Positions 1 through 64,000 of a DNA stretch of 64,000 nucleotides are shown here, one piece after another. The stretch is taken from positions 41,971 through 105,970 of the forward strand of contig CAVUDA010000012.1 in the NCBI GenBank assembly GCA_963740035.1, written 5' to 3'. The position numbers and the translations under genes are program-made. The notes below the pieces were generated by a model. The model searched no databases, was not told the DNA's origin, and saw only the letters and a program-made list of their open reading frames with translations. The DNA is from an uncultured Acidobacteriota bacterium. GTDB taxonomy: Bacteria > Acidobacteriota > Terriglobia > Acidiferrales > UBA7541. Numbering within the stretch: position 1 is the first letter of the stretch; every line of letters starts with the position of its first letter.

Positions 1-735
1 ACTCCCAAGGAACTCGAATCGGCTCTGCAAGGGCTACTGCGCCGCACCTACATGAAAAATCCTCATGTCGGCGTGTTCGTCCAGGAATTGCAAAGCCATC
101 CCGTCTCCGTTGTGGGCGCGGTGAAGATGCCGGGAGTATTCCAGATCCGCGGAACGAAGACGGTGATCGAGGTTCTTTCCATGGCCCAGGGCCTTGCGGA
201 CGACGCGGGCGATACGGTGCTCATCATGCGCGGCGCTGAATATCCTAAGCTGGGCAGTTCTAATGCCTCCCAACCCACGTCGCAGGAAAAGAACGGTGAA
301 ATAGAGGAGATCAACCTCAAGAAATTGCTGGACTCCGCAGATTCCGCCTGGAACGCGCCGGTCCGCCCCGGAGACATCGTCAAAGTGCCCCGCGCCGGAA
401 TCGTGTACGTCGTTGGAGAAGTTCAGAAACCGGGCGGTTTTGTCCTGCAGAACAACGAAAATATTTCCGTCCTTCAGGCGCTCGCGCTCGCCGAGGGCCC
501 GACGCACACTTCGGCGATCAGCCGGACTCGAATTATTCGCACGGACCCGGCCTCGGGAAAGCGAACCGAAATTCCAATGGACCTCGGCAAGATTTTTTCC
601 GGTAAAGCGCCGGACATGTTCCTGCAGCCAAAAGACATCGTTTTTGTTCCAAACAGTGCGGCAAAAAGCATCCTCTACCGAGGCTCGGCAGCCGCTATGC
701 AGACTGCTGCGGGCGTTGCAATTTACAAGTGGTGA
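1..735 (+). CDS. Polysaccharide export protein (Wza/OPX family), C-terminal part; 5' end lies outside the window
   Basis: Frame 1 is open from base 1 (TPKELESALQGLLRRTYMKNPHVGVFVQE...), so the listed M at 52 is internal. The VSVVGAVKMPGVF and GDIVKVP motifs and the repeated SLBB-like segment are typical of OPX exporters. It heads an EPS locus. Confidence 0.8.
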   Translation, partial: TPKELESALQGLLRRTYMKNPHVGVFVQELQSHPVSVVGAVKMPGVFQIRGTKTVIEVLSMAQGLADDAGDTVLIMRGAEYPKLGSSNASQPTSQEKNGEIEEINLKKLLDSADSAWNAPVRPGDIVKVPRAGIVYVVGEVQKPGGFVLQNNENISVLQALALAEGPTHTSAISRTRIIRTDPASGKRTEIPMDLGKIFSGKAPDMFLQPKDIVFVPNSAAKSILYRGSAAAMQTAAGVAIYKW

Positions 736-739
736 ACAC

Positions 740-3067
740 ATGGCTCCGGACGGCAACGACCAGAACAAGATGGAAGTGTTCACGGCGCGGGAAGTTCGCG
801 CGGAACAGCGCCGCGCGATACAGGGAGCGGTCCATCCGGCAACGATGGAAAAGCCCCCCGACCTTTTGGCCTGGTGGAGAGTCATTCGGAAGCGCCGTTG
901 GACGGTTCTGACCGCTTTTTCCGTGCTGTTTGTTACCGTCCTGGCCGGATCCATTTACGAGAAACCCGTTTACCGAGCCAAAGCGCTGATTGAGATTGAT
1001 AAGGAAGACCCCAGCGTCGCCAATCCGCAAGAGCTATTCCAACTGGATGAAGTTTCCGACGCCTACCTGGAAACGCAATACAAAGTTCTAGCCAGCGATG
1101 ATCTGGCGGAACGCGTCATCCATCAACTCGGCTTGGAAAGACGAGCCGAATTCCTACCTTCCTCGCTCGTCTCGCCGTGGAGGGCGAGCGCGGCGCCAGC
1201 TTCTCCCCCCGCCCCCCTGTCGACAGCGCGGCTGTGCCCGACCCGTTGGTCCAGGAAACCGTACTCACCCACTTCCAGGACCGTTTGGACATCAGGCCGA
1301 TCCGGCGTAGCCGCGCCGTCGAGCTTCGCTTCGATTCGCAGGATCCCGATTTGGCGGCGCGAGCCGTGAACGCGGTGGTCGAAAATTACATTCAAAAAAA
1401 TTTCGAGGCGCGGTGGGGCGCCGCGCAAAAAGCTTCCGGCTGGCTTTCACAGCAATTGCAGGACCTGAAAACCAAACTCGAAAAATCGCAAGACGATTTG
1501 CAGAAATATGCCGCGGATAACGGCCTTCTCTACCTAGTCACGGACAAAGGGCAACAGGAGAGCATCGTCAACCAGAGCGTTCGCGAAATACAGGATGAGC
1601 TGACCAAGGCCGAGGCGGACCGTTTCGAGAAAGAGTCGATTTTCCGGCTCGTGCAATCCGGCGATTACGCGTCGCTTCCCGGCGTATTTGACAACAAATT
1701 GTTGCAGGACCTAACCGTCCGGCTTGCGGACCTTCAGCGGGAGCACGCTCAGCTTGCCGCCACATTCACGGAAGACTATCCGAAGGTCAAGGAAACCCAG
1801 AGCCAGATCGCGGAAATTCAAAGTTCCCTGGAGAGGGAGCGCTGGCGCGCGGCGCAGAAAATCAGCAATGATTACTTCGCCGCGCTCCGGCGCGAAAAAT
1901 TGGTGCGGCAGGCGTTCGCGGAAAAACAGGCGGAGGCCAACCAGATTGCCGAAAAATCCGTGCAGTACGGAATCCTGAGCCAGGAAGTGGACACCAACAA
2001 AGGGTTTGTATGAAGGATTGTTGGAACGGCTGAAGGAAGCGAGCGTCACGGCGGGTCTGAAGGCCAGCAACATCCGGATCGTCGATCCCGCAACGGTTCC
2101 CTATAAACCGATCGCCCCAAATTATCCTCTCAATTTGGGGCTGGCGGCGTTTCTTGGTTTGGGGCTCGGGGTCTCGATGGCGTTCCTCAAGGAACATTTG
2201 GACCAGACCATTCGGTATAGCGAAGACGTATTTCACTACTTGGGTGTTCCGGTTCTGGGCTTTATCCCTACTTTCGGTGCCCTGAACGGGAGGAAGCACA
2301 AAGGTGTTGCACGCGCGGACCGGGAATTCATCTTCGGCATGGCCGGTTCGAGGGCCGTGGAAGGCGGTGCGCTGATCGAAGACCATTCCCGGCATGATCT
2401 GGGAATTCACAAAGGGTCCGCCTTTTCCGAGGCGTTTCGCGAGCTTCGAACTTCGGTGATTCTCTCCGCTTCCGGACGTTTCGCGAATTCCATTTTGGTG
2501 ACCAGCGCGCAGCCCGGTGAAGGGAAAACCACGGTCGCGGTGAACCTTGCATTTTCCCTGGCGCAGCTCGGCAAGCCGGTTCTTCTCGTCGATGCGGATA
2601 TGCGCCGTCCCAGCATTCAGAAGTATTTCCCCGAAAGCGGCTCGCAGCTGAGCAGCTATCTGGCGGGCCAGGGCGCGTGGCAACAAATGGTGTTTCCCAC
2701 GCCGATCAGCCGATTGCATGTTCTGCACTGCGGCCCTATCCCGGAAAATCCCTCCGAACTTCTTTCCTCGGACCGGATGCGGGCCCTGATTCAGGAATCG
2801 ATGGCGACCTATCGCTTCGTTATCCTGGATTCGCCGCCTCTTCTCAACCGGGCAGACAGCCGCATTTTGGGAAGCATGGTCGGCGCGACGATCCTCGTCG
2901 TCAAAGGAGGAGAGACGCCGCGCCAGGTCGTTCAGTACGCGGAATCGCAAGCGCGCTCCGTGGGAACCAATCTTATTGGGGTCGTTCTGAACAACCGCGA
3001 CTCCTCGTTGAATGACTACTCGTATTACGCCTGCGCTCGTCCCAATGAAGAAGCTGGCGCGGCATAG
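740..3067 (+). pseudogene. Wzc-like polysaccharide co-polymerase / BY-tyrosine kinase, frame broken twice
   Basis: One protein is spread over three frames. (a) 740-~1200: Wzz N-terminus with TM segment, WWRVIRKRRWTVLTAFSVLFV...YRAKALIEIDKE. (b) ~1200-2013: coiled-coil region, RLDIRPIRRSRAVELRFDSQDPDLAARAVNAVVENYI. (c) 2006-3067: LYEGLLERLKEA, second TM, Walker A SAQPGEGKTTVAVNLA, C-terminal Tyr cluster DYSYY. Shift 1 lies near the C-runs at 1203-1217. Shift 2 is at the ttt at 2005-2007; removing one t restores NKGLYEGLLERLKE. Confidence 0.75.
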
Positions 3068-3082
3068 TCCTCCCCAGTACAC

Positions 3083-4396
3083 GTGATATTTTCCAAAGCC
3101 AATTTCGGAACATTTTCCACAAGCCTGGTCATTCAGGCGTGCGGCGCAGGCACCGGCATTCTCACCGCTCGTCTGCTGGGGCCGGTTGCCCGGGGCGAAC
3201 TAGCCACGGTCATTTTATGGCCCGTGATTTTGAGTAACCTGGGGTTGATGGGTTGCAACTGGGTTCTTGCGCGGGAAGTCGCAAAGGATCCCGAAAAAGA
3301 GTGCGATTGGGCCGCTGTTGGAGTGACGGTCGGATTGGTTACCGCTGTGTTTTATCTTCTGGCCGGGTATTTTCTGATTCCGATGCTCCTTCCCGCGGAT
3401 AGAAGCAATTTGCTTCCCGTGGCGCGGCTTTGCCTGTTGCTCATTCCGCTGGATATTTCCAATCAAGTTCTGCTGGCTGTCGAGCACGGCCGGATGCGCT
3501 GGCGCCGTTACAATCTCCTGCGGTTGTCCTTCTTTATTTTTTATCTCATTCTCATCGGTCTCATCGGAGTGACCCACAGAAATCAGGTGCGTTGGTTCGT
3601 TTCGGCATTTCTCGCAAGCGAATTGCTGGCCGTCCTCTTGCGCCTTTGGATTCAGAGAAAGTCATTGGCTGCCGGCAAGTTGCGATTCGACCAATGCCGC
3701 CATCTATTGCAGGCAGGGACGCCATATTTCGGAGCGACCATCAGCAATCTGATTTCGCTGCAACTCGACACGATCCTGGTCGTGAGCCTGCTCGACACAA
3801 AATCCGCGGGAATATACGTCGTCGCCGCGGCCTTTGCCAACGGACCGTCTTCCCTCGGCGACGCCTTGGGGATCACTTCTTTCGCCGTCCTTTCGAATGA
3901 AAGGAATACAGAGAGCCAGGAAAGGATCATCATCGGAACATTTCGCCAATCCGCTTTGGTGTCTTGCGGCGTGGGGCTTGTGCTGGCCGGCCTGATCCCG
4001 TTCCTCGTCGTTCCACTGTTTGGATTCGAATTCTCCCGCGCCGTACGGCCGGCCGCGGTTTTGGCCCTGGCAGGGTCCTTGACGGCTTCAGCCAACATCT
4101 TGAATCAAGGATTGCGAGGCTTGGGACGCCCGCACTCGGGCCTGTTGAGCCAGTTGGTTGGAATCGGCGTCATGGCCCTCGCGGCTCTATTTCTCTTGCG
4201 GCGGTTCGGGCTCATGGGAATGGCCTTCGCCGTTTTAGTGAGCGGTTGCGCGCAGTTGCTGGTATTGGTTGCCGCCGCGGCGAAATGGCTGAGGATCTCG
4301 CCGCTCCAATTCTGGCCGTTTGGAGCGGGAAATGTCCGATTGTTTTTCCAGCAGGTCGCGGATTTGCGTTTGCGATATTCGCGGTCTCCTGCGTGA
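3083..4396 (+). CDS. Oligosaccharide flippase (Wzx / MOP superfamily polysaccharide biosynthesis protein)
   Basis: 437-aa polytopic membrane ORF with about 12 hydrophobic segments, placed in the EPS locus. It has a non-ATG start as listed in the ORF track. Confidence 0.65.
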   Translation: MIFSKANFGTFSTSLVIQACGAGTGILTARLLGPVARGELATVILWPVILSNLGLMGCNWVLAREVAKDPEKECDWAAVGVTVGLVTAVFYLLAGYFLIPMLLPADRSNLLPVARLCLLLIPLDISNQVLLAVEHGRMRWRRYNLLRLSFFIFYLILIGLIGVTHRNQVRWFVSAFLASELLAVLLRLWIQRKSLAAGKLRFDQCRHLLQAGTPYFGATISNLISLQLDTILVVSLLDTKSAGIYVVAAAFANGPSSLGDALGITSFAVLSNERNTESQERIIIGTFRQSALVSCGVGLVLAGLIPFLVVPLFGFEFSRAVRPAAVLALAGSLTASANILNQGLRGLGRPHSGLLSQLVGIGVMALAALFLLRRFGLMGMAFAVLVSGCAQLLVLVAAAAKWLRISPLQFWPFGAGNVRLFFQQVADLRLRYSRSPA

Positions 4397-4415
4397 ATTT
4401 TTTTTGGAATTCAAG

Positions 4416-5618
4416 ATGAGCCGAATCCTCGGATACTTTACTCCGGTCCGCGCATTTTCCAGCGCGGGGGAAATTCATATGCAGGCGGCATCCGGACGAG
4501 TCGCCGAAGCGCTTGCCAAACATTTTGAAAGAGTCTGCGTTTGCACCAGAGTTGTGCATGGCCCTCCACCCGCGCCCTTCGATGCCCCATTGAATGCACT
4601 GAATCTCGAACTCATCGAGCAGCCTTTCTGGTGCACCAGCGTCGGATCGCTGATCCATTTGTTCGGAATCGCTCGCGCCTACATGCGTACCTGCCGGCGG
4701 GCGGATGTTCTCTTGGTGCGGGGAGGGTGCCCCTACACGGGGGTGCTGTACTTTTGCGCCGCGATATTCAGGAAACCGATTTGCCATTGGATCGTCAGCG
4801 ATCCCGTCACTCTGCTGCGAACACACGCCAGGAGAGGGCGCGTGCGGGATACCTTCGCCTTGCTTTACGCGCTCCAGGATCGGCTCTTCACGCGCCTCGG
4901 GCGCTGGGTCACCAACGGCGTATTGATTTGCAACGGACGCGAAGTGGCCCGCGCCCACGCATCTCCCCGGACGGTCGAGATCGTTTCGAGCACGATTCGG
5001 GGAAGTGAATTTCTCTCTCGCACCGACACCTGCCGGGGCTCAGTCGTGCGAATCCTTTTTGTGGGCTTCCTCCGTCCGGAGAAAGGAATCGAGTACTTGC
5101 TGGACGCGGTTTCCCAGCTCAAGACGGATGTGCCATGGGAGCTGGAAATTGTCGGGCCGCGCCAATTTCCGGACTACTGCAAGAAACTTGAAGACATCGC
5201 CGCTGCGCTAGGCATTCGCGAGCGCATTCGCTGGGTGGGATACGTGCCGAACGGAAAGCCATTATTCGATCGCATGCGCGCCGCGGATCTTTTGGTACTA
5301 CCCACGCTCTCCGAGGGAACGCCGCATGTCCTGGTGGAAGCTCGAGCCAACGGCTTGCCGTGTATTTCCACCACGGTCGGAGGCGTCCCTACAACGGTTA
5401 CGGACGGATACGATGCTTTGCTCGTTCCTCCGAAGGCTGCGCGGGCTTTGGCGCGCGCCATAGAGCGTGTGATCGACGACGGCGAATTGCGCCGCGCGAT
5501 GATTCGCAACGGCTTGATGGCCGCGCGCAAGCAAACGCTGGATCGATTTATTGCCGTCGTGCTCAGAGAACTGAATACGAATGCGCCCGCCGAGAGAGCG
5601 GCAGTTCCGCAGGAATAG
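4416..5618 (+). CDS. Glycosyltransferase, GT4 (GT-B fold) family
   Basis: C-terminal half has the GT4 signature: RILFVGFLRPEKGIEYLLDA...LVLPTLSEGTPHVLVEARANGLPCISTTVGGVPTTV. Start placed at ATG 4416 (MSRILGYF), downstream of the flippase stop. Confidence 0.8.
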   Translation: MSRILGYFTPVRAFSSAGEIHMQAASGRVAEALAKHFERVCVCTRVVHGPPPAPFDAPLNALNLELIEQPFWCTSVGSLIHLFGIARAYMRTCRRADVLLVRGGCPYTGVLYFCAAIFRKPICHWIVSDPVTLLRTHARRGRVRDTFALLYALQDRLFTRLGRWVTNGVLICNGREVARAHASPRTVEIVSSTIRGSEFLSRTDTCRGSVVRILFVGFLRPEKGIEYLLDAVSQLKTDVPWELEIVGPRQFPDYCKKLEDIAAALGIRERIRWVGYVPNGKPLFDRMRAADLLVLPTLSEGTPHVLVEARANGLPCISTTVGGVPTTVTDGYDALLVPPKAARALARAIERVIDDGELRRAMIRNGLMAARKQTLDRFIAVVLRELNTNAPAERAAVPQE

Positions 5619-5628
5619 ATACGTCGCA

Positions 5629-6153
5629 ATGCGAGTGATCCAATATCTCTGGTTTCATTTCATCAGTGTTGCCACAAGCTGGTTGCCCGAACTACGGCCT
5701 GTCCTGCGCCTGCGCGGATTTTTGTTGCGGCCTTCGTTCAAACGCTGCGGGAGAAATCTTCAAGTGTCGCGGCATGTGACGATCAACTTTACGAATCGCC
5801 TGGAAATCGGCAGCGATGTCTTCCTCGCCACGGGCTGCTGGTTGCATGCACGGGGTGGGATCGTCCTGGAGGACGAGGTGCAGCTCGGGCCGTACTCGGT
5901 TCTGGTCAGTGGGGACCACACAAAACTCGATGGATCCTACCGGTTTGGCCGCAGCAATCTCGCGCCGATTCGCATTTGCGAAGGGTCGTGGGTCGCGGCC
6001 CACGCAACCGTCACGAAAGGTGTGGTCATCGGACGCGGCGCCGTTCTCGCGGCCAATTCCGTGGCTACACACGATGTTCCACCGTACACGATGGCGGGCG
6101 GCGTTCCCGCGAGTGTCATCCCTAAAAATGCGCGGATCGAAATGGTCTTGTAA
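5629..6153 (+). CDS. Hexapeptide-repeat (LbH) O-acetyltransferase
   Basis: Left-handed beta-helix repeats (IGSDVFLATGCWLHARGGIVLEDEVQLGPYSVLVSG...ICEGSWVAAHATVTKGVVIGRGAVLAANSVAT). Start chosen at ATG 5629, after the GT4 stop at 5618. Confidence 0.75.
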   Translation: MRVIQYLWFHFISVATSWLPELRPVLRLRGFLLRPSFKRCGRNLQVSRHVTINFTNRLEIGSDVFLATGCWLHARGGIVLEDEVQLGPYSVLVSGDHTKLDGSYRFGRSNLAPIRICEGSWVAAHATVTKGVVIGRGAVLAANSVATHDVPPYTMAGGVPASVIPKNARIEMVL

Positions 6154-6192
6154 GCGCAGGTACTGATACACACTACTTAAAAAACAACCCTC

Positions 6193-7500
6193 ATGTATCC
6201 CACACCCACACTCTGGTTTGAAATTAGCGTCGCAATATTGCTTGGATCCGTGTTTCTCTGGACGAAGCCCGAGTACGGCCTGTTCCTGTACGCGTTCTCG
6301 CTCGGATTTCCCGACTTCGCCTATCCCCTCGGCACTACGATCAACATTCGACTGGACGACGTACTCATCTTGCTTTTTCTGGCGCGCATCATTCTGTGGG
6401 CGCCCGCTCCTCTTTCTCGAAGTCAGAGGAGCATATTTACCTGGCAAGGGATTTTCCTTGCGGTCTGCCTCTTATCGATTGCTGTGGAAACCGCGCGGGG
6501 AATGCCGCCCGGAGGCTATGACGCAGCCAGAATGGCCGGATGCGCCGTCATCATTCTGGTCCTTCCTCTAATTGTGCAATCGGAAAAAAGGCTTCGATTT
6601 TTCGTGGCCGGCCTGATGGGCGGCGGCGTGGCCCTGGTGATTCAAGTTCACCAGCATCTGGGCGAAATCTCATCGAACGATTTTGCGAATTTTCAGCAAT
6701 TGAAAAGCGCCGCGACGTTCGGCACCTGGAATCCGAATACGATCGGCCAGGCCGCCTTGTTGCTCGTGTTCGCCGCCGGATTGGGCGGAATCGTTTTTTC
6801 AAAAACGCTGGTGAATAGAATTTTCTGGCCGTGTCTCGCCGCAGGATTCGCGCTCGTGCCCGCGCTGGTGTTTGTGCGCGGCACAAGCATAAGTATTGCC
6901 GCGGGCTTTCTCCTGTTTCTTTGCATGATGCGCCGGTGGACTTGGGTCCTGGTCTTCGCTGCAGTGTGTCTGTCCGCTATTCTGTATCTGCATTCGCGGG
7001 ACCCCCAACTGATGAAAGACGCCACCAGTGTGAATCTGAAAACAGGAGAAGGTTTCAGTCATCGGTTTGACCGGTGGGGCATGGCATTTCAGGCCATTCA
7101 AAAGGACCCTCTAATCGGGCAGGGATTTGGGCAGGAATTGAACTACTTAACTCTGATGGGAAGCGAAGGCCGGGCGCACAATACCTATTTGACGGTCTGG
7201 CTTGAATTGGGTTTGGGCGGTCTTCTTCTGTTCCTGGCTGCCGTATTCCAATTTATCCGCGCCGGAATTTTTCTCTACGGAAATCCACGTTTTCAATCCG
7301 AGGGAGCGTTGATTTTAGCGCTGATCTTCGCCATGAGTCTCGATAGTCTTGGTTTGGCGACACTGTATTGGGAAAAACTGCCCACCATCGCGCTGTCCCT
7401 GGCTATCGCGGTCATCGGCATGTGCGAGAGAAATGATCCGGAATTCGCCGTGAGAGATAATCGCATCTCGGCATACGAGCCAATCGCGCAACGTTCGTAG
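6193..7500 (+). CDS. O-antigen ligase/Wzy-like polymerase family membrane protein
   Basis: 435 aa with more than 10 TM segments and a large loop carrying RAHNTYLTVWLELGLGGLLLF, which resembles the Wzy_C/O-antigen ligase motif. EPS locus context. Confidence 0.65.
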   Translation: MYPTPTLWFEISVAILLGSVFLWTKPEYGLFLYAFSLGFPDFAYPLGTTINIRLDDVLILLFLARIILWAPAPLSRSQRSIFTWQGIFLAVCLLSIAVETARGMPPGGYDAARMAGCAVIILVLPLIVQSEKRLRFFVAGLMGGGVALVIQVHQHLGEISSNDFANFQQLKSAATFGTWNPNTIGQAALLLVFAAGLGGIVFSKTLVNRIFWPCLAAGFALVPALVFVRGTSISIAAGFLLFLCMMRRWTWVLVFAAVCLSAILYLHSRDPQLMKDATSVNLKTGEGFSHRFDRWGMAFQAIQKDPLIGQGFGQELNYLTLMGSEGRAHNTYLTVWLELGLGGLLLFLAAVFQFIRAGIFLYGNPRFQSEGALILALIFAMSLDSLGLATLYWEKLPTIALSLAIAVIGMCERNDPEFAVRDNRISAYEPIAQRS

Positions 7501-7524
7501 TCTCATCTCTGTTCCTCGGAAAAA

Positions 7525-8637
7525 TTGAATTTTGTGAGAGCTGATCCGCCTGCGGGAAAGGAATTTTCCGTGCCGCAAAGCCAAACGATTCATGTCTCGG
7601 TGGTAGTCCCTTGCCGGAATGAAATTCGGCATATCCGCGCGTTTCTCGATTCGGTGCTTCGCCAGGAGCTTGGCAGGATCGAAATGGAAATCCTGATCGC
7701 CGACGGCATGAGCGACGATGGAACTCGGCTGGTCCTCGACGAATTCGAAAGGAAATTTGCGGCCATTCGTGTCCTCGACAATCCCGAAAAAATCGCCTCC
7801 ACGGCGCTGAATCGGGCGATCCGCGAAGCACGGGGAGAGATCATCATCCGCATGGACGCCCACACGACCTACGCCACGGACTACGTCCGTTCCTGCGTCG
7901 AAGTGCTCCAGGAAACCAACGCTGAAAATGTGGGCGGCCCGGCATTGACGCGCGCGGACGGCTATATTGCGCAGGCTATCGCGTTTGGCTTCCACACACC
8001 CTTTGCCACCGGCGGCGCCAAGTTTCGCGATCCGCGATACACAGGCCCGGCGGACACGGTGATGTATGGCTGCTGGCGCAAATCGACCCTGGAACGCATC
8101 GGCCTGTTTGACGAAAAACTGGTCCGAGGCCAGGATCACGAATTGAACGCGCGGCTTCTCTTCTGTGGCGGAACATTGTGGCAGTCCCCAAAAATCACTT
8201 ACTGGTACCGGCCCAGGTCCAGCCTTTCCGAGCTGTTCCGGCAATACTTTCAATATGGGTTCTGGAAAGTTGCCGTGGTTCGCAAGCATGGGAGGCTCGC
8301 ATCCTGGCGAAATCTCGTGCCGGGTTCCTGCATGCTCGCGGGAGCCATTTTGCTGCTTTGCGCCGCGGCAGCGAGCCTCGGCGGATTGACCTGGTGGCGA
8401 GACTTGTTCCTTGTTGACTGGTTTACGTTGGTGGCCTCGTATTTCATCGCTTCATTCGCCACGGCCTTTTGTGTCGCGAAGCGGCAAGGGTGGTCCTTTC
8501 TTCCCTGCTTGCCCGTCGTTTTTGCTGTCTACCATTTCTCTTACGCTCTCGGTTTTGTTCTGGCCCTGTCGTATCGTCCCGCGACCGTGGGCCGCGCAAA
8601 TCCTGTTCGGAGAGTCCTTACGGCACTCACAAGATAA
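7525..8637 (+). CDS. Glycosyltransferase family 2 with C-terminal membrane segments
   Basis: VSVVVPCRNE...ILIADGMSDDGT...IIRMDAHT is a GT2 DxD-type core, with a hydrophobic C-terminal third. The exact start is uncertain: TTG 7525, or a GTG near 7570. Confidence 0.8.
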   Translation: MNFVRADPPAGKEFSVPQSQTIHVSVVVPCRNEIRHIRAFLDSVLRQELGRIEMEILIADGMSDDGTRLVLDEFERKFAAIRVLDNPEKIASTALNRAIREARGEIIIRMDAHTTYATDYVRSCVEVLQETNAENVGGPALTRADGYIAQAIAFGFHTPFATGGAKFRDPRYTGPADTVMYGCWRKSTLERIGLFDEKLVRGQDHELNARLLFCGGTLWQSPKITYWYRPRSSLSELFRQYFQYGFWKVAVVRKHGRLASWRNLVPGSCMLAGAILLLCAAAASLGGLTWWRDLFLVDWFTLVASYFIASFATAFCVAKRQGWSFLPCLPVVFAVYHFSYALGFVLALSYRPATVGRANPVRRVLTALTR

Positions 8638-8657
8638 TTCCTAATCCCCGTTGATTA

Positions 8658-9428
8658 GTGCCGGTTTCGCCAATAAGAAACGGCGGCCGGCGGGAGGATA
8701 TTCCCGTGGCCCAGCGCGAATATCAGCAAGCGATTTCCCTGTCCAGGCACGAAGAAATCCCGGAGCGTGCCCTGCGGCGTTTGTTTGACGCAGTTTGCGC
8801 AGCGGTGGGACTCGCCTGCTTGGTTCCTCTGTTTGCAATAATTGCCTTGGCGATCAAGCTCGATGATGGTGGGCCGGTTTTTTATTCGCAGTTTCGTGTA
8901 GGCAGGGGCCTTCGGAGATTCCGCCTACTCAAATTCCGGAGCATGTTTACGCATAGTGTCGGAGGCAGCCTGTTAACGGAACGCGAGGACGCGCGCATCA
9001 CGCGGGTGGGACATTTCTTGCGGAAACACAAACTGGACGAGCTGCCGCAGCTCATTAACGTGCTTTGCGGAGATATGCAATTAGTGGGCGTGCGACCGCA
9101 GGTGGAAATGTTTGTCGATTGTTTCCTGGAGGAGTACGGTGAACTCCTGCAGTCCCGCCCCGGGATTACCGACGTGTCCTCTCTCATCTTTCGGGATGAG
9201 GCCAGGTTCTTTTACAAGGGCTCGATCGAGGAGCAATACATCAAAAGAATTTTGCCCATCAAGCTGGAAATGTCCCTGAAGTATTCGAGGACTCGCACTT
9301 TCCTTTCGGACCTTGGAATATTGTTTCGGACGGTGCTGAGTCTGCCCTGTCCGCACACGGCTTGGGAAGGCACAAAATTCGATCCCGCCGCGCAATCGCT
9401 CTCCGAGTTCAGTTCTGGAAATTCCTGA
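8658..9428 (+). CDS. Priming sugar-phosphate transferase (bacterial sugar transferase family, WbaP/EpsL-like)
   Basis: RLFDAVCAAVGLACLVPLFAIIALAIKLDDGGPVFYSQFRVG...KFRSM...DELPQLINVLCGDMQLVGVRP matches the bacterial sugar transferase family. Start uncertain (GTG 8658 or a downstream GTG). Confidence 0.8.
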   Translation: MPVSPIRNGGRREDIPVAQREYQQAISLSRHEEIPERALRRLFDAVCAAVGLACLVPLFAIIALAIKLDDGGPVFYSQFRVGRGLRRFRLLKFRSMFTHSVGGSLLTEREDARITRVGHFLRKHKLDELPQLINVLCGDMQLVGVRPQVEMFVDCFLEEYGELLQSRPGITDVSSLIFRDEARFFYKGSIEEQYIKRILPIKLEMSLKYSRTRTFLSDLGILFRTVLSLPCPHTAWEGTKFDPAAQSLSEFSSGNS

Positions 9429-9464
9429 AAGTCCGGCTGAAAGGAATGCCGGTAGTGGTGCCAT

Positions 9465-9773
9465 TTGGTTTCCAGAGTCGGGATCGTGACTCGAATCCAG
9501 CGCAGCAAACAGGAGGGATGGAATCTATACATTCCAATCTGGACGACCGTTGCTTTTCTGGCAGCTATGGATATTTACTTGGACCATGAACACAGCGAGT
9601 CTTCAGGCGGAATGAATGGTCCGCTTTTCTTTTACGTGCTGGCAGCGTTCGCACTTGTGCCGCTTGCGTTTCTGGCGGCGGTCGTTTGGTATGCAGTTAC
9701 AAAAAGACGGACTCGTTTTTGCTGCGACTTTTTCGCTTTTCAAGGCGTTCTATTTCAGTGCAATGGAATCTGA
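9465..9773 (+). CDS. Possible small membrane protein (hypothetical)
   Basis: Two clear hydrophobic helices (IPIWTTVAFLAAMDIYL; PLFFYVLAAFALVPLAFLAAVVWYAV) are followed by a positive patch, TKRRTR. No recognisable family, and the start is unclear. Confidence 0.25.
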   Translation: MVSRVGIVTRIQRSKQEGWNLYIPIWTTVAFLAAMDIYLDHEHSESSGGMNGPLFFYVLAAFALVPLAFLAAVVWYAVTKRRTRFCCDFFAFQGVLFQCNGI

Positions 9774-10078
9774 TCCATTCCATCAAAACGATGAATTGGA
9801 CAAAATTCCAGGCCTCCCCTAGTCTCACACATGAGCAGATAGCAATCCTGACCACCCCGGGGCCGAATGCACACCCACATTCGGCCCTCCTCCCTCCAAA
9901 GTTTCAAGTCTTCCAAGGCCGCTAAGCTCCTTCCTGTCATATAATTCCAGGTTCAAAATCTGGATAGGCCCGGCGTCTACCTAATACAATAATCACAGTC
10001 ACGAATTTTTCATCCAAAGGCGCGTGTTGACCTGCGATAATTGGATGGTCGGCTCCCGCTTGTCAGCTTCAGAGTACG

Positions 10079-11929
10079 GTGGTTACCAGGAAGAAGGGAT
10101 TCATGCTGAGAGGTAAAATCTCCATCCCGCCCACGGCGAAGTGTCCCGGGTGCGGCACGGTTCACGCGCGGGCCGCGCTGGAAGCGTGCTTCTACATCTG
10201 CCCGGGATGCAATCACTATATGTCCATGCCTTCACGCGCGCGGATCGCGTTGCTGGCCGATGAAGGAACCTTCCGTGAATTGGACCGCGAGCTTGTGTCC
10301 GTCGATCCGCTCGGGTTTGCGGACCATAAATCCTATCGCGTTCGCCTGGAAGAAGCACGGAAGGAGACAGGAGTCCGCGAGGCCGTCACCGCTGGATTTT
10401 GCCGAATCGGAGGCCACCAGGCGGTGCTGGTTGTTTTCGATTTCGCGTTTTTGGGCGGCACGATGGGTTCCGTCGTGGGAGAAAAAATCGCTCATGCCTT
10501 CGAGGAGGCCACGCAACGCCGAATTCCGCTCGTCAGCGTGGCGGCCAGCGGCGGCGCCCGCGTGCAGGAAGGCATGTTTTCGCTGATGCAAATGGCCAAA
10601 GTCGCGGCCGCCGCTTCCGTGCACGACCGTCAGGAACTTGCCTTCATTTCCATTTTGACGGACCCGACATTTGGCGGCGTTACGGCCAGCTTCGCGTCGC
10701 TCGGCGACATCCTGATTGCCGAGCCGGGCGCGCAAATTGGATTTGTGGGGCCTCGAGTCATCGAACAAACAACGGGCGTCGCGCCGCCAAAGGATTCGCA
10801 CCGCGCCGACACGTTGCTCAAGGCTGGGCTGATCGATCTCGTGATCGGGCGGAAGGATTTGACCGCGGTCACCGCGTATCTCATCGGGCATCTGAAGCGG
10901 AACAAAGCGATGGAGCCGGGGAGTAAGGATCTGCCGCCGGCCGTAAAATCCAAGCATATTACGGCCTGGCAAAAGGTAAGTCTCGCGCGGCACTCGGGCC
11001 GCCCCACGGCAAAGTATTACATTGCGCATATGGCATCGCGCTTCCTGGAACTTCACGGAGACCGGTGGAGCGGCGACGATCCCGCCATCATCGGCGGCAT
11101 CGCCGAATTAAATGGCGACACCGTGATCATGATCGGCCAGGAGCGAGGCGCCACTCCGGAGGAAAAGGCCGCATCGCACGACGGCAAAGCGTACTCGGAA
11201 GGCTACCGGAAATCGCTGCGCCTGATGAGGCTTGCCTCCAAGTTTAAGATTCCCGTCATCACTCTTGTCGATTGCCCAAACGCCCAGGCGAACTACGAGT
11301 CCGAACATCGCGGGATCGCCTTCGCTCTCGCGCGCAACCTCGCCACGATGGCCAACTTGCCCACTCCCATCGTTTCCGCGATTATCGGCGAGGGCGGCAG
11401 CGGCGGCGCGCTGGCCTTGGGCGTTGCCGACTGCGTTTTGATGCTCGAGAACGCGATTTATTCCGTGATTTCGCCCGAGGGCGCGGCCGCGATTCTTTAT
11501 CGCGACGCGGGAAAAGCGGAGGCGGTTTCGGGCGTTCTGAAACTCACGGCGCAAGACCTCCATTCCCTCGGCATCATCGATAACGTGGTGCCGGAGTCCG
11601 AGGGTGGGGCGCATCTCGATCCTGCAGCGGCGGCGGAATCGCTCAAGAGTCACTTGCTTGCCGCTCTGCGTCCGCTTACCGAACTTCCCATGCGCCAGCT
11701 TCTGGATAATCGTTACAAGAAATATCGTCACATCGGCCAGGAAGGCAAGTACTGGAGGGAGCGCGTTCGCAGCGGATTCAGCGACGTGTTCGGCCTTCTT
11801 GCCTACGCCGTATCCAAAATGGAGAAATCCAACCGGAAACCCAAGTCTGCCGACGGCGCACCGCGGCACAGGCCGGAAAAGAGCAGGGCTCCCGTTTCAA
11901 CAGGCCCGAAGCGAGCGGAGCGCGAATAG
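10079..11929 (+). CDS. accD-accA: Acetyl-CoA carboxylase carboxyltransferase, fused beta (AccD) and alpha (AccA) subunits
   Basis: N-terminal half: AccD Zn-ribbon CPGCG...CPGCNHY and FAFLGGTMGSVVGEKI. C-terminal half: AccA motifs LARHSGRPTAKYYI, FKIPVITLVDCPNA, IGEGGSGGALALGVAD. Both lie in one uninterrupted frame with a basic C-terminal tail. Confidence 0.85.
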   Translation: MVTRKKGFMLRGKISIPPTAKCPGCGTVHARAALEACFYICPGCNHYMSMPSRARIALLADEGTFRELDRELVSVDPLGFADHKSYRVRLEEARKETGVREAVTAGFCRIGGHQAVLVVFDFAFLGGTMGSVVGEKIAHAFEEATQRRIPLVSVAASGGARVQEGMFSLMQMAKVAAAASVHDRQELAFISILTDPTFGGVTASFASLGDILIAEPGAQIGFVGPRVIEQTTGVAPPKDSHRADTLLKAGLIDLVIGRKDLTAVTAYLIGHLKRNKAMEPGSKDLPPAVKSKHITAWQKVSLARHSGRPTAKYYIAHMASRFLELHGDRWSGDDPAIIGGIAELNGDTVIMIGQERGATPEEKAASHDGKAYSEGYRKSLRLMRLASKFKIPVITLVDCPNAQANYESEHRGIAFALARNLATMANLPTPIVSAIIGEGGSGGALALGVADCVLMLENAIYSVISPEGAAAILYRDAGKAEAVSGVLKLTAQDLHSLGIIDNVVPESEGGAHLDPAAAAESLKSHLLAALRPLTELPMRQLLDNRYKKYRHIGQEGKYWRERVRSGFSDVFGLLAYAVSKMEKSNRKPKSADGAPRHRPEKSRAPVSTGPKRAERE

Positions 11930-11989
11930 CCTGCGATCACGAATTCGCTCCTTCGCAGGATCAGGCGACAATCCTGGAGGACATCCGGA

Positions 11990-13027
11990 ATGAAAGCCCT
12001 CGTTAAGAGCCGGGCCGAGCGGGGCCTCTGGCTCGAAAATGCTCCCGAGCCCGAACCCGGCATCAATGACGTCAAGATTCGCGTGCTCTGCACGGGAATT
12101 TGCGGGACCGACCTGCACATCTACGACTGGAACGATTGGGCGCGCGCCACCATTCACGTACCACTCGTCATCGGGCATGAATTCTGCGGGGAGATTGTCG
12201 AAGTCGGATCCAATGTGGCGGACCTTCATCCCGGCGATCTCGTCAGCGGGGAGGGGCACGTCGTGTGCGGGCGCTGCCGCAATTGTCTCGCCGGGCGGCG
12301 CCACCTGTGCGCCTACACCCAAGGCGTGGGAGTAAACCGCGCGGGCGCGTTCGCCGAGTATGTGGTCCTGCCGATGATGAACGTGTGGAAGCACACGCGC
12401 CCGATCGCACGCGAGATCGCCGCGATTTTCGATCCCTTCGGAAATGCGGTTCACACCGCGCTTTCTTTTCCCGTGCTCGGCGAGGATGTTCTCGTCACCG
12501 GTGCAGGGCCGATCGGCATCATGGCCGCGGTGGTCGCACGATTTTCGGGCGCGCGGCACGTGGTGATCACCGATGTGAATCCAAATCGCCTCAAACTCGC
12601 GGAAAAGGCGGGCGTCCCGATCACCGTGGACTCGCGAACGACACGACTGAAAGAAGTGCAGAAACGCCTTGAGATGCGGGAAGGCTTCGATGTCGGCCTG
12701 GAGATGTCGGGCTCGCCCGAAGCGTTCCGCGAAATGCTGGAAAATATGTGCCACGGCGGCAAAATCGCCATGCTGGGAATTCCGTCCGCCGAAGTCGCCA
12801 TCGACTGGAGCCGCGTCATCTTCAACATGCTCACCATCAAGGGCATCTACGGCCGCGAAATGTTCGAGACCTGGTACAAGATGACCGTCATGATCGAATC
12901 CGGCCTGGATATTTCTCCGATCATCACGCACCGCTTTTCCTGGCGTGATTATGAGAAGGGCTTCGAGGCCATGCGTACAGGGGAAGCGGGGAAGGTCATC
13001 CTGGATTGGTCTGACGCACGAGCTTGA
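11990..13027 (+). CDS. tdh: L-threonine 3-dehydrogenase (Zn-dependent MDR family)
   Basis: [51 protein letters not shown]...[12 protein letters not shown] and the C-x2-C-x2-C-x7-C structural Zn site. This is very Tdh-like. Confidence 0.9.
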
Positions 13028-13188
13028 TTCGGAGCGGTGGACCCTCACGCACGCCACCGGGTTTAACCCTCAGACGGGCAACAGACCCTTTATTTCAATT
13101 CTCCTGTATAATAATTGCCTATACTATTGCAGGTAGGGCCAAGGGATGGGCCTGCCTAGGCTATTTCTGAGTCTGGACGGATACCTTT

Positions 13189-14901
13189 ATGATCAAAACA
13201 GGCGCGCAAATTCTCTGGGAATGTCTGGAACAGCAGGGCGTTACCACCGTATTCGGCTATCCCGGCGGCGCGATCCTGCCGGCCTATGACGCGCTGAAGT
13301 ACAGCAATATCCATCACGTACTCGTCCGCCATGAGCAGGGCGCGGCGCACATGGCCGACGGCTACGCGCGCGCCTCGGGGCGCGTTGGTGTGGCGATCGC
13401 CACGTCCGGTCCGGGCGCCACGAATATGGTGACCGGCATCGCCACGGCCATGCTCGATTCCTCTCCGATCGTGTGCATTACGGGGCAAGTGGGAAGCAAG
13501 CTGATCGGCTCGGACGCGTTTCAGGAGACGGACATTACGGGCGTCACGCTTCCCGTCACGAAGCACAACTACCTCGTCACGCACGCCAGCGAAGTCGCGC
13601 AGACGATCAGCGAAGCTTTCTATGTCGCCCGGTCCGGCCGTCCCGGGCCGGTTCTCGTGGACATTACCAAGGACGCGCAACAGTCCACCTGCGAATTCGA
13701 CGGCAAGCCTGTTGCGCCGCAACTGCCCGGATATCGTCCCGATTTGTCGCCGACTTCCGAGGAGTACAAACAGGCGCTGGAGCTGATCCACAATTCCAAG
13801 CGGCCCGTGATTCTGGCGGGACACGGCATCATCTTGTCCGGTGCGATGGACGAAGTGCGGGCGTTTGCCGAGAAGGCGAATATCCCCGTTGGGCTTACTC
13901 TGCTCGGCCTCGGCGGGTTCCCGGCGTCTCATCCGCTGAGTCTCGGGATGATGGGCATGCACGGTGAAGCCTGGCTGAACACCACGATTCAGGAAGCCGA
14001 TTTGCTGATCGCCTTTGGCATGCGCTTTGACGACCGCGTCACGGGCAATCTGAAAACGTACGCGCCGAACGCAAAAAAGATCCATGTCGAAATCGATCGC
14101 GCCGAAGTCAACAAGAACGTGAAGGTGGACGTGGCACTCGTGGGCGATTTGAAAGGCGTCCTGCGCGAATTGTTGCCGAACCTGAAATCGCAGGACCGCC
14201 ACGAGTGGCTCTCCTATATCGACCGGCTCAAGGGCGACGTCGCCGTGCGCGACATTCAGGGCCTGCCCGACAACGGCCATCTCTACGCCGCGCACGTGAT
14301 CAACGATCTCTGGCGCGAAACGCGCGACAGAGACACGATCGTCGTCACCGACGTGGGCCAGCACCAGATGTGGGAAGCACAGTATTACAAGCACGAGAAG
14401 CCGCGCTCGCTGATCACCTCGGGCGGGCTTGGGACTATGGGATTCGCGCTGCCGGCCGCGATCGGCGTGAAGGCCGCTCGCCCCGAAGCCGACGTGTGGG
14501 TGGTGGTGGGCGACGGCGGTTTCCAGATGACCATGTGCGAACTCGCGACGATGGTGCAGGAAAAGTTGAAGGTCAACATCGCCATCATCAACAACGGCTA
14601 CCTGGGGATGATTCGCCAGTGGCAGGAATTTTTCTACGAACGAAACTACGAAGCTTCGCCGATCCTCAGCCCTAATTTCGTGAAACTCGCGGACGCGTTT
14701 GGGATTCGTTCGGTGGCCGTGACGCAGCGCTCGCAGGTCGTGCCGACGGTCGAGATGGCGCACAAGCACAAGGGCCCGGTCCTGATCGACTTCCAGGTGG
14801 AGCAGGAAGATTCAGTCTATCCGATGGTCGCGGCGGGGGCGGCGCTGCACGAAATGATTCGCCGTCCGAATCCGATTGTCGAGACGGCGACGGACGCGTG
14901 A
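13189..14901 (+). CDS. ilvB: Acetolactate synthase (acetohydroxy-acid synthase) large subunit
   Basis: ThDP enzyme motifs throughout (GYPGGAILPAYDAL, ATSGPGATNMVTGIATA, GLGTMGFALPAAIGVK, GDGGFQMT...NNGYLGMIRQWQ). It is followed by the small subunit. Confidence 0.9.
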   Translation: MIKTGAQILWECLEQQGVTTVFGYPGGAILPAYDALKYSNIHHVLVRHEQGAAHMADGYARASGRVGVAIATSGPGATNMVTGIATAMLDSSPIVCITGQVGSKLIGSDAFQETDITGVTLPVTKHNYLVTHASEVAQTISEAFYVARSGRPGPVLVDITKDAQQSTCEFDGKPVAPQLPGYRPDLSPTSEEYKQALELIHNSKRPVILAGHGIILSGAMDEVRAFAEKANIPVGLTLLGLGGFPASHPLSLGMMGMHGEAWLNTTIQEADLLIAFGMRFDDRVTGNLKTYAPNAKKIHVEIDRAEVNKNVKVDVALVGDLKGVLRELLPNLKSQDRHEWLSYIDRLKGDVAVRDIQGLPDNGHLYAAHVINDLWRETRDRDTIVVTDVGQHQMWEAQYYKHEKPRSLITSGGLGTMGFALPAAIGVKAARPEADVWVVVGDGGFQMTMCELATMVQEKLKVNIAIINNGYLGMIRQWQEFFYERNYEASPILSPNFVKLADAFGIRSVAVTQRSQVVPTVEMAHKHKGPVLIDFQVEQEDSVYPMVAAGAALHEMIRRPNPIVETATDA

Positions 14902-14908
14902 GAAACAT

Positions 14909-15478
14909 ATGCTGAACACATTTGTGGTGCACGTTGAAAATAAGCCGGGCGTGCTGACGCGCGTGGCCTCGCTGTTCCGCCGCCGTGCGTTCAACATCGA
15001 TTCTCTCACCGTCGGCCGCACGGAAAAGCCGGAAGTTTCGCGCATGACGATCGTGGTCGATGCGGACCGCGACCAGGCGCTGCGCGTCGAAGCCAACCTC
15101 TACAAGCTCGTGAACGTGCTGCTCGTTGAGAACATCACGGGGAAGCCTTCGATTTGCCGCGACCTGGCGATCATCAAGGTTTCCGCGCCGCACAACGAAC
15201 GTTCCCACATCCTGGAGGTCGTCAACGTGTTTCGCGCGCGCGTCGTCGATTTCGACACCGACTCGCTGACGATCGAGATGACCGGCAGCGAGGAAAAGAT
15301 CGACCGGCTGCTCAAAGTGCTGCGACCGTACGGCATCCTGGAAATGGTGAGGACCGGCGTTGTCGCGATGCGCCGCGGGACAAAGCTGCAGCAAGAAGCA
15401 GCCGCCGCGGCGGCTGCGGCGTCCGGCAACGGCGCGGCAACCGTCGCTTCCGACGACAACGTTTCCTATTCCGTATAA
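14909..15478 (+). CDS. ilvN: Acetolactate synthase small (regulatory, ACT-domain) subunit
   Basis: MLNTFVVHVENKPGVLTRVASLFRRRAFNIDSLTVG is the canonical ACT N-terminus. Start at ATG 14909, just after the ilvB stop (14901). Confidence 0.9.
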   Translation: MLNTFVVHVENKPGVLTRVASLFRRRAFNIDSLTVGRTEKPEVSRMTIVVDADRDQALRVEANLYKLVNVLLVENITGKPSICRDLAIIKVSAPHNERSHILEVVNVFRARVVDFDTDSLTIEMTGSEEKIDRLLKVLRPYGILEMVRTGVVAMRRGTKLQQEAAAAAAAASGNGAATVASDDNVSYSV

Positions 15479-15665
15479 GACGTTTGCCCGAAGTACACCC
15501 CACCGTTCGCACGAAAGAAGATGTCGCTACAGGGGTGTGGTGTGGCATCTGTAGTAACATTCGATGCGGCGGATCGTGCTCTTCCTTCTGCCCTTCTTCA
15601 ACTTAGAGCGGATCCATTGCTCCTCAGCCGAGTCCCTCCTGGCACTTCGAAAATGGCCTTCGCCC

Positions 15666-15974
15666 TTACGCGATTTCTTGAATGGTCTCGACGTGGATAG
15701 TATTGCTCGCGACATCCACGGTTCCCGTTACTTTGACTTTCTTTCCTTCGTACTGGCTGGCCTTTTCGGCATCGTCCAGCACGTAGGAGAGCTTATTCGC
15801 GGCATCGCTCAAAACGAAATTGTCACCGTTCTAAATGATCGTCCCTGAGAATATTTTTGTTTTTTGCTTGGATTGCTGTTGCATCGAGACCGGAGGCGAA
15901 GCTGCAGAAGCTATTCTGGGAACAGCCGGGAAGACCAGCAGGGCGCCGGCCACGGCAAGCACAATCTTTTTCAT
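15666..15974 (-). pseudogene. Small secreted DUF5818-like protein interrupted by an in-frame TAG
   Basis: Minus-strand reading from ATG 15974 gives MKKIVLAVAGALLVFPAVPRIASAASPPVSMQQQSKQKTKIFSGTII-TAG-NGDNFVLSDAANKLSYVLDDAEKASQYEGKKVKVTGTVDVASNTIHVETIQEIA-TAA. The stop (15831-15833) is in frame (141 nt from the ATG). The conserved domain lies entirely after it and contains no internal Met. Confidence 0.6.
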
Positions 15975-16125
15975 AGGGCACCTCAAAAAATGGTTTGTGG
16001 CTGGATTCATGGAAATGGTGCAAGGAGCGTGCCAGAAGGCAGAATAATGTAAGTGATTATTTTAGTTCAGGTTAGGTTCGGTGGAAACCGGGGCGACGGT
16101 AGTTTTTCCTTCTGACCGGAAGATA

Positions 16126-16935
16126 TCACCACAAGTGGTAGTAGCCGTCCCGTCGCGTAATATCGACCGGGATGCCGAACAGGCGTGAGATTTCTTCCGG
16201 ATTCAGCAAATCCTTTTTCTGGCCGTCCGCCTGAATCTTTCCGTTCCTCATCAAGACGACGCGGTCAATCTCCGGTATGACATCGGAAAGATGGTGCGTT
16301 ACGAGAACAATGCCGATTCCGGATTGGGCGAGCTCGCGCATGGTTTGCCGCAGTCCGTGCTGCGCGAATACGTCGAGGCTGTTGCTCGGCTCGTCGAACA
16401 AGAGCGTCTGCGGATCGTGCACGAGGGCTCGCGCAATCAGGATGCGTTTGGCTTCGCCCGAAGACATTTCCGCGACCGGGCGGTCGGCGAGGTGCAACAC
16501 TCCGATTCGCTCAAGCACGGCGTCCGCGCGTTTGCGTTGGGAGGGTTCGATGGTTTGATGGTCAAAAATGCGCGTGCTGCTGAAGAAGCCCGAGAGAACC
16601 ACTTCGCGGCCGCTCGTTTTGCCGGTGACGTCCTGCATCAAATCATTCGAGACGATGCCGAGGACTGAGCGCAACTCAAAGACGTTCCAGCGCGATTGGC
16701 CCAGAATCGTCATGGAGGAGCCTTCGCGAATCACCGGATAGCACTCGCGCGTGATGGTCTTGATCAGCGTCGACTTTCCGCAGCCGTTCGGTCCCAGAAT
16801 TGCGACGTGTTCGCCGGCCTTGATCCGCAGGCTGAAGTCGTCGAGCGCGACATTGTCGCCTCGAATGACGCGCACATTTTTCAAATCCACAAGAGCGGGT
16901 TCCATGAAGTCTCCAAAGCTCTCCATCATATCCAA
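16126..16935 (-). CDS. ABC transporter ATP-binding protein (orphan, ModF/YlmA-like)
   Basis: Walker A GPNGCGKST, signature SSGEAKR, Walker B LLFDEPSNSLD. There is no adjacent permease. Confidence 0.85.
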   Translation of the reverse strand: MDMMESFGDFMEPALVDLKNVRVIRGDNVALDDFSLRIKAGEHVAILGPNGCGKSTLIKTITRECYPVIREGSSMTILGQSRWNVFELRSVLGIVSNDLMQDVTGKTSGREVVLSGFFSSTRIFDHQTIEPSQRKRADAVLERIGVLHLADRPVAEMSSGEAKRILIARALVHDPQTLLFDEPSNSLDVFAQHGLRQTMRELAQSGIGIVLVTHHLSDVIPEIDRVVLMRNGKIQADGQKKDLLNPEEISRLFGIPVDITRRDGYYHLW

Positions 16936-17043
16936 AACGCCGCTCTATCACACGCAAGATTCGGTATCCGATCGATTGGGACTTCTCGAGAAATCGATGT
17001 GCAATCCCATTGCGCTGGCGGTTCTGCGTGCCGCTGCGAGATG

Positions 17044-17069
17044 AAAAAATCGCCGGCGGGACGCCGGCG
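17044..17069 (-). terminator. Rho-independent terminator after the amidohydrolase gene
   Basis: GC stem cgccggcg / cgccggcg with loop gga (17051-17069). It is followed on the minus strand by a T-run (plus-strand aaaaaat, 17044-17050). Confidence 0.5.
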
Positions 17070-17152
17070 CCACGAAAAACGGCGTGCTTCTTTGGGAAGG
17101 TTGGTTGCGTTCTGCGGGTTAGGATTGGAATAAATAACAGGCGCTAGCGAAC

Positions 17153-18115
17153 TCACAAGCCGAGCAATCGTTGGCAATTCCCTCCGAGGATACGATTCAC
17201 TTCATTCGCCGGCAGTCCGGATTCACCGATGTAGTCCGCCAACAGCTTGAATGCGTTGTCGCGCCAGAAGGGATAGTCGGTTCCGAACAAGAGGTGATCC
17301 GCGCCGAGAGTTTCCCGCGCGCACCGGAGCGCGGACGGATTGCCGTTCACGGTGTCATACCAGAAATATTTTGCCTGGACGCTGGGCGCCATGGCGGAGT
17401 CCGGCAGGAAATGATCCTTCAATTGGTCGAGCCGGGCCGCGAGAAAAGGAGCGAACCCGCCGAGGTGCGGCAAGATGATCTTGATGTCCGGAAAGCGGCT
17501 CGGAAAATTTGCCTGCATGAATTGCAGCAGGCACACCGTGTCTTCGAGCGGCGCGCCGACCGGCCAAACGAGGTTGGTGGACTCGATCAGTTGCGATCCG
17601 AGGCTGCCGCCGATCGGGTGGATGAAGAGGACGGCCTTACGGCGATTGAGTTCGGCGAAAAATCCGTCGAAGGCCGGATCGGCGATGCTCTTTCCGAGGA
17701 CCACGGTGCCTGCCGTCACGCCTACCATGCCGAGTTCATCGAGCGCGCGGCGCGTTTCCGCGATCGCCGCCTGCACGTGCGGCAGCGGAGTGCAGGCGAA
17801 GGCGGCGAAGCGCTTCGGATATTTTCGGACGATGCGCGCGTAAATATCGTTGCCGAGCCGGGCCGCATCCACCGCATCATTTTCCTTCTCGAAATACGGG
17901 AGCTGGCCGGAGACGGAGAGAATCTGCATATCCACTTGGGAGCGGTCCATATTTTGGAAGTGGTCTTCGAGCCCGCTGAAATGGGCGGAATCCAGTTTCA
18001 TCCTCCGGATCAGACCCGTGACGTGACTTCCTCCATACAGGTCCAAACGGTCGAGATATTCCAGGGGAAAATAGTGCGCATGGACGTCGATTCTCACGGG
18101 AACTCTTCCAGTCAT
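17153..18115 (-). CDS. Amidohydrolase-2 family protein (ACMSD-like metal-dependent hydrolase/decarboxylase)
   Basis: The N-terminal IDVHAHYFP motif and overall TIM-barrel amidohydrolase_2 pattern (LFIHP, ILPHLGG, LLFGTDYPF). Confidence 0.75.
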   Translation of the reverse strand: MTGRVPVRIDVHAHYFPLEYLDRLDLYGGSHVTGLIRRMKLDSAHFSGLEDHFQNMDRSQVDMQILSVSGQLPYFEKENDAVDAARLGNDIYARIVRKYPKRFAAFACTPLPHVQAAIAETRRALDELGMVGVTAGTVVLGKSIADPAFDGFFAELNRRKAVLFIHPIGGSLGSQLIESTNLVWPVGAPLEDTVCLLQFMQANFPSRFPDIKIILPHLGGFAPFLAARLDQLKDHFLPDSAMAPSVQAKYFWYDTVNGNPSALRCARETLGADHLLFGTDYPFWRDNAFKLLADYIGESGLPANEVNRILGGNCQRLLGL

Positions 18116-18305
18116 AAGATTTTTAATCCTTGAATCTTGAAACGCGAATCAGGGAGCACGCGCGAGTATACAACGACTCGTTTGCCAACTCATTGCTCTT
18201 CGCAAAACGACGCACGGTCAAATGGGGTCGCCTCGTCACGTTCAATAAAAGCTAAACAGAAGGCACAGAGCACGCAGAGAAAGGGATTGAACTTTTTTTA
18301 ATTTT

Positions 18306-18608
18306 TTGCCGATAGGAAAAGGAGTGAGCGAAAAGAGGACCGAGTTTAGAATTCCACTCATGGCGCGGGTCGATGTCTTGTGGGGAGACGATGACGGGAC
18401 TCCCCGCGTGGCGCCGGCGACGCTCGAAGACACGTCGCACCGCGGCATGAGCGTGCGAATGAAAAATGCGATTCGTGTTGGGTCGCATGTCACGGTCAAG
18501 TGGGGTAGCGAACAGGATTCCGGCACCGTTACGAATTGCCGCCGCGAAAAAGCGGACTACGTCATTGGCGTCAAACGAGACGCTGACGAGGGCGGCGATC
18601 GGAAGTAG
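18306..18608 (+). CDS. PilZ-domain protein (putative c-di-GMP receptor)
   Basis: RxxxR-like KRTEFR and D-x-S-x-x-G (EDTSHRG) motifs with the usual spacing. The real start is probably the GTG near 18324. Confidence 0.5.
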   Translation: MPIGKGVSEKRTEFRIPLMARVDVLWGDDDGTPRVAPATLEDTSHRGMSVRMKNAIRVGSHVTVKWGSEQDSGTVTNCRREKADYVIGVKRDADEGGDRK

Positions 18609-18656
18609 TACGCATCTCGCTTTCGCGTGGCATTTGTGCCGTCCCCCGCCGCTGCG

Positions 18657-20303
18657 TTACTTGCTGGCTTCCCCCGCGGAATCGCCCTTCCCGGCCAGAT
18701 AAAAATAGCCGACTTTGTTGTTGGGTGCGGTTCCGTACCACATCCGCCCCTGCGCATCGCGGAAGAACTCGCGAATGGCCGGTTCGGGATGAGGAAATGG
18801 ATACTCGATGACATTCCCTGTCCTCGGATCAAATCTCGCGATCAAGTCCATGTTGTGGGAGTCATACCAAAGATAGCCGTCGGCATCAAACCCCAGGCCG
18901 TATGGACTCGGATCCGGACCGGGCAGCGGAAATTCCTTGAAGGTCTGCGTCTTCGGGTCGAACCGGGCCATTTTTCCGCCGCGAAATTCGCCGGAATAAA
19001 TCATGCCATCGGGGCCAATTTCCATGCGTCGAGGGTAAGCGTCAGGCGTGGGGAGAGTCCACTGGGAAACCTTCATCGTTTTTCCGTCCACTTTGCCAAT
19101 CTTGCTTACCAGCGGGCTCGTAAACCACACGTCGCCATTTTTATCCGGTTTGACGTCGTACGCATATTCCCCTTCGACAAAGCGGGCGAATTTCCCGGTC
19201 TCCGGATCGAAGCGCGTCAGCGGGACGCCGCTCGTCCAAACCTTTCCGCTCGGATCGATTCGGACCGTGTGCTTCGATCCGCCGTCTTCGATTCCCTCTT
19301 TTCCGGGCAGGTATGCATCTTGATACTCGGTGATCTGTTGCGTTACAGGGTCCCATCTGCCGATCCTGTTCGAGCCTTGCTCGGCAATCCAAACCGAACC
19401 ATCCGACGCAGGCACGGCGGAATGAACTCCGCCTGTGCCGGCGAAGGGAATCGAAAAATCCTTCATCTCAGCCGTTTTCGGATCGAGCCGCGTGATCTTG
19501 TTCGCTAGACCAAAATCGGGAATCCACAGGAAACCATTTTTGTCGGGAGCGGCGCTGAAGGGCATGCGGCTCGGCGCAGGCATGTCGTACTCGACGTACA
19601 CAATGTTCATGGCCTCACTGCTGAACGGCCGCACCGTCTTCTGATAGGCGGGCATGTCCGCCGGAGATTTCGGCAGCACTGAATCCGGACCGAACAGGCT
19701 GTTCAAATAGTTGGCTACTTCATCCGCGTCCTGATCGCTGAAATTCGGGCCTAAAAAGATGCTGAAATGCATGGCTTCCCGCATAAACGCGACGCGGTCT
19801 TTCCAACCGTCCAGGTCTCGCCTGACGGAAGCGATGCGGCTTTGAAATTGATGGCAGATGTTGCAGTGCTCAAAAATTAATTCCTTCCCTTTTGCTGGAG
19901 GCCAGAGCTGAGCCGCCTGGTACTTGGAAATTTCATTCCAGCGCACCGCGCTCTTCTGCAGAGCAAAATTGAACGAAGCATTTTGGTCAGCGGCGAGAGT
20001 CACACCCGAGCGAGGATCGGCGCGGTAGCCCACGGCCCTGATCTGCACGCGGTAATCCCCCGTCGGCAGGTCGGGAATCCGGTAGCGCCCCTGGCTGTCC
20101 GACAAGACGATAACCGTGATTTTGGTCTTCGCGTTCTGCGCCTCGACGAACGCGCCTTGAAACGGCGCCCCGTCCGAGCCATTCACAGTCCCTGTAATCG
20201 TCGCGCCGTAACAGGCTGAACTGAAGAACGCTATCCAGCCGAAGTGGACCAGGATTTTGCTTAGTGACCGCAAGCATTGCTCCTTTTTTTCCGTTGTATG
20301 CAA
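18657..20303 (-). CDS. Secreted CarboxypepD_reg-like domain / single-haem c motif / Vgb-type beta-propeller protein (paralog 1)
   Basis: Signal peptide, then TGTVNGSDGAPFQGAFVEA...GRYRIPDLPTGDYRV (Ig-like regulatory domain). Next a CNICH haem-c motif in a cytochrome-like segment, then repeated propeller blades (NGFLWIP, DGSVWIAEQGSNRIGRWDP, GDVWFTS, GYLWYDS). Confidence 0.75.
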   Translation of the reverse strand: MHTTEKKEQCLRSLSKILVHFGWIAFFSSACYGATITGTVNGSDGAPFQGAFVEAQNAKTKITVIVLSDSQGRYRIPDLPTGDYRVQIRAVGYRADPRSGVTLAADQNASFNFALQKSAVRWNEISKYQAAQLWPPAKGKELIFEHCNICHQFQSRIASVRRDLDGWKDRVAFMREAMHFSIFLGPNFSDQDADEVANYLNSLFGPDSVLPKSPADMPAYQKTVRPFSSEAMNIVYVEYDMPAPSRMPFSAAPDKNGFLWIPDFGLANKITRLDPKTAEMKDFSIPFAGTGGVHSAVPASDGSVWIAEQGSNRIGRWDPVTQQITEYQDAYLPGKEGIEDGGSKHTVRIDPSGKVWTSGVPLTRFDPETGKFARFVEGEYAYDVKPDKNGDVWFTSPLVSKIGKVDGKTMKVSQWTLPTPDAYPRRMEIGPDGMIYSGEFRGGKMARFDPKTQTFKEFPLPGPDPSPYGLGFDADGYLWYDSHNMDLIARFDPRTGNVIEYPFPHPEPAIREFFRDAQGRMWYGTAPNNKVGYFYLAGKGDSAGEASK

Positions 20304-20342
20304 CTGGTTGGATGTAACGGGAGGATCGCCGCCTCCGATTCG

Positions 20343-22640
20343 CTATGACCAGCTAAGGTCGTGATTTTTGAGGGGCAAGGAACGAATTCGCTTGCCCGTT
20401 GCAGCAAAGATCGCATTGCACACCGCCGGGGCGACCCACCCTACCGCTTCTTCGCCGATGCCGGCTATCGGTTCATCCGTTGCGCGAACCCAGTGGACAC
20501 TTATTTCAGGCATCTCTGTGGCCCGCAATAACGGGTAGTCATCAAAGTTGCTCTGAACGACGCGACCTTTCTCGATCGTGATTTCCTGACGAAGCGTCGC
20601 GGCCAGTCCCATCGTAACTTGCATCTCCACCTGCCGTTCGGCGGCCAATGGATTAACCAGGAATGGACCGGTGTCCACAGCAACGTCCATCCGCTCGACC
20701 CGGACTTCGCCCTTCTTGCTGACCGCGACGGTGGCCACAACGCCGATAATCGTGATCTCCGTCCGGCTGAGGCGGCGACTATCTCCAATGGCGATCCCCA
20801 TCCCGGTTCCCGCGGGCAATTTCCGGCCCCAGTCGGACTGCTCGGCGGCTGCACCCAGCACTTGGGTCCAGGCCTTCGCAAAAGGAAACTCCGCATTCGC
20901 CTCCAGCAAAGCGCGCCGGTAGTGGTATGGGTCCCTGCCGGCAGCGTGGGCAAGTTCATCGACAAACGTCTCCAAGAAAAACTCGTTTTGAGATCTGCCG
21001 ACGGACGTCCAAGGTCCGGTCGGAACGTGCGTATTCCGAAGATGATAGTCGAATAGCTGGTTCGGCACGAAGTACGGAAGTTTGTGCAGGCCGCGGATGA
21101 GCTGTTCGTTGCCCGGTTCGGGTGTTCCGCCATTGCGTCCATTTGATGCGAGGCCGCCCTCGGCCGCCACAAGCTTCGAGGCGAAGACGGCTTCATCCAT
21201 CCCGACGACTCGCGTGTGCCAGGCGAGTGGCATTCCGTCCGGTCCCAATGAGGCGCGGAACCTCGACACACGCATCGGCCGATAATATCCGTGGCGTGTC
21301 GTTTCCTCACGGCTCCAGATAACCTTGACGGGGCGTCCCCCCAACTGCTTGGCAATCGCGACCGCTTGACGCACGTCGTCCTGGTTTCCGCGCCGCCCAA
21401 ATCCGCCGCCCAGAAAACAGTTGTGGAGATAAATTTTCTCCACCGGAACGCCCGTCACTTTCGCTGCATCGATCGTGGCATTCTCCGGATCCTGCGACCC
21501 CACCCAAATATCCACTCGATCCGCAGTGACCTGGGCAGTGCAGTTGAATGGCTCCATCACCGTGTGATCCAGATAGGGAACTTCGTAGACCGCCTCCACG
21601 ACCTGCGAAGCGTTCTTGAGCACGCCTTCCGGATCTCCCTTCATGGTGACGACCTTGGCATCAGGCTCATCCAGAGTGGCTCGCGAAGATTTAAAGAATT
21701 CCTCCGAAGTGTCGTTGCCGTGCGTGCCTTCGTCCCACTCAATCGGCATGGCATCCAACGCGGTCCTTGCGTGCCAGTAACTATCTGCCACCACGGCTAC
21801 TCCTGCCTCAATCTCCTCGCCGCTGAACTCCACGACCGAATGAACGCCCGGCCGGCGCTTGACGGAGTCCGCGTCGTAGCTCTTCACCTTGCCCTTGAAC
21901 ACCGGAGATGCCTTCGCCGCCGCATAGAGCATGCCCGGCACACGTACATCGATTCCGTACGTGGCGCTGCCGTCCACCTTCAGAGGCGTATCCAGCAATT
22001 TGGTGGGCTTCTTCATCAGCGTGTACTGATCTGGCGTCTTGATTTTCGGCTCTGCGGGTAATTTGATGGCAGCGGCCTTCTCCGCCACTTGTCCGTAGCG
22101 GAGCGTGCGCCCCGTCAATTTGTGGGTAATTACGCCGTCCTTGACCGTAAGTTCCGCTCTCGGCACACCCCAGGTCTGTGCCGCTGCCGCCATCAGACGC
22201 TCCCGCGCGCTCGCGCCGGCTTGCTGCAAGTAGGGGCGTCCCAGGCGAACCGAACTGCTCGAAGTAGTGTTCAAGCGCCTATACACCTTGTTTTCGCGGA
22301 AATGACGATTGACGGATACATATTCCGCCCGCACTTTCGACCAGTCGCATTCCAGTTCCTCGACGAGCATCTTCGCGCAAGATGTGATGACGCCTTGACC
22401 CATTTCGGATTGCCCGATGCGAATCGTGACAGTGTCATCCGGTGCGATCACAACCCAAAGACCGACCTCGATGTCGTTTCTGCCTGCTAAAGATTCCCAG
22501 GGCCGGCCGGATAATTTGGCAAGATCGGCAGCACGAAGGACGTCGCTCTTTGGAAAAGAGAGTCCCAATGCCAATCCCCCGCCCACTGTAGCGGCGGTCA
22601 CCACGAATTCTCTCCGGCTCAATTCACGATTCGTATACAT
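20343..22640 (-). CDS. Molybdopterin-dependent hydroxylase large subunit (IorB / membrane aldehyde dehydrogenase type) with Tat signal
   Basis: Start set at ATG 22640 (RBS ggagg 8 nt upstream): MYTNRELSRREFVVTAATVGGGLALG is a twin-arginine signal. The body is xanthine-dehydrogenase-family Mo-binding (GGGFGRR, GIGEEAV). The upstream part of the 888-aa ORF overlaps the small-subunit gene. Confidence 0.85.
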   Translation of the reverse strand: MYTNRELSRREFVVTAATVGGGLALGLSFPKSDVLRAADLAKLSGRPWESLAGRNDIEVGLWVVIAPDDTVTIRIGQSEMGQGVITSCAKMLVEELECDWSKVRAEYVSVNRHFRENKVYRRLNTTSSSSVRLGRPYLQQAGASARERLMAAAAQTWGVPRAELTVKDGVITHKLTGRTLRYGQVAEKAAAIKLPAEPKIKTPDQYTLMKKPTKLLDTPLKVDGSATYGIDVRVPGMLYAAAKASPVFKGKVKSYDADSVKRRPGVHSVVEFSGEEIEAGVAVVADSYWHARTALDAMPIEWDEGTHGNDTSEEFFKSSRATLDEPDAKVVTMKGDPEGVLKNASQVVEAVYEVPYLDHTVMEPFNCTAQVTADRVDIWVGSQDPENATIDAAKVTGVPVEKIYLHNCFLGGGFGRRGNQDDVRQAVAIAKQLGGRPVKVIWSREETTRHGYYRPMRVSRFRASLGPDGMPLAWHTRVVGMDEAVFASKLVAAEGGLASNGRNGGTPEPGNEQLIRGLHKLPYFVPNQLFDYHLRNTHVPTGPWTSVGRSQNEFFLETFVDELAHAAGRDPYHYRRALLEANAEFPFAKAWTQVLGAAAEQSDWGRKLPAGTGMGIAIGDSRRLSRTEITIIGVVATVAVSKKGEVRVERMDVAVDTGPFLVNPLAAERQVEMQVTMGLAATLRQEITIEKGRVVQSNFDDYPLLRATEMPEISVHWVRATDEPIAGIGEEAVGWVAPAVCNAIFAATGKRIRSLPLKNHDLSWS

Positions 22641-22660
22641 GCTCACCTCCAAAGAGACGC

Positions 22661-23119
22661 CTAAGCCTTCGCGGCGATTTGAGCGGCGCGGTGAATTGCC
22701 TGGCGGATGCGCAGATACGTACCGCAGCGGCAAAGGTTGGTAATTTCCCGCTCGATATCCTCGTCGGTTGGGTTCGGTTTGTTCGCAAGCAGGGCGGCGG
22801 CTGCCATGATCTGTCCGGACTGGCAATAGCCGCACTCCGGCACATCCCCCTCGCGCCAGGCAATCTGGGCCGGATGCTGGGCATTCGGGGAAAGTCCTTC
22901 GATGGTGGTGATTTCCTGGCCTACCATCAGACTTGCCGGCACGACGCAGGACCGGACAGGTTTCCCGTTTACATGCACGGTGCAAGCCCCGCAAAGGGCC
23001 TTGCCGCAACTAAACTTCGTTCCTGTCAGACCGATCTTGTCCCGGATGACCCACAAGAGAGGAGTCTCGGGTTCCACATCTACGCTATAGGTTTTTCGAT
23101 TGACTTTCAGGGATAACAT
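22661..23119 (-). CDS. [2Fe-2S] small subunit of the molybdo-hydroxylase (IorA/CoxS type)
   Basis: [27 protein letters not shown]...[22 protein letters not shown]...[12 protein letters not shown]...NLCRCGTY carries both 2Fe-2S cysteine sets. ATG 23119 has a ggagg RBS. Confidence 0.9.
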
Positions 23120-23408
23120 CCTGAAGACCTCCACATTCTGTGCAGAATCTCCCGCGATCAAAACGCCGCCGGCCGCCGGAGACTCATTTCGCCGGATCCC
23201 CATTCCGGAAGCATCGATTGCTGATGAATGTACACCAACTTCTTCGTTTTGGTTTAGCTGAGATTTCCATTTTGCCCGGAACTGGGACCTCCTTAGATCG
23301 CCGGCCTGCCTCGCCGCTGTCAGGTCGAACGGAAGTTGACACAAAGCGGGGCCGGGCATATGTTCTTGCGCAAGGAACAAATCAAAATCGCCAATTGGGA
23401 TCACACTT

Positions 23409-25199
23409 ATGAAAAAAGATAAACGCGACCAGAACGGTTTCTCGCGACGGGATTTCATCAAGACGACAGCCACGGGAGCCGGCGCCGCAGCCCTCTCCGG
23501 GCTTGGCGTGGAAGTTGCGAAGGCTGAAGGACGGCCCGCGCGCTGGGATAAGGAAGCGGACGTTGTCGTCATTGGAGCGGGTGCTACCGGGCTGCCCGCG
23601 GCGATTCAAGCGGCCGAGGGGGGCGCGTCCGTGATTCTGATCGACGCGAATACGGACGTCGGCGGGCACGCGATTTTGAGCGGCGGAAACGTGGCTCTCG
23701 GCGGCGGCACGAGCCGGCAGAAAAAATATGGCGTGGTCGACTCGCCGGACCTTTTGTACTCGGACCTGACGGATTGGTCCGTCGTCGAGCCCAACGGGTT
23801 TCCCGATTACCGGTACAACGACAAGGAAGTCATCCGCGCGTTTGCCGACGAAAGCGCTAAGACCTACGAGTGGCTGGTCGAGCATGGAGTCACGTTTGTG
23901 GAAAAAGCTCCTGACACGCTGGGCGGGCACGCTTGCGGCAATTCCGCACCGAGGGAGAGCCATGCCGCGCCGCTGGCGTTTGCGCTCGTTCAGAATGGCG
24001 GGCCACTGCCCGCCGATAAAGGTGCAACCACTTCCTCAGGCGTCGGCCTCATCCGTCCGCTGGAAGCCAGCGCGAGAAAATTGGGCGTGCAGGTTCTCCT
24101 GCAACACAAGATGACGGGCATCGTCCGCGAGAATCCGAATTCCGGCAGGGTCCTTGGAATTTCAGCGACGAGCCAGGGCAAGACCGTGAATATCCGCGCG
24201 CGCAAAGGCGTCATCATCGGCACGGGCGGTCACAGCGGCAACGTAAATTTCCGCAGAATCTTCGATCCGCGCCTCACCGAAGAGTACCAAGTGGCCGGCG
24301 AACCGTACTCCTTCCAGGATGCCAGCGGAGAAATCGCGGCTATGTCCATTGGCGCGTCGCTCTGGGGCGCGTTCAACCAATCCGGAGAATTTGGCCAGAA
24401 CGTGACCAAGGCGGGATGGATCGGCTGCCAATACGGTTACGTGAACCTGAGCTGGCAGCCGGACAGCCCCATTTTTTCCAAGGCGCGCGCCACGGGCCTC
24501 TCCGTCAAGGATTACCAGGACGCGATCCTCGTGAACATCGCGGGCCAGCGATTTTACGATGAGACGCAAGGCCAATTCCCCGCGAACAACTACAACTCCA
24601 TCAAATCCTACATCCCGCGAAGCTACCTCAACGCCGCGAATGTGAAGTACGAGACCTCCAATTTCATCAATGCGGCCCTAGCGGGAACCGGCGATACGAC
24701 TCCGGGCGGCGGCCCGATCTGGGCCATCTTTGACTCGGACGCGGTGAAGCGGGAAGGCTGGAAAGTTACGGCTCCCTATGTGGATGAGGCGCAGGGATAC
24801 TTCTTTTCCGCGAATTCCGTGACAGAACTCGCCGCCAAAATTGCAAACAAGTTTCAGAAAAAATCGATACCGCCGAACGCGCTGCAAGACACAGTGACGC
24901 GGTACAACTCCTTCGTGGACGCCGGCAAGGACGCGGACTTCGGCAAACCCGCGCCGAAATACAAGATTCAGACGCCTCCCTTTTACGCAGCCTGGGCCAC
25001 GCCCGTGATTCACGACACGCGCTCGGGCCTGCGTATCAATGGAAAATGCCAGGTGGTGGACCTCAATGGTGACGTCATTCCGGGCCTCTACTGCGGCGGC
25101 GAGTCCGCGGGAGGATTCAGCCTCCACGGCCTGGCGAGATGCGCGGTGCAAGGACGAATCGCGGGAAGAAACGCAGCCGCGGAGACGGTCAAGGGGTAG
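23409..25199 (+). CDS. Tat-exported FAD-dependent oxidoreductase (FAD_binding_2 / fumarate-reductase-flavoprotein-like)
   Basis: Tat signal [20 protein letters not shown] and dinucleotide fold [30 protein letters not shown]-terminal [11 protein letters not shown] motif. Confidence 0.85.
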
Positions 25200-25217
25200 C
25201 GAACCGCTGAATTCTAA

Positions 25218-26945
25218 ATGCGTATGCAAAAAATCCGCCTCATGTCGAAACTATTTCTTACCATCGCTCTGGGAGGCATCGTGGTCAGCGCAATGAGCGG
25301 GGCCTCTCCTGACCTCACAGCGCAGGACTCAGACCCCGTCGCTCTGAGCGGTGTCGTCAGCTCGCAACAGGAAGGCGTTATGGAGGGCGTCGTCGTCAGC
25401 GCGCGACGCGAGGGCGCTAACTTTAACGTGTCCGTGGTGAGCGACGCGCAGGGGAAATATGGTTTCCCCAGGAGCCACGTGGAGCCCGGCAAATACGCAC
25501 TCACGATCCGGGCCGTAGGGTACGACCTGAAAGATCCCGGGGCCGTGACGATTGCCGAGGGCAAAACTACAAACGCGGATCTCAAGCTCGACAAGACCAA
25601 GGACCTCGCCTCACAGCTCAGTTCCCTCGAGTGGGCCATGAGCGCCCCCGGCACGCCCGAACAGAAGAACAAGCTCATCTATCAAGTAGTGAGCTGCGCC
25701 TACTGCCATGCCTTGGAGCGCGTCATGAGGTCGAACCACACGGCCGACGAGTTCGTGGACGTAATCACGCGCATGCAGAAGTACTACACGGACGGCTCGG
25801 CGGTCAGCAGGGACAAACGGGGCCGCGGGCAGATTGGCATTCCCGACCAGGTTGCCGCTGCCGATCAGAACCCGATCTGGGGCCGTGAGCCCTTGGCGGT
25901 GCCGAAGAAGGAACTGGCCGAGTACCTCGCCACGGTGAACCTTAGCGGGGGAAAAACAACGTGGCCCCACGAGTTGAAGACGCTGCCGCGTCCGAAGGGC
26001 AAGGCCACGCGCGTCATCATCACCCAGTACGACATGCCCCGGCCTGACACAGTGGCGCACGATCTGGACCTCGATTCCTCAGGCACAATTTGGTACACCG
26101 ATGAAAGCCGCATGTTCTTCGGGAAGATGAATCCAAAGACCGGAGCATTTACCGAGTACGCGCTGCCGCCCGTCCCGTCTGGCGACCTGCCGGGTGCGAG
26201 GGACATTCAAGTGGATCGCGACGACAACATCTGGTTCCCGCGGAGAATCGCCAACGCGGCGGTCGTGCTGACGAAGTTCAATCCGAAGACGGAAGAAGTG
26301 AGCACCATCGAAGGAGTAGGAACGCAATTCATGGCGCTCGGACCCGAAGGCAAAATCTGGGCGGGGTGGACGCGGGTCGATCCGAAGTCCATGAAAGCAG
26401 AGGCCACGTACGGCTGGGAGAAATCCCCGAACATCCCGCCTGGCCCGCACCGTCAGTACGTCGATCTCACGGTAGTAAACTCCAAGGGTAATCCATACGC
26501 GCCGGACATTGGCGGGTCGTACATCATCGGCATCGACGCCAAGACCGGTGAGGCCAAGTTCTGGCAGGTCCCCACGCCCAGATCATCTCCGCGCCGCGGC
26601 AGAATGGACGCGCAAGACCGTTTCTGGTTTGCCGAGTACACCGGGGACAAGATCGGCATGTTCGACACGCGCACGGAAAAGTTCCAGGAATGGCCCATGC
26701 CGCGCAAATACACGACCCCATACGCCGTCTCGGCCCCCGACAAAAACGGATACGTGTACGCGACGAGCAACATGGCCGAGCGCCTCATCCGCCTTGATCC
26801 AAAGACCGGTGAAATCGTCGAATATCAGATCCCGACCGAGTTCGATTCGAAGAAGATCACCTACGATCCCACGACCAGCCGCTTGACGTTGTGGATGGTG
26901 AACACTCGCACCGCGAGAATGATGAAGGTCGAACCTCTTGAATAG
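25218..26945 (+). CDS. Secreted CarboxypepD_reg-like / haem-c motif / beta-propeller protein (paralog 2)
   Basis: Same architecture as 18657-20303: LSGVVSSQQEGVMEGVVVSA...GKYGFPRSHVEPGKYAL, a CAYCH haem motif, then propeller blades (SGTIWYTDES, DNIWFPRR, DRFWFAEYTGDKIGMFD, NGYVYATS). Confidence 0.75.
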   Translation: MRMQKIRLMSKLFLTIALGGIVVSAMSGASPDLTAQDSDPVALSGVVSSQQEGVMEGVVVSARREGANFNVSVVSDAQGKYGFPRSHVEPGKYALTIRAVGYDLKDPGAVTIAEGKTTNADLKLDKTKDLASQLSSLEWAMSAPGTPEQKNKLIYQVVSCAYCHALERVMRSNHTADEFVDVITRMQKYYTDGSAVSRDKRGRGQIGIPDQVAAADQNPIWGREPLAVPKKELAEYLATVNLSGGKTTWPHELKTLPRPKGKATRVIITQYDMPRPDTVAHDLDLDSSGTIWYTDESRMFFGKMNPKTGAFTEYALPPVPSGDLPGARDIQVDRDDNIWFPRRIANAAVVLTKFNPKTEEVSTIEGVGTQFMALGPEGKIWAGWTRVDPKSMKAEATYGWEKSPNIPPGPHRQYVDLTVVNSKGNPYAPDIGGSYIIGIDAKTGEAKFWQVPTPRSSPRRGRMDAQDRFWFAEYTGDKIGMFDTRTEKFQEWPMPRKYTTPYAVSAPDKNGYVYATSNMAERLIRLDPKTGEIVEYQIPTEFDSKKITYDPTTSRLTLWMVNTRTARMMKVEPLE

Positions 26946-27108
26946 ACTTAGCTAGAATTGACCAGACGCAATCTAAGATTGAATCCCTCCATTCAAGAAG
27001 AGTGCCCCGCTCCGGAACACCTGTAGCCCATTACCCACACACCTCTGGAATAAAGCTCGCCCATTCCATGCCGATGATTGGTGCAGTAACCACCTCGGGA
27101 GATTTCAA

Positions 27109-27633
27109 GTGAGAGAGCAGACAATCCAGCCCACGGCGGTCGAACGAACTTTTGAGGAAGATGAAATCATCGTCAGCAAGACCGATTTGAAGGGAATCAT
27201 TACTTACGCGAACCGAACCTTCCTCGAGGTGGCGATGTACACAGAGGAAGAAGTCCTGGGACAGCCGCACAGCATCATCCGCCACCCCGACATGCCGCGG
27301 TGCGTCTTCAAGCTGCTCTGGGACACGATCCAGGGAGGAAATGAGATCTTCGCCTACGTAAAGAACATGGCCAAAAACGGGGCCTACTACTGGGTCTTTG
27401 CGCATGTGACTCCGACGTTCGATCCTGCCAAAAAAATCGTCGGTTACCACTCCAATCGCCGCAGGCCGGATCGCAACCAGATCCAGATCGCCGACGGCCT
27501 GTACCGGAAATTGAAGCAAGAGGAAGACCGGCACTCCGACTGGAAAAAAGGTATGGCAGCGGCTACGGAAATGTTGCTTCAAGCCGTTGCGGCGAAACAG
27601 ATGCAGTATGACGAATTCGTTCTTTCCATCTGA
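27109..27633 (+). CDS. Stand-alone PAS-domain sensor protein (Aer/CetB-like)
   Basis: [57 protein letters not shown]...[10 protein letters not shown] is an Aer-type PAS fold. It has no output domain. Confidence 0.8.
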
Positions 27634-27649
27634 AATCACGGAGAGGTCA

Positions 27650-28690
27650 ATGGCAACCAGCCAAAGTTTAAGTTCGCGCGTGAAACATTCCTTCAATTTC
27701 TTCCGGTCCGGGGACGAAAACGGTCCTCGACAACAAGGGGAATCAACCGACGCCGCGACAGCGGAACTGGAGCAATACCGCATGCTGCTGACGCAGGCAA
27801 CGGAGACGTGCGAGCGCGCGGCGCATGGCGACCTGGAAGCGAGGATGTTGCATTGTCACGGTTCCGTCGAGATGGAACGCCTGGCCGACGCTGTCAACCA
27901 CATGCTGGATATGACGGACGCATTCCTGCGCGAGGTCGGCGCATCGCTCGAATATGCCGGCCGTGGCAAATTCTTCCGGCGTGTACTGCTGCGCGGCATG
28001 CGTGGTTCCTTCCGCCAGGCAAGCGATACGATCAATCAAACCAACAGTGCATTGGAACGAGACGCCGCTCTCAAAGAATCCGTCGAACAACGCCGCGTCC
28101 TGGCCGATCAATTCGAGGACACGGTAAAAAAGGTTTTCTCCGGACTGGCTACATCCACTTCCCGTGTTGCCGCCGCCGCGCTCACCCTGTCAGACGCAGC
28201 AGGGACCGGCGCCGACGCCTCGCCTGCCGGTGCGGCGGCGCGGGCGAACAAACCCGTTTCACAAGGCATATCCGGTCAATCCGGCGAGAAGGACGAAAAG
28301 GCCCACCAGCTCTGCGAGGTGATTGTGCTGCTGACGGAAGCATCGCAACGCATCGGGGGAGTGATTAAACTCATTTCTCAAATTGCCCGGCAGACCAACT
28401 TGCTCGCGCTGAACGCCACCATCGAAGCAGCGCGGGCCGGAGAGGCAGGCAAGGGTTTTGCGGTCGTCGCCGCCGAAGTGAAATCGCTGTCGCAACAAAC
28501 GACGAGCGCGACGGAAGAGATCGGGACCGAAATCGCCAGGATGCGCTCCACCGTCGATCAGACGGCTTCCCTTGTCGGCGCGATGGCAAAAAGCATCGGA
28601 GAAATGAAGGAAATCTCCGCGCTCTTATCTGAACAGACAGAGGAGCTCTCCGGTTCGGTCGACTCATTCCTGCAAACGATCCGCGCCTGA
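27650..28690 (+). CDS. Soluble methyl-accepting chemotaxis protein signalling-domain protein
   Basis: The highly conserved MCP hairpin tip [37 protein letters not shown]. No TM segment. ATG 27650 lies 17 nt after the PAS stop. Confidence 0.8.
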
Positions 28691-28796
28691 TGGAATTGCC
28701 GGCGCTTCGCAAGAAGGGTGAAGTGATGCGGCACACGAAAACTCAAACCATCCCAAAGGCTGGCTCACCCGCCTCTAATCAATCGAATTAGGAATT

Positions 28797-30236
28797 TCAA
28801 GCGGGAGGAAACGTGTCCGTGCGCTCATAGATGACAGCCAATGAGTCCTGATAGCACTTGTGCCAGCCGCGCGAGATGCTGAGGAGGCCGGCGATCGGAG
28901 CGCTGGGCTCGACCAGGACTGTGCGGATGTCGCGGCTGAGAAATTCCGGCTGAGGATTCACTTCTCCCTCGTACATCTCATTAAAGTGCGTGAGAAAAGA
29001 ATCACCGTAAAGATCGGCCCGCCCGTCCACGTAGACGCGATACTCCGGATAGAGGCGCCAGATCAGATAGCCGCCGAAGGGATAGGCGTTGAAGATCTGC
29101 CCGGCGGGACGGCTGTGTTCCAAGAAAGTGACGGCGTCCGCGGGAAAGCGCGTGCGTTCGAACATGGCGGCGCCGGCAATCCCGGCGTGCCAGCGCCAGC
29201 CGCACAGCAGAACGACCAAAACAATCGCAGCTTGGCGAAGCGGGAGCGGAAAGCGCCAAGGAAGAGGCGCCGGGCGCCAGCCGGAAAGCAGGGGAATGCA
29301 GGCAACGCTGAACAACGCCATGTTGCGCATGGAATGCAACGCGGCTCCGGCGAAGAAAGTAACGAAGAGGATCTCACCGGCACGCAGCGTTTTCCGGCGC
29401 AGCGCCAATGCAAGAACGGTTAAGCCGATCAGCAGGAAAAATGGAAAGAAAAGACGCTGCAGCGGATTGGGCGGCTGCCATTCCGTTATGAGGGCCTGCA
29501 TCGCGGGAGAGCGCAAGGTTTCGAATGGATAGGTGTAGAGTCGCAAACCGTTCGGATTTAGCGGCACCACGACGAGACAAGCAAGCGCCGCCGCCCCGAG
29601 ATGAGTCACGCGCTCGCGGAGTTTCTGCCGTGAGGTGGGGTCGGTCAGCGCGTCGAGCGCATAGCCCGCGAGGTAGAGAAGAATCACCGTCGGCCCAAGA
29701 ATGTATCCGCCGTGCAGATTGACCCACAGAATAGTCAGAAGTGGAAGTGCGAGAAGGGGCCGCCAGGCGCTCGTGCGGCGGTGAGCTTCCAACACAAAGC
29801 AAAACAGGGAGAACAAGCACAGCGTGAAAACCTGCGGCCGCACGAGGAATGTAGGATGAGCAGCCCACACTGCCAGAGCCAGAACGGGAAGACAAATGTA
29901 GAGAGGCCCTTCGGCGGAACGATAGGCCAGCCAGTAGGCAGCTGCCGTGATCAGGCCAAAAAGCATCAGGACGGCGGCATAACCTCCGAAATGGTACGTG
30001 GCATAAAGAAGCAGCTCGGAGAGCCATTCATGCGCAATCCAGCGTTGTCCCGCAACCGTAAAAGTGAAAGGGTCGATGCGCGGAATCGCATGGGTTGCAT
30101 AAATCAGCTGGCCGGAGCGTAGGTGCCACCAGAAATCCGCGGATGCCAGCGAAGGCAGGCAAACTGCGAAGAGGCCCAAAAAAACGGCGGCGTCAGCGCC
30201 GTGCGTTTCAAGCAACTGGCGGATGCGGAAAAACAT
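28797..30236 (-). CDS. Polytopic integral membrane protein (possible GT-C-like glycosyltransferase; function unknown)
   Basis: 479 aa with about 12 TM segments. The N-terminal DFWWHLRSGQ...HEWLSE loop motif is seen in uncharacterised membrane glycosyltransferase-like families. No confident family call. Confidence 0.5.
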   Translation of the reverse strand: MFFRIRQLLETHGADAAVFLGLFAVCLPSLASADFWWHLRSGQLIYATHAIPRIDPFTFTVAGQRWIAHEWLSELLLYATYHFGGYAAVLMLFGLITAAAYWLAYRSAEGPLYICLPVLALAVWAAHPTFLVRPQVFTLCLFSLFCFVLEAHRRTSAWRPLLALPLLTILWVNLHGGYILGPTVILLYLAGYALDALTDPTSRQKLRERVTHLGAAALACLVVVPLNPNGLRLYTYPFETLRSPAMQALITEWQPPNPLQRLFFPFFLLIGLTVLALALRRKTLRAGEILFVTFFAGAALHSMRNMALFSVACIPLLSGWRPAPLPWRFPLPLRQAAIVLVVLLCGWRWHAGIAGAAMFERTRFPADAVTFLEHSRPAGQIFNAYPFGGYLIWRLYPEYRVYVDGRADLYGDSFLTHFNEMYEGEVNPQPEFLSRDIRTVLVEPSAPIAGLLSISRGWHKCYQDSLAVIYERTDTFPPA

Positions 30237-30537
30237 GATGAATTGATTCTAACGTGGCCAGGTCAGTGAGCGGCGTTCAATGCCAAGCAGTGGTTACCGA
30301 GAGGTTACGCCAAGCGCTGTTTTTAAATGAAATCGCAGAGGACCAGCGGAAGTTGTACTGATTTCCAAGAAGTTGTCGGATCTTCACCGAAGCCCTGCAG
30401 TTTCCGGCTTATCTCCTGCGAGATGCGTCGAGCCCCGTCAGCATGATATACATGCGGCCTGAGAATTCGTTTTGGGCGCGCTGCCAGAAACGAACGATCC
30501 GATGATGGAACGACCAACTTGCAGGGAGGTGAAGAAA

Positions 30538-30948
30538 ATGCCGATCCTATCGAACGTGAATTCCATGCGATGGCCGTTACTTCGCATGTGGGCTGTGCTG
30601 GTTCTGGTCTCCTGCGGCCTTGCCGGGCAGGCGCTCGCCCAGGAATCGGGGGCGCGCGACAGGATTTACGTCGTGACGCACGCCGACCTCCTGGGGCCGA
30701 ATATGCCCGCCGGCAAAAAATTGCTGCAGCAATACGTTGCCGACAGCCGCAAGGAAAAGGGCTGCGTGCGCATCGAGGTCTACGAGCAGATCTCGCGCCT
30801 CAATCATCATATGATCGTCGAAGTTTGGGAATCCCAGCAGGCATTCGATGCGCACATCGCCGCCGCACACACTGTTCAGTTCCGCCAGCAAATCGATCCC
30901 ATGCTCGGAAGCCCTTATGACGAGCGTCTACATCACATCATGGAATAG
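30538..30948 (+). CDS. Secreted antibiotic-biosynthesis-monooxygenase (ABM/Dabb) domain protein
   Basis: ATG 30538 with a ggagg RBS and a signal peptide (MWAVLVLVSCGLAGQALA). ABM pattern IYVVTHADL...IEVYEQISRLNHHMIVEVWESQQAFDAH. Confidence 0.65.
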   Translation: MPILSNVNSMRWPLLRMWAVLVLVSCGLAGQALAQESGARDRIYVVTHADLLGPNMPAGKKLLQQYVADSRKEKGCVRIEVYEQISRLNHHMIVEVWESQQAFDAHIAAAHTVQFRQQIDPMLGSPYDERLHHIME

Positions 30949-31016
30949 CGCTCGATTTATCTGGTGTCCAAATCCTGGAAGCGGCAGGAATTTGCCAATG
31001 GGCGTCGGTCAAGAAG

Positions 31017-31091
<75 letters not shown>

Positions 31092-31155
31092 ACGAACATT
31101 TTATTTTACCACGACTGGACGATTTTTCAGGCCGCCCGCGCCGCACGATTTGCGT

Positions 31156-32139
31156 TCAATCTCGCAATTTTTCCGCGATTTCCTGGGCAATTTTTTTTGC
31201 GCGCTCGACGTCGGTCGGGTCTAGCGAGATCGCGGCGACGCGCGGGTGGCCTCCGCCGCCGTATTGTTCCGCGAGGCTTGCCAGATTGTCTTCCGCGGCG
31301 TCGGGATTCCAGGGATTCGAGCCAATCGAAATTTTCGCGCGCGTCGGCGAAGCGAGCACGCTCACCGTGTAGCGCGCCGCCGGGTACAGCATGTAGGGAA
31401 TAAATTTGTTGTAGCCGTCGATGTCCAAGTCGCTGATATCGAAATAAATCACGCCGCCGCGGACTTCGATGCGCTGCCGCAGCAAGTCGATCGAATGACG
31501 GTGCTTTTCGAGCAGCGGGCCGAGGTGCTTGGCGACGATCGGCAGCTGGATCATTTCCGCGAGCGGGCGCACGGACAGATCCGGAATAATTTTGGCGACC
31601 AGGCCTTCTTCCGGCGCGGCCTCGATCACGAGGGCCAGTTGCGTCGCGGGCTCTGCAAGAGCCACGGCGGATTCCGGCGTCGGATATTGGGCGCCGTCGA
31701 TGATATCGCCCCAGTGAATCAGCTCGGCGAGCGGCTTCACGTCAAAGCCGAATTGCGCGCTGGTCACGTCGGCCAGCAGCTTGGTGCAGGATTTGTAATC
31801 GGGGTTATAGAACTTGTGTCCGCTACGGTCCTGCCGGAAGTGCTCGGCGTCGGCGGGAGTAAGGAACGCGCTCTGATGATGGTCGAACCACCAGGTCACA
31901 CGCGGCGAGCTCGAGTACTTGAAATCGACGATGGCGTTTTCATCGCCGTCGAACAAGGATTCCGGAAAAGGATGCCGCGCCTGGTGCGTCATCCCGGTGA
32001 AATGAAACTCCGCGCCCGGCCGGATACGCTCCCGAAAAAAGCGGTAGAAGACCGCCGACGATGCCGCGCCGTCGAAGCATCGGTCGTGAAAGCACAATCG
32101 AACTTTGACCGGGTCCGCCAATCTCCGCCCTCGCTCCAC
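31156..32139 (-). CDS. DHH/DHHA1-family phosphoesterase
   Basis: N-terminal HDRCFDGAASSAV (DHH-type metal site), FDHH, and C-terminal DHHA1 motif GGGGHPRVAA. Confidence 0.65.
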   Translation of the reverse strand: MERGRRLADPVKVRLCFHDRCFDGAASSAVFYRFFRERIRPGAEFHFTGMTHQARHPFPESLFDGDENAIVDFKYSSSPRVTWWFDHHQSAFLTPADAEHFRQDRSGHKFYNPDYKSCTKLLADVTSAQFGFDVKPLAELIHWGDIIDGAQYPTPESAVALAEPATQLALVIEAAPEEGLVAKIIPDLSVRPLAEMIQLPIVAKHLGPLLEKHRHSIDLLRQRIEVRGGVIYFDISDLDIDGYNKFIPYMLYPAARYTVSVLASPTRAKISIGSNPWNPDAAEDNLASLAEQYGGGGHPRVAAISLDPTDVERAKKIAQEIAEKLRD

Positions 32140-32353
32140 CCAATGCCAAACGTAAAAGCAGATGGAAAGCCCTAAAAGATGGACGGGACCGGCAAGAATG
32201 TCAAGATGAAAAGGAAGGTCTACAAACTGGGAAAAGGCAGAGTATCAGATTTGCGATGCAAATCGCCGTGGCCGTTGCTTAAAGATGAGCGGCAGCCGAC
32301 GCAGGGAACGCCCCTCGCAGTGCGTCAGCTGTCGCCACGGGCATGAAAAGGCT

Positions 32354-32824
32354 CTAGTTCCCGGAAAAACTTTTTGCGATGCCGGCCGCGATCGGGACCT
32401 CGAACTTCTCGTGCTGGTACGCTTTCACCATAAGCAAGATCCAGAGAACGAGCGCAACCAGACTGATCAGGCCGTACAGCATGGAGCCCAACCCGAAAGC
32501 GCCGAACCCGCCCATCATCATGAATCCCACGCGAAAGAAGAAAATCCCAACGACGATGTTCAGGATGTGTAGCCCGCCGAACACGACAATCGATTGCGCG
32601 GCGTGAAACCGCACAAACGGCCGCTTGTCGATCAGGAAAAAAATGATCCCCGTGACCCATCCAACCAGATAACACAAGAATCCGGCCACGTTTTCAGACA
32701 TCCCCGACTGCGCGCTTTGCTGCGTTTGCACTACCGCCGCGCCTGCTGATTGCGCCTCACCGCACTTGGGGCAGAACCCCGCGCCCGCCGCCACTTCAGT
32801 GCCGCACTTGCTGCAAAAGGCCAT
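32354..32824 (-). CDS. Zinc-ribbon plus DUF4870-like membrane protein
   Basis: N-terminal C-x2-C...C-x2-C ribbon (FCSKCG...FCPKCG), followed by TM helices with the FHAAQS motif. Confidence 0.65.
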   Translation of the reverse strand: MAFCSKCGTEVAAGAGFCPKCGEAQSAGAAVVQTQQSAQSGMSENVAGFLCYLVGWVTGIIFFLIDKRPFVRFHAAQSIVVFGGLHILNIVVGIFFFRVGFMMMGGFGAFGLGSMLYGLISLVALVLWILLMVKAYQHEKFEVPIAAGIAKSFSGN

Positions 32825-33041
32825 TGTGTTTCTCCCCTCTGGAAGTCGTTAAGGACAGAGCCCCGCACATCGCGCGAAGGCTATCATTGCTGACTTCTCC
32901 GCACAAGCACCCCTGTGTAAATCGGAAAGTTTGGCGCTGGATTGCGCCCCGTTGTAAACTACATGTGATTTTAGACGAATTCCCTCGCCTGGAGGGGCCC
33001 GTAGTACTGGCACCTGCCGCGAATCTCGATAGCGTGAACCG

Positions 33042-33464
33042 ATGGAGACCTTCCTCAACCTTCTCTGGCTTGCGATCACCGTGGCCGCCATTTGGCTGTG
33101 GCGATTTCGATGGATTGTGTCACGGCGAAATCCGCGGCACAGCGCCAGAATGGAAGCGGTTGCCATGGTCTGCGTCCTGGGGCTTCTCTTCCCGGTCATT
33201 TCCCTTACGGACGACCTCCACCCTGAAACCGTGGCTGTGGACGCGGCCTCAGGCAAACGAAACGCCTGCCTCCTCGTTGTCGGTAACGCGCATGCCCACA
33301 ATTCGAAAGCGCCTTTAAATCTCCATTCCTCCTTTGCGTTGCTTTCGGTTTCTGCAGCGAATGTCGAATTTGGTTTTGTAGGCCTAGTCCCATCCGCCCG
33401 TTTCCCAAGTCCATCTGTCTTGTACGCAGTGGACCGTGGACGGTCCCCGCCATCCCTCGATTGA
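33042..33464 (+). CDS. Hypothetical small membrane protein upstream of the RND pair
   Basis: Two hydrophobic helices at the N-terminus and no recognisable family. Codon usage is plausible but unproven. Confidence 0.3.
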   Translation: METFLNLLWLAITVAAIWLWRFRWIVSRRNPRHSARMEAVAMVCVLGLLFPVISLTDDLHPETVAVDAASGKRNACLLVVGNAHAHNSKAPLNLHSSFALLSVSAANVEFGFVGLVPSARFPSPSVLYAVDRGRSPPSLD

Positions 33465-33586
33465 CCGACAAAATTTCCCTCAAGCCGTCAACTGTTTTGC
33501 AGCCAGCGCGATGCCTCCAGGAATCCGTTCTTTGGACGATTTGCGCCGCCTGATTCAACCGCATCGGTATTCCGAGGGAGCGCACA

Positions 33587-34705
33587 ATGATGAACAGTGA
33601 CAAGTTTTGGCTTCCTTTGGTCGCGATTCTGGCCGTCGGGGGGTGCGGTGATTCCGACGCCCAGAAGGCGGCAAATCCACCTCCCAATCCGCAAGGAACG
33701 CCCGAAGTTTACCTGGCGACGGATGCGAAGGGCATTCAGACGATTACGATCCAGCCCCGCCCGATTCCGGACTATTTGGAAATACCTGGGCGCGTGACGC
33801 CGGACCCGACTCGTGTGGTGCACGTTTTTCCCGCCACCACCGGACGCGTCACCGAAATGCGCGTTCGCCCCTGGGACCGCGTCGTGAAGGGCCAGACTCT
33901 CGCAATTCTGGAGAGCAGCGATGCTTCCCGCGCACTAACGGATTACGAAAAAGCTCGCACGGATGCGGACCTTAAAAAGAAAGCGCTCGAGCGGTCCAAG
34001 GACTTGTACGCGCATCACGCCATCGCCGAGAAAGATTTGCAACAGGCCGAAGCCGACGCGGGGTCCGCGGATGCGGAGCTGAAGACCACGCTCGATCATT
34101 TACACCTGCTAGGCGTCGACCCTGCGGGAGCCGCCAATCAATTGAGCGTTCTCGCGCCTCGCTCCGGCGTTGTGCTGGATGTGGGCGCAGCCACGGGAGA
34201 ACTTTCGAAGTCGCTCGACGCGCCCCAGCCCCTCTGCACCATTGCCGACCTCGACACGATCTGGGTGGAAGGCGAGATCTTTGAGAAGGACCTGAATGGA
34301 CTCCGAACCGGTGCTGCCGCCCAGATTACGCTCAGCGCATATCCCACCGAAAAATGGACCGGGCGCGTGGCGGTCGTCGGTGATGCAGTAGACCCGACGA
34401 CGCGCACGCTCAAAGTGCGCGTCGAAATTGCCAATCCTCAACTTCGATTGAAGCCCGATATGTTTGCCACTGTCCGGCTGCTGCGTTCCTCATCCCAGGG
34501 ATTGCTGATCCCGGCTACTTCGGTTGACCGGGAAGGCCAAAAAGCATACGTGTTCATCGGAACGGGCAATAACCGGTTCGAGCGCCGCGAGGTGGCGCTG
34601 GGCCGGGCCGTTGACGACAACGTGGAAGTCGTTTCCGGACTCACTGCCGGCGCCGTCATCGTTTCCGAGGGCAGCGTACTCTTGCGCGCGGCGACGCAGA
34701 ACTGA
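33587..34705 (+). CDS. RND efflux periplasmic adaptor (CzcB/HlyD family)
   Basis: Lipoprotein-like signal (LVAILAVGGCGDS), a biotinyl-lipoyl-like hairpin (RVTEMRVRPWDRVVKGQTLAILES), a coiled coil, and a beta-barrel C-terminus. Confidence 0.85.
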   Translation: MMNSDKFWLPLVAILAVGGCGDSDAQKAANPPPNPQGTPEVYLATDAKGIQTITIQPRPIPDYLEIPGRVTPDPTRVVHVFPATTGRVTEMRVRPWDRVVKGQTLAILESSDASRALTDYEKARTDADLKKKALERSKDLYAHHAIAEKDLQQAEADAGSADAELKTTLDHLHLLGVDPAGAANQLSVLAPRSGVVLDVGAATGELSKSLDAPQPLCTIADLDTIWVEGEIFEKDLNGLRTGAAAQITLSAYPTEKWTGRVAVVGDAVDPTTRTLKVRVEIANPQLRLKPDMFATVRLLRSSSQGLLIPATSVDREGQKAYVFIGTGNNRFERREVALGRAVDDNVEVVSGLTAGAVIVSEGSVLLRAATQN

Positions 34706-34711
34706 ACCGCT

Positions 34712-37700
34712 ATGCGAAACATTGTCCTTTCTCTATTGCGCTATCGGCCGTTGATGATCCTCTTGCTATTGGCATGGATCGCCGGCGGCATGTATATGTT
34801 TTCTCGCCTGGACATTGAGGCCTACCCTGATCCTTCACCGCCCCTCGTGGAAGTCATTACCCAAAATCCTTCGTGGTCGGCCGAAGAGATGGAACGCCAG
34901 GTGACGGTGCCGACGGAAACAGGACTCTTCGGAATTCCACACCTGCAATACACGCGCTCGGTCAGCATTTTTGGATTGAGCGACGTCAAGCTCTACTTCG
35001 ATTACGACAGTGATTACTTTTGGGACCGGCAAGAAGTTTTGAACCGCATGCAATTGATTACGCTGCCTGCGGGACTTTCTCCGCAACTTTCCCCATGGTC
35101 GCCGATCGGGGAAATTTACCGCTACCGGCTGACGGGCGCCAACTATTCCCTGAATGAATTGAAGGCCACGCAGGACTGGATGGTCCGCCGCGAGATGAAG
35201 CAGGTTCCGGACATCATCGACGTCACGACGTTCGGGGGCATCGACAAAACAGTATCAAGCCGAGGTGGATCCGAGGAAACTCCTGCAGTTTAAGGTGACA
35301 CTGCCACAGGTGATTGCCGCCATTTCGGCGAGCAATGCAAACGCGGGCGGAAACTATCTCACGATGGGAAGTCAGAGCGTCAATGTGCGTGGACTTGGCT
35401 TGCTCGCCTCAATCGATGAGATGAAAAATGTGGTCATCACCGAGCGCAACGGCGTGCCCGTTTTTCTGCGCGACGTTGCCGAAGTTCATGAAGGTTTTCA
35501 GCCCCGCCTCGGGCAGGTGGGGATCAACCATGACAGCGACGCGATCGAAGGCATCGTGCTTTTGCAGCGAGGCGAGCAGTCCCTGCCGGCGCTGGAAGCC
35601 CTGCGGGCAAAAGTGACAGCGCTGAATCACGACGGGCTGTTGCCGCGCGGGATGCAGATCCAAACGCTGTATGACCGCACCAACCTGGTACAGTTGACGA
35701 CCTCGACCGTCCGGCGCGTCGTCCTTACGGGTCTCGCCCTGGTTCTGCTGTTGTTGCTTGCCTTTCTGGGCGAACTTCGCATCTCGCTCATCGCGGCGCT
35801 CACGATCCCGTGTTCCCTGCTGTTCGCGTTTTCGCTGATGGTCCTCACCGGAAGATCCGCCAACCTGATTTCGCTCGGAGCCGTGGATTTCGGCATTCTC
35901 GTGGACGCCGCCGTCATCGTCCTCGAAAATATTTACCGGCAGCTGCGCGCGGCGAAACCTCCGGACTCGGAATTTGAAACGATTGCGAACGCAACGAGCG
36001 AAGCGGTCCGGCCGGTGCTGTTTTCCGTGCTGGTCATTATCGTTGCGTTGATCCCCTTATTTACGATGGAGGGCGTCCCGGGAAGGATCTTCGGGCCCAT
36101 GTCCGTCACGTACGGATTCGCCCTGAGTGGCGCAACGCTCTTTGCGATTTTCCTCGCGCCGGTCTTGAGCTCCTTCCGCAGACCGGACAGCGGGGCCAAG
36201 AGTGACACGCCACTTGTGCGCTGGCTCAAACGTCACTATGACAAATCCCTGAAGTGGGCGCTGGCGCACAGGCCTGCCGTGATTGTCATCGCGGCGATTC
36301 TTTTGGCGGTGGCGCTGTCGTTGCTCCCTTTCTTGGGTGGAGAATTTATGCCCAAGCTTGAGGAAGGCAATCTGTGGATTCGCGCTACGCTGCCGCAAGA
36401 CATCTCGATTGAAACCTCCCGCCAGATCTCCAATGAGATTCGGGAGATCCTCCTCAAGTATCCAGAGGTCACGCAGGTCGTTTCGCAGACGGGCCGGCCG
36501 GACGACGGGACGGATGTGACGACTTTCAACAATATTGAATTCATGGTGTCGCTGAAATCCCCTGAATTCTGGCCCGGGAAGATCAAAAAGGATGAGCTCA
36601 TCAAACAAATAGACGCTGAGTTGTCCAAGTATCCGGGGATTAATTTTAATTTTTCCCAAAATATTCAGGACAACGTGGAAGAGGCCATGTCGGGCGTGAA
36701 AGGTGAAAATTCCTTGAAGCTCTTCGGCGACGATATCGACGTTCTGGTCTCCAAGGCGGCGCAAATTCGCGACCTCATGGCCCGCGTACCGGGAATTGAA
36801 GACTCGGGCGTGCTCCAGGAAACCGGGCAGCCGGAATTGCTGGTTTCCATAGACCGAAACGCGAGCGCTCGCTACGGATTGATGGCCGCGGATGTGGATG
36901 CCGCCGTGCAGGCTGCGATGGGCGGATTAGCGGCGACGCAAATCCTGGAACAGGATCGCCGGTTCGACTTTATTGTCCGCTATCCGCCGCAATTCCGGCA
37001 GACCCCCGACGCGATTAAAGACATTCAACTGCCAACACCGGATGGCGGACGCGTGCCATTGGGCCAGGTTGCAAAGATCACGCTGCATGAAGGCGCGTTC
37101 ATGATTTACCGCGAGAATGGGCGTCGCTACATTCCCGTCAAATTCAGCGTGAGAGGCCGCGATCTCGCAGGAACGATGAACGACGTCCAGCAACGTCTTC
37201 TGCAGTCAGTGCGGCTCCCCGAGGGATACCACTACGAATGGGCGGGAGAGTATGACAGCCTGAAAAAGGAGCAGCGCAGGCTGGCCATTGTTGTGCCTGT
37301 CAGTTTGCTCATCATCGTCGCGCTGCTGTTTACCGCATTCAATTCGCTTCGTGACGCGATTCTTGTTCTGACGGTTTTGCCTTTTGGAATCGTCGGAGGA
37401 CTCGCCTCTCTATTTTTTACCGGCACTCCATTCAGCATTTCGGCGGCCGTAGGAATGGCGTCCGTCGTAGGAGTCTGCACTCTTGGAGGCGTAGTGATGT
37501 TGTCCGGAATGCGCAGAGCGGAGAAAAATTCGGAGGAGGCGCGGATGGGGATTGAGCGCGGCGCCCTGGCCGAAATGCGCCCTGTCATGATGGCTTGCGC
37601 CGCCGCGGGACTCGGCTTGCTTCCCGGCGCGGTTTCCACGGGCATCGGTGTGCAAGCGCAGCAGCCCCTGGCGCGTGTAGTCGTCGGCGGCATGATTACT

Positions 37701-37778
37701 TCCCCGCTCGCAATCCTTTTCCTGTTGCCAATCCTGGCAAGCTTCTTCCAAAAGCCAAGGGATGACCGCCGCTCATAA
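34712..37778 (+). pseudogene. CzcA/CusA-family heavy-metal RND transporter, frame broken once
   Basis: 34712-35293 encodes the N-terminus up to TFGGIDK. The next frame continues QYQAEVDPRKLLQFKVTLPQV... to 37778. The break is in the a-run at 35246-35249 (gacaaaacag); removing one a restores GGIDKQYQAEVDPRKL. Confidence 0.85.
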
Positions 37779-37828
37779 CAGGTGCTGGATCATAGCGGCG
37801 AGGTCCGAGTGTTATACTGTGGCGCAAC

Positions 37829-37912
37829 GCGGAAGTGGCGGAATTGGCAGACGCGCCAGCCTTAGGAGCTGGTGGCCGAAAGGCCGTAGGGGTTCGAGTC
37901 CCTTCTTCCGCA
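37829..37912 (+). tRNA. tRNA-Leu (anticodon TAG), long variable arm, CCA not encoded
   Basis: Acceptor gcggaag/cttccgc, anticodon arm ccagc-ctTAGga-gctgg, variable arm tggccgaaaggccgt, T-arm agggg-ttcgagt-ccctt. The discriminator a is followed by gac. Confidence 0.9.
37891..37912 (+). repeat. Direct repeat, left copy (attL-like; T-arm and acceptor 3' strand of tRNA-Leu)
   Basis: 22/22 identity with 59298-59319, in the same orientation. Confidence 0.85.
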
Positions 37913-37923
37913 GACCTATTTTT

Positions 37924-37950
37924 GAAAAGCCAACGATTCGTGGGCTTTTC
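37924..37950 (+). terminator. Hairpin/terminator after tRNA-Leu
   Basis: gaaaagcc - 11-nt loop - ggcttttc, followed by tgcgtttt. Confidence 0.4.
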
Positions 37951-38425
37951 TGCGTTTTACAAGGCTTTTTGCATGATTTTTAGTCACCGAAACTGTCAGG
38001 CAGTATCAAGCACTATCACAAAAAAGAGTGATTTTGGGCGGCTATTGGGCTAACTGGAAACAGTAAAGAACAGGTTCGGAGGTGGGACTCCGAACGCTTG
38101 ACGAGGCTGTAGCGAGCCTCTGTCAAGTCTTCACTTATGACGTACTCAGGGGCTATTCTCGAACCGCCCTACCGCATCGCAATTATGGATACGGCGCAAG
38201 AAGTCGGCCCAATAGAATCTACCCATGTCCGTCTTGGCCAGGGTGGCGCAGCGTGTTGAACTTCTGTAATCAGACCTCGAACACTACCTTGAGCCATCGC
38301 ATGCTTTTGTTTGGATGTCTTAAGCTATATCGGTATCTTTCCCAGTACCAGCGGTGCTTATAGCAAATCCAAATTCACCCTTGCCCTCAGCAGCCGCCTT
38401 ATTTCTGAGACATAGCGTTTAGACT

Positions 38426-38441
38426 TGTGATGCAGATCACG
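38426..38441. promoter_or_regulatory. CRP-type palindrome tGTGAtgcagaTCACg upstream of the DUF3300/DUF2950 genes
   Basis: Perfect GTGA-N6-TCAC core, about 270 nt upstream of ATG 38711, in non-coding DNA. Confidence 0.5.
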
Positions 38442-38710
38442 GAATTGCGGTCAAAACACCAGCAATCTCAAGTTGGCAATGGGAGCCTTGGGAGCAAGTA
38501 ATTTAAGTGCATTACTGCCAAGGACAATGTAACTGCATGCGATGAGAGAAGGGCCAGATGTCACTATTTTTCCGCTTTACCCCGTCATCGGGCTGTAGAG
38601 ATTCGGCCTGGTGATCGAAACTGCGAGCGGGAACCAACTTGAAATGTGTCCCACTCATCTACTGCAATGGAAGGCTTCGAGCGATGAAGGTGCGGAGGAG
38701 GTTCAATTCC

Positions 38711-39904
38711 ATGAAGATTTTCGGACGTGTCGTCAGTTGCTCAAAGCCTGGATTGGGCAGGCAAGCTTTGGTCACCCTGATGTCCCTGGCCCTATTGTTC
38801 GCCACATGGCCCCAGAATCTGTCGGCCTATCAAGACACTCAAGCTCCGGCGCAGACGACGCCCGCGCCTCCCTACACGCAGCAGACCCCGGAGCAATTGC
38901 AGCAGCTGGTAGCGCCAATTGCGCTGTATCCGGACTCGCTGGTGGCGCAAATTTTGGCAGCGTCCACCTTTCCCGAGCAAGTCGTCCAGGCAGACCGATG
39001 GGTGCAGGATCATCCTGATCTGAAGGGTGAAGCACTGGGTCAGGCCGTGGACCAACAACCTTGGGACCCAAGCGTCAAGGCGCTCACTGCATTTCCATCC
39101 GTCCTCGGAAATATGGACAAGAACCTGTCCTGGACGTCGTCTCTCGGCGACGCTTACTACAACCAGCAGCAGGCTGTGATGGATGCAGTGCAGGTGATGC
39201 GCCAGAAGGCGCAGCAGGCCGGCACCCTGCAGTCAACGCCGCAGCAATCTGTGACCTCGCAAGGCTCGACGGTCGTCATTCAGCCTGCTGCCCCCGATGT
39301 CGTTTATGTTCCTGCCTATGATCCTTGGCTGGTCTACGGGTATCCCATCGCACCGTGGCCGGGGTGGTACCCCTATCCCGGAATTTGGTATGGAGGTCCT
39401 TACCTTTCATTTGGAATCGGCTTTGGAATTGGCTTCTTCGGTGGTTTTGGATGGAGTTGGCCTTATTGGGGATTCGATTGGCACAACCGGTACCCAATCT
39501 TTAACCACAACAGGTACTACTCGCGGAGCACCACGTTTTACAATCGAAACTATTATTACCGGGGAGGAGGCGCACGCGGCGGATTTGTAGCCCGCCCGAG
39601 TCCCGGGAGCAGGCCTCCCGCCGGAAGCTTTGGCGGGCGCGGTGGGGTTTACAACCGTCCCGGCGGAACGACCAGGCCTTTCGAGGGAAACAACCAGGCT
39701 GCACGAGGATACGCGGAACCTCGCGGTCAGAGTGGAACCCACTCGGGTGCTTTCAGCGGCTACGGCCAGGGCGGACAGGCAAGGAGCTATTCGTCACGCG
39801 GAAGCGGGAGCATCGGCGGCGGGGCAACGCGCGGCGGAGGCGGTGGAGCGTCTCGCGGTGGCGGTGGCGGAGCACCTCACGGTGGCGGTGGCGGGCATCG
39901 GTAA
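38711..39904 (+). CDS. DUF3300-family secreted protein with Gly/Arg/aromatic low-complexity tail
   Basis: QLQQLVAPIALYPDSLVAQILAASTFPEQVVQADRWV...WDPSVKALTAFPSVL is the DUF3300 core. The C-terminal 170 aa or so are W/Y/G/F-rich, then RGG/GGGGG-rich. Confidence 0.8.
   Translation: MKIFGRVVSCSKPGLGRQALVTLMSLALLFATWPQNLSAYQDTQAPAQTTPAPPYTQQTPEQLQQLVAPIALYPDSLVAQILAASTFPEQVVQADRWVQDHPDLKGEALGQAVDQQPWDPSVKALTAFPSVLGNMDKNLSWTSSLGDAYYNQQQAVMDAVQVMRQKAQQAGTLQSTPQQSVTSQGSTVVIQPAAPDVVYVPAYDPWLVYGYPIAPWPGWYPYPGIWYGGPYLSFGIGFGIGFFGGFGWSWPYWGFDWHNRYPIFNHNRYYSRSTTFYNRNYYYRGGGARGGFVARPSPGSRPPAGSFGGRGGVYNRPGGTTRPFEGNNQAARGYAEPRGQSGTHSGAFSGYGQGGQARSYSSRGSGSIGGGATRGGGGGASRGGGGGAPHGGGGGHR
39827..39898 (+). repeat. 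3 x 24-nt imperfect tandem repeat encoding (T/S/P)(R/H)GGGGG(A/H)
   Basis: acgcgcggcggaggcggtggagcg / tctcgcggtggcggtggcggagca / cctcacggtggcggtggcgggcat at the 3' end of the DUF3300 gene. Confidence 0.7.
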
Positions 39905-39979
39905 TCGAGGTCTCGTAGGGGTGCGGGCTTTACTTGGAGATGGTTCGTATAACTTCCTTGCAGATCGTGACATTTAGAA

Positions 39980-40975
39980 ATGGAGAAAAGCCATATGCGG
40001 CGAATGAACCTGAATTCCCACAAATTTCATTTGGCCCGATTTTCCAAAATAGCCGCCATTGCCGTGCTTTTGACGGGATGCTTGCCCACCCGTTCGCTGG
40101 CGCAAGAACAGGGCCAGAAGACATTTTCATCGGCGGAGGACGCGAGCAACGCCCTCGTCACGGCGGCGCAGAATAACGACGAACAGGCGCTGCTCGATAT
40201 CCTCGGACCAGTTGAAAAGCGAGTCGTTTCGTCGGGAGACGAAACTGAGGACGCCCAAAGCCGCGCTAATTTTGTGCAGAAATATCAGGAAATGCACCGT
40301 CTGGTGAAAGAACCGGACGGGACCACCACGTTATATATCGGCGCGGAGAATTGGCCCACTCCCATTCCGCTCGTGAACAAAGGCAATTCGTGGTATTTCG
40401 ACACCGACGCGGCCGAGAAAGAAATCTTGTTCCGGCGGATTGGCCGGAATGAAATATCGACCATTCGCGTCTGTCAGGAGCTCGCGGCGGCGGAAAAGGA
40501 ATACTACTCCACACACCACAACGAGTACGCTCAGAAGATTTTCAGCGATCAAGGACAGCGCAATGGCCTGTATTGGAAGGCGGCGAATGGCGAACCTCAC
40601 AGCCCGATCGGGCCGCTCGTGGCAGCAGCCGATGCTGAAGGCTATGGCAGAAGCCGAAACGACGCACCGACTCCTTACCGCGGCTACTTTTACCACATCC
40701 TGACCAGTCAGGCGGGCAATGCACCCAGCGGCGCCAAAAGTTACATCGTAAACGGCAAGATGACTGAGGGTTTCGCTTTCGTGGCCTATCCGGCGGAATA
40801 CAGATCCTCCGGCGTAATGACATTCCTCGTCAACGAAAAAGGGGCAGTGTACCAGAAGGATCTGGGCAAGCAGACCGCTGCTCTCGCCAAGGCCATGAAG
40901 GAATACAACCCCGATTCCAGCTGGCAAAAAGCCGAAGATGAGCAGGTGACCGCCGGCACGCAAAAGACCAAGTAA
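39980..40975 (+). CDS. DUF2950-family secreted protein
   Basis: Signal/lipobox (LLTGC), then FSSAEDASNALVTAAQNND..ALLDILGP, YIGAENWPTPIPLV, GYFYHILTSQ, GFAFVAYPAEYRSSGVMTFLVN. This family is a usual partner of DUF3300. Confidence 0.8.
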   Translation: MEKSHMRRMNLNSHKFHLARFSKIAAIAVLLTGCLPTRSLAQEQGQKTFSSAEDASNALVTAAQNNDEQALLDILGPVEKRVVSSGDETEDAQSRANFVQKYQEMHRLVKEPDGTTTLYIGAENWPTPIPLVNKGNSWYFDTDAAEKEILFRRIGRNEISTIRVCQELAAAEKEYYSTHHNEYAQKIFSDQGQRNGLYWKAANGEPHSPIGPLVAAADAEGYGRSRNDAPTPYRGYFYHILTSQAGNAPSGAKSYIVNGKMTEGFAFVAYPAEYRSSGVMTFLVNEKGAVYQKDLGKQTAALAKAMKEYNPDSSWQKAEDEQVTAGTQKTK

Positions 40976-41107
40976 AGAAGATCATGTCGCTGCTTTACTT
41001 CGTCAAGACCTCATCCGCGTCCATTGACGAAACCCACAGAGAAGTTCCTGAGCCAGGATAGAGCCGAAAGTCATTAACCGAGTACTGTTGTGCGGCGTGT
41101 CGGGCGA

Positions 41108-41530
41108 TTACTTTTCCTGCAGAGCAGCCAGAAAATCGCAGAGGTTCCGGATGCGCTGCTGTGCGGATTTTTGATTGTAGTAGTATTCAAAAAGGGGCCC
41201 CCACATGGGCATATCGCCCGATCCGTGAGACGGAACACCGGGAGCAAATTGAAGAACTCCGGCGACATAGGCGTATGGAAACTTGCCGCCGTGACGCTTG
41301 GCCAGTGTCGTAAGATCCGGCGCGGGTTTCCTAAGCGCCTTTTTCACAGGGCCGTTACCCTTCGCATTAGCTCCATGACATGCGGCGCAATACTGTGTGT
41401 AGATCGCCGCGCCGGACGGGACATAGTCCGCCGGAAGTTGATTTTGATCCTGGGCTCGGGTCGCTCTGGTACCCGCGGCGCAGAGGACCAAGAGCATGGC
41501 AGCAAGCGGAAATATTCTGTGCGGAGCCAT
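41108..41530 (-). CDS. Class-I c-type cytochrome (paralog A)
   Basis: Signal peptide, CAACH haem motif, PDLTTLAKRHGGKFPYAYV, and MPMWG (Met ligand region). Confidence 0.85.
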   Translation of the reverse strand: MAPHRIFPLAAMLLVLCAAGTRATRAQDQNQLPADYVPSGAAIYTQYCAACHGANAKGNGPVKKALRKPAPDLTTLAKRHGGKFPYAYVAGVLQFAPGVPSHGSGDMPMWGPLFEYYYNQKSAQQRIRNLCDFLAALQEK

Positions 41531-41628
41531 TATTCCTCCAAGTTTCCATTCTGGTTTTCGCGGGAGCGCACTGTTTTTCCTCGTGGCGCGATCAATTGCC
41601 GGCAGGTTTTTTCCTTAAGTGCATTGTG

Positions 41629-42183
41629 TCAAGCGGGCTGTGACCCGATTGGCGATCCAGCACGGACGAGCACCACGGTTCTATCGGCAGCTCGAAGCAC
41701 TTTGTCGGCGACGCTCCCGTACACCCATCGGTTGATGCCAGTGCGGCCATGCGTGGTCATCACGATCCGATCGATTTTGTGTTTTCGCGCAAAATTGAGG
41801 ATCACCTCGGCTGGGACGCCCATTTCCACAGTGGCAGCCACCTTTACGTTCTTCCAGCCGGGGCGCGTGCAAATGCTTTCCAGATAGTGCATCGCATGGA
41901 TTCTCCGGTTCTCCCATTGCTGATCGATGGTGATTATTTCGCCATCGGAAATCACATCCTCTATGGGAGGGACCACGTGGAGGAGGATCACTCTCGACTC
42001 GGGCAGCTTCGCTAAAGCGAGCGCCTCAGGCAATGCAAGCTCTGCAAGAGTTGAACCGTCAAGCGGCACTAAAATGCTCTGACTCAATTGCATGGCTCCC
42101 ATGAGAATTGGTGATCGTCCCAGCCACTGGATGACGGTCGACCAGAAGCATAAAACAGCGACACCAACAATCCCTAACCTCAT
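41629..42183 (-). CDS. Universal stress protein with N-terminal hydrophobic segment
   Basis: Usp fold with ILVPLDGS...RIVMTTHGRTGINRWVYGSVADKVLRAADRTVVLV (G-x2-G-x9-G-S motif). ATG 42183 overlaps the TAA of the upstream OMP gene (TAATG). The 30-aa N-terminal extension is hydrophobic. Confidence 0.75.
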   Translation of the reverse strand: MRLGIVGVAVLCFWSTVIQWLGRSPILMGAMQLSQSILVPLDGSTLAELALPEALALAKLPESRVILLHVVPPIEDVISDGEIITIDQQWENRRIHAMHYLESICTRPGWKNVKVAATVEMGVPAEVILNFARKHKIDRIVMTTHGRTGINRWVYGSVADKVLRAADRTVVLVRAGSPIGSQPA

Positions 42184-43739
42184 TACTGACGCAACGAATT
42201 TGGACCGCTAGTAGCATTGATTCTCAACTGTTCCGGCGACGGGAGCTGCGCTACGTCCCAGCCGCCGCCCAGTGCCTTGATTAGATGGACGCTGGCGACC
42301 ATTTGCTGCAGGCGAAAGGTCACCGCGATTTGCTGATCGTTCAGCACAACCGTTTGGGCCGCGATCACGTTCAGGTAGGGATCGACGCCTGCCTCGTATC
42401 GCACAGTGGCTTCGTGCAAACTTCTTTGGGCCGATTGCACCGCGGCATCCTGCTGCTGAATATCCTGGGACAGGATTCTTACGGCCGCCAGATTGTCTTC
42501 CACTTGCTGGAACGCGGTCAATACGGTCTGGCGGTAATTTGCCACCGTCTGATCGTATGCGAATTGGGATTGTTGCAGGGCGGCTCTTCGCAGTCCCGCG
42601 TCAAAAATCGTTTCCGCAAGACTTGGTCCCACCGACCAGAATCGGCTCGGCCAGGTAAACCAATCCGCGATGGAAGCGCTGCCGAACCCGCCCGTCGCGC
42701 TCAAGGTGACATTCGGATAGTAGGCGGCTTTCGCTATGCCAATCTGCGTATTCGCTTGCGCCATCGCGCGTTCGGAGGCGGCGATGTCCGGACGGCGTTG
42801 GAGTAGATCGGCGGGGATGCCAGGAGGGATTGACGGAGGATTCGCATTCAGCGGCTCTACGGGAATAGAAAATGTCGATGCCGGTTCGCCCGCCAACAGA
42901 GCGATCGCATGCTCGTACTGCGCGCGTAGAACGCCGAGGTTCGTATCCTGCGCTTGTGTAGCTTCCAGTTGGGCTTCGGCTTGAGCGACCGCTTCGTCCG
43001 TTCCAATGCCGGCTTTGAATTGGACCTGGGTGAGATTCAGAGTTTCCCCATAGGCAATGACGGTGGTGTCAAAAAGCTGCTTCAAGGCATCCTGCGCGCG
43101 AAGCTGGTAATAGTCGGCCGCTAGCTCAGCCTCTACGGAGAGGCGCACATTTTCCAAGTCGGCGCCGCTTGCCTGGGCCGCATAGGTGGCCCCCCTCACC
43201 GTGTTGCGAACACGGCCCCACAAGTCGGGTTCCCAGGACGCGTCCGCGGGCAGCGAGTAATCGGTGAAGGAAGAGAGAGTGAATCCTGAGGTCGAAGAAC
43301 TTCCCGAGTGCACCCCGCCAAACTGGCCCGCCGAAGGGCGCGCATTCATGATGCTTGGATTCGTTGCGACCGTCGGAAAATATTGCGAGCGCGCTTCCCG
43401 GATGACGGTGCGGGCGGCAAAGAAATTCGCAACCGCAGCAGCGATTTCCTGGTTTGAAGTATCCGCCTTTTCTTCAAGCGCATTCAGCTGAGAGTCATGG
43501 AAGACGTCCCACCACTTTCCACGAGCCGCGCCGTCGCTCGGCTGGGCTGCTTTCCATTGTTCGGTCTGCGTATGATCCCCGGCAGCAAGCTCCTTGTAAG
43601 CTGAAGGAGTTTGCACCGGCGGCCTCGCGTACTTCGGACCCACCGTGCATCCGGCCAGGAGGAGCATCCAGACCGCGCAGGCTGCCAAGGCCCCTTGCGT
43701 CATATTCGGTTTTGTTCGGCGCCACATTTCAATTCTCAC
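42183..43739 (-). CDS. Outer-membrane efflux lipoprotein (NodT/TolC family)
   Basis: Lipobox LLLAGC, GPKYARPPV, and two TolC-like repeats. Possible starts are GTG 43739 (overlapping the HlyD stop), ATG 43727 and ATG 43703. Confidence 0.85.
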   Translation of the reverse strand: MRIEMWRRTKPNMTQGALAACAVWMLLLAGCTVGPKYARPPVQTPSAYKELAAGDHTQTEQWKAAQPSDGAARGKWWDVFHDSQLNALEEKADTSNQEIAAAVANFFAARTVIREARSQYFPTVATNPSIMNARPSAGQFGGVHSGSSSTSGFTLSSFTDYSLPADASWEPDLWGRVRNTVRGATYAAQASGADLENVRLSVEAELAADYYQLRAQDALKQLFDTTVIAYGETLNLTQVQFKAGIGTDEAVAQAEAQLEATQAQDTNLGVLRAQYEHAIALLAGEPASTFSIPVEPLNANPPSIPPGIPADLLQRRPDIAASERAMAQANTQIGIAKAAYYPNVTLSATGGFGSASIADWFTWPSRFWSVGPSLAETIFDAGLRRAALQQSQFAYDQTVANYRQTVLTAFQQVEDNLAAVRILSQDIQQQDAAVQSAQRSLHEATVRYEAGVDPYLNVIAAQTVVLNDQQIAVTFRLQQMVASVHLIKALGGGWDVAQLPSPEQLRINATSGPNSLRQ

Positions 43740-44818
43740 TCACCGATGAATACGTCTACCAATTCGCCTGGATAAAGGTACGTTTTTTCTGTCTTCTCAA
43801 TTCTAAATATGACGGGCAGCACTCTGACGTCCACCCGCTCGGTCCTCTGGTTGGAAAGCTCGATCTTCGGTGAGACGAACGGCTGCATCCTCACGTAGTC
43901 GAGGGCCAGCTTCGTGCCCGACCCGCGAATCGACATTTGTGCCTTCATCTTGTTTGGCGCGGGGAGGCGATGGACGAGAATTTCATCGACGTAGCAACGC
44001 ACGTTCAAGAACCCCTGCAGGCTACCGAGCACCATCACCGGAATCATGCTCTGCGTGTAGCTGTCGTAGGAGCCCTGCGGTGATACGAAACTACCAGCCG
44101 TCGGATTGATGGAAAGCACCATGCCGTCCCTTGGTGCGCGAAGCGTGTACTTGGAAAGCAGGGCGCTCGATGCCAGGTAGGATTTTTGCAATGCGTTTTG
44201 CTGGCGTTCCTGATTGGCGACGTCGTAGGACCAGGCTCCCGCTTTGGTCAGGTCATATTGTTTCTGAGCCACTGCCAGGTTGGCTTTCGCCACCGCGGCC
44301 GCGTTGAATGAACTGTCCAAGGCATCCTTGCTGATGGACTTCGGATCCATTTCGTAAGAAGCTTGCAGCTTGGCCAGCGCGTCCTCCGCGGTCTTGAGTG
44401 TTGCTTTCGCCGCTTCGACCTGGGACTCTGCGATCTCAAGGTTCTCTTTCCTCGGCTCTGCCTTTAGCTCTTGAAGCAGCGACCACGCAGCCTGCGCCTG
44501 CGATTGCAGCTGTTCGCTGGTCGCACTCTGAACGGAATCATCGATTAACACCAGCGCATCACCTTTGTGCACCACCTGCCCCTCGGCGACAAGAATTTGC
44601 TTCACGGTTCCGGGAACTTCCGGATACACATTGATGTTTTCGCCGCTGGCCTGATCGCTTTCCACAATGCCTTCCGCATAGATGCCGTTGGCATAGGGGT
44701 CCGAGAATGGTTGAAAAACAGGCGGGAGCGGCGGATTCGTAATACCGAAAAGGTAAGCAGCCGTCGCCCCGGCGATAATGCCGGTGATGGCGAGCGTAAA
44801 TAGAATTTTATTTTTCAT
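43736..44818 (-). CDS. HlyD/DevB-type membrane fusion protein
   Basis: ATG 44818 (MKNKILFTLAITGIIAGATAAYLF), lipoyl-like VKQILVAEGQVVHKGDALVLID, and a coiled coil. The ATGA overlaps the ATPase stop. Confidence 0.85.
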   Translation of the reverse strand: MKNKILFTLAITGIIAGATAAYLFGITNPPLPPVFQPFSDPYANGIYAEGIVESDQASGENINVYPEVPGTVKQILVAEGQVVHKGDALVLIDDSVQSATSEQLQSQAQAAWSLLQELKAEPRKENLEIAESQVEAAKATLKTAEDALAKLQASYEMDPKSISKDALDSSFNAAAVAKANLAVAQKQYDLTKAGAWSYDVANQERQQNALQKSYLASSALLSKYTLRAPRDGMVLSINPTAGSFVSPQGSYDSYTQSMIPVMVLGSLQGFLNVRCYVDEILVHRLPAPNKMKAQMSIRGSGTKLALDYVRMQPFVSPKIELSNQRTERVDVRVLPVIFRIEKTEKTYLYPGELVDVFIGE

Positions 44819-45516
44819 GCCGCCCTCTCTTGTGTCCCCGTGATCCGGCCGTCTTCCATCTTCAAGATCCGGCTGGCGAATTCGTAGATTCTGCTGTCGT
44901 GCGTGACAACCACGATGCAGCGATTGGCGTCGAGAATGTTCTCGCGAACGAACTGCAAAATGGCATGTCCCGTATCGCCATCCAGGGAAGCGGTCGGTTC
45001 GTCCATGATCAGGATGTCCGGCTTTCCAATCATGGCGCGCGCGATGGCCACTCGTTGCTGTTCGCCTCCGCTGAGTTTCATGGGAGGGAGGTCTGCACGC
45101 GCCTTGAGCCCGACGATATCCAAATAGTGGATCGCTTCCTGGATGGAGGTATCCCACGGCGCTTTTTTGAGGATCAGCGGAATCGCTACATTCTCCGCAG
45201 TGTTCAGGCGCGGAAAGAGGTGGAAATCCTGAAATACGAAGCCGAGTTTGTGAAGGCGGAAATCCGCCAGATGATTGCTATCGAGAGTCCAGATGTCCGT
45301 TCCGTCCGCCAGAACGTGGCCGGAGTTGGGCCTGAGAATCCCCGAGAGCACGCTCAGCAGCGTCGTCTTGCCGCTTCCCGACGGCCCCACGATGTAGATC
45401 ATTTCACCGAAATCCGCGTGGAGATCGACGCCGCGGAGAGCCAGGGTCTTGGCGTCTCCCTCGCCAAACCATTTCTCGAGCCCGCTCGCTTCTATGGCTG
45501 TGCGCGGCATATTCAT
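44815..45516 (-). CDS. ABC transporter ATP-binding protein (DevA/MacB-NBD/LolD type)
   Basis: GPSGSGKTTLL, LSGGEQQRVAIARA, ILIMDEPTASLD. The ATGA overlaps the permease stop. Confidence 0.9.
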   Translation of the reverse strand: MNMPRTAIEASGLEKWFGEGDAKTLALRGVDLHADFGEMIYIVGPSGSGKTTLLSVLSGILRPNSGHVLADGTDIWTLDSNHLADFRLHKLGFVFQDFHLFPRLNTAENVAIPLILKKAPWDTSIQEAIHYLDIVGLKARADLPPMKLSGGEQQRVAIARAMIGKPDILIMDEPTASLDGDTGHAILQFVRENILDANRCIVVVTHDSRIYEFASRILKMEDGRITGTQERAA

Positions 45517-46649
45517 CCCCTGAAAATCTCGAACGGCTCGATCCGCAGCACCCTGCGGATGCCCGCGTAGCTGGAGACGGCGTCAATGATGAGAACCATC
45601 ACCAACGCCAGCAGAAGATTGGTGTAAGTGATCGTGGCGAAGTAACTCGGCAGCCTCAGCTTGGCCAGATAGATAAACAAGGTGCACAGGCCGACTCCCA
45701 GTCCGTAGCCGGTCAGAGCGGTGAACGTGGCCTGGAACAAGATCATTTCGACGAGCTCGCTGTCTCTCGTGCCCAGCGCTTTCAGAGCTCCAAATCTTTC
45801 CAGATTCTCCAAAATGAACGTGTAGAACGTCTGGCCCGAAATAGAAAGTCCCACAGCGAACGTAATGATGGTCATGATCAACAGGTTGGTTCCCATCCCG
45901 GTTTGGTAGATGTAGAACATAATGCTCCGCATCGTGAACTCATCCTTGGTGAGCGCCAGGTAACCGAGCGCCGCCACTTGCTGCTTTATTTTCGGTATAT
46001 CGCTCGGACTTTTCGGTTCAACGAGGACATAGGACGCCGTGTAGCGCGGATTGGGAACGTATTGAACGGCCCGCGTGTAGGTGGTGTAGAGAGTCGGAAG
46101 GCCGAACAAGCTGGACATTGCGACTCTTGCTGTCCCAACAATGACGCAGCGGTGGTCGTTCAGCTGAAATTCCGAGCCAACATGAGGACTATTGAGTTTG
46201 GGATAATCCGCGTCCTGAACAACAATGAAGCCGTTCTCCGCGTAGATGTCGGTGATGTTTCCGTCGATCATCTCCGGACGACCAAACAAGCTGGTGTCGT
46301 CCAGGCCAAGCACGCTCGTCGCCTGGTAGTTACCGTCGGGGAGCTTCACGAGAGCCGTACTCGAATAGAGCGGGACGGCGTAGGCGACGCCCTGCATGCT
46401 CCGGACCGCGTCCAGGACGTAATCAGGCATGCCAATCGAATTCGCCGGAGTCTGCACGGCCGGATCCATCACCCACACCGTGGCGCCGACATTGATGACC
46501 GTGGAGGAGGAATGACGCAGGACTCCGACAAACATCGCCGTAATGAAAATCATCGAGAAAGAGGCAAAAGCAATCCCCACCAGCAGGGCCGTGAACTTTG
46601 CCTTGTCATTCACCAACAGTTTGTAGGCGAGTTTAAGAATTCCACTCAA
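45513..46649 (-). CDS. ABC exporter permease (DevC / FtsX-like)
   Basis: N-terminal TM, a large periplasmic domain, and three C-terminal TMs (FtsX fold). MSGILKLAYKLLVNDKAKFTALLVGIAF is DevC-like. Confidence 0.8.
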   Translation of the reverse strand: MSGILKLAYKLLVNDKAKFTALLVGIAFASFSMIFITAMFVGVLRHSSSTVINVGATVWVMDPAVQTPANSIGMPDYVLDAVRSMQGVAYAVPLYSSTALVKLPDGNYQATSVLGLDDTSLFGRPEMIDGNITDIYAENGFIVVQDADYPKLNSPHVGSEFQLNDHRCVIVGTARVAMSSLFGLPTLYTTYTRAVQYVPNPRYTASYVLVEPKSPSDIPKIKQQVAALGYLALTKDEFTMRSIMFYIYQTGMGTNLLIMTIITFAVGLSISGQTFYTFILENLERFGALKALGTRDSELVEMILFQATFTALTGYGLGVGLCTLFIYLAKLRLPSYFATITYTNLLLALVMVLIIDAVSSYAGIRRVLRIEPFEIFRG

Positions 46650-46723
46650 GCCAGAGTTCCTCCGCCAAGAATTGCTGCCTAAGCTTCACATTAGAAAGGC
46701 TATCCCGGGGGGGCACCATGCGA

Positions 46724-46739
46724 TGTGATCGACGTCACT
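46724..46739. promoter_or_regulatory. CRP-type palindrome tGTGAtcgacgTCACt upstream of the devC operon
   Basis: Perfect GTGA-N6-TCAC core, centred about 80 nt upstream of ATG 46649. Confidence 0.55.
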
Positions 46740-46855
46740 GGTAATCGTGACTGTCCTCACACACGAAGAACCATTGCGGTTGGGTCAGGATAACGAATAG
46801 AAGTTGGCACGCATCAGCCGTATCCCCAAGCGGTTGAGCGGTTGACGGCATTGTT

Positions 46856-46883
46856 CAAAAATAACGGGGTGTCCCGCCACCCC
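46856..46883 (-). terminator. Rho-independent terminator downstream of the ytxH-like gene
   Basis: Stem ggggtg/cacccc with a 6-nt loop. On the minus strand it is followed by gttattttt. Confidence 0.5.
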
Positions 46884-46994
46884 TGATTCCCTTGCCGCTC
46901 TGGCGACGGCTGACGCCGTTCAGAGTAATGCCCGCAGATCAAAGGGCTTAGGGACAATATACTCGGAGCCATGCTCGGCCCGATTCATTGAGAA

Positions 46995-47309
46995 CTAACT
47001 TGCCGGCTCCTGCGCCTTCGTCCTGCCGGCTGCTTCACGCCGGGCAATTACGGCCTCGCTCAGCTTCTGCTGGCCCTGGTCCACCAGTTCATGCATCCGC
47101 ATGCGCGCTTGCCGAACTTTCGCATTGGCGGCATCGACGCCGTCCAGGCACTTCGCTTCGATCCATTCTCTCGTTTCCGCACCCGATTTTGGGGCCAGAA
47201 ACACGCTGAGCGCGGCCCCGATCCCTAAACCCGCCACCAAGAAGGCAAATGCCGCCCCATGACTTTTGGATTCCATTTTTTCATTTTGATTTTCCGTTTG
47301 GTTTTTCAT
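46995..47309 (-). CDS. YtxH-domain general-stress protein
   Basis: ATG 47309 with a gggaggaag RBS. TM helix AAFAFLVAGLGIGAALSVFLAPKSG, then the amphipathic helical region typical of YtxH. Confidence 0.7.
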   Translation of the reverse strand: MKNQTENQNEKMESKSHGAAFAFLVAGLGIGAALSVFLAPKSGAETREWIEAKCLDGVDAANAKVRQARMRMHELVDQGQQKLSEAVIARREAAGRTKAQEPAS

Positions 47310-47448
47310 TTCTTCCTCCCTACGCTCGTTCGCACTGCCCTTGGCCTGGCAAATGCAAACTGCCGCCGATGGGTATCGTGAGTTGCTTTTCAATGAAAAG
47401 CCTAATCTGCATTCGACTCCGGCCGCCATGCTCTGCCTCACCTTGCAA

Positions 47449-47464
47449 CGTGATGTCAATCACA
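47449..47464. promoter_or_regulatory. CRP-type palindrome cGTGAtgtcaaTCACa upstream of ytxH
   Basis: Perfect GTGA-N6-TCAC core, about 145 nt upstream of ATG 47309. Confidence 0.5.
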
Positions 47465-47658
47465 GCCTCCACGCAGCTTTGCAGGCTAGAAGTCAACCAT
47501 ATTGATGCTATGTTGGCGCCAACTCATCGACGAACTGCGCGAACGCGGCGCGTTGATTCGTACCCGGTCTTTTCGCGGCGTGGCGGAAATAGCGCCAGGC
47601 GCTTTTGTGCTTGGAGTGCCGCGACGACCGCGGGAAGTATCGCTGATATCCCTCACCT

Positions 47659-48990
47659 CTAGAGCATTGAAGGATACGTCTCGGGGACCTCGCCGGTCTC
47701 CCAAGCCGCGGTTCGCTCGAGAGGCTCAACGGCGCGAGTCTCGTCGTAGTGCAGAATGGCGTCGAACTGTTCCGGGAGCTGAGCGTGGAAGTAGTGGCTC
47801 ATACGCTCGGATCGAGGAAGATAGATGACACCAATGGCCCGCTCCAGACGTGGTTCCCGCAAGAGAGAGGTGGCTTTTTCTTTATGGCCGAGTGGAAGCA
47901 GGAAATTCCGGATTCCGGTTTCGTGGAAAAGCGCCTCGTAACTCCCGGCTAGTGCCGGCCGAACATGTTTGCGTTCTGCAGCCGCTTCCCAACCCGATGC
48001 TGCGGTGACCGTGCCGGTGTACGTCGTGAATCCGACGAGCGTCGCTTCTTTTCCGTAGCGCTGGCGGACAAGTTGTCCGAGATTGAGCTCTCCGCGTTGT
48101 CCCATTTCGGTGGCGCGAGCATCACCCAGGTGAGAATTGTGCGCCCAGACGACGATCTTTGCCTTGGGGCCGAGCTGGTGAGTCAACGCTTCCAACGTCT
48201 CGGCCATATGGGTGTCTCGCAGATTCCAGGAGGAAATTCGTTCGTGAAACATCGAGCGGTAATACTCCTCGGCATTTTTCACCAATCGGGCATTCTGTTC
48301 CGCAAAGAAGAATGCATCCCGGGCGACGCGGCCATCGCGGTTTGCCAGATCGGCAGCGCGCCGGCGCATTTCCGTCCACTGGCCAACAACTTCATTCTCG
48401 CAGCTCTTGCTAAGACCGAAGCTGGCGGCATAACCGTATGCTTGAGTATCTTCACCGAAGTTGTCGAAGCAGGCGTAGCGATACCGCGCGCGTTGCGCAG
48501 CCTCAGGATCCACTTTGTCCAAGAAATCCAACACTGCCTGCATGGAAGTATGCAAGCTGTAGAGGTCCAGCCCATAGAAACCGACCCGCTTGGAATGCCG
48601 GTGCTCATTGTAATTCCGCAGCCAACCTACAAAATCGAGAACATCTGCGTTGCGCCACATCCAGGCGGGAAATCTTTGGAAGCCCGCAAGCGCGTCGATC
48701 GCATCTTCGTCTTCACCCTCAAAGCGCACAAATTGATTGACGCGATATGCGTCCGGCCAATCTGCTTCTACCGCGACCGCGGTGAATTCTTTTTCCGCGA
48801 TCAAGCGCTTGGTGATCTGCGCGCGCAGGCGATAGAACTCGTGGGTTCCATGCGAAGCCTCTCCAATCAGAACGAACCGGGAGTCGCCAATCATTTTGAG
48901 CAAAGGATCGAAATCCGTGGTTTCCCCCGTAAGCGGATGTGCCGCTTGGCGAATCGCGTGAACAAGATCGTGTTCGTGTCTTGAGATCAT
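47659..48990 (-). CDS. Erythromycin-esterase-family (PF05139-like) protein
   Basis: RFVLIGEASHGTHEFYRLRAQITKRLIAEKEFTAVAVEADWPDA...VVWAHNSHLGD matches the family's conserved blocks. Confidence 0.8.
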   Translation of the reverse strand: MISRHEHDLVHAIRQAAHPLTGETTDFDPLLKMIGDSRFVLIGEASHGTHEFYRLRAQITKRLIAEKEFTAVAVEADWPDAYRVNQFVRFEGEDEDAIDALAGFQRFPAWMWRNADVLDFVGWLRNYNEHRHSKRVGFYGLDLYSLHTSMQAVLDFLDKVDPEAAQRARYRYACFDNFGEDTQAYGYAASFGLSKSCENEVVGQWTEMRRRAADLANRDGRVARDAFFFAEQNARLVKNAEEYYRSMFHERISSWNLRDTHMAETLEALTHQLGPKAKIVVWAHNSHLGDARATEMGQRGELNLGQLVRQRYGKEATLVGFTTYTGTVTAASGWEAAAERKHVRPALAGSYEALFHETGIRNFLLPLGHKEKATSLLREPRLERAIGVIYLPRSERMSHYFHAQLPEQFDAILHYDETRAVEPLERTAAWETGEVPETYPSML

Positions 48991-49079
48991 TTCACACCTC
49001 GATCAATGCAACTTAGCCAGGCACTTCGATCCAGAGCTCATTTTCAACGCCTCTATGCTTGAAACACTCCGACCGCCAA

Positions 49080-49775
49080 TCATTGCCGTGTTCCCTTCGA
49101 CGCGACCTGAGTATCCAGATTGTGCGTTTCGTGGCGCCATCGGGAAGCCGCATCGAGCAGTTCTCTTACTTCCTCGTCCGATACTTGCGAGAAGTCAGCG
49201 TAAAATTGTCCGACTCCATAAAACGGCTGTGGCATCTCCAGGCACACAAGTTCGTCCGCCTCAAATCGGAGCTGATTGCAAGTGGAAGGCGGGGCGACAG
49301 GAACTGCCACAACGATCTGTGCAGGTTTCATTTGACGCAGCGCACGAATGGCAGCCTTCATAGTCGCGCCCGTGGCGACACCGTCATCGACAAGAATGAC
49401 GGTCAAGCCACCTACGTCCAGCGGAGACTTCCCGCCCCGATATGCTCGTTCGCGGCGTTCAAGTTCCTTTTCTTCTGCCCTTGTCACTCGCTGGATATCT
49501 AACCCGGTTATTCCCAAGCCCTCAACGATATCCCGGCTAAGTATTCGAACTCCTCCGCTCGCGATTGCGCCGAATGCCAACTCCTCGCGGCCTGGAACAC
49601 CGAGTTTGCGCAATACGAACACGTCCAAGGGCGCCCTGAGTTCCTTGGCAATCTCGAAAGCGACTGGAACGCCTCCGCGTGGCGCTCCGAGTACAATAAC
49701 ATCACCCCGATTTCCGTATTTCCTTAGGCGCAGCGCCAGCATTTGACCTGCTTCTTTGCGATTTGCAAATGTCAT
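49080..49775 (-). CDS. Phosphoribosyltransferase-domain protein
   Basis: ATG 49775 (MTFANRKEAGQMLA). PRPP-binding loop VILVDDGVATGATMKAA. This is the type commonly paired with erythromycin-esterase-like genes. Confidence 0.8.
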   Translation of the reverse strand: MTFANRKEAGQMLALRLRKYGNRGDVIVLGAPRGGVPVAFEIAKELRAPLDVFVLRKLGVPGREELAFGAIASGGVRILSRDIVEGLGITGLDIQRVTRAEEKELERRERAYRGGKSPLDVGGLTVILVDDGVATGATMKAAIRALRQMKPAQIVVAVPVAPPSTCNQLRFEADELVCLEMPQPFYGVGQFYADFSQVSDEEVRELLDAASRWRHETHNLDTQVASKGTRQ

Positions 49776-49845
49776 ATGAATGCCCTTTCCTGGTTCTGCA
49801 TTCCTTCCCCTCAACGCTATTTAAATACTCCACGGCTTGGGGGTC

Positions 49846-49883
49846 AGTGAGACCAATCACATTTCGGAGTGAGGGGAGTCACA
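49846..49883. promoter_or_regulatory. Two tandem CRP-type palindromes (aGTGAgaccaaTCACa and aGTGAggggagTCACa), centres 22 bp apart
   Basis: Both cores are perfect (49846-49861 and 49868-49883). They lie in the divergent intergenic region between the PRTase operon (start 49775, minus) and the LPKTAS-protein gene (start 50170, plus). Confidence 0.6.
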
Positions 49884-50169
49884 AGCCACGATGTGCCGCC
49901 TGCCCTAGTAGCTTCGCCATAAATGCGAGCCTAGAACGCCTGGCGCGCTCCTGAATAGCGCGTGTCACAGGAGAAAGATGATGAATAGGCGATGATGGGA
50001 GTGTTTCGCGCCGGTGACGCGGACCACTTGCAGTTGTGCGCGCGGTCACATACCCAAAAGCGGGACGCGAGTACACGTATAACAGGTACGAACGGAGCCG
50101 ATACAAGAGACGTAAGGGCGGGCCGAACTTGGGAGCTGGCATCCGTCGTCACAATCAGGAGGCAGGAAA

Positions 50170-50835
50170 ATGAAAATATTCAGAACGATCCTAACAATTT
50201 TCACAGTCTCATTACTTATGGTCACGTTTGCGGCGGGCGCACGCGCGGATACAGGGTTCAACAAGCGAACCGTGGTCACCTTTAACCAGCCCGTCGAGAT
50301 TCCCGGTCAAATTCTTCCCTCGGGGACTTACACCATCGAACTGTATGAGAGCTTTGGCAGCCGCCATATCGTGCGCATTTACAACGCCGACCGGTCCAAG
50401 CTCATCGCAACCGTGCTGGCGATTCCGAACCAGCGGCTCACGCCAACCAGCGACAACGTGATGAAATTCTCAGAGCGGCCCGGTAATGCTCCGGATGCAC
50501 TGAAGGCCTGGTTCTACCCGGGGAACAACTTTGGCCAGGAGTTCGTCTACCCGAAGGCGCGCGCGGTTGAGCTCGCCCAGGTGACGCACGAAACCATTCC
50601 CGCAGTGGAAACCGAGCCCGCGACCATCGAGGAATTCAAGAGCGAGCCCATCGTTGCGGAAACTCCCGAGCAGAAGGAAGTCCCGATCGCCGAGGCGATT
50701 CCTGCGCCGGCCCCGGAAACTCTGACGGCTGCTCCGGCTCTGCCGAAGACGGCCAGCCAGGTTCCGCTCATCGCGCTGCTTGGCATGCTGTCGGTAACTT
50801 TCGCTTTCATGCTGAAGCGGTGGCTTGTTAGCTGA
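50170..50835 (+). CDS. Secreted protein with C-terminal LPKTAS sorting-signal-like tail (candidate sortase substrate)
   Basis: Signal peptide, a 120-aa globular domain of unknown family, and a Pro/Glu/Ala-rich linker. Then LPKTAS, a 20-aa hydrophobic stretch and KRW, which is the tripartite cell-wall-sorting-signal layout. Confidence 0.6.
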   Translation: MKIFRTILTIFTVSLLMVTFAAGARADTGFNKRTVVTFNQPVEIPGQILPSGTYTIELYESFGSRHIVRIYNADRSKLIATVLAIPNQRLTPTSDNVMKFSERPGNAPDALKAWFYPGNNFGQEFVYPKARAVELAQVTHETIPAVETEPATIEEFKSEPIVAETPEQKEVPIAEAIPAPAPETLTAAPALPKTASQVPLIALLGMLSVTFAFMLKRWLVS

Positions 50836-51907
50836 TCACCATGAACGCGACGAAACTCCAATGCGCCGCGGGCAAGAGTTGCTGCTCTGGCCCGCGGCGC
50901 AGGGAGGTTCTACTGTGAATCTTGCGACTTCATCGCGCGAACCAATCTCCCGCGGCTGCGGCATTTTCGCCGTGGCTGTGCTCTTGTGCGCGGCTGCGGC
51001 CTATGCGCGCACGGCTCAATCCGCACAGTCTACCTCCGCAGGCCAAGGCACAATTTCCGTGGAGACTGCGCTGGTAGTGCTCCCAGTTCGCGTAACCGGC
51101 GCGGACGGTGATTTCGTTTCCGGACTGGCACAGGAACGCTTTCGCGTTTACGAGGACGGCCGGTGGCAGCCGATTACACTTTTCCGGCAGGAAGATACTC
51201 CGGTGACGGTGGGCTTGGTGGTGGACCACAGTCGCAGCATGGGTCCGAAGCTCTCGGGCGTGGCTGCCGCGGTTTCAGCCTTCGCGCAATCGAGCAATCC
51301 GGACGATGAAATGTTCGTGGTGGACTTCAGCGACAACGTGTCGGTGGAACTGCCCGGAGGAAAACCCTTCACCAGCAATCCTCAGGAGCTGGCACAGGCC
51401 GTATCGGCGGTCTCCGCGCGCGGAATGACCGCGCTCTACGACGCCGTGGCCGAAGGGTTGAATCATCTGCAACTCGGCCGGTGGGATAAGAAGGCGCTGA
51501 TCATCGTCAGCGACGGCGGCGACAATGCCAGCGGGCGAAAGTACGCAGACGTCTTGGAGCTGTCACGCCAATCGCAGGCGGTGATTTACGCGATCGGACT
51601 GGTCGGCGCACCTGAAGAAGAAAACCCAGGAGTCCTTCGGCGGCTATCCAAAGACACAGGTGGATTGGCGTTCTTTCCGGCGCAAGGGGAATCGATCTCA
51701 GACATCTCCTCGAGGATCGCGCACGATCTCCGCGAGCAATACACGCTGGGATTCACGCCGGAAAAGAGAAACGACGACTCGTTTCGGAAAATTCATGTAG
51801 AAGTGACGGCTCCCGGACTGGGCAAACTGCAGGTGCGGACGCGCTCCGGCTATTCCGCCGCGGCGCTGAAGCGGCCCGTGGCCGGAGCGAGCAAGGGCCA
51901 GTCATGA
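50825..51907 (+). CDS. von Willebrand factor A domain protein (Acidobacterial VWFA-related, TIGR03436-like)
   Basis: N-terminal anchor, VVLPVRVTGADGDFVSGLAQERFRVYEDGRWQPITLF, and MIDAS-like VVDHSRSM. The start is ambiguous (50825, ATG 50861 or GTG 50915). No C-terminal sorting signal. Confidence 0.8.
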   Translation: MLADHHERDETPMRRGQELLLWPAAQGGSTVNLATSSREPISRGCGIFAVAVLLCAAAAYARTAQSAQSTSAGQGTISVETALVVLPVRVTGADGDFVSGLAQERFRVYEDGRWQPITLFRQEDTPVTVGLVVDHSRSMGPKLSGVAAAVSAFAQSSNPDDEMFVVDFSDNVSVELPGGKPFTSNPQELAQAVSAVSARGMTALYDAVAEGLNHLQLGRWDKKALIIVSDGGDNASGRKYADVLELSRQSQAVIYAIGLVGAPEEENPGVLRRLSKDTGGLAFFPAQGESISDISSRIAHDLREQYTLGFTPEKRNDDSFRKIHVEVTAPGLGKLQVRTRSGYSAAALKRPVAGASKGQS

Positions 51908-52542
51908 GAGTGACCATCGCCATGAGCCAGGACGGAGAAGAATTGAGGGGGCGGATGCTTCGCGCGGCCTACTACGCGTTTCTGGTGGCCGGGATCATGG
52001 CACTTAGTTATGCGGGCTATGCCGTGCTGGACCGTTACTGGTTTCAGGGCATCGAGACGTCGAAGTTTGAAACGGTCAGCACGCCGGCCGAGCTGCCCAC
52101 AGTCGAGGCGGCTCCAATTGCAGAAGGTGGCGTGATCGGCGAGATCGAAGTCCCGCGCCTGGGATTGAAAGCGATTGTCGTGCAGGGCGATTCGGAGAAA
52201 CTGTTGCGGCGCGCGGTGGGGCATCTCCCGGAAACCGCGCTTCCCGGCGAAGCAGGAAACGTCGCCCTGGCGGGCCATCGCGACAGTCTCTTCCGGCCGC
52301 TGCGCAACGTCCGTCCGGGCGACACAATCACTTTGCGGACGCCGGACCGGGAATTCCAGTACGAAGTGGAATGGACCGCGGTAGTCCCTCCGACGGCGGT
52401 GCGGGTGATCCAACCGACGACGGAGCCGGCACTGACGCTGGTTACGTGCTTTCCGTTTTACTACGTCGGAGCGGCACCGGATCGATTCATCGTTCGCGCG
52501 CGCAAAATCGCGGTTGCACCGAAGGCGCCGAGCGCGCCCTGA
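51904..52542 (+). CDS. Sortase-family transpeptidase
   Basis: N-terminal TM anchor, catalytic His context NVALAGHRD, catalytic Cys TLVTCFP, and a downstream Arg (RFIVRA). The ATGA overlaps the vWA stop. Confidence 0.85.
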   Translation: MRVTIAMSQDGEELRGRMLRAAYYAFLVAGIMALSYAGYAVLDRYWFQGIETSKFETVSTPAELPTVEAAPIAEGGVIGEIEVPRLGLKAIVVQGDSEKLLRRAVGHLPETALPGEAGNVALAGHRDSLFRPLRNVRPGDTITLRTPDREFQYEVEWTAVVPPTAVRVIQPTTEPALTLVTCFPFYYVGAAPDRFIVRARKIAVAPKAPSAP

Positions 52543-52623
52543 ACGAGCAGAGCCCACCGGAATGTCCAGAGTTCAAGCAACAGACAGCTATTCTAGCTCT
52601 CTATGATGTAAACCACATCCTTG

Positions 52624-52639
52624 CGTGATGTAGAACACT
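52624..52639. promoter_or_regulatory. Imperfect CRP-type site cGTGAtgtagaACACt upstream of cytochrome c paralog B
   Basis: One core mismatch (ACAC instead of TCAC). About 80 nt upstream of ATG 52715. The left half is identical to the ytxH site (cGTGAtgt). Confidence 0.35.
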
Positions 52640-52714
52640 GAGATTGACTCGCACTGGCAGCAACCTAATTGTGGGGCAGGGTAGTTAGAGTTAGAACCTG
52701 TCCGGGAGGAAAGT

Positions 52715-53194
52715 ATGATTACGCGCTCCATGATCTTGCTTGCTGCTTTGTTCTATGTCGTCACTGCAGCCGGCGCCAAAGATCACTCACCTGTGGAACA
52801 GACGCAGTTTCCATCAGCCTATGTTCCTTCGGGTGAGACAATGTTCAAGCAATATTGCTCCGCCTGTCACGGCGCCGACGGCAAAGGCGGCGGCCCAGTC
52901 GCGTCCGTGCTCAAAATACCGCCGCCAGATCTCACCACGCTGGCCATGCGTCATGGCGGCAAATTCCCGTACGAATATGTCTCTTCGGTTCTTCGGTTTG
53001 GGCCAGGCGTTTTCGCTCACGGCTCATCGGACATGCCCACATGGGGACCTATTTTCAATTTCATGGACAAGTACAACGAGCGCTCTGTACAACAACGCAT
53101 CATGAACCTTACCGGTTATCTGGCATCTCTGCAGCAGTGGGTGATCGCTGACCGGTCGACGGACTTCTTCGAGAGCCCGTCCGCACGACATTAG
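52715..53194 (+). CDS. Class-I c-type cytochrome (paralog B)
   Basis: CSACH, PPDLTTLAMRHGGKFPYEYV, MPTWG. Collinear with paralog A but with a 20-aa C-terminal extension. Confidence 0.85.
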   Translation: MITRSMILLAALFYVVTAAGAKDHSPVEQTQFPSAYVPSGETMFKQYCSACHGADGKGGGPVASVLKIPPPDLTTLAMRHGGKFPYEYVSSVLRFGPGVFAHGSSDMPTWGPIFNFMDKYNERSVQQRIMNLTGYLASLQQWVIADRSTDFFESPSARH

Positions 53195-53268
53195 TTGTAC
53201 TTTGGTTTGAATGGACGCACTGCAGTCAATCAGACTAAAGCACGGAAAGTTTCACTTGGAGGCCCTTG

Positions 53269-53703
53269 ATGTCCGTGCGATTTATTCGCGATGCCTTTGT
53301 GATCTGCGCGCTGCTCGGATCGACTGCCAGCCTCCATGCCGCACAGCAAGAGCAAGTCAAAAAGGCTCAGGCCAGCCTTCCAAATTCCCCAACTGGCGAT
53401 GAACTGTACAAGAAACACTGCGCAGTCTGCCACGGCAACGATTTAAAGGGAGTTAGCCCAGTCCCCGCCCCATACAGAGTGCCGCCAGATCTGACCACGT
53501 TGGCCCGGCGCCACGGCGGCATATTCCCTGACGCCTATGTTGCGGACGTGCTTCGGAATGGCGTGACCATGCCTGCGCATGGCCCCGCTCAGATGCCAAT
53601 CTGGGGAACAGATTTTACGGAGATGGACGGATTAGACGCGACTCAGGTCAAAATACGGATTGCTAGTCTGGCGAACCACATTAAATTACACCAGGCAAAA
53701 TAA
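53269..53703 (+). CDS. Class-I c-type cytochrome (paralog C)
   Basis: CAVCH, PPDLTTLARRHGGIFPDAYV, MPIWG. More diverged than A and B. Confidence 0.85.
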   Translation: MSVRFIRDAFVICALLGSTASLHAAQQEQVKKAQASLPNSPTGDELYKKHCAVCHGNDLKGVSPVPAPYRVPPDLTTLARRHGGIFPDAYVADVLRNGVTMPAHGPAQMPIWGTDFTEMDGLDATQVKIRIASLANHIKLHQAK

Positions 53704-53907
53704 AGCCAAGTAGCAATTTTCATTGTGTGGTTCGGGGCGCCACTTGATCCGGGTCCGCGCGCTCGTGCAAGAAATAAGCAATGGTGGTATAAAAGTCGCG
53801 AACAATCATAAAGGCCGCCGCAGCCATCACATGTCCGTTAGCAAGTAGATTAGCAGGAAATTCAGGCGTCCCGACGAACTGCAAATGGAATACTCAGCGG
53901 GTGAGAG

Positions 53908-54777
53908 ATGCTAAAAATTGGCAGGATTCTTCTCCCGATCGATTTCGGGGATCCATCGAAGCAGGTGGTTCATCAGGCCGCGGTTCTAGCCCGCCACTTC
54001 CATTCCGAGATCGTGATGTTGCACGTGGTGACGCCGCTGAGCTATTCCGCGGGCATGATCGAGGGGGGTTATGTGCCCGCTAACCTGGGCGATCTGCTCC
54101 AGGAACTCATCCGCCAGGCTCAGAAAAATCTCGATCAGGCTCTGGGGCCCGAGTTCGATGGGATTGATGTTAAGCGCATGCTGCTCGAGGGTGATCCGGC
54201 GCTCACCATCGTGAAAACAGCCAGCGCCGAAAAAGCTGATTTGATCGCCATGCCGACGCACGGCTACGGTGCGTTTCGCCGCTTCCTCCTGGGTTCGGTG
54301 ACGGCAAAAGTCCTTCACGATAGCGATTGCCCCGTGTGGACCGGCGCTCATTTGGAAGAAGGGCCCGCCCGCGAATTTTCGATTCGCAACATCCTCTGTG
54401 CGGTTGATTTGAGCCCCCATAGCTCCAAGACATTCCAGTGGGCCGCGCAGATGGCCGCTGATTTTGGCGCCCGGCTGACCCTTGCTCATATCACTGCAGG
54501 CATGGAAATCTTTGGGCCTGGGCCCTACCAAGTGGACCCCTCCTGGACAGAGGCTCTTGTAAATTCCGCCAACCGCCAGCTCGCAAATCTTCAGCAGGAG
54601 GTAGGCACTAAGGCCGAGATATTCATCGGCAGTGGTGATGTGCCCAAGCTGTTGAGCTATGCGGCACAGCAAACGAGTGCGGATGTGCTCGTGATTGGCC
54701 GGCCCTCGAGCGGGCGCCTGCGAGCCACCGGCTATGGGATCATTCGCGAATCATCTGTTCCTGTCCTGAGCGTCTGA
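53908..54777 (+). CDS. Tandem-domain universal stress protein
   Basis: Two Usp domains (ILLPIDFGDPS...MPTHGYGAFRRFLLGSVTAKVLHDSDCPVW, and ILCAVDLSPHS...VIGRPSSGRLRATGYGIIRESSVPVLSV). Confidence 0.9.
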   Translation: MLKIGRILLPIDFGDPSKQVVHQAAVLARHFHSEIVMLHVVTPLSYSAGMIEGGYVPANLGDLLQELIRQAQKNLDQALGPEFDGIDVKRMLLEGDPALTIVKTASAEKADLIAMPTHGYGAFRRFLLGSVTAKVLHDSDCPVWTGAHLEEGPAREFSIRNILCAVDLSPHSSKTFQWAAQMAADFGARLTLAHITAGMEIFGPGPYQVDPSWTEALVNSANRQLANLQQEVGTKAEIFIGSGDVPKLLSYAAQQTSADVLVIGRPSSGRLRATGYGIIRESSVPVLSV

Positions 54778-55027
54778 AAGTGCGCTGGGATTCTAGTTCC
54801 TTCCTGCGACGCAAGTAAGGAGCGGTCAAACTTAGACCCCCGATGAGGAACGTCTTTTCCCCAGATCACGAAAGGGATCGAAACCGCGCGAACCGCCTGC
54901 TCGAAAATGCAAAAAAAACCTGCCTCGTGGTCCGCTCCATTAACAGCAAAGTGATCTTGGAGCAGAAAGTCATTGTGGAAGAAGAAGTCCTTGAGCGTGA
55001 AAAAATGGGGAATTCGATCCCGATCAG

Positions 55028-55234
55028 CTAAGCGTCTGCTAGTACCTTTGCCCATCTTTGTGGGTCCCCGGCTCTGATTCTGGTCGCGTCGAACAACGGG
55101 AATGTGAGCAAACGCCGGCCCGCAGTTTTAAATGCATCGTTGATTGCTTGCCGAAGCTCTTCATGCGGAACCTTCACTTCCGACTCAGCTGATGGTTTCA
55201 TATTCCGGCATGTAATCTGCAGTTCGGATTTCAT
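55028..55234 (-). CDS. HPF/RaiA-like ribosome-hibernation-factor remnant (too short; probably internally deleted)
   Basis: MKSELQITCRNMKPSAESE resembles the HPF N-terminal strand. VKVPHEEL..AINDAFKTAGRRL resembles the HPF C-terminal strand and helix. At 68 aa, the middle of the fold is missing. Confidence 0.35.
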   Translation of the reverse strand: MKSELQITCRNMKPSAESEVKVPHEELRQAINDAFKTAGRRLLTFPLFDATRIRAGDPQRWAKVLADA

Positions 55235-55630
55235 GGCGGCACCTCGCGCTCGCGTTATAGCTCGAATAGTTTGATCAGTGATTTTATTGCTGTCAGCTTT
55301 TCAATCTCCCTGGAATCCTTATTGGCCGCTCGCGCCACACGCCATCCTCCTCATGCTTGAGGTTGTAAATGTGAAGCAACCGCTATCCCGCGTCGAGAAG
55401 GCGGTTGACTTCCTCTCGGCCTCGCGCCTCCAGGTTGTGCCCGGTAAGTTCGACGATATCCAGTTGCCGTTGCGAATCAAAATACCCTTCATTTCCGTCT
55501 TATGTACATCACATGCGCCCAGGGGGGACAGCGACCCGAGTCACAGATCGCAGCAGACGAAAGAACTCCAAAGGGCTTGTCAATTCGTTACACGAATTGC
55601 AGCTCTTGGGCTGGTGGCGAGGGTGATGCC

Positions 55631-55936
55631 TTGAAGATACTGCTAGCAATTGATGGTTCCGAGTTTTCCCAGGCAGCAATGCAAGCTGTCATTTCTCAGA
55701 TGCGCTCCGAGGGCGCCGGGGTCCTCGTCCCGCGGGTGGCAGAACCACGCGTATTTATTACTCCGCCGCAAATGGCACCGGGATATGCGCCCGAGCAGGA
55801 CGAAATTCTTAAGGAAGATATTCGCCACGCAAAGGAATTGGTGAACCAAGCGAGACAAGTACTCGGGTCCGCCGGCTTCTGCGCGAGCACGCGCGTTGTT
55901 GAGCGAGGTAGGAGGAGCCTCAAAGTAGCTCTTTGA
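55631..55936 (+). CDS. Universal stress protein, C-terminally truncated
   Basis: TTG 55631 gives MKILLAIDGSEFSQAAMQAV..., a typical Usp start. The ORF stops after about 101 aa, before the G-x2-G-x9-G(S/T) nucleotide-binding motif. The stop codon sits inside a perfect 11-bp hairpin. Confidence 0.5.
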   Translation: MKILLAIDGSEFSQAAMQAVISQMRSEGAGVLVPRVAEPRVFITPPQMAPGYAPEQDEILKEDIRHAKELVNQARQVLGSAGFCASTRVVERGRRSLKVAL

Positions 55937-56055
55937 GGCTCCAGCACAGGCAGGCTGCTGAACGCGGAAACACGGAGGAAAGTGATTGTGGAGTGAAATA
56001 AGAGTTCTTCAATGCCAGCGTATGGATCCTGCAATTCCAGTTATGTGTATGCCGC

Positions 56056-56460
56056 TTAGGCTGCCGCATGGTATGCCTTACGGGAGCAGGTCGTTTCCTC
56101 AAGGGCCGACCAGATAATCGTCTCCGCTTCCACCGGATTCGGTGGACAAACGATAAAACCAAGTGCGCCGGCTCCAAGGACTTTTAGGTAAGAATCCCAA
56201 TCGGTGGAATGCGAAAGCACGATGACTGGCGCGTGAACCATTGATTTCTTCACTTCTCTCAAGACCACATGAAAATCACCGTCGGCCAGAATGTCCCTGC
56301 ACAGCACTAATCGAAATTCCTCTTGGGGCAATAAAGTGCGCGCTTCTTCCAAGTTGGAGCAGCAGATCGGATTCAATCCGCACTTGAGGGCTGAAGCGGC
56401 AATCCTTTGCCGGTCTTCTCCCTGGTTGCAGATAATTAGGGCAAGTTCGATGTTCGGCAT
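56056..56460 (-). CDS. Receiver-domain-like protein (possibly a pseudo-receiver)
   Basis: CheY-like alpha/beta pattern (LALIICNQGED...FRLVLCRDILADGDF...VIVLSH...LGAGALGFIVCP). The acidic pocket and phospho-acceptor region are non-canonical, and there is no output domain. Confidence 0.55.
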   Translation of the reverse strand: MPNIELALIICNQGEDRQRIAASALKCGLNPICCSNLEEARTLLPQEEFRLVLCRDILADGDFHVVLREVKKSMVHAPVIVLSHSTDWDSYLKVLGAGALGFIVCPPNPVEAETIIWSALEETTCSRKAYHAAA

Positions 56461-56497
56461 TGCTCCTCCTCGTCATCGCCGATCTTTATGCCCATTC

Positions 56498-57214
56498 CTA
56501 CAGGTTCGCGCAGCTTTCCAGAGCTGAGCGATTCGAGATCATGAGCGTCGATCCCTGAATGGTAACCAGATGGCGTACCTTGAAATCGCTCAAGGTGCGC
56601 GTGACCGTCTCGCGAGTGGTGCCGATGAATTCCGCGATTTCCTCGTGCGTCAGGGGCAGCTTGATTCGCGTGCCCTCTTTCGTCTGTTGAATTCCTTCCG
56701 ACCACGTCAGCAAGAGGCGCGCGAGTTTTTCCTGCGCGGAGGCCGAGAGTCCGATCGTGTGCAATTGTTCGCAGGCGCCCCGGTACTGAGAACTCATCTG
56801 CTTCACCGCGTTTTGAGAGGCTTCGGGATGGCTTCCCAGGAAGCGCAGGAAGTCTTCCCGGCGCACAAAGGCGACCTGGCAGGGGTGGATCGTCTCGGCC
56901 GTCACTTCATAGGGCAGGCCCGCCATGGCGGCCATCAGTCCGAGCAGTTCTCCTGCCCGGGCAATCCTCATTATCAGGGTCTTGCCTTCCGGTGAGCTGA
57001 TGGAAAGTTTTACTTCGCCTTCGCACAGCACGTAGACCCCGCGTGCGTCCTGTCTTTCGACGAACAGCAGGGCGCCCTTTGGATAGGTGGCCGTCGACTT
57101 GATCGCATCAAAGTCCTTTACCGCGGAGGGCGGCAACTGGCAGAAGAATCCTGAGCCTTTCACCTTGCAATTCTTGCAACCATCGTTCAGCTCTAATCCG
57201 TATGGACCTTTCAT
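56498..57214 (-). CDS. Crp/Fnr-family transcription regulator with Cys-rich N-terminus and CRP-type recognition helix
   Basis: cNMP-binding-like beta-roll (GALLFVERQDARGVYVLCEGEVKLS) and HTH THEEIAEFIGTTRETVTRTLSDF. RETVTR parallels E. coli CRP RETVGR. The N-terminus carries C-x2-C-x9-C (CKNCKVKGSGFFC). Confidence 0.9.
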   Translation of the reverse strand: MKGPYGLELNDGCKNCKVKGSGFFCQLPPSAVKDFDAIKSTATYPKGALLFVERQDARGVYVLCEGEVKLSISSPEGKTLIMRIARAGELLGLMAAMAGLPYEVTAETIHPCQVAFVRREDFLRFLGSHPEASQNAVKQMSSQYRGACEQLHTIGLSASAQEKLARLLLTWSEGIQQTKEGTRIKLPLTHEEIAEFIGTTRETVTRTLSDFKVRHLVTIQGSTLMISNRSALESCANL

Positions 57215-57229
57215 TGTTGCCTCCTCAGC

Positions 57230-57580
57230 TTAGTATTCAGATCTCGTGCGAATGCCCTGCTGCGCTTCTTCCGCGAAATGTTTCGTGAGCGGCGTGTCGG
57301 CCAGGAAGTCGGCCCCCGATTCGGCATGAATGTCAGCCAGCAAATCACGGCCTGTTCCGTCGATACGCGTCACCCCTCGAACGTCCACCAGAAGCTTTCT
57401 TTCTCCAAGGGAAGGGGCCAAAACCTGCCACGCTTGCTGCAGCGCTGGAACAGTGGGGCCGACGATCTTCCCTTCGATCTTCATGGTTACGCCCTCACCG
57501 TCCGCTTGGTGTATCGTCACTCTCACTGGTTCTCTTGATCCTTTGTTGTAACGCCTACCTATAGGCAATCCAGGAGCCAA
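57230..57580 (-). CDS. STAS-domain protein (anti-sigma-antagonist-like)
   Basis: VTMKIEGKIVGPTVPALQQAW...LLVDVRGVTRIDGTGRDLL follows the SpoIIAA/STAS pattern. The start is uncertain (TTG 57580, or the GTG about 57 nt downstream). Confidence 0.5.
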   Translation of the reverse strand: MAPGLPIGRRYNKGSREPVRVTIHQADGEGVTMKIEGKIVGPTVPALQQAWQVLAPSLGERKLLVDVRGVTRIDGTGRDLLADIHAESGADFLADTPLTKHFAEEAQQGIRTRSEY

Positions 57581-57671
57581 ATCTCTGATCCGAGGGAGAG
57601 TAGAGGTATCCCATTCTGGAACAATGGCTTAGTTGGGATGGGTGGTTTGTGTGGGCTAGCGCACAGGTCTA

Positions 57672-57687
57672 AGTGACGAAGATCACT
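57672..57687. promoter_or_regulatory. CRP-type palindrome aGTGAcgaagaTCACt upstream of the STAS-crp-receiver operon
   Basis: Perfect GTGA-N6-TCAC core, 90-150 nt upstream of the operon's first ORF. This suggests autoregulation. Confidence 0.55.
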
Positions 57688-59297
57688 GGCGATTAATCGT
57701 CAGCACTGACTAAATGTAGTCCGTGAGTTCGATTCCTAATTATTTCATCTTGGAATTTGGCGTCGCTCGGATCGGGCCCAGGCGAGCTAGTGCACTCTGG
57801 GACCACAGTGCTCTCGACCTCGCGCCAATTCCGGAGAATATGCTCCCGCTCTGCCGCTTCCGTGGGAGAACTCTGTGCCGGGATTGTCTTCTCCAGCGAC
57901 GCGACTTGAGCCTTGTCACTTGACTCGCTCGCCGCTGCGATTTCCGACAGGATAGGTGATGCGATATTTTTTGGACGCATCCAAAAGGTATGAACGAGTG
58001 AATCTATGGCTTCATGCTCAAAAACTCGTCAACCCAAGTCCCGCGTACCTTCGGCGCATCGCCATAGTATGCGCGCGAGGTCACCGATAATCATTTTGGC
58101 GCAAGTCCGCTACGAAACTGCGATTGCGGATGAAGGTCAGAACGTCCTTGTGCGCAATCCCTACGACAGACATTGGCTCACACGGGAGAATTTCGGAAAC
58201 GGCGAAATTCATAGCTACGACTATGTCAGTTCAGATGGTCCCTGTGCCTCGAGCATCACGGTAACCCTTCCTGACGGAACCAGAACATTGGTAAAAATCG
58301 CCAGCTCCGTTCCCGAAGCTCGTAAGCATCCTCCACATTGAGCCAATTCCTAAGTTGGGCAAATCTTGAGGCATTGCCACCTTGTAGTCGATTTTGTAAC
58401 TGCGAAAGGACCAAACTTCAGCAAGATTCGACAAGGTTAAATAAGCAAGCCGCAAACGATCCAACAGGAATCACTTGGAATCCACTTCATACATTCACTT
58501 TCCCCAAATCGATAGAACTGATACCGGCTTTCTCTCTCCTGGTAGAGGTTTTCCTGGAGAGATCGATCTTACTGCCCGTAATCCGCGAGCCGCCAAGGCC
58601 ACTCCTCGATTCACGCCCTTTCGCCTATTAGTGCGGGCAGCCCACCTCATGAACCGCCATCTAAAACAATGAAACTGTTTCACTTACGTAAGGCTTCCGT
58701 TTCTTGTGCTCAAATTGTTTCCAAGTGAAATATTTTGCGCGGAGCTGGGCACGCCCGTTTAAGTAATGCTGAAACTATTCGGACTCCCCCATCCAGTTTC
58801 ACATATTTATGCATCTTAATTCATAAATATGTATTTCTCACACTAGCCGGGACTCTTGAATTCATGGACGCAGACGCGGAGGCTCCGGTCTATGTCTGAC
58901 TCCGGCTCTGGCGGGTTAACGGGCAGACGGCCTTCCCTTACCCGGATATTGTCCCGCTCGATCTGTAGGAATCTGCGTAAGCAGACAGCGGATCTTTGCC
59001 CAAAGGATCAATGTGGCGCTCTCCATCTTGCGAATGCCGGGCGTAAGACCCGATGATATCGGACTGGCCAAACGAGCGACCTCGCTCCTTTATCGGCATG
59101 CTGATGGTGTTGCGCACGATCTTTACAGGTACTCGTGGGAATCTTTTTGTCCCGTCGTTGACTCGTGCAACCAATGCGGCCTTCGCCTTCGTAGAGCACC
59201 TCTGCGGTGAAGGGCATACCACATTGGGCACACCAATTGGGCACAATAGCAGCATCCCCTCCGGACGCCTTATAAACACTGCATGAAAGTGATGCAT

Positions 59298-59319
59298 GGT
59301 TCGAGTCCCTTCTTCCGCA
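59298..59319 (+). repeat. Direct repeat, right copy (attR-like orphan tRNA-Leu 3' fragment, followed by cca)
   Basis: 22/22 identity with 37891-37912. No matching 5' acceptor strand (gcggaag) in the 90 nt upstream, so it is not a second tRNA gene. It is followed by cca, which the intact gene lacks. Confidence 0.85.
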
Positions 59320-59383
59320 CCACAATTGCAATTTCTTCGTGCACCCGGTCGAAACATTATTCTTGATGCACAGGTCGTGCGAG

Positions 59384-59412
59384 TTGACGTCCATCTTGGA
59401 TTCCCCTATACT
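59384..59412 (+). promoter_or_regulatory. Sigma-70-like promoter for tig
   Basis: TTGACG - 17 nt - TATACT, about 150 nt upstream of ATG 59562 and just downstream of the orphan tRNA fragment. Confidence 0.45.
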
Positions 59413-59561
59413 TTGCTTTTGCTGTACCCCGCTTGCAGTTCTTTCCCGTTTCCATTTTTCCGGACCGAGAAGCGGCAAAGAGTAGAAGTACGAACCTTAG
59501 GGCGGTTCCTGACGCATTTCGATCATTTGACAATGCAATCTTTGATCCCGAAGGCCTGACC

Positions 59562-60836
59562 ATGAGTGAAGCAACTTGCCGGCGCGAATTGGAACTGGAA
59601 ATTCCCGCGGATACTGTGCAGAAAGCCGTCGAACGCGTGGCCAAGCAGTTTGCCCGCGTCGCGCGCGTCCCGGGATTTCGACCGGGAAAAGCGCCTGTCA
59701 CGCTGATCCGGCGTCGTTTTGCCGACGACATCAAAAGCGAAGTGCTTCAATCCCTCGTGCCCGAGCAGATCGAGCGCGCAGTCACCGAAAGCAAGCTCGT
59801 TCCGATCACTCGGCCGCAAATCGATAAGGTCGACTTCACGGAAACCGGGCCGGTGAAGTTCCGCGCGACATTCGAGGTCCTGCCGGAATTCGAGCTTGGA
59901 CAATATAAGGATCTGGAAGTCGAACTCGAGGACCTCAAGGTCGAAGATTCCGATGTCGACAAAGGGATCGAGGAGCTTCGCGACCGCGCCGCCAATTTTG
60001 TTCCGGTCGAGGGCCGGCCCATCGCCGACGGCGATTACGCACAGCTCAAGCTGAAGGGCATCCCGGCGGGCGGCGGCGAGCCGCTCGAGGCCGAGAGCGT
60101 CCTCTGCCACGTGGGCGGCGAAGAAACCATGGGGCCGTTCAATGAAAATCTGCGCGGCGCAAACATCGGCGATCACAAGAATTTTGATGTAGCCTATCCT
60201 TCCGACTATCCCGATCCAAAGCTCCAGGGAAAAACATATACCTACGCGGTCGAGGTCCTGGGCATCAAGGAAAAAAAGCGGCCCGAGTTGACCGATGAAT
60301 TCGCCAAGGACGTGAGCGACGCGCAGACCCTTGAAGAGCTGCGCAAGAAGATGCGCGAGAATCTCGAAGAGGCGCGCACGCGCCGTCAAAACGATCAGAC
60401 TCGGGAAAAACTGCTCGTCCAGATCGTGAAGGCGCATGAGTTCCCTGTCCCCGAGGCGCTCGTCGAGCACCAGATGGACTCGCGCCTGGAACGCACGGTG
60501 CGGTCGCTCGCCTCGCAGGGCGTCGACCCGCGCGCGGTGAATGTGGACTGGGTGGCGCTGCGCAGCCGGCAAAAGGACCGCTCCATCGAGGATGTGAAGG
60601 CGGAATTGCTGCTGGACCGGATCGCCACGGCGGAACATATCGAAGTGGGCGAGGAAGAAGTGGAAAAGGAAATTGCGGCGATGGCGGAACGGAGTGGCGA
60701 ATCGGCCACAGCCGTTCGCGCGAACTTGACAAGGCAAGGTGCGCTGGATAGGATGAAATCTAAGATCCGGAGTGAAAAAACTCTGGACTGGCTCTGCAGC
60801 AATTCCCGGACTCGGACAATAACCAAGGAGAAATGA
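59562..60836 (+). CDS. tig: Trigger factor
   Basis: ELEIPADTVQKAVERVAKQFARVARVPGFRPGKAPVTLIRRRF is the canonical ribosome-binding N-domain (GFRPGK). It is followed by clpP and clpX. Confidence 0.95.
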   Translation: MSEATCRRELELEIPADTVQKAVERVAKQFARVARVPGFRPGKAPVTLIRRRFADDIKSEVLQSLVPEQIERAVTESKLVPITRPQIDKVDFTETGPVKFRATFEVLPEFELGQYKDLEVELEDLKVEDSDVDKGIEELRDRAANFVPVEGRPIADGDYAQLKLKGIPAGGGEPLEAESVLCHVGGEETMGPFNENLRGANIGDHKNFDVAYPSDYPDPKLQGKTYTYAVEVLGIKEKKRPELTDEFAKDVSDAQTLEELRKKMRENLEEARTRRQNDQTREKLLVQIVKAHEFPVPEALVEHQMDSRLERTVRSLASQGVDPRAVNVDWVALRSRQKDRSIEDVKAELLLDRIATAEHIEVGEEEVEKEIAAMAERSGESATAVRANLTRQGALDRMKSKIRSEKTLDWLCSNSRTRTITKEK

Positions 60837-60878
60837 AGTGGTTCCGGCCGGGGTCCTCCGCGCAACCTAAAAAACAAA

Positions 60879-61499
60879 ATGAAGCATACTGATGATATGA
60901 CTCCGCATGCAACAACGCTCATCCCCATGGTGGTGGAACAGACGAACAGGGGAGAGCGGGCCTACGATATCTATTCACGGCTGCTGAAGGACAATATTAT
61001 TTTCATCGGGACGCCGATTGACGACCACGTCGCCAATCTGGTCACCGCCCAGTTGTTGTTCCTGGAGGCGGAAGACCCCGAGAAGGATATTTCGCTGTAC
61101 ATCAACTCGCCGGGCGGCTCGATCACGGCGGGAATGGCCATTTATGACACGATGCAGTTCGTGCGGCCGAGCGTGGTGACCATCTGCGTCGGCCAGGCCG
61201 CGTCGATTGCCGCGCTGCTGCTGACCGCCGGAGCGGCGAAGAAGCGCTTTTCGCTGCCCAACTCGCGCATTCTGATTCACCAGCCGTGGATGTCGGGATT
61301 GTCGGGCCAGGCCACCGATATTGATATCCACGCGAAGGAAATCCTGCGCATGCGTACGGTCATCAACGGCCTGTTGGCGCAGCACAGCGGGCATAATCTC
61401 GAAAGTCTGGAAAAAGACGTCGAGCGCGATTTCATTATGTCCGCCGAGCAAGCGAAGGAATATGGATTGATCGACGAGATAATTACCAAGCACCGCTAA
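60879..61499 (+). CDS. clpP: ATP-dependent Clp protease proteolytic subunit
   Basis: [19 protein letters not shown]...[18 protein letters not shown]...[11 protein letters not shown]...IHQP carries the Ser-His-Asp triad context. Confidence 0.95.
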
Positions 61500-61627
61500 C
61501 GCGTTCCAATCAGTTAGTAATAAACAAACGCGGCGGTGTACGGAAGCTGCAAAGGGGCCTAGAATAATCCGCACGGCAAGGAAAGCTTCCCTTGACCGAG
61601 CCTTGACCGGCGGAGGGCGACACACCG

Positions 61628-62878
<1,251 letters not shown>

Positions 62879-62942
62879 TACAGGCGCGGGCCCGTCGCGA
62901 ACGAAAAATCGCTCAAGGAGCAATCAGATAACCACCGAACCC

Positions 62943-64000
62943 ATGTTTAACCGAGAAAAGACGGAATCGAAGCGCGTGCCCATGATGCCGGTGCGCGATC
63001 TGGTCATCTTCCCCCAGATGATGAACCCGTTCATCGTGGGACGCGAAAGTTCCCTGCGCGCCCTCGAAGAAGCCCTGGCCACCGACAAAAAGATTTTCCT
63101 CGCCACGCAGCACGACGCTTCCGTCGACGATCCGAAGCCCGATGAAATCTATTCCGTCGGCACGCTGGCCAATATCGTGCAAAGCGTTCGCCTGCCGGAC
63201 GGAAACCTGCGCGTGCTGGTGGAAGGCGTCGAGCGGGCCAAGGCCGTGCAAATTTCGACCGACGAGGGATTTTTCCGGGCCACGCTGAAAGTGATTCCGA
63301 ACAAGGCCGAGCCTTCCCCGCAAATCGAACAGGCCGTAACCAAGGTCACCGGCCTGTTTGAACAGTACGTGAAACTCTCGCAGAGCCTGAATTACGACAC
63401 CATGATCGCGGCGACGCGCGTGGACGACCCCGCGAAACTCTCCGACACGATCGCGTCGAACCTGCAGATCCCCGTCGAGGAAAAGCAGGAACTCCTCGAA
63501 AATTTCGATCCGCTGGATCGTTTGACCCGCGTCGGCGAAATCCTGGAAAGCGAAATCGAAAAGCTCAACGTCGATCGCAACATCAACACCCGCGTGAAGC
63601 GCCAGATGGAGCGCGCCCAGAAAGAGTATTACCTCAACGAAAAATTGAAGGCCATCCACAAGGAACTCGGCCGCGGCGAGAAGAACGAACTCGAGGAACT
63701 GAAAAAGAAGATCGAAACCTCGGGCATGCCGAAGGACGCCCTCGAAAAGGCTACGCAGGAACTCAAGCGCCTCGAAATGATGCCGCCGATGTCGGCGGAA
63801 TCCACCGTGAGCCGCAATTACCTGGACTGGCTGCTGGCCGTGCCCTGGAAAAAAAGGTCCAAGGAAATTCGCGACATCGCGCTCGCGGAAAAGATTCTCG
63901 AAGAGGAGCATTACGGGCTCGACAAGATCAAGGAGCGAATCCTCGAGTTTCTGGCCGTGCGCCAGCTGGTGAAGAATCCGCGCGGCTCGATTCTCTGCTT
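62943..64000 (+). CDS. lon: Lon protease, N-terminal part (3' end outside the window)
   Basis: MFNREKTESKRVPMMPVRDLVIFPQMMNPFIVGRESSLRALEEAL...YYLNEKLKAIHKELG...LEKATQELKRLEMMPPMSAE. The frame is open to the end of the window. Confidence 0.95.
   Translation, partial: MFNREKTESKRVPMMPVRDLVIFPQMMNPFIVGRESSLRALEEALATDKKIFLATQHDASVDDPKPDEIYSVGTLANIVQSVRLPDGNLRVLVEGVERAKAVQISTDEGFFRATLKVIPNKAEPSPQIEQAVTKVTGLFEQYVKLSQSLNYDTMIAATRVDDPAKLSDTIASNLQIPVEEKQELLENFDPLDRLTRVGEILESEIEKLNVDRNINTRVKRQMERAQKEYYLNEKLKAIHKELGRGEKNELEELKKKIETSGMPKDALEKATQELKRLEMMPPMSAESTVSRNYLDWLLAVPWKKRSKEIRDIALAEKILEEEHYGLDKIKERILEFLAVRQLVKNPRGSILC

Follow-up and report, generated by a model that had tools for sequence, protein, structure and literature searches.

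A genomic island in the tRNA-Leu(TAG) gene of an uncultured acidobacterium, probably inserted by a tyrosine integrase and later immobilised

The window considered here is a stretch of 64,000 nucleotides from an uncultured Acidobacteriota bacterium (GCA_963740035.1 CAVUDA010000012.1:41971-105970) in which Rfam identifies only two tRNAs. One of these is an intact tRNA-Leu(TAG) on the plus strand (37829-37912; also called by ARAGORN; RF00005, 57.4 bits), which does not encode CCA and is followed by GAC; the other, tRNA-Lys (31017-31091), encodes its CCA. The last 22 nt of tRNA-Leu (GGTTCGAGTCCCTTCTTCCGCA, 37891-37912) recur on the same strand at 59298-59319 with 22 of 22 positions identical, and these are the only two copies in the window even when three mismatches are allowed; none of 100 shuffled sequences contained a match, and none is expected by chance. 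The tRNA is intact at the first copy only. Neither ARAGORN nor Rfam calls a tRNA near 59.3 kb, which makes the distal copy an orphan fragment; it is followed by an encoded CCA (59320-59322) and the native upstream region of tig, and ends 242 nt ahead of the tig start codon (ATG at 59562). The initial annotation had described the repeat, the orphan, its distance of about 240 bp from tig and the CCA or GAC after each tRNA end, and all of this is borne out. The repeat search and the attB alignment identify the first copy, which is joined to the chromosomal 5' part of the gene, as the attL core, and the second, the orphaned ancestral tRNA-Leu 3' end, as the attR core.

Downstream of a 70-nt tRNA trailer (37913-37982) lies a low-GC (0.485), ORF-poor spacer (37983-38638), which from 38418 on is the upstream region of the DUF3300 gene and travels with that gene in two other genomes (L085 and L086). 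The genes for DUF3300 (38639-39904; Pfam E 2.7e-70) and DUF2950 (39980-40975; Pfam E 2.2e-100), both on the plus strand, form a secreted-protein gene pair that is widespread in Acidobacteria in many contexts. A metagenome scan with DUF3300 for an intact island, with an integrase gene between the tRNA and DUF3300, found instead the ubiquitous pair in unrelated contexts. The many non-island contexts of cargo modules such as this pair are a point against the island reading, and in L119, L132 and L151 such modules are found near tig or tRNA-Leu without flanking repeats. The minus strand encodes a cytochrome c (41108-41530), the real gene in place of a spurious plus-strand ORF (41090-41887), a universal stress protein (Usp; 41629-42183), a MacAB-TolC-type efflux set (42183-46649) with an outer-membrane factor (42183-43739), an HlyD-type adaptor (43736-45157), an ABC ATPase (44815-45516) and an FtsX/MacB permease (45513-46649), a YtxH-like protein (46995-47459), an erythromycin-esterase-family protein (47659-48990) and a phosphoribosyltransferase (PRTase; 49080-49814). 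On the plus strand, there follow a hypothetical protein (50170-50835), a VWA protein (50825-51907), a sortase (51904-52542), two cytochromes c (52715-53194 and 53266-53703), a tandem-domain Usp (53908-54777) and a weakly matching Usp-like protein (55502-55936); a receiver-like protein (56056-56460), a Crp/Fnr regulator (56498-57214) and a weakly matching STAS-like protein (57230-57580) are encoded on the minus strand. Apart from the hypothetical protein, these assignments come from Pfam.

The cargo probably serves a stress or low-oxygen response. Its initial description as a coherent stress/redox set does not hold: it is a mosaic, the modules of which are found in other genomic contexts in other Acidobacteria, and the module at 55502-57580 is common to the window, L009 and L081/L169. 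No phage structural or packaging genes (capsid, terminase, portal, tail) were detected with Pfam among ORFs of at least about 100 amino acids or with PHROGs among the unassigned small ORFs, and no Pfam family of relaxases, coupling proteins or type IV secretion components matches any island ORF; the reported lack of excisionase and transfer genes likewise stands for Pfam searches of the island ORFs. The composition is only modestly deviant: the tetranucleotide distance of the island is 0.0160 versus 0.0127 (p = 0.003), and the GC content is 0.560 for the whole island versus 0.579 for the core. Strong deviation is confined to the two flanks, which are indeed low in GC (0.485 at 37913-38638 and 0.513 at 57581-59297) and ORF-poor, with no Pfam-matched ORF in either.

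The right flank consists of a degraded low-GC non-coding stretch (57581-58851) and, 108 nt from attR, a tyrosine-integrase pseudogene on the minus strand (58852-59189) that was identified by exhaustive HMMER search, tblastn and alignment (A3). This pseudogene, the only form in which an integrase adjoins the att site, covers residues ~2-116 of a protein of ~400 aa; ATG has become ACG at the start codon (A3), a frameshift lies near 58975-59005, and neither the SAM-like core-binding domain nor the catalytic domain is left. After correction of the frameshift, residues 2-116 align with those of an intact family from uncultured Acidobacteriota (P0054, P0057 and P0005; PF00589 plus SAM-like domains) with up to 76.5% identity, the value for P0054, and residues ~117-400 are absent from the window copy. 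A tblastn search with P0005 matches the remnant (E 2e-19), and residues beyond 122 have no tblastn match anywhere in the window. The catalytic R-H-R-Y domain is absent: the invariant H342, R345, H367 and Y376 of the family (A4) have no counterpart in the window, and the stretch 57581-58851, where the rest of the gene is expected, yields nothing relevant in six-frame Pfam (E<=5) and PHROGs searches. The N-terminal domain has no Pfam model. A word-index protein search with the 93-aa fragment retrieves only a near-identical copy, P0001, and exhaustive HMMER with P0001 is needed to reach the wider family, namely full-length proteins of 406-431 aa that are matched via their N-termini and contain PF00589 and SAM-like domains. 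Scans of IMG/VR with P0054 and the family alignment return only uninformative relatives with 26-29% identity, and PHROGs searches of the small or unassigned ORFs and the integrase remnant reveal nothing phage-related. The statement that the locus has no recognisable integrase is therefore correct for Pfam HMMs, given that six-frame searches of both flanks at E<=5, a check proposed at the outset, gave no recombinase and no PF00589, but incorrect by homology.

Both ends of the island are homologous to the attP arms of intact members of this family. The trailer (37913-37982, plus strand), the arm far from int, is CCA-less (GACCTATT...); positions 37894-37982 are 85% identical to L165 1517-1602 (A2), the sequence that follows the same tRNA-Leu core beside an intact integrase. 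It contains a terminator-like hairpin (37924-37950; -13.1 kcal/mol, z = -2.8) that was found by folding and is not flagged by a simple terminator scan. The arm adjoining int (59190-59297), which is the int upstream region, carries the repeated motif TTGGGCACA-N5-TTGGGCACAAT, also present upstream of int in L170-L172, and aligns with L165, L166 and L081 (A3), in which 58897-59320 is 73% identical to L165 1583-2008. The layout of the window recurs in L165 and L166, where 107-115 nt separate int from an upstream tRNA-Leu core on the opposite strand and a CCA-less trailer with homology to 37913-37982 comes after the core; in these two genomes, this succession of core and trailer could represent tandem arrays rather than true attP. 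The alignments support an element-type origin of the present tRNA-Leu trailer and, in agreement with the initial annotation, the present 3' end of the functional tRNA appears to be element-derived. Other family members (L170 and L171) target tRNA-Leu(GAG) downstream of secG and have int on the attL side, whereas int in the window is beside attR. The intact relatives reside in elements of phage-like or satellite-like character that carry genes for capsid, DUF3631 and AEP or D5 primase; the cargo of the window is nothing like these elements, which is another point against the island reading.

Among 18 relatives from uncultured Acidobacteriota / Ca. Acidoferrales with Tig at least 88% identical, ten have an intact tRNA-Leu directly upstream of tig (L001, L002, L004, L005, L008, L013, L025, L060, L076 and L077; Tig 90-97% identical over the aligned region). 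The distance from this tRNA to a common tig anchor is 229-234 nt (154 nt in L076), and the orphan in the window is 233 nt from the same anchor. All ten genomes encode CCA except for L025 (CTA), and the 22-mer is single-copy in each of them. The empty site equals the left half of the window attL plus the right half of attR (A1), and blastn homology of the window to the empty-site genomes restarts exactly at 59298. These unoccupied attB sites, the existence of which had been proposed as a check, corroborate the attL/attR reading and the view that the orphan with its CCA is the ancestral 3' end. In L003 and L007, different elements occupy the identical site, each with an intact integrase (453 and 459 aa) in the same position and orientation. 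These integrases form a separate lineage whose similarity to the P0005 family (25-30% identity) is limited to the catalytic domain; they have no tblastn match in the window.

One relative (L169) is colinear with the window across 47924-59297; the identity of 95-96% equals that of the flanking core, and the same truncated int is present. Because the contig of this relative begins near window position 47845, the comparison covers the right half (47.9-59.3 kb) but not the left end of the island. Within the island, this relative differs from the window by indels of 5.7 kb and 2.7 kb. L081-L084 and the window alike carry an integrase gene that is already dead. This sharing of the right half and of the same broken integrase upholds the description of a fixed, decayed island and indicates that it is old.

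Taken together, 37913-59297 is very probably a genomic island that was created by tyrosine-integrase insertion into tRNA-Leu(TAG) and later immobilised. The integrase would have recombined attP with the last 22 nt of the chromosomal tRNA-Leu(TAG) gene, which was then directly upstream of tig. The attP core being a copy of the tRNA 3' end, this would have rebuilt a functional tRNA, with a CCA-less end, trailer and terminator hairpin supplied by the element; the original 3' end with its CCA would have been pushed 21.4 kb downstream to become attR, with the integrase gene just inside and reading inward. Subsequently, the integrase presumably lost its start codon, gained a frameshift and lost ~70% of its length, including every catalytic residue. 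As only the N-terminal third of the integrase persists, as a pseudogene, the element is immobile; it would be unable to excise on its own and would be inherited vertically while the cargo is still gaining and losing modules. The island contains no functional recombinase, excisionase, phage or transfer gene (Pfam, six-frame flanks, PHROGs), and its past mobility is therefore deduced rather than observed. The original event was most likely a gain, and the whole cargo may have come with one element.

That the repeat arose by chance, or was left by a partial tRNA duplication without mobile DNA, has a negligible probability. The lack of an intact recombinase is the only point in favor of such an origin, which is refuted by the shuffles, the empty sites in relatives, the integrase remnant 108 nt from the orphan and the homology of the island arms to intact elements. 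It is unlikely, albeit conceivable, that the island is ancestral to the clade and that the empty sites reflect precise loss, through integrase-mediated excision or recombination between the 22-nt repeats. Such excision would restore the tRNA with its CCA as observed, and the distribution is patchy, with L169 (95% core identity) and L009 (89%) interleaved with empty-site genomes (90-95%) by tig-lon identity; a single locus, however, is a poor clock. The shared integrase being dead in the window and L081-L084, recent excision is unlikely in that lineage, and the repeats themselves still call for an integration event.

A different question is how the island was assembled, site-specific integration at its boundaries being undisputed. 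It might be composite, a somewhat doubtful scenario in which a small phage- or satellite-like element (int plus attP) came first and the space between its att sites was later filled with the present cargo by additional insertions into this tRNA gene and by homologous exchange with other islands, with deletions eliminating internal att sites and phage genes. Consistent with this scenario, intact members of the integrase family are accompanied by phage or replication genes rather than stress genes; in L166, an int-bearing element is succeeded by another trailer-like arm and then, ahead of tig, by 6 kb of unrelated genes, an arrangement that resembles a tandem array; the two indels of the close relative lie inside the island; L086 contains, in another context, a block ~84% identical to 38418-42167; and the cargo genes occur in different orders in other genomes. 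Nevertheless, no internal att remnant is detectable, the 15-mer core with up to two mismatches being found at the two ends of the island only, and no phage gene fragments are present inside.

The integration reading describes an ordinary, well-understood kind of genomic island, with a history of gain followed by loss of most of the recombinase gene, and reveals no new mechanism. It provides a clean, fully resolved case of tRNA-targeted integration and subsequent immobilisation in an abundant but uncultured soil lineage, along with the exact sequences of attL, attR and attB and an integrase N-terminal domain family that had not been modelled before. On a broader scale, it is plausible, if speculative, that integrases of at least two distant lineages use tRNA-Leu(TAG)/tig as an integration hot spot across the Ca. 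Acidoferrales lineage; that one element family systematically swaps the CCA-encoding tRNA end for a CCA-less end with its own terminator; and that, after integrase death, the int/attP module frames a fast-evolving 'adaptive locus' which shuffles a recurrent stress/low-oxygen set (Usp, Crp/Fnr, cytochromes c, erythromycin-esterase-like protein and PRTase, DUF3300/DUF2950). That these cargo genes repeatedly co-occur in different genomes may point to a transferable module for stress or low-oxygen conditions, and the hot spot could be used for cataloguing mobile DNA in Acidobacteriota metagenome-assembled genomes.

Integrative elements that target tRNA genes by means of tyrosine (phage-type) integrases were reportedly surveyed by Williams in 2002. 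Examples are the Escherichia coli pathogenicity islands at leuX, the Mesorhizobium symbiosis island at phe-tRNA and the clc element at tRNA-Gly. The island in the window resembles such elements in that the attP core copies the tRNA 3' end, the tRNA is regenerated with a direct repeat (17-25 nt in these elements) at the far end, one att site lies next to the integrase gene, an empty site is seen in close relatives, and the cargo is niche-adaptive rather than phage-like. It differs in that the integrase is a pseudogene, no transfer or phage genes are left, the host is an uncultured soil acidobacterium and the rebuilt tRNA loses its encoded CCA. Candidate islands near tRNA genes with integrase fragments are described in Ca. 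Solibacter usitatus (PMC3174227). With these fixed ('anchored') islands or prophage remnants, the present island shares the tRNA-adjacent location, a GC content somewhat below the genome average, decayed mobility genes, the lack of an intact prophage and vertical inheritance after fixation. In contrast to these islands, both att sites are exact in the window, and comparison identifies the empty site, the attP arms and the family of the integrase; the history is thereby resolved and need not be inferred from composition alone.

The island between tRNA-Leu(TAG) and tig (37913-59297) is a real feature, bounded by two plus-strand copies of the 22-mer GGTTCGAGTCCCTTCTTCCGCA (37891-37912 and 59298-59319). 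The first is the 3' end of tRNA-Leu(tag) (37829-37912, plus strand), which together with tRNA-Lys(ctt) (31017-31091, minus strand) makes up the ARAGORN tRNA set of the window; Rfam identifies the same two tRNAs and no others. No tRNA is called at the second, orphan copy, whose end is separated by 242 nt from the downstream tig ATG (59562). The window contains no further copy with up to three mismatches, and none of 100 shuffled sequences yields any match. The intact tRNA-Leu is followed by GACCTATTTTTG and the orphan by CCACAATTGC. The direct repeat of the tRNA-Leu 3' end, with an orphan upstream of tig, is as the initial annotation described it.

Trigger factor was used as the probe to collect 80 loci from species-representative genomes, each with at most 10 kb upstream of tig; these are MAGs of uncultured Acidobacteriota, Terriglobia or Ca. 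Acidoferrales, with a few records named after other phyla. In 14 of the 80, tRNA-Leu(tag) lies directly upstream of tig. Tig is at least 88% identical in 18 of the loci; 10 of these are empty sites (L001, L002, L004, L005, L008, L013, L025, L060, L076 and L077), and in 7 no tRNA-Leu lies closer than 10 kb to tig. Each empty-site locus contains one intact tRNA-Leu and a single 22-mer; the tRNA ends with CCA in 9 of the 10 and with CTA in L025. The tRNA is 229-234 nt from the tig anchor in nine of them (154 nt in L076), and the window orphan is 233 nt from it. In blastn, homology of the window to the empty-site genomes restarts exactly at 59298, and in the alignment A1 the empty site corresponds to the 5' part of the window tRNA with its promoter joined to the orphan with its downstream flank. 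The uninterrupted arrangement that the initial annotation had proposed to look for thus exists in close relatives, and these data bear out its view that the orphan with CCA is the ancestral tRNA 3' end.

The same annotation had recognised no integrase. Pfam indeed detects no recombinase in window ORFs of at least 50 aa, and none at E<=5 in six-frame translations of both island flanks, where a recombinase HMM search had been suggested; yet HMMER and tblastn reveal an N-terminal integrase remnant beside attR. A 139-aa minus-strand ORF (58938-59357) adjoins the orphan, and its sole word-index match is a nearly identical metagenomic protein of 151 aa, P0001. Used as query in an exhaustive HMMER search, P0001 recovers 29 proteins. 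Three are full length, P0005 (406 aa), P0018 (430 aa) and P0020 (431 aa); they align via their N-terminal ~120 residues and carry PF00589 (Phage_integrase) and SAM-like core-binding domains. In tblastn, P0005 residues 2-84 match window 59189-58944 (51% identical, E 2e-19), and residues ~84-122 continue in a different frame, to 58852. Once the frameshift is corrected, the remnant matches P0054 (400 aa) at 76.5% identity over residues 2-116 and P0057 at 72.6%; these two are its closest intact relatives. P0054 has a SAM-like domain from residue 112 and a catalytic domain at 227-380, neither of which has a tblastn counterpart in the window. The remnant lies 108 nt from attR, reading into the island, and its start codon is ACG (ATG in the intact genes, alignment A3). 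Because the core-binding and catalytic domains are missing, the start codon is ACG and the frame is shifted, the integrase gene of the island is dead. The degraded right flank also contains a 111-aa ORF (58006-58341, plus strand), which is a called gene in L083 and has no Pfam or PHROGs match.

Two intact members of this integrase family, P0054 (locus L165) and P0057 (L166), adjoin an attachment site of the same design. The core TCCCTTCTTCCGCA there precedes the integrase gene by 107-115 nt, on the opposite strand, as it does in the window. Conservation extends over the spacer with its repeated motif TTGGGCACA...TTGGGCACAAT (A3); in the window, (A)CACATTGGGCACA-CCAAT-TGGGCACAAT occupies 59215-59250, in the stretch from the integrase start to the att core. 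The repeated motif is present upstream of the gene in every family member examined (also L165, L166 and L170-L172) and is probably an arm-binding or regulatory site of the integrase. In L165 and L166 the core is followed by [C/A]ACC[T/C]AT...GAAAA.CCAAC, not CCA, and the L165 trailer stretch is 85% identical to window 37894-37982 over 89 nt (A2); on folding, the trailer forms a hairpin resembling a terminator, of -17.7 kcal/mol in L165 and of -13.1 kcal/mol in the window. The attL trailer and the attR-side integrase arm of the window match both arms around the core beside intact integrases, as a single attP would predict. Since L166 lies in a chromosome, 6 kb from tig, it looks like a tandem array; for L165, from the 26-kb contig ERZ28533575 NODE_15310, both a true attP and a tandem array are conceivable. 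In L170 (9812-9895) and L171 (9809-9892), an intact tRNA-Leu(GAG) downstream of tpi-secG is directly followed by an integrase 61-64% identical to the window remnant. This tRNA also lacks CCA, with the trailer TACCTAAC..., so the family is not confined to one Leu isoacceptor, and its attP occurs in both orientations. In L085, the metagenome contig with the closest DUF3300 homologue, the tRNA-Glu(ctc) 3' end TCCCGGTATCGCTACCA occurs at 86-102 and again at 1302-1318; this 1.2-kb unit is a further small remnant bounded by att sites, here at another tRNA.

Very probably, then, an attP recombined with the tRNA-Leu 3' end through a tyrosine integrase: the tRNA would have been rebuilt with a 3' end and terminator from the element, without CCA, and the native 3' end displaced to attR, after which the integrase would have decayed, leaving a locus that is passed on vertically and prone to indels. 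Four metagenome contigs encode P0001. The longest (ENA ERZ25039525 contig_165643; L081/L169) runs colinear to window 47924-59297 and is 95-96% identical to it, just as in the tig-lon core alongside; it has the same truncated integrase. Relative to the window it contains extra inserts of 5.7 kb at 55108 (an AMP-binding enzyme and 2-oxoacid dehydrogenase E1a/E1b/E2), 2.7 kb at 55903 (CMAS and DAO) and 283 bp at 58484. The island and its dead integrase are thus older than the divergence of the two lineages, and the cargo continues to change. The earlier description of a fixed, decayed island thus holds, with the colinear right part and the same truncated integrase on this contig. A composite origin, with the 19 kb of cargo accumulated later rather than all arriving with one element, we consider possible, if the less probable course. 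In L009 (core ~89%), which has the receiver/Crp/Usp module in common with the window, an IS256/Mutator-family transposase (8652-9917) lies next to tig in place of attR and the integrase.

The cargo, by Pfam, comprises DUF3300 and DUF2950, three cytochromes c, three clear and one weak universal stress proteins, a MacAB-TolC-type efflux set, a YtxH-like protein, an erythromycin-esterase-family protein adjoining a phosphoribosyltransferase, a VWA protein and a sortase, a Crp/Fnr regulator, and receiver-like and STAS-like proteins. Pfam and PHROGs detect no phage, transfer or replication genes in the island. The 265-aa plus-strand ORF at 41090-41887 is probably spurious, as a 140-aa cytochrome c is encoded opposite it (41108-41530, minus strand), the third paralogue of the pair at 52715-53703. 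Island GC is 0.560 versus 0.579 in the core, and tetranucleotide distance 0.0160 versus 0.0127 (p = 0.003), with strong GC deviation only in the two flanks (0.485 and 0.513); so mild a deviation is consistent with a donor belonging to the same phylum.

The DUF3300-DUF2950 pair is ubiquitous among soil Acidobacteria, in many contexts. Near it, esterase-like, PRTase, h118, Crp, receiver and Usp genes recur in differing orders in L108, L117, L137 and L140, which lends some support to the proposal of a coherent stress/redox gene set. The mycobacterial DosR dormancy regulon includes Usp genes as well as Rv2030c, a protein in which esterase and PRTase are fused, so that a role of the cargo in low oxygen or stationary phase would be a reasonable guess. 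Linkage of DUF3300-DUF2950 to the tig/tRNA-Leu neighbourhood recurs in the more distant relatives L119 and L132, where the pair lies beside tig, in divergent orientation to it and with no tRNA between, and in L151, ~4 kb upstream of tRNA-Leu.

Other elements also occupy the tRNA-Leu(TAG)/tig site, which is a hot spot. At exactly this position L003 and L007 (Tig 95-96%) carry an orphan core shorter than that of the window, without any tRNA inside 10 kb; each encodes an intact 453/459-aa PF00589 integrase, placed and oriented as in the window, as well as RepB-primase-type genes, and their elements belong to a different family. L010 has another orphan core, and tRNA-Leu lacks CCA in L031, L058, L062 and L074. 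Directly upstream of the tRNA-Leu promoter lies a second variable region (32927-37828), encoding an RND pump (HlyD-type adaptor, 33587-34705, and AcrB). This slot is empty in L002, contains an AcrB ~40% identical in L001, L005, L013, L025, L060 and L076, and one 82% identical in L018. The window AcrB (34712-37778) is split over two overlapping ORFs, 34712-35293 and 35265-37778 (Pfam ACR_tran positions 9-183 and 188-1016), and is a frameshifted pseudogene unless a sequencing error causes the split.

Altogether, apart from the overlooked integrase remnant, the initial reading of integration was correct. The island works like the classical tRNA-targeting integrative islands reportedly described by Williams in 2002 and has their structural hallmarks, but those require a functional recombinase, which it lacks; judged by its genes, it is no prophage and no conjugative element. 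The mode of integration is of a known kind, and decayed islands near tRNA genes have already been described in Acidobacteria (PMC3174227).

Follow-up and report, generated by a model that had tools for sequence, protein, structure and literature searches.

The palindromes of the form GTGA-N6-TCAC in the 64,000-nt stretch of DNA analysed here (the window) are putative operators of a Crp/Fnr-family regulator encoded on the same genomic island of a soil member of the Acidobacteriota, or of its near-identical paralogues, and would serve the class II activation of stress genes. We assign a probability of about 0.7 to this reading. The usual working unit is not the lone palindrome, as the initial annotation had assumed, but a 36-bp tandem, in which two sites are spaced by exactly 22 bp. 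This pairing recurs in dozens of related genomes and, therefore, we regard the system as a real regulon, which belongs to a known general type and shows some unusual features in its design.

An exhaustive scan of the window returned seven perfect sites (at 38427, 46725, 46747, 47450, 49847, 49869 and 57673) versus 0.64 expected from dinucleotide shuffles, none of 100 of which reached seven. All of them are intergenic after correction of two ORF calls, and all are located between 37.9 and 59.3 kb, for which the chance is approximately 0.33^7 = 5e-4; the other 42.6 kb of the window contain no perfect site. Hence, the strong excess initially claimed for the intergenic DNA of the island and the lack of boxes outside of it were both confirmed. 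The six perfect-core palindromes reported before were all recovered, with coordinates that had taken in one flanking base, but the site at 46747, which lies 22 bp after 46725 and makes up a second tandem with it, had been overlooked. Also real is the one-mismatch site placed at 52624 (at 52625) and has a partner at 52603. A weight matrix for the tandem, derived from other genomes, detected six units with 25.7-31.7 bits compared to a null maximum of 13.4 bits, and no standout score in the window outside 38-58 kb. In total, the window carries six tandems in addition to a single and a decayed site (Table 1).

The 21.4-kb segment holding all perfect sites has tRNA-Leu at one border and, at the other, a perfect 22-nt repeat of the tRNA 3' end, which supports its earlier designation as an island; tig-clpP (trigger factor by Pfam) is found beyond the right repeat copy. 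Gene starts and -10 elements were read from the sequence, using a home-made gene caller. The ytxH-like gene, to which the box at 47449 had been assigned, is encoded on the minus and not on the plus strand.

Table 1. Features of the island and its borders, in window coordinates (tandem scores from the weight matrix).
Feature	Position	Strand	Remarks
tRNA-Leu(tag)	37829..37912	+	ARAGORN
Left copy of island direct repeat	37891-37912	+	last 22 nt of tRNA-Leu; repeat search
Single site GTGATGCAGATCAC	38427..38440	.	upstream of DUF3300-DUF2950; 17.6 bits; partner has 4 mismatches
DUF3300-DUF2950 genes	38639-40975	+	
Operon: MacB/DevC-like permease, ABC ATPase, HlyD, outer-membrane factor, USP, cytochrome c	41108..46649	-	downstream of 46725/46747 unit; Pfam, gene calls, cytochrome c paralogy
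Putative tandem operator, two perfect sites 22 bp apart	46725..46760	.	31.7 bits
YtxH-like gene	46995..47309	-	start corrected to ATG with GGGAGGAAG ribosome-binding site
Putative tandem operator, ATGCTCTGCCTCAC (2 mismatches, proximal) and perfect GTGATGTCAATCAC	47428..47463	.	26.5 bits
PRTase and erythromycin-esterase operon	47659..49775	-	Pfam; probable PRTase ATG at 49775 read from sequence
Putative tandem operator, two perfect sites	49847..49882	.	proximal to PRTase operon; 31.1 bits
Putative tandem operator, one mismatch per site	50014..50049	.	upstream of 50170-52542 operon; 25.7 bits
Operon: 221-aa protein, VWA, sortase	50170-52542	+	Pfam and NCBIfam
Putative tandem operator (2 + 1 mismatches)	52603..52638	.	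upstream of two cytochrome c genes; 25.7 bits
Two cytochrome c genes	52715-53703	+	
Tandem USP gene	53908-54777	+	after the two cytochrome c genes
Decayed single site GCGACCCGAGTCAC	55531..55544	.	orthologous site perfect in related locus L001
3'-truncated USP gene	ORF 55502-55936		downstream of decayed site 55531
Receiver-like protein, Cys-rich	56056..56460	-	without acidic pocket and conserved Lys
Crp/Fnr-family regulator, 238 aa	56498..57214	-	
STAS-like protein, first gene of operon	57230..57484	-	probable ATG at 57484; ORF extends to 57580
Predicted sigma-54-type promoter TGGCTCCTGGATTGC (TGGY-N7-TTGC) of STAS-crp operon	57565..57579	-	
Putative tandem operator, GTGGGCTAGCGCAC (2 mismatches) and perfect GTGACGAAGATCAC	57651..57686	.	
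Palindrome TGGCGATTAATCGTCA	57687..57702	.	abuts distal site
Remnant of PAS-AAA+-HTH sigma-54 activator C-terminus (residues ~695-752)	57713..57881	-	tblastn
Right copy of 22-nt direct repeat GGTTCGAGTCCCTTCTTCCGCA	59298..59319	+	att-like island border; repeat search

Forty related Acidobacteriota loci, which were fetched through the regulator, contain approximately 12 perfect sites per 64 kb, and these are about 20-fold denser in intergenic than in coding DNA (0.86 versus 0.043 sites per kb). Across all 41 loci, 154 perfect sites were counted in 816 kb. GTGA-N6-TCAC, which ranks first of the 4+4 palindromes across all spacers 0-12, is a genuine and strongly enriched intergenic element. A different extragenic palindromic repeat is present in the related loci as well. 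In the reverse direction, 120 metagenome stretches with the tandem pattern included 28 that encode a regulator homologue with 41-56% identity; homologues with the matching region on the contig carry CxxC-x8-C and RETVTR, and several of them are located 130-160 bp downstream of the tandem unit. Motif and Crp/Fnr family co-occur both ways, from the regulator to the sites and from the sites to the regulator. Among 161 perfect sites, partners at exactly +/-22 bp with 0, 1 or 2 mismatches were found in 36, 31 and 47 instances. No other offset came close, with maxima of 2 perfect, 1 one-mismatch and 8 two-mismatch partners. The 22 bp between the centres amount to about two helical turns, which would place two dimers on the same DNA face. 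Moreover, one tandem unit may often drive two divergent promoters.

The regulator contains a cNMP-binding and an HTH_Crp_2 domain. Its previously noted recognition helix, R201-E202-T-V-T-R206, aligns with R180/E181/R185 of E. coli CRP and is nearly invariant in the family, since the R-E-x3-R residues are kept in 133, 130 and 134 of 138 distant relatives. However, the label CRP-type does not hold in the cAMP sense: the cAMP-contact residues E72, R82, S83, T127 and S128 are all replaced, and the CRP equivalog model gives 55 bits versus a cut-off of 266 bits. Judged by these residues, the protein is not a cAMP-type CRP and does not sense cAMP. Its cysteines are C13-x2-C16-x8-C25, C64 and C112, in a spacing unlike FNR. 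The set C13, C16, C25 and C64 strictly covaries in the family, and C112, the equivalent of FNR C122, occurs in only about half of the four-Cys members. The four-Cys set suggests that the regulator may act as a metal, Fe-S or thiol redox sensor.

The STAS-like gene precedes crp in 37 of 40 loci, and the receiver-like gene follows it in the window and 10 related loci. This STAS-crp operon would be transcribed from a sigma-54 promoter: TGGY-N7-TTGC is found there in 34 of the 41 sources and is recurrent only there, all other intergenic matches being single, non-recurring and at unrelated genes. The two sites of unit 57651..57686 have their centres approximately 104 and 126 nt ahead of the inferred sigma-54 start and may give feedback, as in MrpB/MrpC of Myxococcus; in 26 sources, the box already seen upstream of the regulator's operon is retained at a constant position. 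These sites occupy the place where sigma-54 activators bind. The abutting palindrome (TGACGA-N4-TCGYCA) occurs once per locus, at the STAS-crp promoter only, and may be where the sigma-54 activator binds. In 27 loci, a PAS-AAA+-HTH sigma-54 activator gene lies next to the operon, with a Crp unit of its own. The PAS domains of its product gave matches to FixL and DosP in which the heme His is aligned. In most relatives, the STAS-crp promoter would be under the control of this neighbouring enhancer-binding protein, which has three FixL-like heme-PAS domains. Since the window contains no intact sigma-54 activator gene but only a remnant, the island crp would depend on a paralogue elsewhere in the genome.

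Furthermore, five related MAGs each carry two loci with Crp copies of the regulator family, both copies being 97-99% identical to that of the window in two MAGs and 77-93% in the other three. Four of the five combine an activator-less locus like that of the window with an activator-containing locus, and the motif is present at both. The predicted sites are not assignable to one paralogue. Because of the sigma-54 promoter without an intact activator and the coexisting paralogous loci, the regulon is unlikely to be self-contained, contrary to what had been proposed. One could go further and assume that the Crp-type operators are read mainly by a family member elsewhere, from a paralogous locus or as a global CRP, and that the island copy is redundant or a decaying passenger. 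Besides the two-locus MAGs with the motif at each locus and copies 97-99% identical in two of them, the loss of the neighbouring activator of the sigma-54 promoter and the decay signs in the window (truncated USP gene, truncated activator, OsmC remnant, degraded site at 55531) would fit. Nevertheless, we consider this unlikely, because the island crp ORF is intact, its product is 97-99% identical to the copies of relatives, its promoter elements are kept, and six high-scoring tandems are maintained on the island.

The mode of action can be approached through promoter geometry. A -10-like hexamer 22-23 nt past the promoter-proximal site, found in only a third to half of the oriented units, places the sites near -41.5 and -63.5, which by sequence corresponds to the geometry of activation at CRP/FNR class II promoters. 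At 22 nt past the proximal site, NANNNT is present in 66 of the 196 units and in 24 of the 52 target families. Control offsets mostly gave about 10 units in 2-4 families and never exceeded 30 units and 9 families; families were counted because the related loci are phylogenetically linked and raw counts overstate independence. In the window, CAATCT is located 22 nt downstream of the single site 38427..38440, TAGCCT 22 nt after the site of the 46725..46760 unit proximal to the devC-like operon, and TAGGCT 23 nt after the proximal site of the 47428..47463 unit. Given this placement, the regulator most likely activates sigma-70-type promoters in the class II manner of CRP/FNR. Quite improbable is the opposite assumption of a repressor, whose tandem would sit over either the -35 region or the spacer in constitutive promoters until de-repression under stress. 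The proximal site does overlap the -35 position, at some promoters (HAD/ATPase genes) TACAAT stands just 5 nt past it, which would fit repression, and MrpC shows negative autoregulation at a similar sigma-54 promoter (PMC10701913). But the flanks of the core carry only 0.02-0.35 bits and, therefore, no -35 element, nor is a -35 hexamer conserved within the sites; the -10 hexamers are weak (TAGCCT, GAAAAT, CAATGA), as usual for activator-dependent promoters, and the fixed 22-23 nt offset corresponds to the classical -41.5 activating position.

It is very unlikely that the tandems are not Crp sites at all but upstream activating sequences for the PAS-AAA+-HTH_8 sigma-54 enhancer-binding protein, on which two dimers 22 bp apart nucleate a hexamer. 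Tandem inverted repeats are typical of such activators, the activator gene is often adjacent, and the perfect site at the STAS-crp promoter is fixed 99.5-100.5 nt upstream of TGGY-N7-TTGC. However, sigma-54-type promoters are confined to STAS-crp and the other units have the -10-like hexamer; several proximal-site centres in the window are about 80 nt from the start codon, too tight for a site plus a sigma-54 promoter. Moreover, the window lacks an intact activator, the separate palindrome unique to the STAS-crp promoter is available to it, and half-site and N6 spacing are exactly as the R-E-x3-R Crp helix predicts. A different palindromic repeat does exist in the related loci, but that the GTGA-N6-TCAC palindromes are a non-regulatory repeat dispersed over the island (REP, MITE-like element or recombination sites) is hardly conceivable, because conservation is limited to the 4+4 core and a single flanking position, with a freely variable central N6, copies are without extended flanking homology, the distances to -10 hexamers and gene starts are constant, and sites are retained upstream of orthologous genes where the regulators are 54-99% identical.

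Putative Crp operators of this kind resemble several known systems. The low-oxygen-activated (lxa) locus of Burkholderia cenocepacia encodes USPs, alpha-crystallin/Hsp20, a cation ATPase and regulators, overlaps in gene content with the DosR regulon, and carries a 4-bp inverted repeat with a 6-bp gap at 17 intergenic points, which was attributed to an FNR/Anr-like regulator; of the motif, just the shared TGA-N6-TCA core is given, likened to Anr/Fnr boxes (Sass et al., 2013; PMC3721108). The Acidobacteriota system has similar gene content and intergenic repeats and differs from lxa in its host, the GTGA half-site with a CRP-type R-E-x3-R helix, the obligate 22-bp tandems, the borders of tRNA and direct repeat, and the additional sigma-54/heme-PAS activator tier. 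Anr/Fnr boxes read TTGA. FixLJ-FixK2 of rhizobia (PMC9104804; partly general knowledge) likewise has a heme-PAS O2 sensor above a Crp/Fnr-family output regulator, which acts on palindromic boxes at class II promoters of microoxic genes and is autoregulated, as predicted for the Acidobacteriota. In the latter, however, the FixL-like PAS is fused directly to a sigma-54 AAA+ activator without kinase or response regulator, the Crp has the four-Cys motif, and the GTGA-N6-TCAC box is paired. With MrpB/MrpC of Myxococcus xanthus (PMC10701913) the system shares an activator gene adjoining a Crp/Fnr gene with a sigma-54 promoter, an overlap of the Crp protein's binding sites with two upstream sites and, as predicted, positive regulation of the activator gene by the Crp protein; motif and sensory inputs differ, and a STAS-like gene precedes the Acidobacteriota crp. 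Common with E. coli CRP (general knowledge, PDB 1CGP and others) are the DNA-reading residues, the GTGA-N6-TCAC core with T/A before and Y after, and the inferred class II site centre near -41.5. Apart from the cAMP-contact residues and equivalog score, the difference is that tandems at -41.5/-63.5 are the rule in the present system and not an exception. The whiB1 promoter of M. tuberculosis carries a pair of CRP sites at a distance of 21 bp, but this is one promoter and not a regulon-wide design.

The target genes, which are conserved across the related loci, include USPs, Hsp20, an HPF-CSD ribosome-hibernation factor, a P-type ATPase, OsmC and cytochromes c, and further a PRTase, an erythromycin esterase and an ABC efflux system. 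The mycobacterial DosR regulon (PMC4410610 for Rv2030c; otherwise general knowledge) similarly comprises USPs, alpha-crystallin, the Rv2030c-type PRTase/erythromycin-esterase, a P-type ATPase and a ribosome-hibernation factor, but DosR is a NarL-type response regulator with a different motif and only the physiology is analogous. In Acidobacterium capsulatum, induction of usp genes up to 56-fold was reported at 0.1 uM O2 (PMC11636273). The target set appears to be one for stress survival and looks like a hypoxia or dormancy regulon.

An exhaustive search of the window for GTGA-N6-TCAC returned seven perfect copies (38427, 46725, 46747, 47450, 49847, 49869 and 57673) versus an expectation of 0.64, and seven or more were reached in none of 100 dinucleotide-preserving shuffles. 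The initial annotation had listed six of these sites, all of which were recovered, and had overlooked 46747, which is located 22 bp after 46725. When one mismatch was permitted, 37 matches were obtained compared to approximately 19 expected ones, and these include the single-mismatch site reported earlier (52625) as well as a pair at 50014/50036. After correction of two ORF calls all perfect sites are intergenic, as had been proposed, and the claim that the motif is confined to the island stands as well, the perfect sites being found at 38.4-57.7 kb and every copy inside the island borders. A pair-scanning weight matrix, which was built from other genomes only, revealed six tandem units of two sites with centres 22 bp apart, which scored 25.7-31.7 bits versus a top pair score of 13.4 bits over 30 random windows, and gave no outstanding score in the window beyond 38-58 kb. 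Site 38427 stands alone without a tandem, and 55531 is the decayed counterpart of a site that is perfect in L001, one of the related loci fetched via the regulator.

Homologues of the island-encoded Crp/Fnr-family regulator (238 aa; 56498-57214, minus strand) count in the thousands, the closest ones being 80-90% identical and found in metagenomes of Acidobacteriota (Terriglobia). The related set comprises 41 loci from species-representative genomes with 10-kb flanks and contains 154 perfect sites in 816 kb, i.e. approximately 12 per 64 kb. In these loci the density amounts to 0.86 per kb in intergenic and 0.043 per kb in coding DNA; at the level of these loci, the comparison of intergenic with coding sequence, suggested as a check for the whole genome, came out in favor of the motif. 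In a palindrome census covering all 256 four-base arms with spacers of 0-12, GTGA-N6-TCAC was the commonest intergenic palindrome (131 intergenic and 29 coding copies), and the runner-up, TCAC-N8-GTGA, is the junction of two neighbouring sites. The extended consensus reads W-GTGA-Y-N4-R-TCAC-W, its centre being devoid of information. For 161 perfect sites, a partner at exactly +/-22 bp was found in 36 perfect, 31 one-mismatch and 47 two-mismatch instances, whereas other offsets between 14 and 60 bp yielded at most 2 perfect (29 bp), 1 one-mismatch and 8 two-mismatch (31 bp) partners. Two of the related loci, L005 and L019, carry the labels Verrucomicrobiia and Saccharimonadales, respectively; their regulator copies are 97% and 87% identical and stand in a typical locus, and both are likeliest mis-binned acidobacterial contigs.

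The regulator falls into the Crp/Fnr superfamily according to its Pfam matches (PF00027, 2.6e-17; PF13545, 1.3e-19; PF00325, 3.1e-11) and combines a cNMP-binding-like beta-roll with a C-terminal HTH_Crp_2 domain; its best solved relatives in the PDB are M. tuberculosis CRP, GlxR, FNR, NtcA and CAP. E. coli CRP binds the operator TGTGA-N6-TCACA and contacts cAMP through E72, R82, S83, T127 and S128. The earlier classification of the RETVTR recognition helix as CRP-type was borne out by the alignment of R201, E202 and R206 with R180, E181 and R185 of E. coli CRP. Among 138 relatives (each less than approximately 65% identical), 133, 130 and 134 retain the respective residues, which fits GTGA half-sites. 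The cAMP-contact positions are replaced (E72L, R82Y, S83E, T127A, S128C), and the same residues represent the family consensus. No NCBIfam equivalog cut-off was reached, neither that of CRP (55.3 versus 266 bits) nor that of Fnr (51.6 versus 228 bits). FNR ligates its [4Fe-4S] cluster by an N-terminal C-x2-C-x5-C motif together with C122, has an E-x2-S-R helix and reads TTGAT-N4-ATCAA boxes. The regulator differs from it in the helix and in the GTGA-type boxes, and the spacing of its N-terminal cysteines (C13-x2-C16-x8-C25) is unlike that of FNR. All three occur strictly together with C64, a combination shown by 63 of the 138 relatives; no relative has the three without it. C112, at the position of C92 in CRP and C122 in FNR, is present in the window protein, yet only in about half of the 63 four-Cys relatives. 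The pattern points to a putative metal, Fe-S or redox centre held by the four cysteines. Such a four-Cys family with CRP-type specificity, which is predicted not to bind cAMP, is unusual.

A STAS-like gene lies before crp in 37 of 40 loci, and in 34 of 41 sources it is preceded by TGGY-N7-[TA]TGC, in which GG and TTGC are the only invariant positions. Sigma-54 promoters display GG-N10-GC (-24/-12) and upstream sites approximately 80-150 nt away; the element conforms to this pattern and is regarded as a putative sigma-54 promoter, not as coding sequence. A perfect GTGA site is centred 99.5-100.5 nt upstream of it (26 sources), which places sites at approximately 104 and 126 nt before the inferred start, and the distal one is adjoined by a 16-bp palindrome, TGACGA-N4-TCGYCA, that occurs once per locus and nowhere else. 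Moreover, 27 loci have the gene of the activator, a sigma-54 enhancer-binding protein with three PAS domains, AAA+ and HTH_8, next to this promoter; the gene stops 24 bp short of the site and has its own Crp unit. The alternative that all palindromes are sites of a sigma-54 activator was nevertheless rejected, except at the regulator's own promoter; among all loci the promoter element recurs only at the STAS-crp operon, the other intergenic matches being isolated ones at unrelated genes. The PAS domains of the activator match the heme-PAS O2 sensors FixL (E ~1e-17) and DosP (E ~1e-11); in each of the three repeats the proximal His lines up, and the protein may act as a one-component heme-based gas sensor. 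The window keeps just the last ~58 codons of this gene, and no Sigma54_activat domain of a cognate AAA+ activator was detected in its Pfam-scanned ORFs, which include part of those in the left 38 kb. The layout parallels that of MrpB/MrpC in Myxococcus, where a Crp homologue binds sites overlapping those of the activator at a sigma-54 promoter and regulates the activator gene as well (PMC10701913); in its logic, the circuit also parallels FixLJ-FixK. As a separate observation, the activator in the related locus L002 (7247-9505) and its orthologues (27 loci) have near-identical PAS repeats with the His motifs FRQAHPG, FRQTHPA and FRHTHPA, in which the distal Arg of FixL is apparently Leu.

The promoter geometry was analyzed with units oriented toward their downstream genes and NANNNT as the -10-like hexamer. 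It starts 22 nt past the proximal site, i.e. the site nearer the downstream gene, in 66 of 196 units and 24 of 52 target families, and at 23 nt in a further 30 units, compared to mostly ~10 units and 2-4 families (maximum 30 units, 9 families) at control offsets. The analysis of site flanks gave no -35 signal at the units. With the hexamer at -12 to -7, the site centres come to -41.5 and -63.5. The class II activating position of CRP and FNR is -41.5, and a class II site takes the place of the -35 element; we infer a class II-like placement of the units. Hexamers are often found on both flanks of one unit serving divergent genes, e.g. at 17305 in the related locus L004. The most likely mode of action is an activation of the class II type, with two adjacent dimers responding to a redox- or oxygen-related signal; binding, sign and signal are all deduced from sequence. 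A different arrangement was seen at the unit between the genes for a fusion of ribosome-hibernation-factor and cold-shock domains (HPF-CSD) and a fusion of HAD phosphatase and HerA-like ATPase (L002 11400, L004 11402, L006 11399 and other related loci): its ATPase side shows a near-consensus TACAAT only 5 nt past the proximal site, plus CAAA(A/C)T at 23 nt, and this unit might repress one promoter and activate others.

The possibility that the palindromes represent a REP/MITE-type repeat was rejected as well, the relatives' own palindromic repeat being different and unrelated. The hairpin CACAGGCT-TC/GA-AGCCTGTG forms the basis of this second intergenic repeat, a palindromic element of ~90 bp that is often present as an inverted pair ~46 bp apart (L004 18845/18891; L007 14240/14286, 15386/15432 and 18060/18119; also in the related loci L011, L016 and L018). 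It resembles a REP/MITE-type element belonging to these Terriglobia and is absent from the window, save one chance coding match at 4084.

In the reverse direction, from sites to regulator, metagenome contigs were scanned for the 36-bp tandem pattern, which resulted in 120 stretches with 700 kb in total, many of just 1-3 kb. A homologue with 41-56% identity is encoded in 28 of these tandem-bearing stretches; wherever the contig covers the matching region of the homologue, CxxC-x8-C and RETVTR are present, and several homologues lie 130-160 bp downstream of a unit. Taken together, the motif is real and, on comparative evidence, tied to this Crp/Fnr family. Among the distant homologues (~50% identity; stretches L054, L059, L074, L084, L096, L098 and others; L094, L102, L108 and others) with a unit 130-160 bp upstream, crp comes without STAS gene and sigma-54 promoter, and on several of the contigs there is a pair of Crp paralogues separated by ~0.9 kb, the second of which also has CxxC-x8-C and a unit ~25 nt from its inferred start. 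Pattern matches with several to a dozen closely spaced sites also appeared on low-GC contigs (L042, L047, L080, L083, L097 and L153; GC 0.34-0.50), which were rejected as operators for the two examined, L047 and L153: these are 22-bp satellite arrays (unit about GTGAGTCATGTCACACGTATGA) in repeat-rich DNA, surrounded by AG/CT microsatellites and further tandem repeats, which give a eukaryote-like impression and are unrelated to the operator.

Features of the island and its borders, tandem units with pair scores, and -10-like hexamers (window positions)
Feature	Position	Strand	Score, hexamer or remark	Basis
tRNA-Leu gene	37829-37912
Last 22 nt of tRNA-Leu and their perfect repeat	37891-37912; 59298-59319		repeat just before tig-clpP
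DUF3300, DUF2950				Pfam
MacB/DevC-like permease, ABC ATPase, HlyD, outer-membrane factor, USP, third cytochrome c		-	operon	Pfam
YtxH-like gene	46995-47309	-	strand corrected
PRTase, erythromycin esterase				Pfam
221-aa protein (LPKTAS-type C-terminal signal), Acidobacteria-type VWA protein, class D-like sortase	50170-52542
Two cytochrome c genes, tandem USP				Pfam
Small paralogous cytochrome c gene	41108-41530 (third cytochrome c above)	-
Small paralogous cytochrome c gene	52715-53194 (one of the two above)	+
Small paralogous cytochrome c gene	53266-53703 (the other of the two above)	+
STAS-like protein, Crp/Fnr regulator, receiver-like protein			one operon
OsmC remnant	54843-55031		62-aa ORF, weak OsmC C-terminal match
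USP remnant	55502-55936
Activator stub	57713-57881
Tandem unit	46725+46747		31.7 bits
Tandem unit	49847+49869		31.1 bits
Tandem unit	57651+57673		27.5 bits
Tandem unit	47428+47450		26.5 bits
Tandem unit	52603+52625		25.7 bits
Tandem unit	50014+50036		25.7 bits
-10-like hexamer, devC-like operon (window)			TAGCCT
-10-like hexamer, ytxH (window)			TAGGCT
-10-like hexamer, PRTase			GAAAAT
-10-like hexamer, HPF-CSD			CAATGA
-10-like hexamer, tandem USP			TAGAAG

The tRNA gene and the repeat of its 3' end are the classical signature of a tRNA-integrated element. The base composition of the island barely differs from its surroundings (GC 0.55-0.57 within versus 0.57-0.60 outside), with 0.52 only at the right end (57000-59300). 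Integrase or mobility genes gave no Pfam match in the island-border ORFs even at E <= 1, and the ORFs 58006-58631 and 58938-59478 had no Pfam match; the low-GC right end may once have carried the mobility functions of the element and have decayed since. The right-hand repeat is absent in L039, a related locus with the same tig-clpP flank. Ordinary metabolic genes are encoded in the left 38 kb of the window, where neither a Crp protein nor a sigma-54 activator was found among the ORFs scanned. The gene list of the initial annotation was upheld by Pfam; a greedy longest-ORF caller misplaced USP, sortase, ABC ATPase and ytxH, and a codon-usage-scored caller was used instead. Regarding individual genes, LPKTAS at the C-terminus of the 221-aa protein is followed by a hydrophobic helix and a basic tail, the VWA protein encoded after it corresponds to TIGR03436, and the sortase scores just below the 'LPxTATN-specific class D' cut-off, and together they resemble a dedicated sortase system that stands under a one-mismatch tandem operator, here in a phylum of Gram-negative bacteria. 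The two adjacent cytochrome c copies have an 81-nt stretch in common (75% identity, repeat D1).

The proposal of a self-contained regulon is unlikely to hold in full. Regulator and operators do occur together on the island, but the island probably shares its regulator pool and the sigma-54 activator with a second locus. Two loci were found in each of five MAGs, with Crp copies 97-99% identical to that of the window in two MAGs and 77-93% in three, and four of the five combine an activator-less, window-like locus with an activator-containing one; both kinds of locus carry the motif. Compared to L001, decay is visible as a USP gene 3'-truncated by deletion, the loss of HPF-CSD, the OsmC remnant and a degraded site. 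The island resembles a mosaic of regulon modules that has been rearranged and has partly decayed.

Recurrent unit-bearing genes in the relatives encode Hsp20, single and tandem USPs, a P-type cation ATPase, an ACT-domain protein, OsmC and the HPF-CSD and HAD/HerA-like fusions, and the sigma-54 activator gene and the STAS-crp operon recurrently carry units, too. These targets, together with the PRTase/erythromycin esterase, cytochromes c and efflux system of the window, are similar to the mycobacterial DosR regulon, in which Rv2030c is a PRTase/erythromycin-esterase protein (PMC4410610). Another similar set is the low-oxygen lxa locus in Burkholderia cenocepacia, with 17 intergenic points marked by a 4-bp inverted repeat whose halves are 6 bp apart (PMC3721108). 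In Acidobacterium capsulatum, usp genes increased up to 56-fold at 0.1 uM O2, with no regulator named (PMC11636273). In our search of the literature on Acidobacteriota, neither a Crp/Fnr regulon nor a Crp/Fnr operator was found described for the phylum. The system belongs to a known kind, the Crp/Fnr regulons for low oxygen or stress that are clustered with their regulator. What is unusual are the regulon-wide and often bidirectional 22-bp tandem operators, the carriage on a tRNA-bounded island and the heme-PAS sigma-54 tier.

Acidobacteriota rank among the most abundant bacteria of soils and, to our knowledge, their transcriptional regulation is almost unstudied. The analysis supplies a regulator family, a 36-bp operator, a promoter geometry and a target list for this phylum, and such a locus (L038) exists in a relative that is in culture, Acidobacteriaceae bacterium KBS 146, where the homologue is 54% identical and a stretch of 20 kb contains five perfect sites. 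The exactly spaced tandems throughout the regulon, also at divergent promoters, bear on the action of Crp/Fnr proteins as higher oligomers, and the tRNA-bounded island with regulator and operators exemplifies a regulon that travels as one unit. A further-reaching reading is tentative, and we consider it rather doubtful: a 'plug-and-play' cassette of Acidobacteriota that is horizontally mobile and contains a hypoxia/dormancy regulon, in which a four-Cys (Fe-S or thiol) Crp/Fnr protein would occupy, as a dimer of dimers, the 36-bp bipartite operator as the compact core of a bidirectional class II promoter, in a feedback loop with the one-component heme-PAS sigma-54 activator, i.e. a fused, sigma-54-based counterpart of FixLJ-FixK. 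If true, this cassette would be the master switch of the low-oxygen USP response in abundant soil Acidobacteria.

Follow-up and report, generated by a model that had tools for sequence, protein, structure and literature searches.

A conserved three-gene cassette in the genome of a soil acidobacterium appears to encode a sortase together with its own dedicated substrate. The cassette occupies positions 50170–52542 (+ strand) of the window, i.e. the whole 64,000 nucleotide stretch of DNA that was analysed, and its three open reading frames encode, in this order, a small secreted protein with a C-terminal sorting signal, a VWA/MIDAS protein and a class-D-like sortase. A check of open reading frames recovers all three co-oriented genes described in a first-pass annotation of this DNA. 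By sequence comparison the cassette is real and widespread, and it is read here, with moderate confidence, as a periplasmic sortase-substrate cassette of a diderm acidobacterium. The core of this reading, already put forward in the first-pass annotation, is a dedicated diderm sortase whose substrate is the protein ending in LPKTAS and not the VWA protein; every test run supports it.

Sortases are textbook enzymes of Gram-positive walls. Scattered sortases in Gram-negative bacteria have been noted since 2001–2004, and to our knowledge neither acceptor nor function has been established for them. Earlier diderm sortase systems are computational and VWA-linked (Haft et al. 2011, PMC3237569), in agreement with what the annotation had said of them. 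A search of the literature on acidobacterial sortases found no paper. Public pipelines label the genes "class D sortase" and "LPXTG cell wall anchor domain-containing protein", thus the parts of the cassette are already recognised as such. The cassette does represent a clean and very widespread case of a one-to-one relation between enzyme and target, with a target small enough for experiments. The host genome encodes LpxC (327 bits) and makes lipid A; the host is therefore a diderm, as had been presumed.

Gene layout and the substrate protein

Features of the cassette and its upstream region are listed in Table 1. At 51904–51907 an ATGA contains both the VWA stop and the sortase start, as originally noted. 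An overlap had also been described for the substrate and VWA genes, but this depends on the maximal open reading frame of the latter. The GTG at 50915 is preceded by GGGAGG and lies 80 nt after the substrate stop; it is most likely the true start, which leaves the two genes separate, as they are in relatives. A promoter and terminator scan gave nothing above background. No further gene is universal to the cassette, and the commonest neighbours, present in at most 31/73 loci, are absent from the window.

Table 1. Positions in the window of the cassette genes, their motifs and the upstream elements
Feature	Position	Strand	Basis and remarks
Two perfect tandem boxes, GTGAGACCAATCAC and GTGAGGGGAGTCAC	49847..49882	.	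GTGA-N6-TCAC; centres 22 bp apart
Proximal one-mismatch pair, GTGACGCGGACCAC and GTGCGCGCGGTCAC	50014..50049	.	156 and 134 nt 5′ of substrate ATG
Shine-Dalgarno AGGAGG	50157..50162	+	7 nt before substrate ATG; from sequence
Substrate gene	50170..50835	+	221 aa; family 'A', predicted secreted, unknown fold, C-terminal sorting signal
Signal peptide, residues 1–26 (predicted)	50170..50247	+	Sequence, conservation, modelled helix 2–22
Mature globular part, about residues 27–178	50248..50703	+	Modelled as beta-rich with one helix (129–139)
Sorting motif L191-P-K-T-A-S196	50740..50757	+	Predicted cleavage T194/A195; sequence and family consensus
Hydrophobic helix (QVPLIALLGMLSVTFAFML), then basic tail KRW(LVS)	50758..50832	+	Sequence; modelled helix 200–220; tail HMM
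VWA/MIDAS gene, TIGR03436 subfamily	50915..51907	+	Likely GTG start, 330 aa; maximal ORF from TTG 50825
MIDAS motif D104-H-S106-R-S108	51224..51238	+	Numbered from GTG 50915; T172 and D200 complete the site
Class-D-like sortase gene	51904..52542	+	212 aa; start overlaps VWA stop
Sortase N-terminal membrane anchor, about residues 21–42 (predicted)	51964..52029	+	Sequence; positive-inside rule
Catalytic His125 (LAGHRD)	52276..52278	+	Aligned to 2LN7
Catalytic Cys182 (TLVTC)	52447..52449	+	Aligned to 2LN7
Conserved Arg194 (PDRFIV)	52483..52485	+	Aligned to PDRYII segment of 2LN7

The substrate signal peptide is predicted to be cleaved after A24-R25-A26, and the A26-D27 pair is nearly invariant. 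The globular part carries the conserved motifs LP(A/S)GTY, AWFYPG and GQEFVYPK. The protein was modelled by AlphaFold2 with fair quality (pLDDT 80.5). The best E-value of a Foldseek search of the PDB was 0.38, a profile search of PDB sequences gave a chance match only, and against Pfam there is just a sub-threshold match to DUF2911. The fold had been called unknown, and no PDB relative appears by either type of search. A Pro/Glu-rich stalk had also been proposed. About 12 flexible-looking residues do precede LPKTAS, but for the larger part of the stalk a folded structure is predicted: residues 122–176, which include its N-terminal part, are conserved and are modelled with pLDDT of about 85–95.

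The substrate displays the layout of a cell-wall sorting signal, i.e. a motif, approximately 20 hydrophobic residues and terminal basic residues in a protein with an N-terminal signal peptide, and the tripartite arrangement of LPKTAS, hydrophobic stretch and KRW is thereby confirmed. Neither PF00746 nor TIGR01167 matches the window substrate at E ≤ 0.01, and PF00746 gives a weak match in just 6 of 58 relatives (best E = 6.8e-4). The family tail measures 26–45 residues from motif to end and has the consensus LPxT[A>G]SxxPL. The P and T of the motif are found in 77/77 tails with a readable motif, and at the fifth position 61 of these 77 have A and 15 have G. P192 and T194 are invariant in an 18-sequence alignment, and S196 is conserved at ≥90% in both alignments. 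The annotation had remarked on Ala-Ser in place of Gly. This is no oddity but the LPxTA signal of class D, or subfamily 4, sortases (PMC3617157; PMC8225981), and orthologues alternate between A and G.

Pairing of sortase and tail, and the class of the sortase

A tail HMM was built from relatives only and screened against 51,246 ORF C-termini of this genome. There are exactly two matches, with E-values of 7.7e-12 and 9.8e-9, and the next best is 0.68. The genome has only two sortase genes, and each has a tail-bearing gene adjacent upstream. The search thus yields two sortases and two tails in two adjacent pairs, in line with the one-sortase/one-substrate relation suggested at the outset; on these sequence matches the pairing is more than chance. 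The second pair is part of a paralogous substrate-VWA-sortase cassette. Its sorting motif is LPHTAS where the window has LPKTAS, and its tail (…FTKVLA) contains a single basic residue, a weaker stop-transfer signal.

Among close relatives of the substrate, 77/79 keep an [LMI]PxT[AGN] motif, and full-length orthologues adjoin a sortase at 75/79 related loci and in 21/21 family members of a phylum sample. The tail is therefore conserved in orthologues, and orthologues without a neighbouring sortase, which had been considered as evidence against a dedicated system, are few or, in the phylum sample, absent. Homologues of the N-terminal domain of the substrate that lack the tail have no neighbouring sortase, which also speaks for the pairing of tail and enzyme. 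The weakly basic tail of the paralogue would suit a mere membrane anchor with a sortase beside it by coincidence. However, the two-by-two pairing among all ORF C-termini, the P and T kept in every tail read, the adjacency in nearly all related loci and all phylum-sample members, and the co-diversification of substrate and sortase make such an explanation scarcely credible.

The sortase matches PF04203 (peptidase C60) at 111.9 bits, with a gathering cut-off of 26.6. The His (LAGHRD) and Cys (TLVTC) motifs picked out earlier both align with catalytic residues of 2LN7, and so does the conserved Arg. Arginines 15, 17 and 20 precede the membrane anchor, and by the positive-inside rule the catalytic domain would lie on the periplasmic side.

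Solved structures most similar to the sortase are 2LN7 (E = 3.4e-20) and then 4D70. Comparison with class HMMs, proposed in the annotation, places class D models at the top. Of the NCBIfam models, NF058671 ('class D sortase, LPxTATN-specific') comes first with 138.9 bits and a cut-off of 140, and NF033746 gives 126.9 bits with a cut-off of 165. The window enzyme falls narrowly below both class D cut-offs, yet these two models rank highest, and two relatives exceed the NF058671 cut-off (L008, 150.6 bits; L016, 140.4 bits). Class GN (TIGR03784, 83.2 bits, cut-off 158.25) and class C (70.5 bits, cut-off 160) are far below threshold, and the class GN sequences form a different clade in the tree. 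Two class D fragments, taken from PDB alignments and the sole class references in the sortase tree, nest in the clade of the window enzyme on long branches, which is weak evidence. By model ranking the sortase is class-D-like, in agreement with the LPxTA motif, and is not of the known class GN type.

The VWA protein and the spread of the cassette

The second gene had been assigned to the acidobacterial VWFA-related type, and it does match TIGR03436 at 185.8 bits (cut-off 81.25) as well as PF00092, with a complete MIDAS. It is one of 17 TIGR03436 paralogues in the genome. Each of the five MIDAS residues reaches ≥95% conservation among 81 cassette VWA proteins, and an alignment of 50 sequences shows no variation at any of them. 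The protein had been taken to be membrane-anchored. Its N-terminus, however, reads by eye as a 31-residue Sec-type signal peptide (…CAAAAYA|RT), followed by a beta-sandwich and the VWA fold, and the protein is probably soluble in the periplasm once this peptide is cleaved. The absence of a sorting signal holds: the C-terminus, …RPVAGASKGQS, displays neither motif nor helix. The closest folds are 4FX5 and ITIH1 (6FPY), in agreement with class GN sortases, whose VWA targets are of vault/ITI type (PMC3237569). Cassette VWA proteins make up one subclade of TIGR03436 (96% support).

Relatives of the substrate are present in at least 590 species genomes. The order substrate-VWA-sortase is kept in 73/79 closest loci, and the trees of the three genes show the same groupings, thus the cassette is inherited as a unit. 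A sortase is found in 18% of sampled Acidobacteriota genomes, and an adjacent co-oriented tail-bearing gene accompanies 70 of 92 acidobacterial sortase genes. Co-occurrence of the three families across the phylum, expected from the first description, is found for substrate and sortase in all 21 sampled family members and for the VWA gene in part only, as it is missing from 13/21 family-A cassettes. On this distribution the VWA gene was added in certain lineages and is optional in the family at large, so that the sortase reaction cannot depend on it. Simpler versions of the cassette, with two genes, come from a few near-complete assemblies of 1–3 contigs. Substrate and sortase are not neighbours in a few genomes, being 21 kb apart in G154 and on separate contigs in G049.

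The sortase could use a protein as acceptor. The VWA protein might serve through its N-terminus or one of its Lys residues, or else a Lys of the next substrate copy might; in the second case a pilus-like polymer with a VWA adhesin would result. VWA domains are common in Gram-positive pilus tip adhesins, the three genes are co-inherited, and the conserved …EFVYPK of the family resembles the YPK pilin motif. However, K129 of VYPK is E, Q, R or N in 5/21 family members and the enzyme is nearer class D than class C, and for these reasons the pilus reading was rejected. The VWA protein as covalent acceptor in the general mechanism was rejected as well: among the 81 cassette VWA proteins no Lys is conserved at ≥95%, and the mature N-terminus is likewise variable. 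With a VWA protein that bears no sorting signal, a VWA gene absent from most phylum-sample cassettes, and a single tail-bearing gene per cassette, transfer to a protein has a very small chance of being correct.

The sortase might instead act mainly as a protease, with LPKT/AS cut by water and the substrate released into the periplasm in soluble form, not covalently anchored. Sortases such as SrtA hydrolyse their substrates if no nucleophile is present. Tail-less homologues of the N-terminal domain of the substrate exist as free secreted proteins (L174–L176), so the domain would be able to work unanchored. On the other hand, a signal peptide alone gives a soluble protein, and the retention of an enzyme and a 30-residue tail over hundreds of species would be unparsimonious for this purpose. 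Every sortase that has been characterised works in vivo as a transpeptidase (PMC8225981). Release by hydrolysis is accordingly considered unlikely.

Proposed mechanism, known systems and upstream boxes

In the preferred reading, that of a periplasmic sortase-substrate cassette, the 221 aa protein would be exported by Sec, with the C-terminal helix and the KRW tail retaining it for a short time in the inner membrane. The adjoining class-D-like sortase, anchored N-terminally with its catalytic domain in the periplasm, would cut LPKTAS between Thr194 and Ala195 by way of Cys182 and would pass the carboxyl group of the Thr on to an amine. For this acceptor the most likely candidate is the meso-diaminopimelate side chain, in peptidoglycan or in lipid II, as with Bacillus class D sortases, and the substrate would end up covalently fixed to the thin periplasmic wall. 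We infer that cleavage after Thr194 with attachment to periplasmic peptidoglycan is the most likely course. The co-translated VWA protein, a MIDAS protein in which the VWA fold is combined with an ITIH-like beta-sandwich, would be soluble in the periplasm and not a sortase substrate. Most likely its metal site would bind, non-covalently, either the anchored protein or a ligand common to both. In that case the trio would correspond to the class GN system in split form, the VWA protein of class GN bearing the sorting signal itself, and expression of the trio would probably depend on a Crp/Fnr-type regulator. As a single claim, fixation of the protein by the sortase to diderm peptidoglycan or to a diderm-specific acceptor, docking of the soluble ITIH-like VWA protein on the anchored protein and Crp/Fnr-type control are put forward tentatively.

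An acceptor specific to diderm envelopes, such as a lipid, an amine of LPS or exopolysaccharide, or an outer-membrane protein, would tether the substrate to the outer membrane or display it there. In its favour, the conserved SxxPL extension of the tail and the scores narrowly below the class D cut-offs indicate divergence of the enzyme from those of Bacillota, and exosortase and rhombosortase routes in diderms are non-peptidoglycan (PMC3237569). The closest characterised enzymes, however, attach proteins to peptidoglycan, and a survey of neighbours at 73 loci found no conserved acceptor-building enzyme or outer-membrane transporter gene beside the cassette. Such an acceptor has a minor chance. 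If attachment to the wall is correct, the cassette would build a wall-anchored two-part periplasmic complex, a new mode of tethering envelope proteins in Gram-negatives that is widespread in soil Acidobacteriota. The identity of the acceptor would tell whether diderms pin proteins to periplasmic peptidoglycan by sortase, an alternative to L,D-transpeptidase-linked lipoproteins, and would also reveal the role of the recurrent VWA/MIDAS partner here and in class GN. An enzyme specific for LPxT[AG]SxxPL could in addition serve as a new ligation tool.

The system most similar to the cassette enzyme is class D of Bacillota (B. anthracis SrtC, 2LN7; C. perfringens SrtD, 4D70; Bacillus 'sortase D subfamily 4'), the source of its best structure and NCBIfam matches. 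Shared features are the LPxTA-type signal, the N-terminal membrane anchor, the His/Cys/Arg set and the frequent encoding of the enzyme beside its own substrate (PMC3617157). Unlike class D, the cassette has a diderm host with LPS, an enzyme below both class D cut-offs with a signal extended to LPxT[AG]SxxPL, a substrate from a new family of unknown fold, and a VWA/MIDAS gene between substrate and sortase.

The class GN ('marine proteobacterial') sortase TIGR03784 is said to have a single VIT/VWA target, as reportedly described by Haft and, in 2004, by Comfort and Clubb. The cassette resembles class GN in having one enzyme for one target, adjacent genes, a Gram-negative host and a VWA/MIDAS protein (PMC3237569), here with an ITIH-like fold. 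It differs in a sortase that is far below the TIGR03784 cut-off and in another clade, and in a tail that is found on a separate small protein and not on the VWA protein. Acidobacteriota contain genuine class GN pairs too (L039 and L044, 202–217 bits), in which the sortase is encoded next to a large tail-bearing VWA protein.

Exosortase/PEP-CTERM, rhombosortase/GlyGly-CTERM and archaeosortase/PGF-CTERM systems likewise show a tripartite C-terminal signal (motif, helix and basic cluster) and dedicated enzyme-target pairs, usually adjacent. In such systems a domain family may carry the signal as a suffix or do without it (PMC3237569), and the tail-less homologues of the substrate suggest the same here. 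The enzymes of these systems are unrelated polytopic membrane proteins, whereas the window enzyme is, by its sequence, a sortase-fold cysteine transpeptidase. Gram-positive sortase-assembled pili with VWA tip adhesins likewise have a single operon for the sortase, the LPxT-tailed protein and the VWA protein, and the cassette substrate bears a VYPK-like motif. Unlike in the pili, the VWA protein lacks a sorting signal, the Lys varies, just one gene is tailed, and the sortase is not class C.

Four residues of the substrate, K32, E43, E102 and E170, track the presence of the VWA gene. The signal is confounded with phylogeny and this covariation is a lead only.

The window contains 7 perfect GTGA-N6-TCAC boxes, with 0.64 expected by chance. 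The tandem CRP-type boxes that had been placed next to the cassette are both present and perfect (49847–49860 and 49869–49882), but they lie in a divergent intergenic region 301–323 nt 5′ of the substrate ATG and are nearer to a divergent PRTase gene. The proximal one-mismatch pair is situated in a block conserved among relatives; in several of them the boxes of this block are perfect. Expression of the cassette is probably under a Crp/Fnr-type regulator; at 79 related loci, perfect boxes are 15-fold enriched 5′ of the substrate gene.

Gene products of the cassette

The cassette, as read from its open reading frames, consists of three genes in the same direction, which encode a small secreted substrate with a C-terminal sorting signal (family A), a VWA protein and a sortase.

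Positions of the cassette genes and of nearby features in the window
Feature	Position	Strand	Remarks
Two perfect GTGA-N6-TCAC boxes	49847-49882		
Two one-mismatch boxes	50014-50027, 50036-50049		
Whole cassette	50170-52542	+	three open reading frames
Substrate gene (gene 1)	50170-50835	+	221 aa
VWA gene (gene 2)	from TTG 50825 (maximal open reading frame) or GTG 50915 (likelier start)	+	overlaps the substrate gene if read from TTG; likelier start chosen on ribosome-binding site and relatives
Sortase gene (gene 3)	51904-52542	+	212 aa
Mono-haem cytochrome c gene, first of tandem	52715-53194		downstream of sortase gene
Mono-haem cytochrome c gene, second of tandem	53266-53703		downstream of sortase gene
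Tandem-domain Usp gene	53908-54777		downstream of sortase gene

The substrate gene carries an AGGAGG ribosome-binding site 7 nt 5′ of its start. The N-terminal sequence of the peptide chain is a typical signal peptide ending in A24-R25-A26, and the C-terminal end consists of L191-P-K-T-A-S196 followed by the hydrophobic segment QVPLIALLGMLSVTFAFML and then KRW-LVS. An AlphaFold2 model computed from a 58-sequence alignment (pLDDT 80.5, pTM 0.69) gives a body rich in beta structure. It shows strands at positions 33–87, a conserved loop of low model confidence at 91–120 that holds the invariant F100, E102 and W114-G118, and a helix at 129–139 followed by more strands up to residue 172 (all with pLDDT of about 85–95). 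The first-pass annotation had described a Pro/Glu-rich stalk, which does not hold as such: by model and alignment much of it is conserved and structured, with A163, T165, P166 and E170 conserved, and the flexible-looking spacer is limited to residues 178–190. Neither a fold search nor a sequence search found a PDB relative of the substrate. DUF2911 matches 39 of the 58 aligned family members, below threshold only.

The VWA protein matches PF00092 (E-value = 3.2e-12) and TIGR03436 'acidobact_VWFA' (185.8 bits, cut-off 81.25). GTG 50915 is its more likely start because this codon stands 8 nt behind a GGGAGG site and the VWA open reading frames of relatives, about 330 aa in length, begin about 80 nt past the substrate stop. 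Of the tight gene packing noted previously, the ATGA common to the VWA stop and the sortase start stands, but the substrate/VWA overlap is present in the maximal open reading frame only. The N-terminus from GTG 50915, MNLATSSREPISRGCGIFAVAVLLCAAAAYA followed by RTAQS, reads by eye as a cleavable Sec signal peptide, which argues against the membrane anchor assigned earlier. In the structure model (pLDDT 82.9) the N- and C-terminal strands form a beta-sandwich that accompanies the VWA domain; among the longer structural alignments, 4FX5 and inter-alpha-inhibitor heavy chain 1 (6FPY) match best.

There are 17 TIGR03436 paralogues in the window's genome, including three clustered on contig C9 (57.3–60.7 kb) and an adjacent pair on contig C34 (724.0–725.9 kb). 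On the VWA tree those of the cassettes group in a single subclade (96% SH-aLRT). Just one non-cassette paralogue nests inside it, a member of the C34 pair with no sortase nearby.

Sortase class and comparison with class GN

The sortase shows a PF04203 domain (111.9 bits) and an N-terminal anchor helix at about residues 21–42, with the catalytic domain at about residues 73–212. H125 (LAGHRD), C182 (TLVTC) and R194 (PDRFIV) align with the B. anthracis class D sortase (PDB 2LN7, E-value = 3.4e-20), and the next structure match is C. perfringens SrtD (4D70, E-value = 6.6e-17). The NCBIfam models give 138.9 bits for NF058671, 'class D sortase, LPxTATN-specific' (cut-off 140), 126.9 bits for NF033746, class D (cut-off 165), 90.6 bits for class E (cut-off 160), 83.2 bits for TIGR03784, class GN (cut-off 158.25) and 70.5 bits for class C (cut-off 160). 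Since the class D scores fall just short of their cut-offs, the enzyme is by its sequence class-D-like, formally a near-miss to class D, and is not termed class D here. LPxTA is the signal of class D ("subfamily 4") sortases, whose genes tend to adjoin the substrate gene (PMC3617157, PMC8225981). The LPKTAS tail reported earlier stands, and its Ala-Ser is therefore not an oddity but as predicted for this type of enzyme.

The comparison was extended to ten other acidobacterial sortases. Among these, all sortases adjoining small substrates score highest with class D (118–151 bits, two above the cut-off), and those adjoining tail-bearing VWA proteins, two of which were scored, are true class GN (TIGR03784, 202–217 bits). 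The sortase tree places all 9 sortases adjoining recognised tail-bearing VWA proteins in one well-supported 19-row clade, where most of the other sortases follow a large VWA gene. The sortase type of the window belongs to the other clade. The tail-bearing VWA proteins (650–1045 aa, LPxTA-T-P) are found at nine loci (L037, L039, L041, L044, L052, L061, L070, L078 and L082), and since such pairs recur in Acidobacteriota, the 'marine proteobacterial' class GN system is common there too. In broad outline the cassette VWA model is built like the vault/ITI-type targets of class GN sortases (PMC3237569). However, in class GN the VWA protein itself is anchored, whereas the cassette VWA protein is not the tailed one. 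Seen this way, the three cassette genes would be a "split" equivalent of class GN.

A full-text literature search found no papers on acidobacterial sortases, and reviews include only a handful of proteobacterial cases (PMC8225981). Public pipelines label close copies "class D sortase", "sortase A", "hypothetical protein" or "LPXTG cell wall anchor domain-containing protein". As a dedicated sortase system of a Gram-negative host, the cassette stands apart by its sortase lineage, its new substrate family and its separate VWA partner.

Pairing within the genome and distribution in Acidobacteriota

The window's genome (5.8 Mb in 34 contigs, 92.8% complete) encodes LpxC (327 bits), and therefore the host makes lipid A and is diderm, as had been presumed. 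It contains exactly two sortase genes and, by a motif screen of all open reading frames, exactly two LPxT[A/G]-hydrophobic-basic tails. A tail HMM built only from other genomes' sequences matches the same two proteins among 51,246 open reading frame C-termini (E-values = 7.7e-12 and 9.8e-9; next best 0.68). Both screens agree with the proposed one-sortase/one-substrate relationship.

The second pair lies outside the window on contig C19 (706613–709411) and is a paralogous whole cassette. Its substrate ends in LPHTAS and is 50% identical, its VWA gene is 359 aa and its sortase 211 aa, and the same ATGA-type overlap is present. The two cassettes are not sisters on the substrate, VWA or sortase tree and, to judge from these trees, are old paralogous lineages living side by side. 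Several other MAGs have two cassettes as well, and in one both are found about 10 kb apart on a single contig (L110, L112).

The substrate family comprises 4,606 proteins at E <= 0.001 in a metagenome protein collection. Relatives are encoded by no fewer than 590 species-representative genomes, nearly all of which are MAGs labelled Acidobacteriota, Terriglobia, Ca. Acidiferrum, Bryobacteraceae, Vicinamibacterales or Polarisedimenticolia. The order substrate-VWA-sortase is present in 73 of the 79 best related loci and substrate-sortase in 2, so that 75 adjoin a sortase. In two others the contig stops too early after the substrate gene to judge, and two show no recognisable sortase (substrate alone in one, substrate-VWA in the other). 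The consensus of 77 tails is L-P-x-T-[A61/G15]-S73-x-[LVIM]-P75-L76-[I]-A. Thus orthologues retain both the tail and the neighbouring sortase, and at the sequence level the sorting-signal reading of the first-pass annotation holds. Four of these loci (L093, L104, L159 and L171) carry the titles Verrucomicrobiia, Candidatus Dormiibacterota or Heliomicrobium with cassettes that share 47–88% identity with that of the window; such MAG labels seem unreliable, unless the bins are mixed.

A sortase is present in 72 of 401 evenly sampled Acidobacteriota genomes (59 of 228 genera). When about 4.5 kb on each side of all 92 sortase matches was examined, 70 had next to them a gene in the same direction that encodes an [LMI]PxT-type tail, and the substrates sort into 19 sequence clusters. 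Family A is found at 21 loci and invariably precedes the sortase, while the large tail-bearing VWA proteins make up 9 loci. A second family of 225–414 aa, mostly with LPKTGS, is found at 15 loci, mostly downstream (L010, L012, L023, L027, L029, L031, L033, L040, L053, L059, L060, L073 and L086 among them). The other substrates beside sortases make up at least 16 small clusters or singletons. The expected co-occurrence holds for substrate and sortase, adjacent at all 21 family A loci, but a separate VWA gene is present in only 8 and absent from 13. Some of the sampled assemblies with the two-gene form are near-complete, for example those of L054, L057, L062 and L075. The VWA-bearing members cluster on the substrate tree, where two state changes are needed, and an apparent loss (L008) is nested among them. 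Exceptions to adjacency are genome G154 (L177), in which the only tailed family A protein is 21 kb from the only sortase, and G049 (L178), in which an unrelated convergent gene comes after a substrate-VWA pair, while the sortase starts another contig.

Co-inheritance of the three genes shows in groups common to the sortase, VWA and substrate trees: the window copy with L047 and L008; the paralogue with L016 and L049 (and L055); L075 with L054, L057 and L062; and L034 with L011, L013, L025 and L035. Homologues of the substrate N-terminal domain also occur without the tail, as short secreted proteins (L174–L176, 164–191 aa) or with about 300 aa more fused at the C-terminus (L172, L173), and none of these five has a sortase neighbour. 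Thus the sorting signal of family A behaves as an optional suffix, as described by Haft for other sorting systems (PMC3237569).

Predicted anchoring reaction and gene neighbourhood

Sec would export the substrate and the C-terminal helix would retain it; the inner-membrane sortase would then cut after Thr194 and pass the cleaved protein to an amine. The acceptor is the interesting question raised by the cassette. By analogy with class D enzymes it would be mDAP of peptidoglycan or lipid II, and the proposal is therefore a periplasmic protein linked to the wall, although an acceptor other than peptidoglycan may be used. The VWA protein is dispensable for catalysis, since 13 of the 21 sampled cassettes do without it. 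Where present, it is by gene overlap with the sortase, common phylogeny and a conserved MIDAS tightly coupled to the cassette (D104, S106, S108, T172 and D200 each show at least 95% conservation across 81 cassette VWA proteins). On these grounds it is proposed to associate with the anchored protein non-covalently and in a metal-dependent way. Ligation of the substrate to the VWA protein is an alternative weakened by the data, as no Lys reaches 95% conservation among the 81 proteins and the mature N-terminus is likewise unconserved. Self-polymerisation of the substrate is weakened too, as is, to a different degree, pure proteolytic release.

The tandem CRP-type boxes reported beside the locus are present as a perfect pair, but 301–323 nt upstream of the substrate ATG; the one-mismatch pair is closer (156 and 134 nt) and falls in a block that can be aligned to sequence 5′ of the gene in relatives, and several relatives show perfect boxes at this place. 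Over the 79 related loci, the 450 nt 5′ of the substrate gene are 15-fold enriched in perfect boxes (31 in 35 kb versus 36 in 606 kb), which are present there at 20 loci. At 18 of 73 cassettes a Crp/Fnr-family gene is no more than 4 kb away. Upstream of the window's cassette, and divergent from it, are a PRTase gene and an erythromycin-esterase-family gene. Together with the cytochrome c and Usp genes downstream, these neighbours would be in line with a regulon for stress or low oxygen.

At 30 of 73 loci the downstream neighbour is a secreted protein of some 237 aa that by eye looks SYLF/Ysc84-like. Recurrent upstream neighbours are a Gln/Pro/Lys-rich secreted protein (29 of 73) and a protein of 380–450 aa (20 of 73), which is resembled by a 380 aa open reading frame just downstream of the second cassette of the window's genome.
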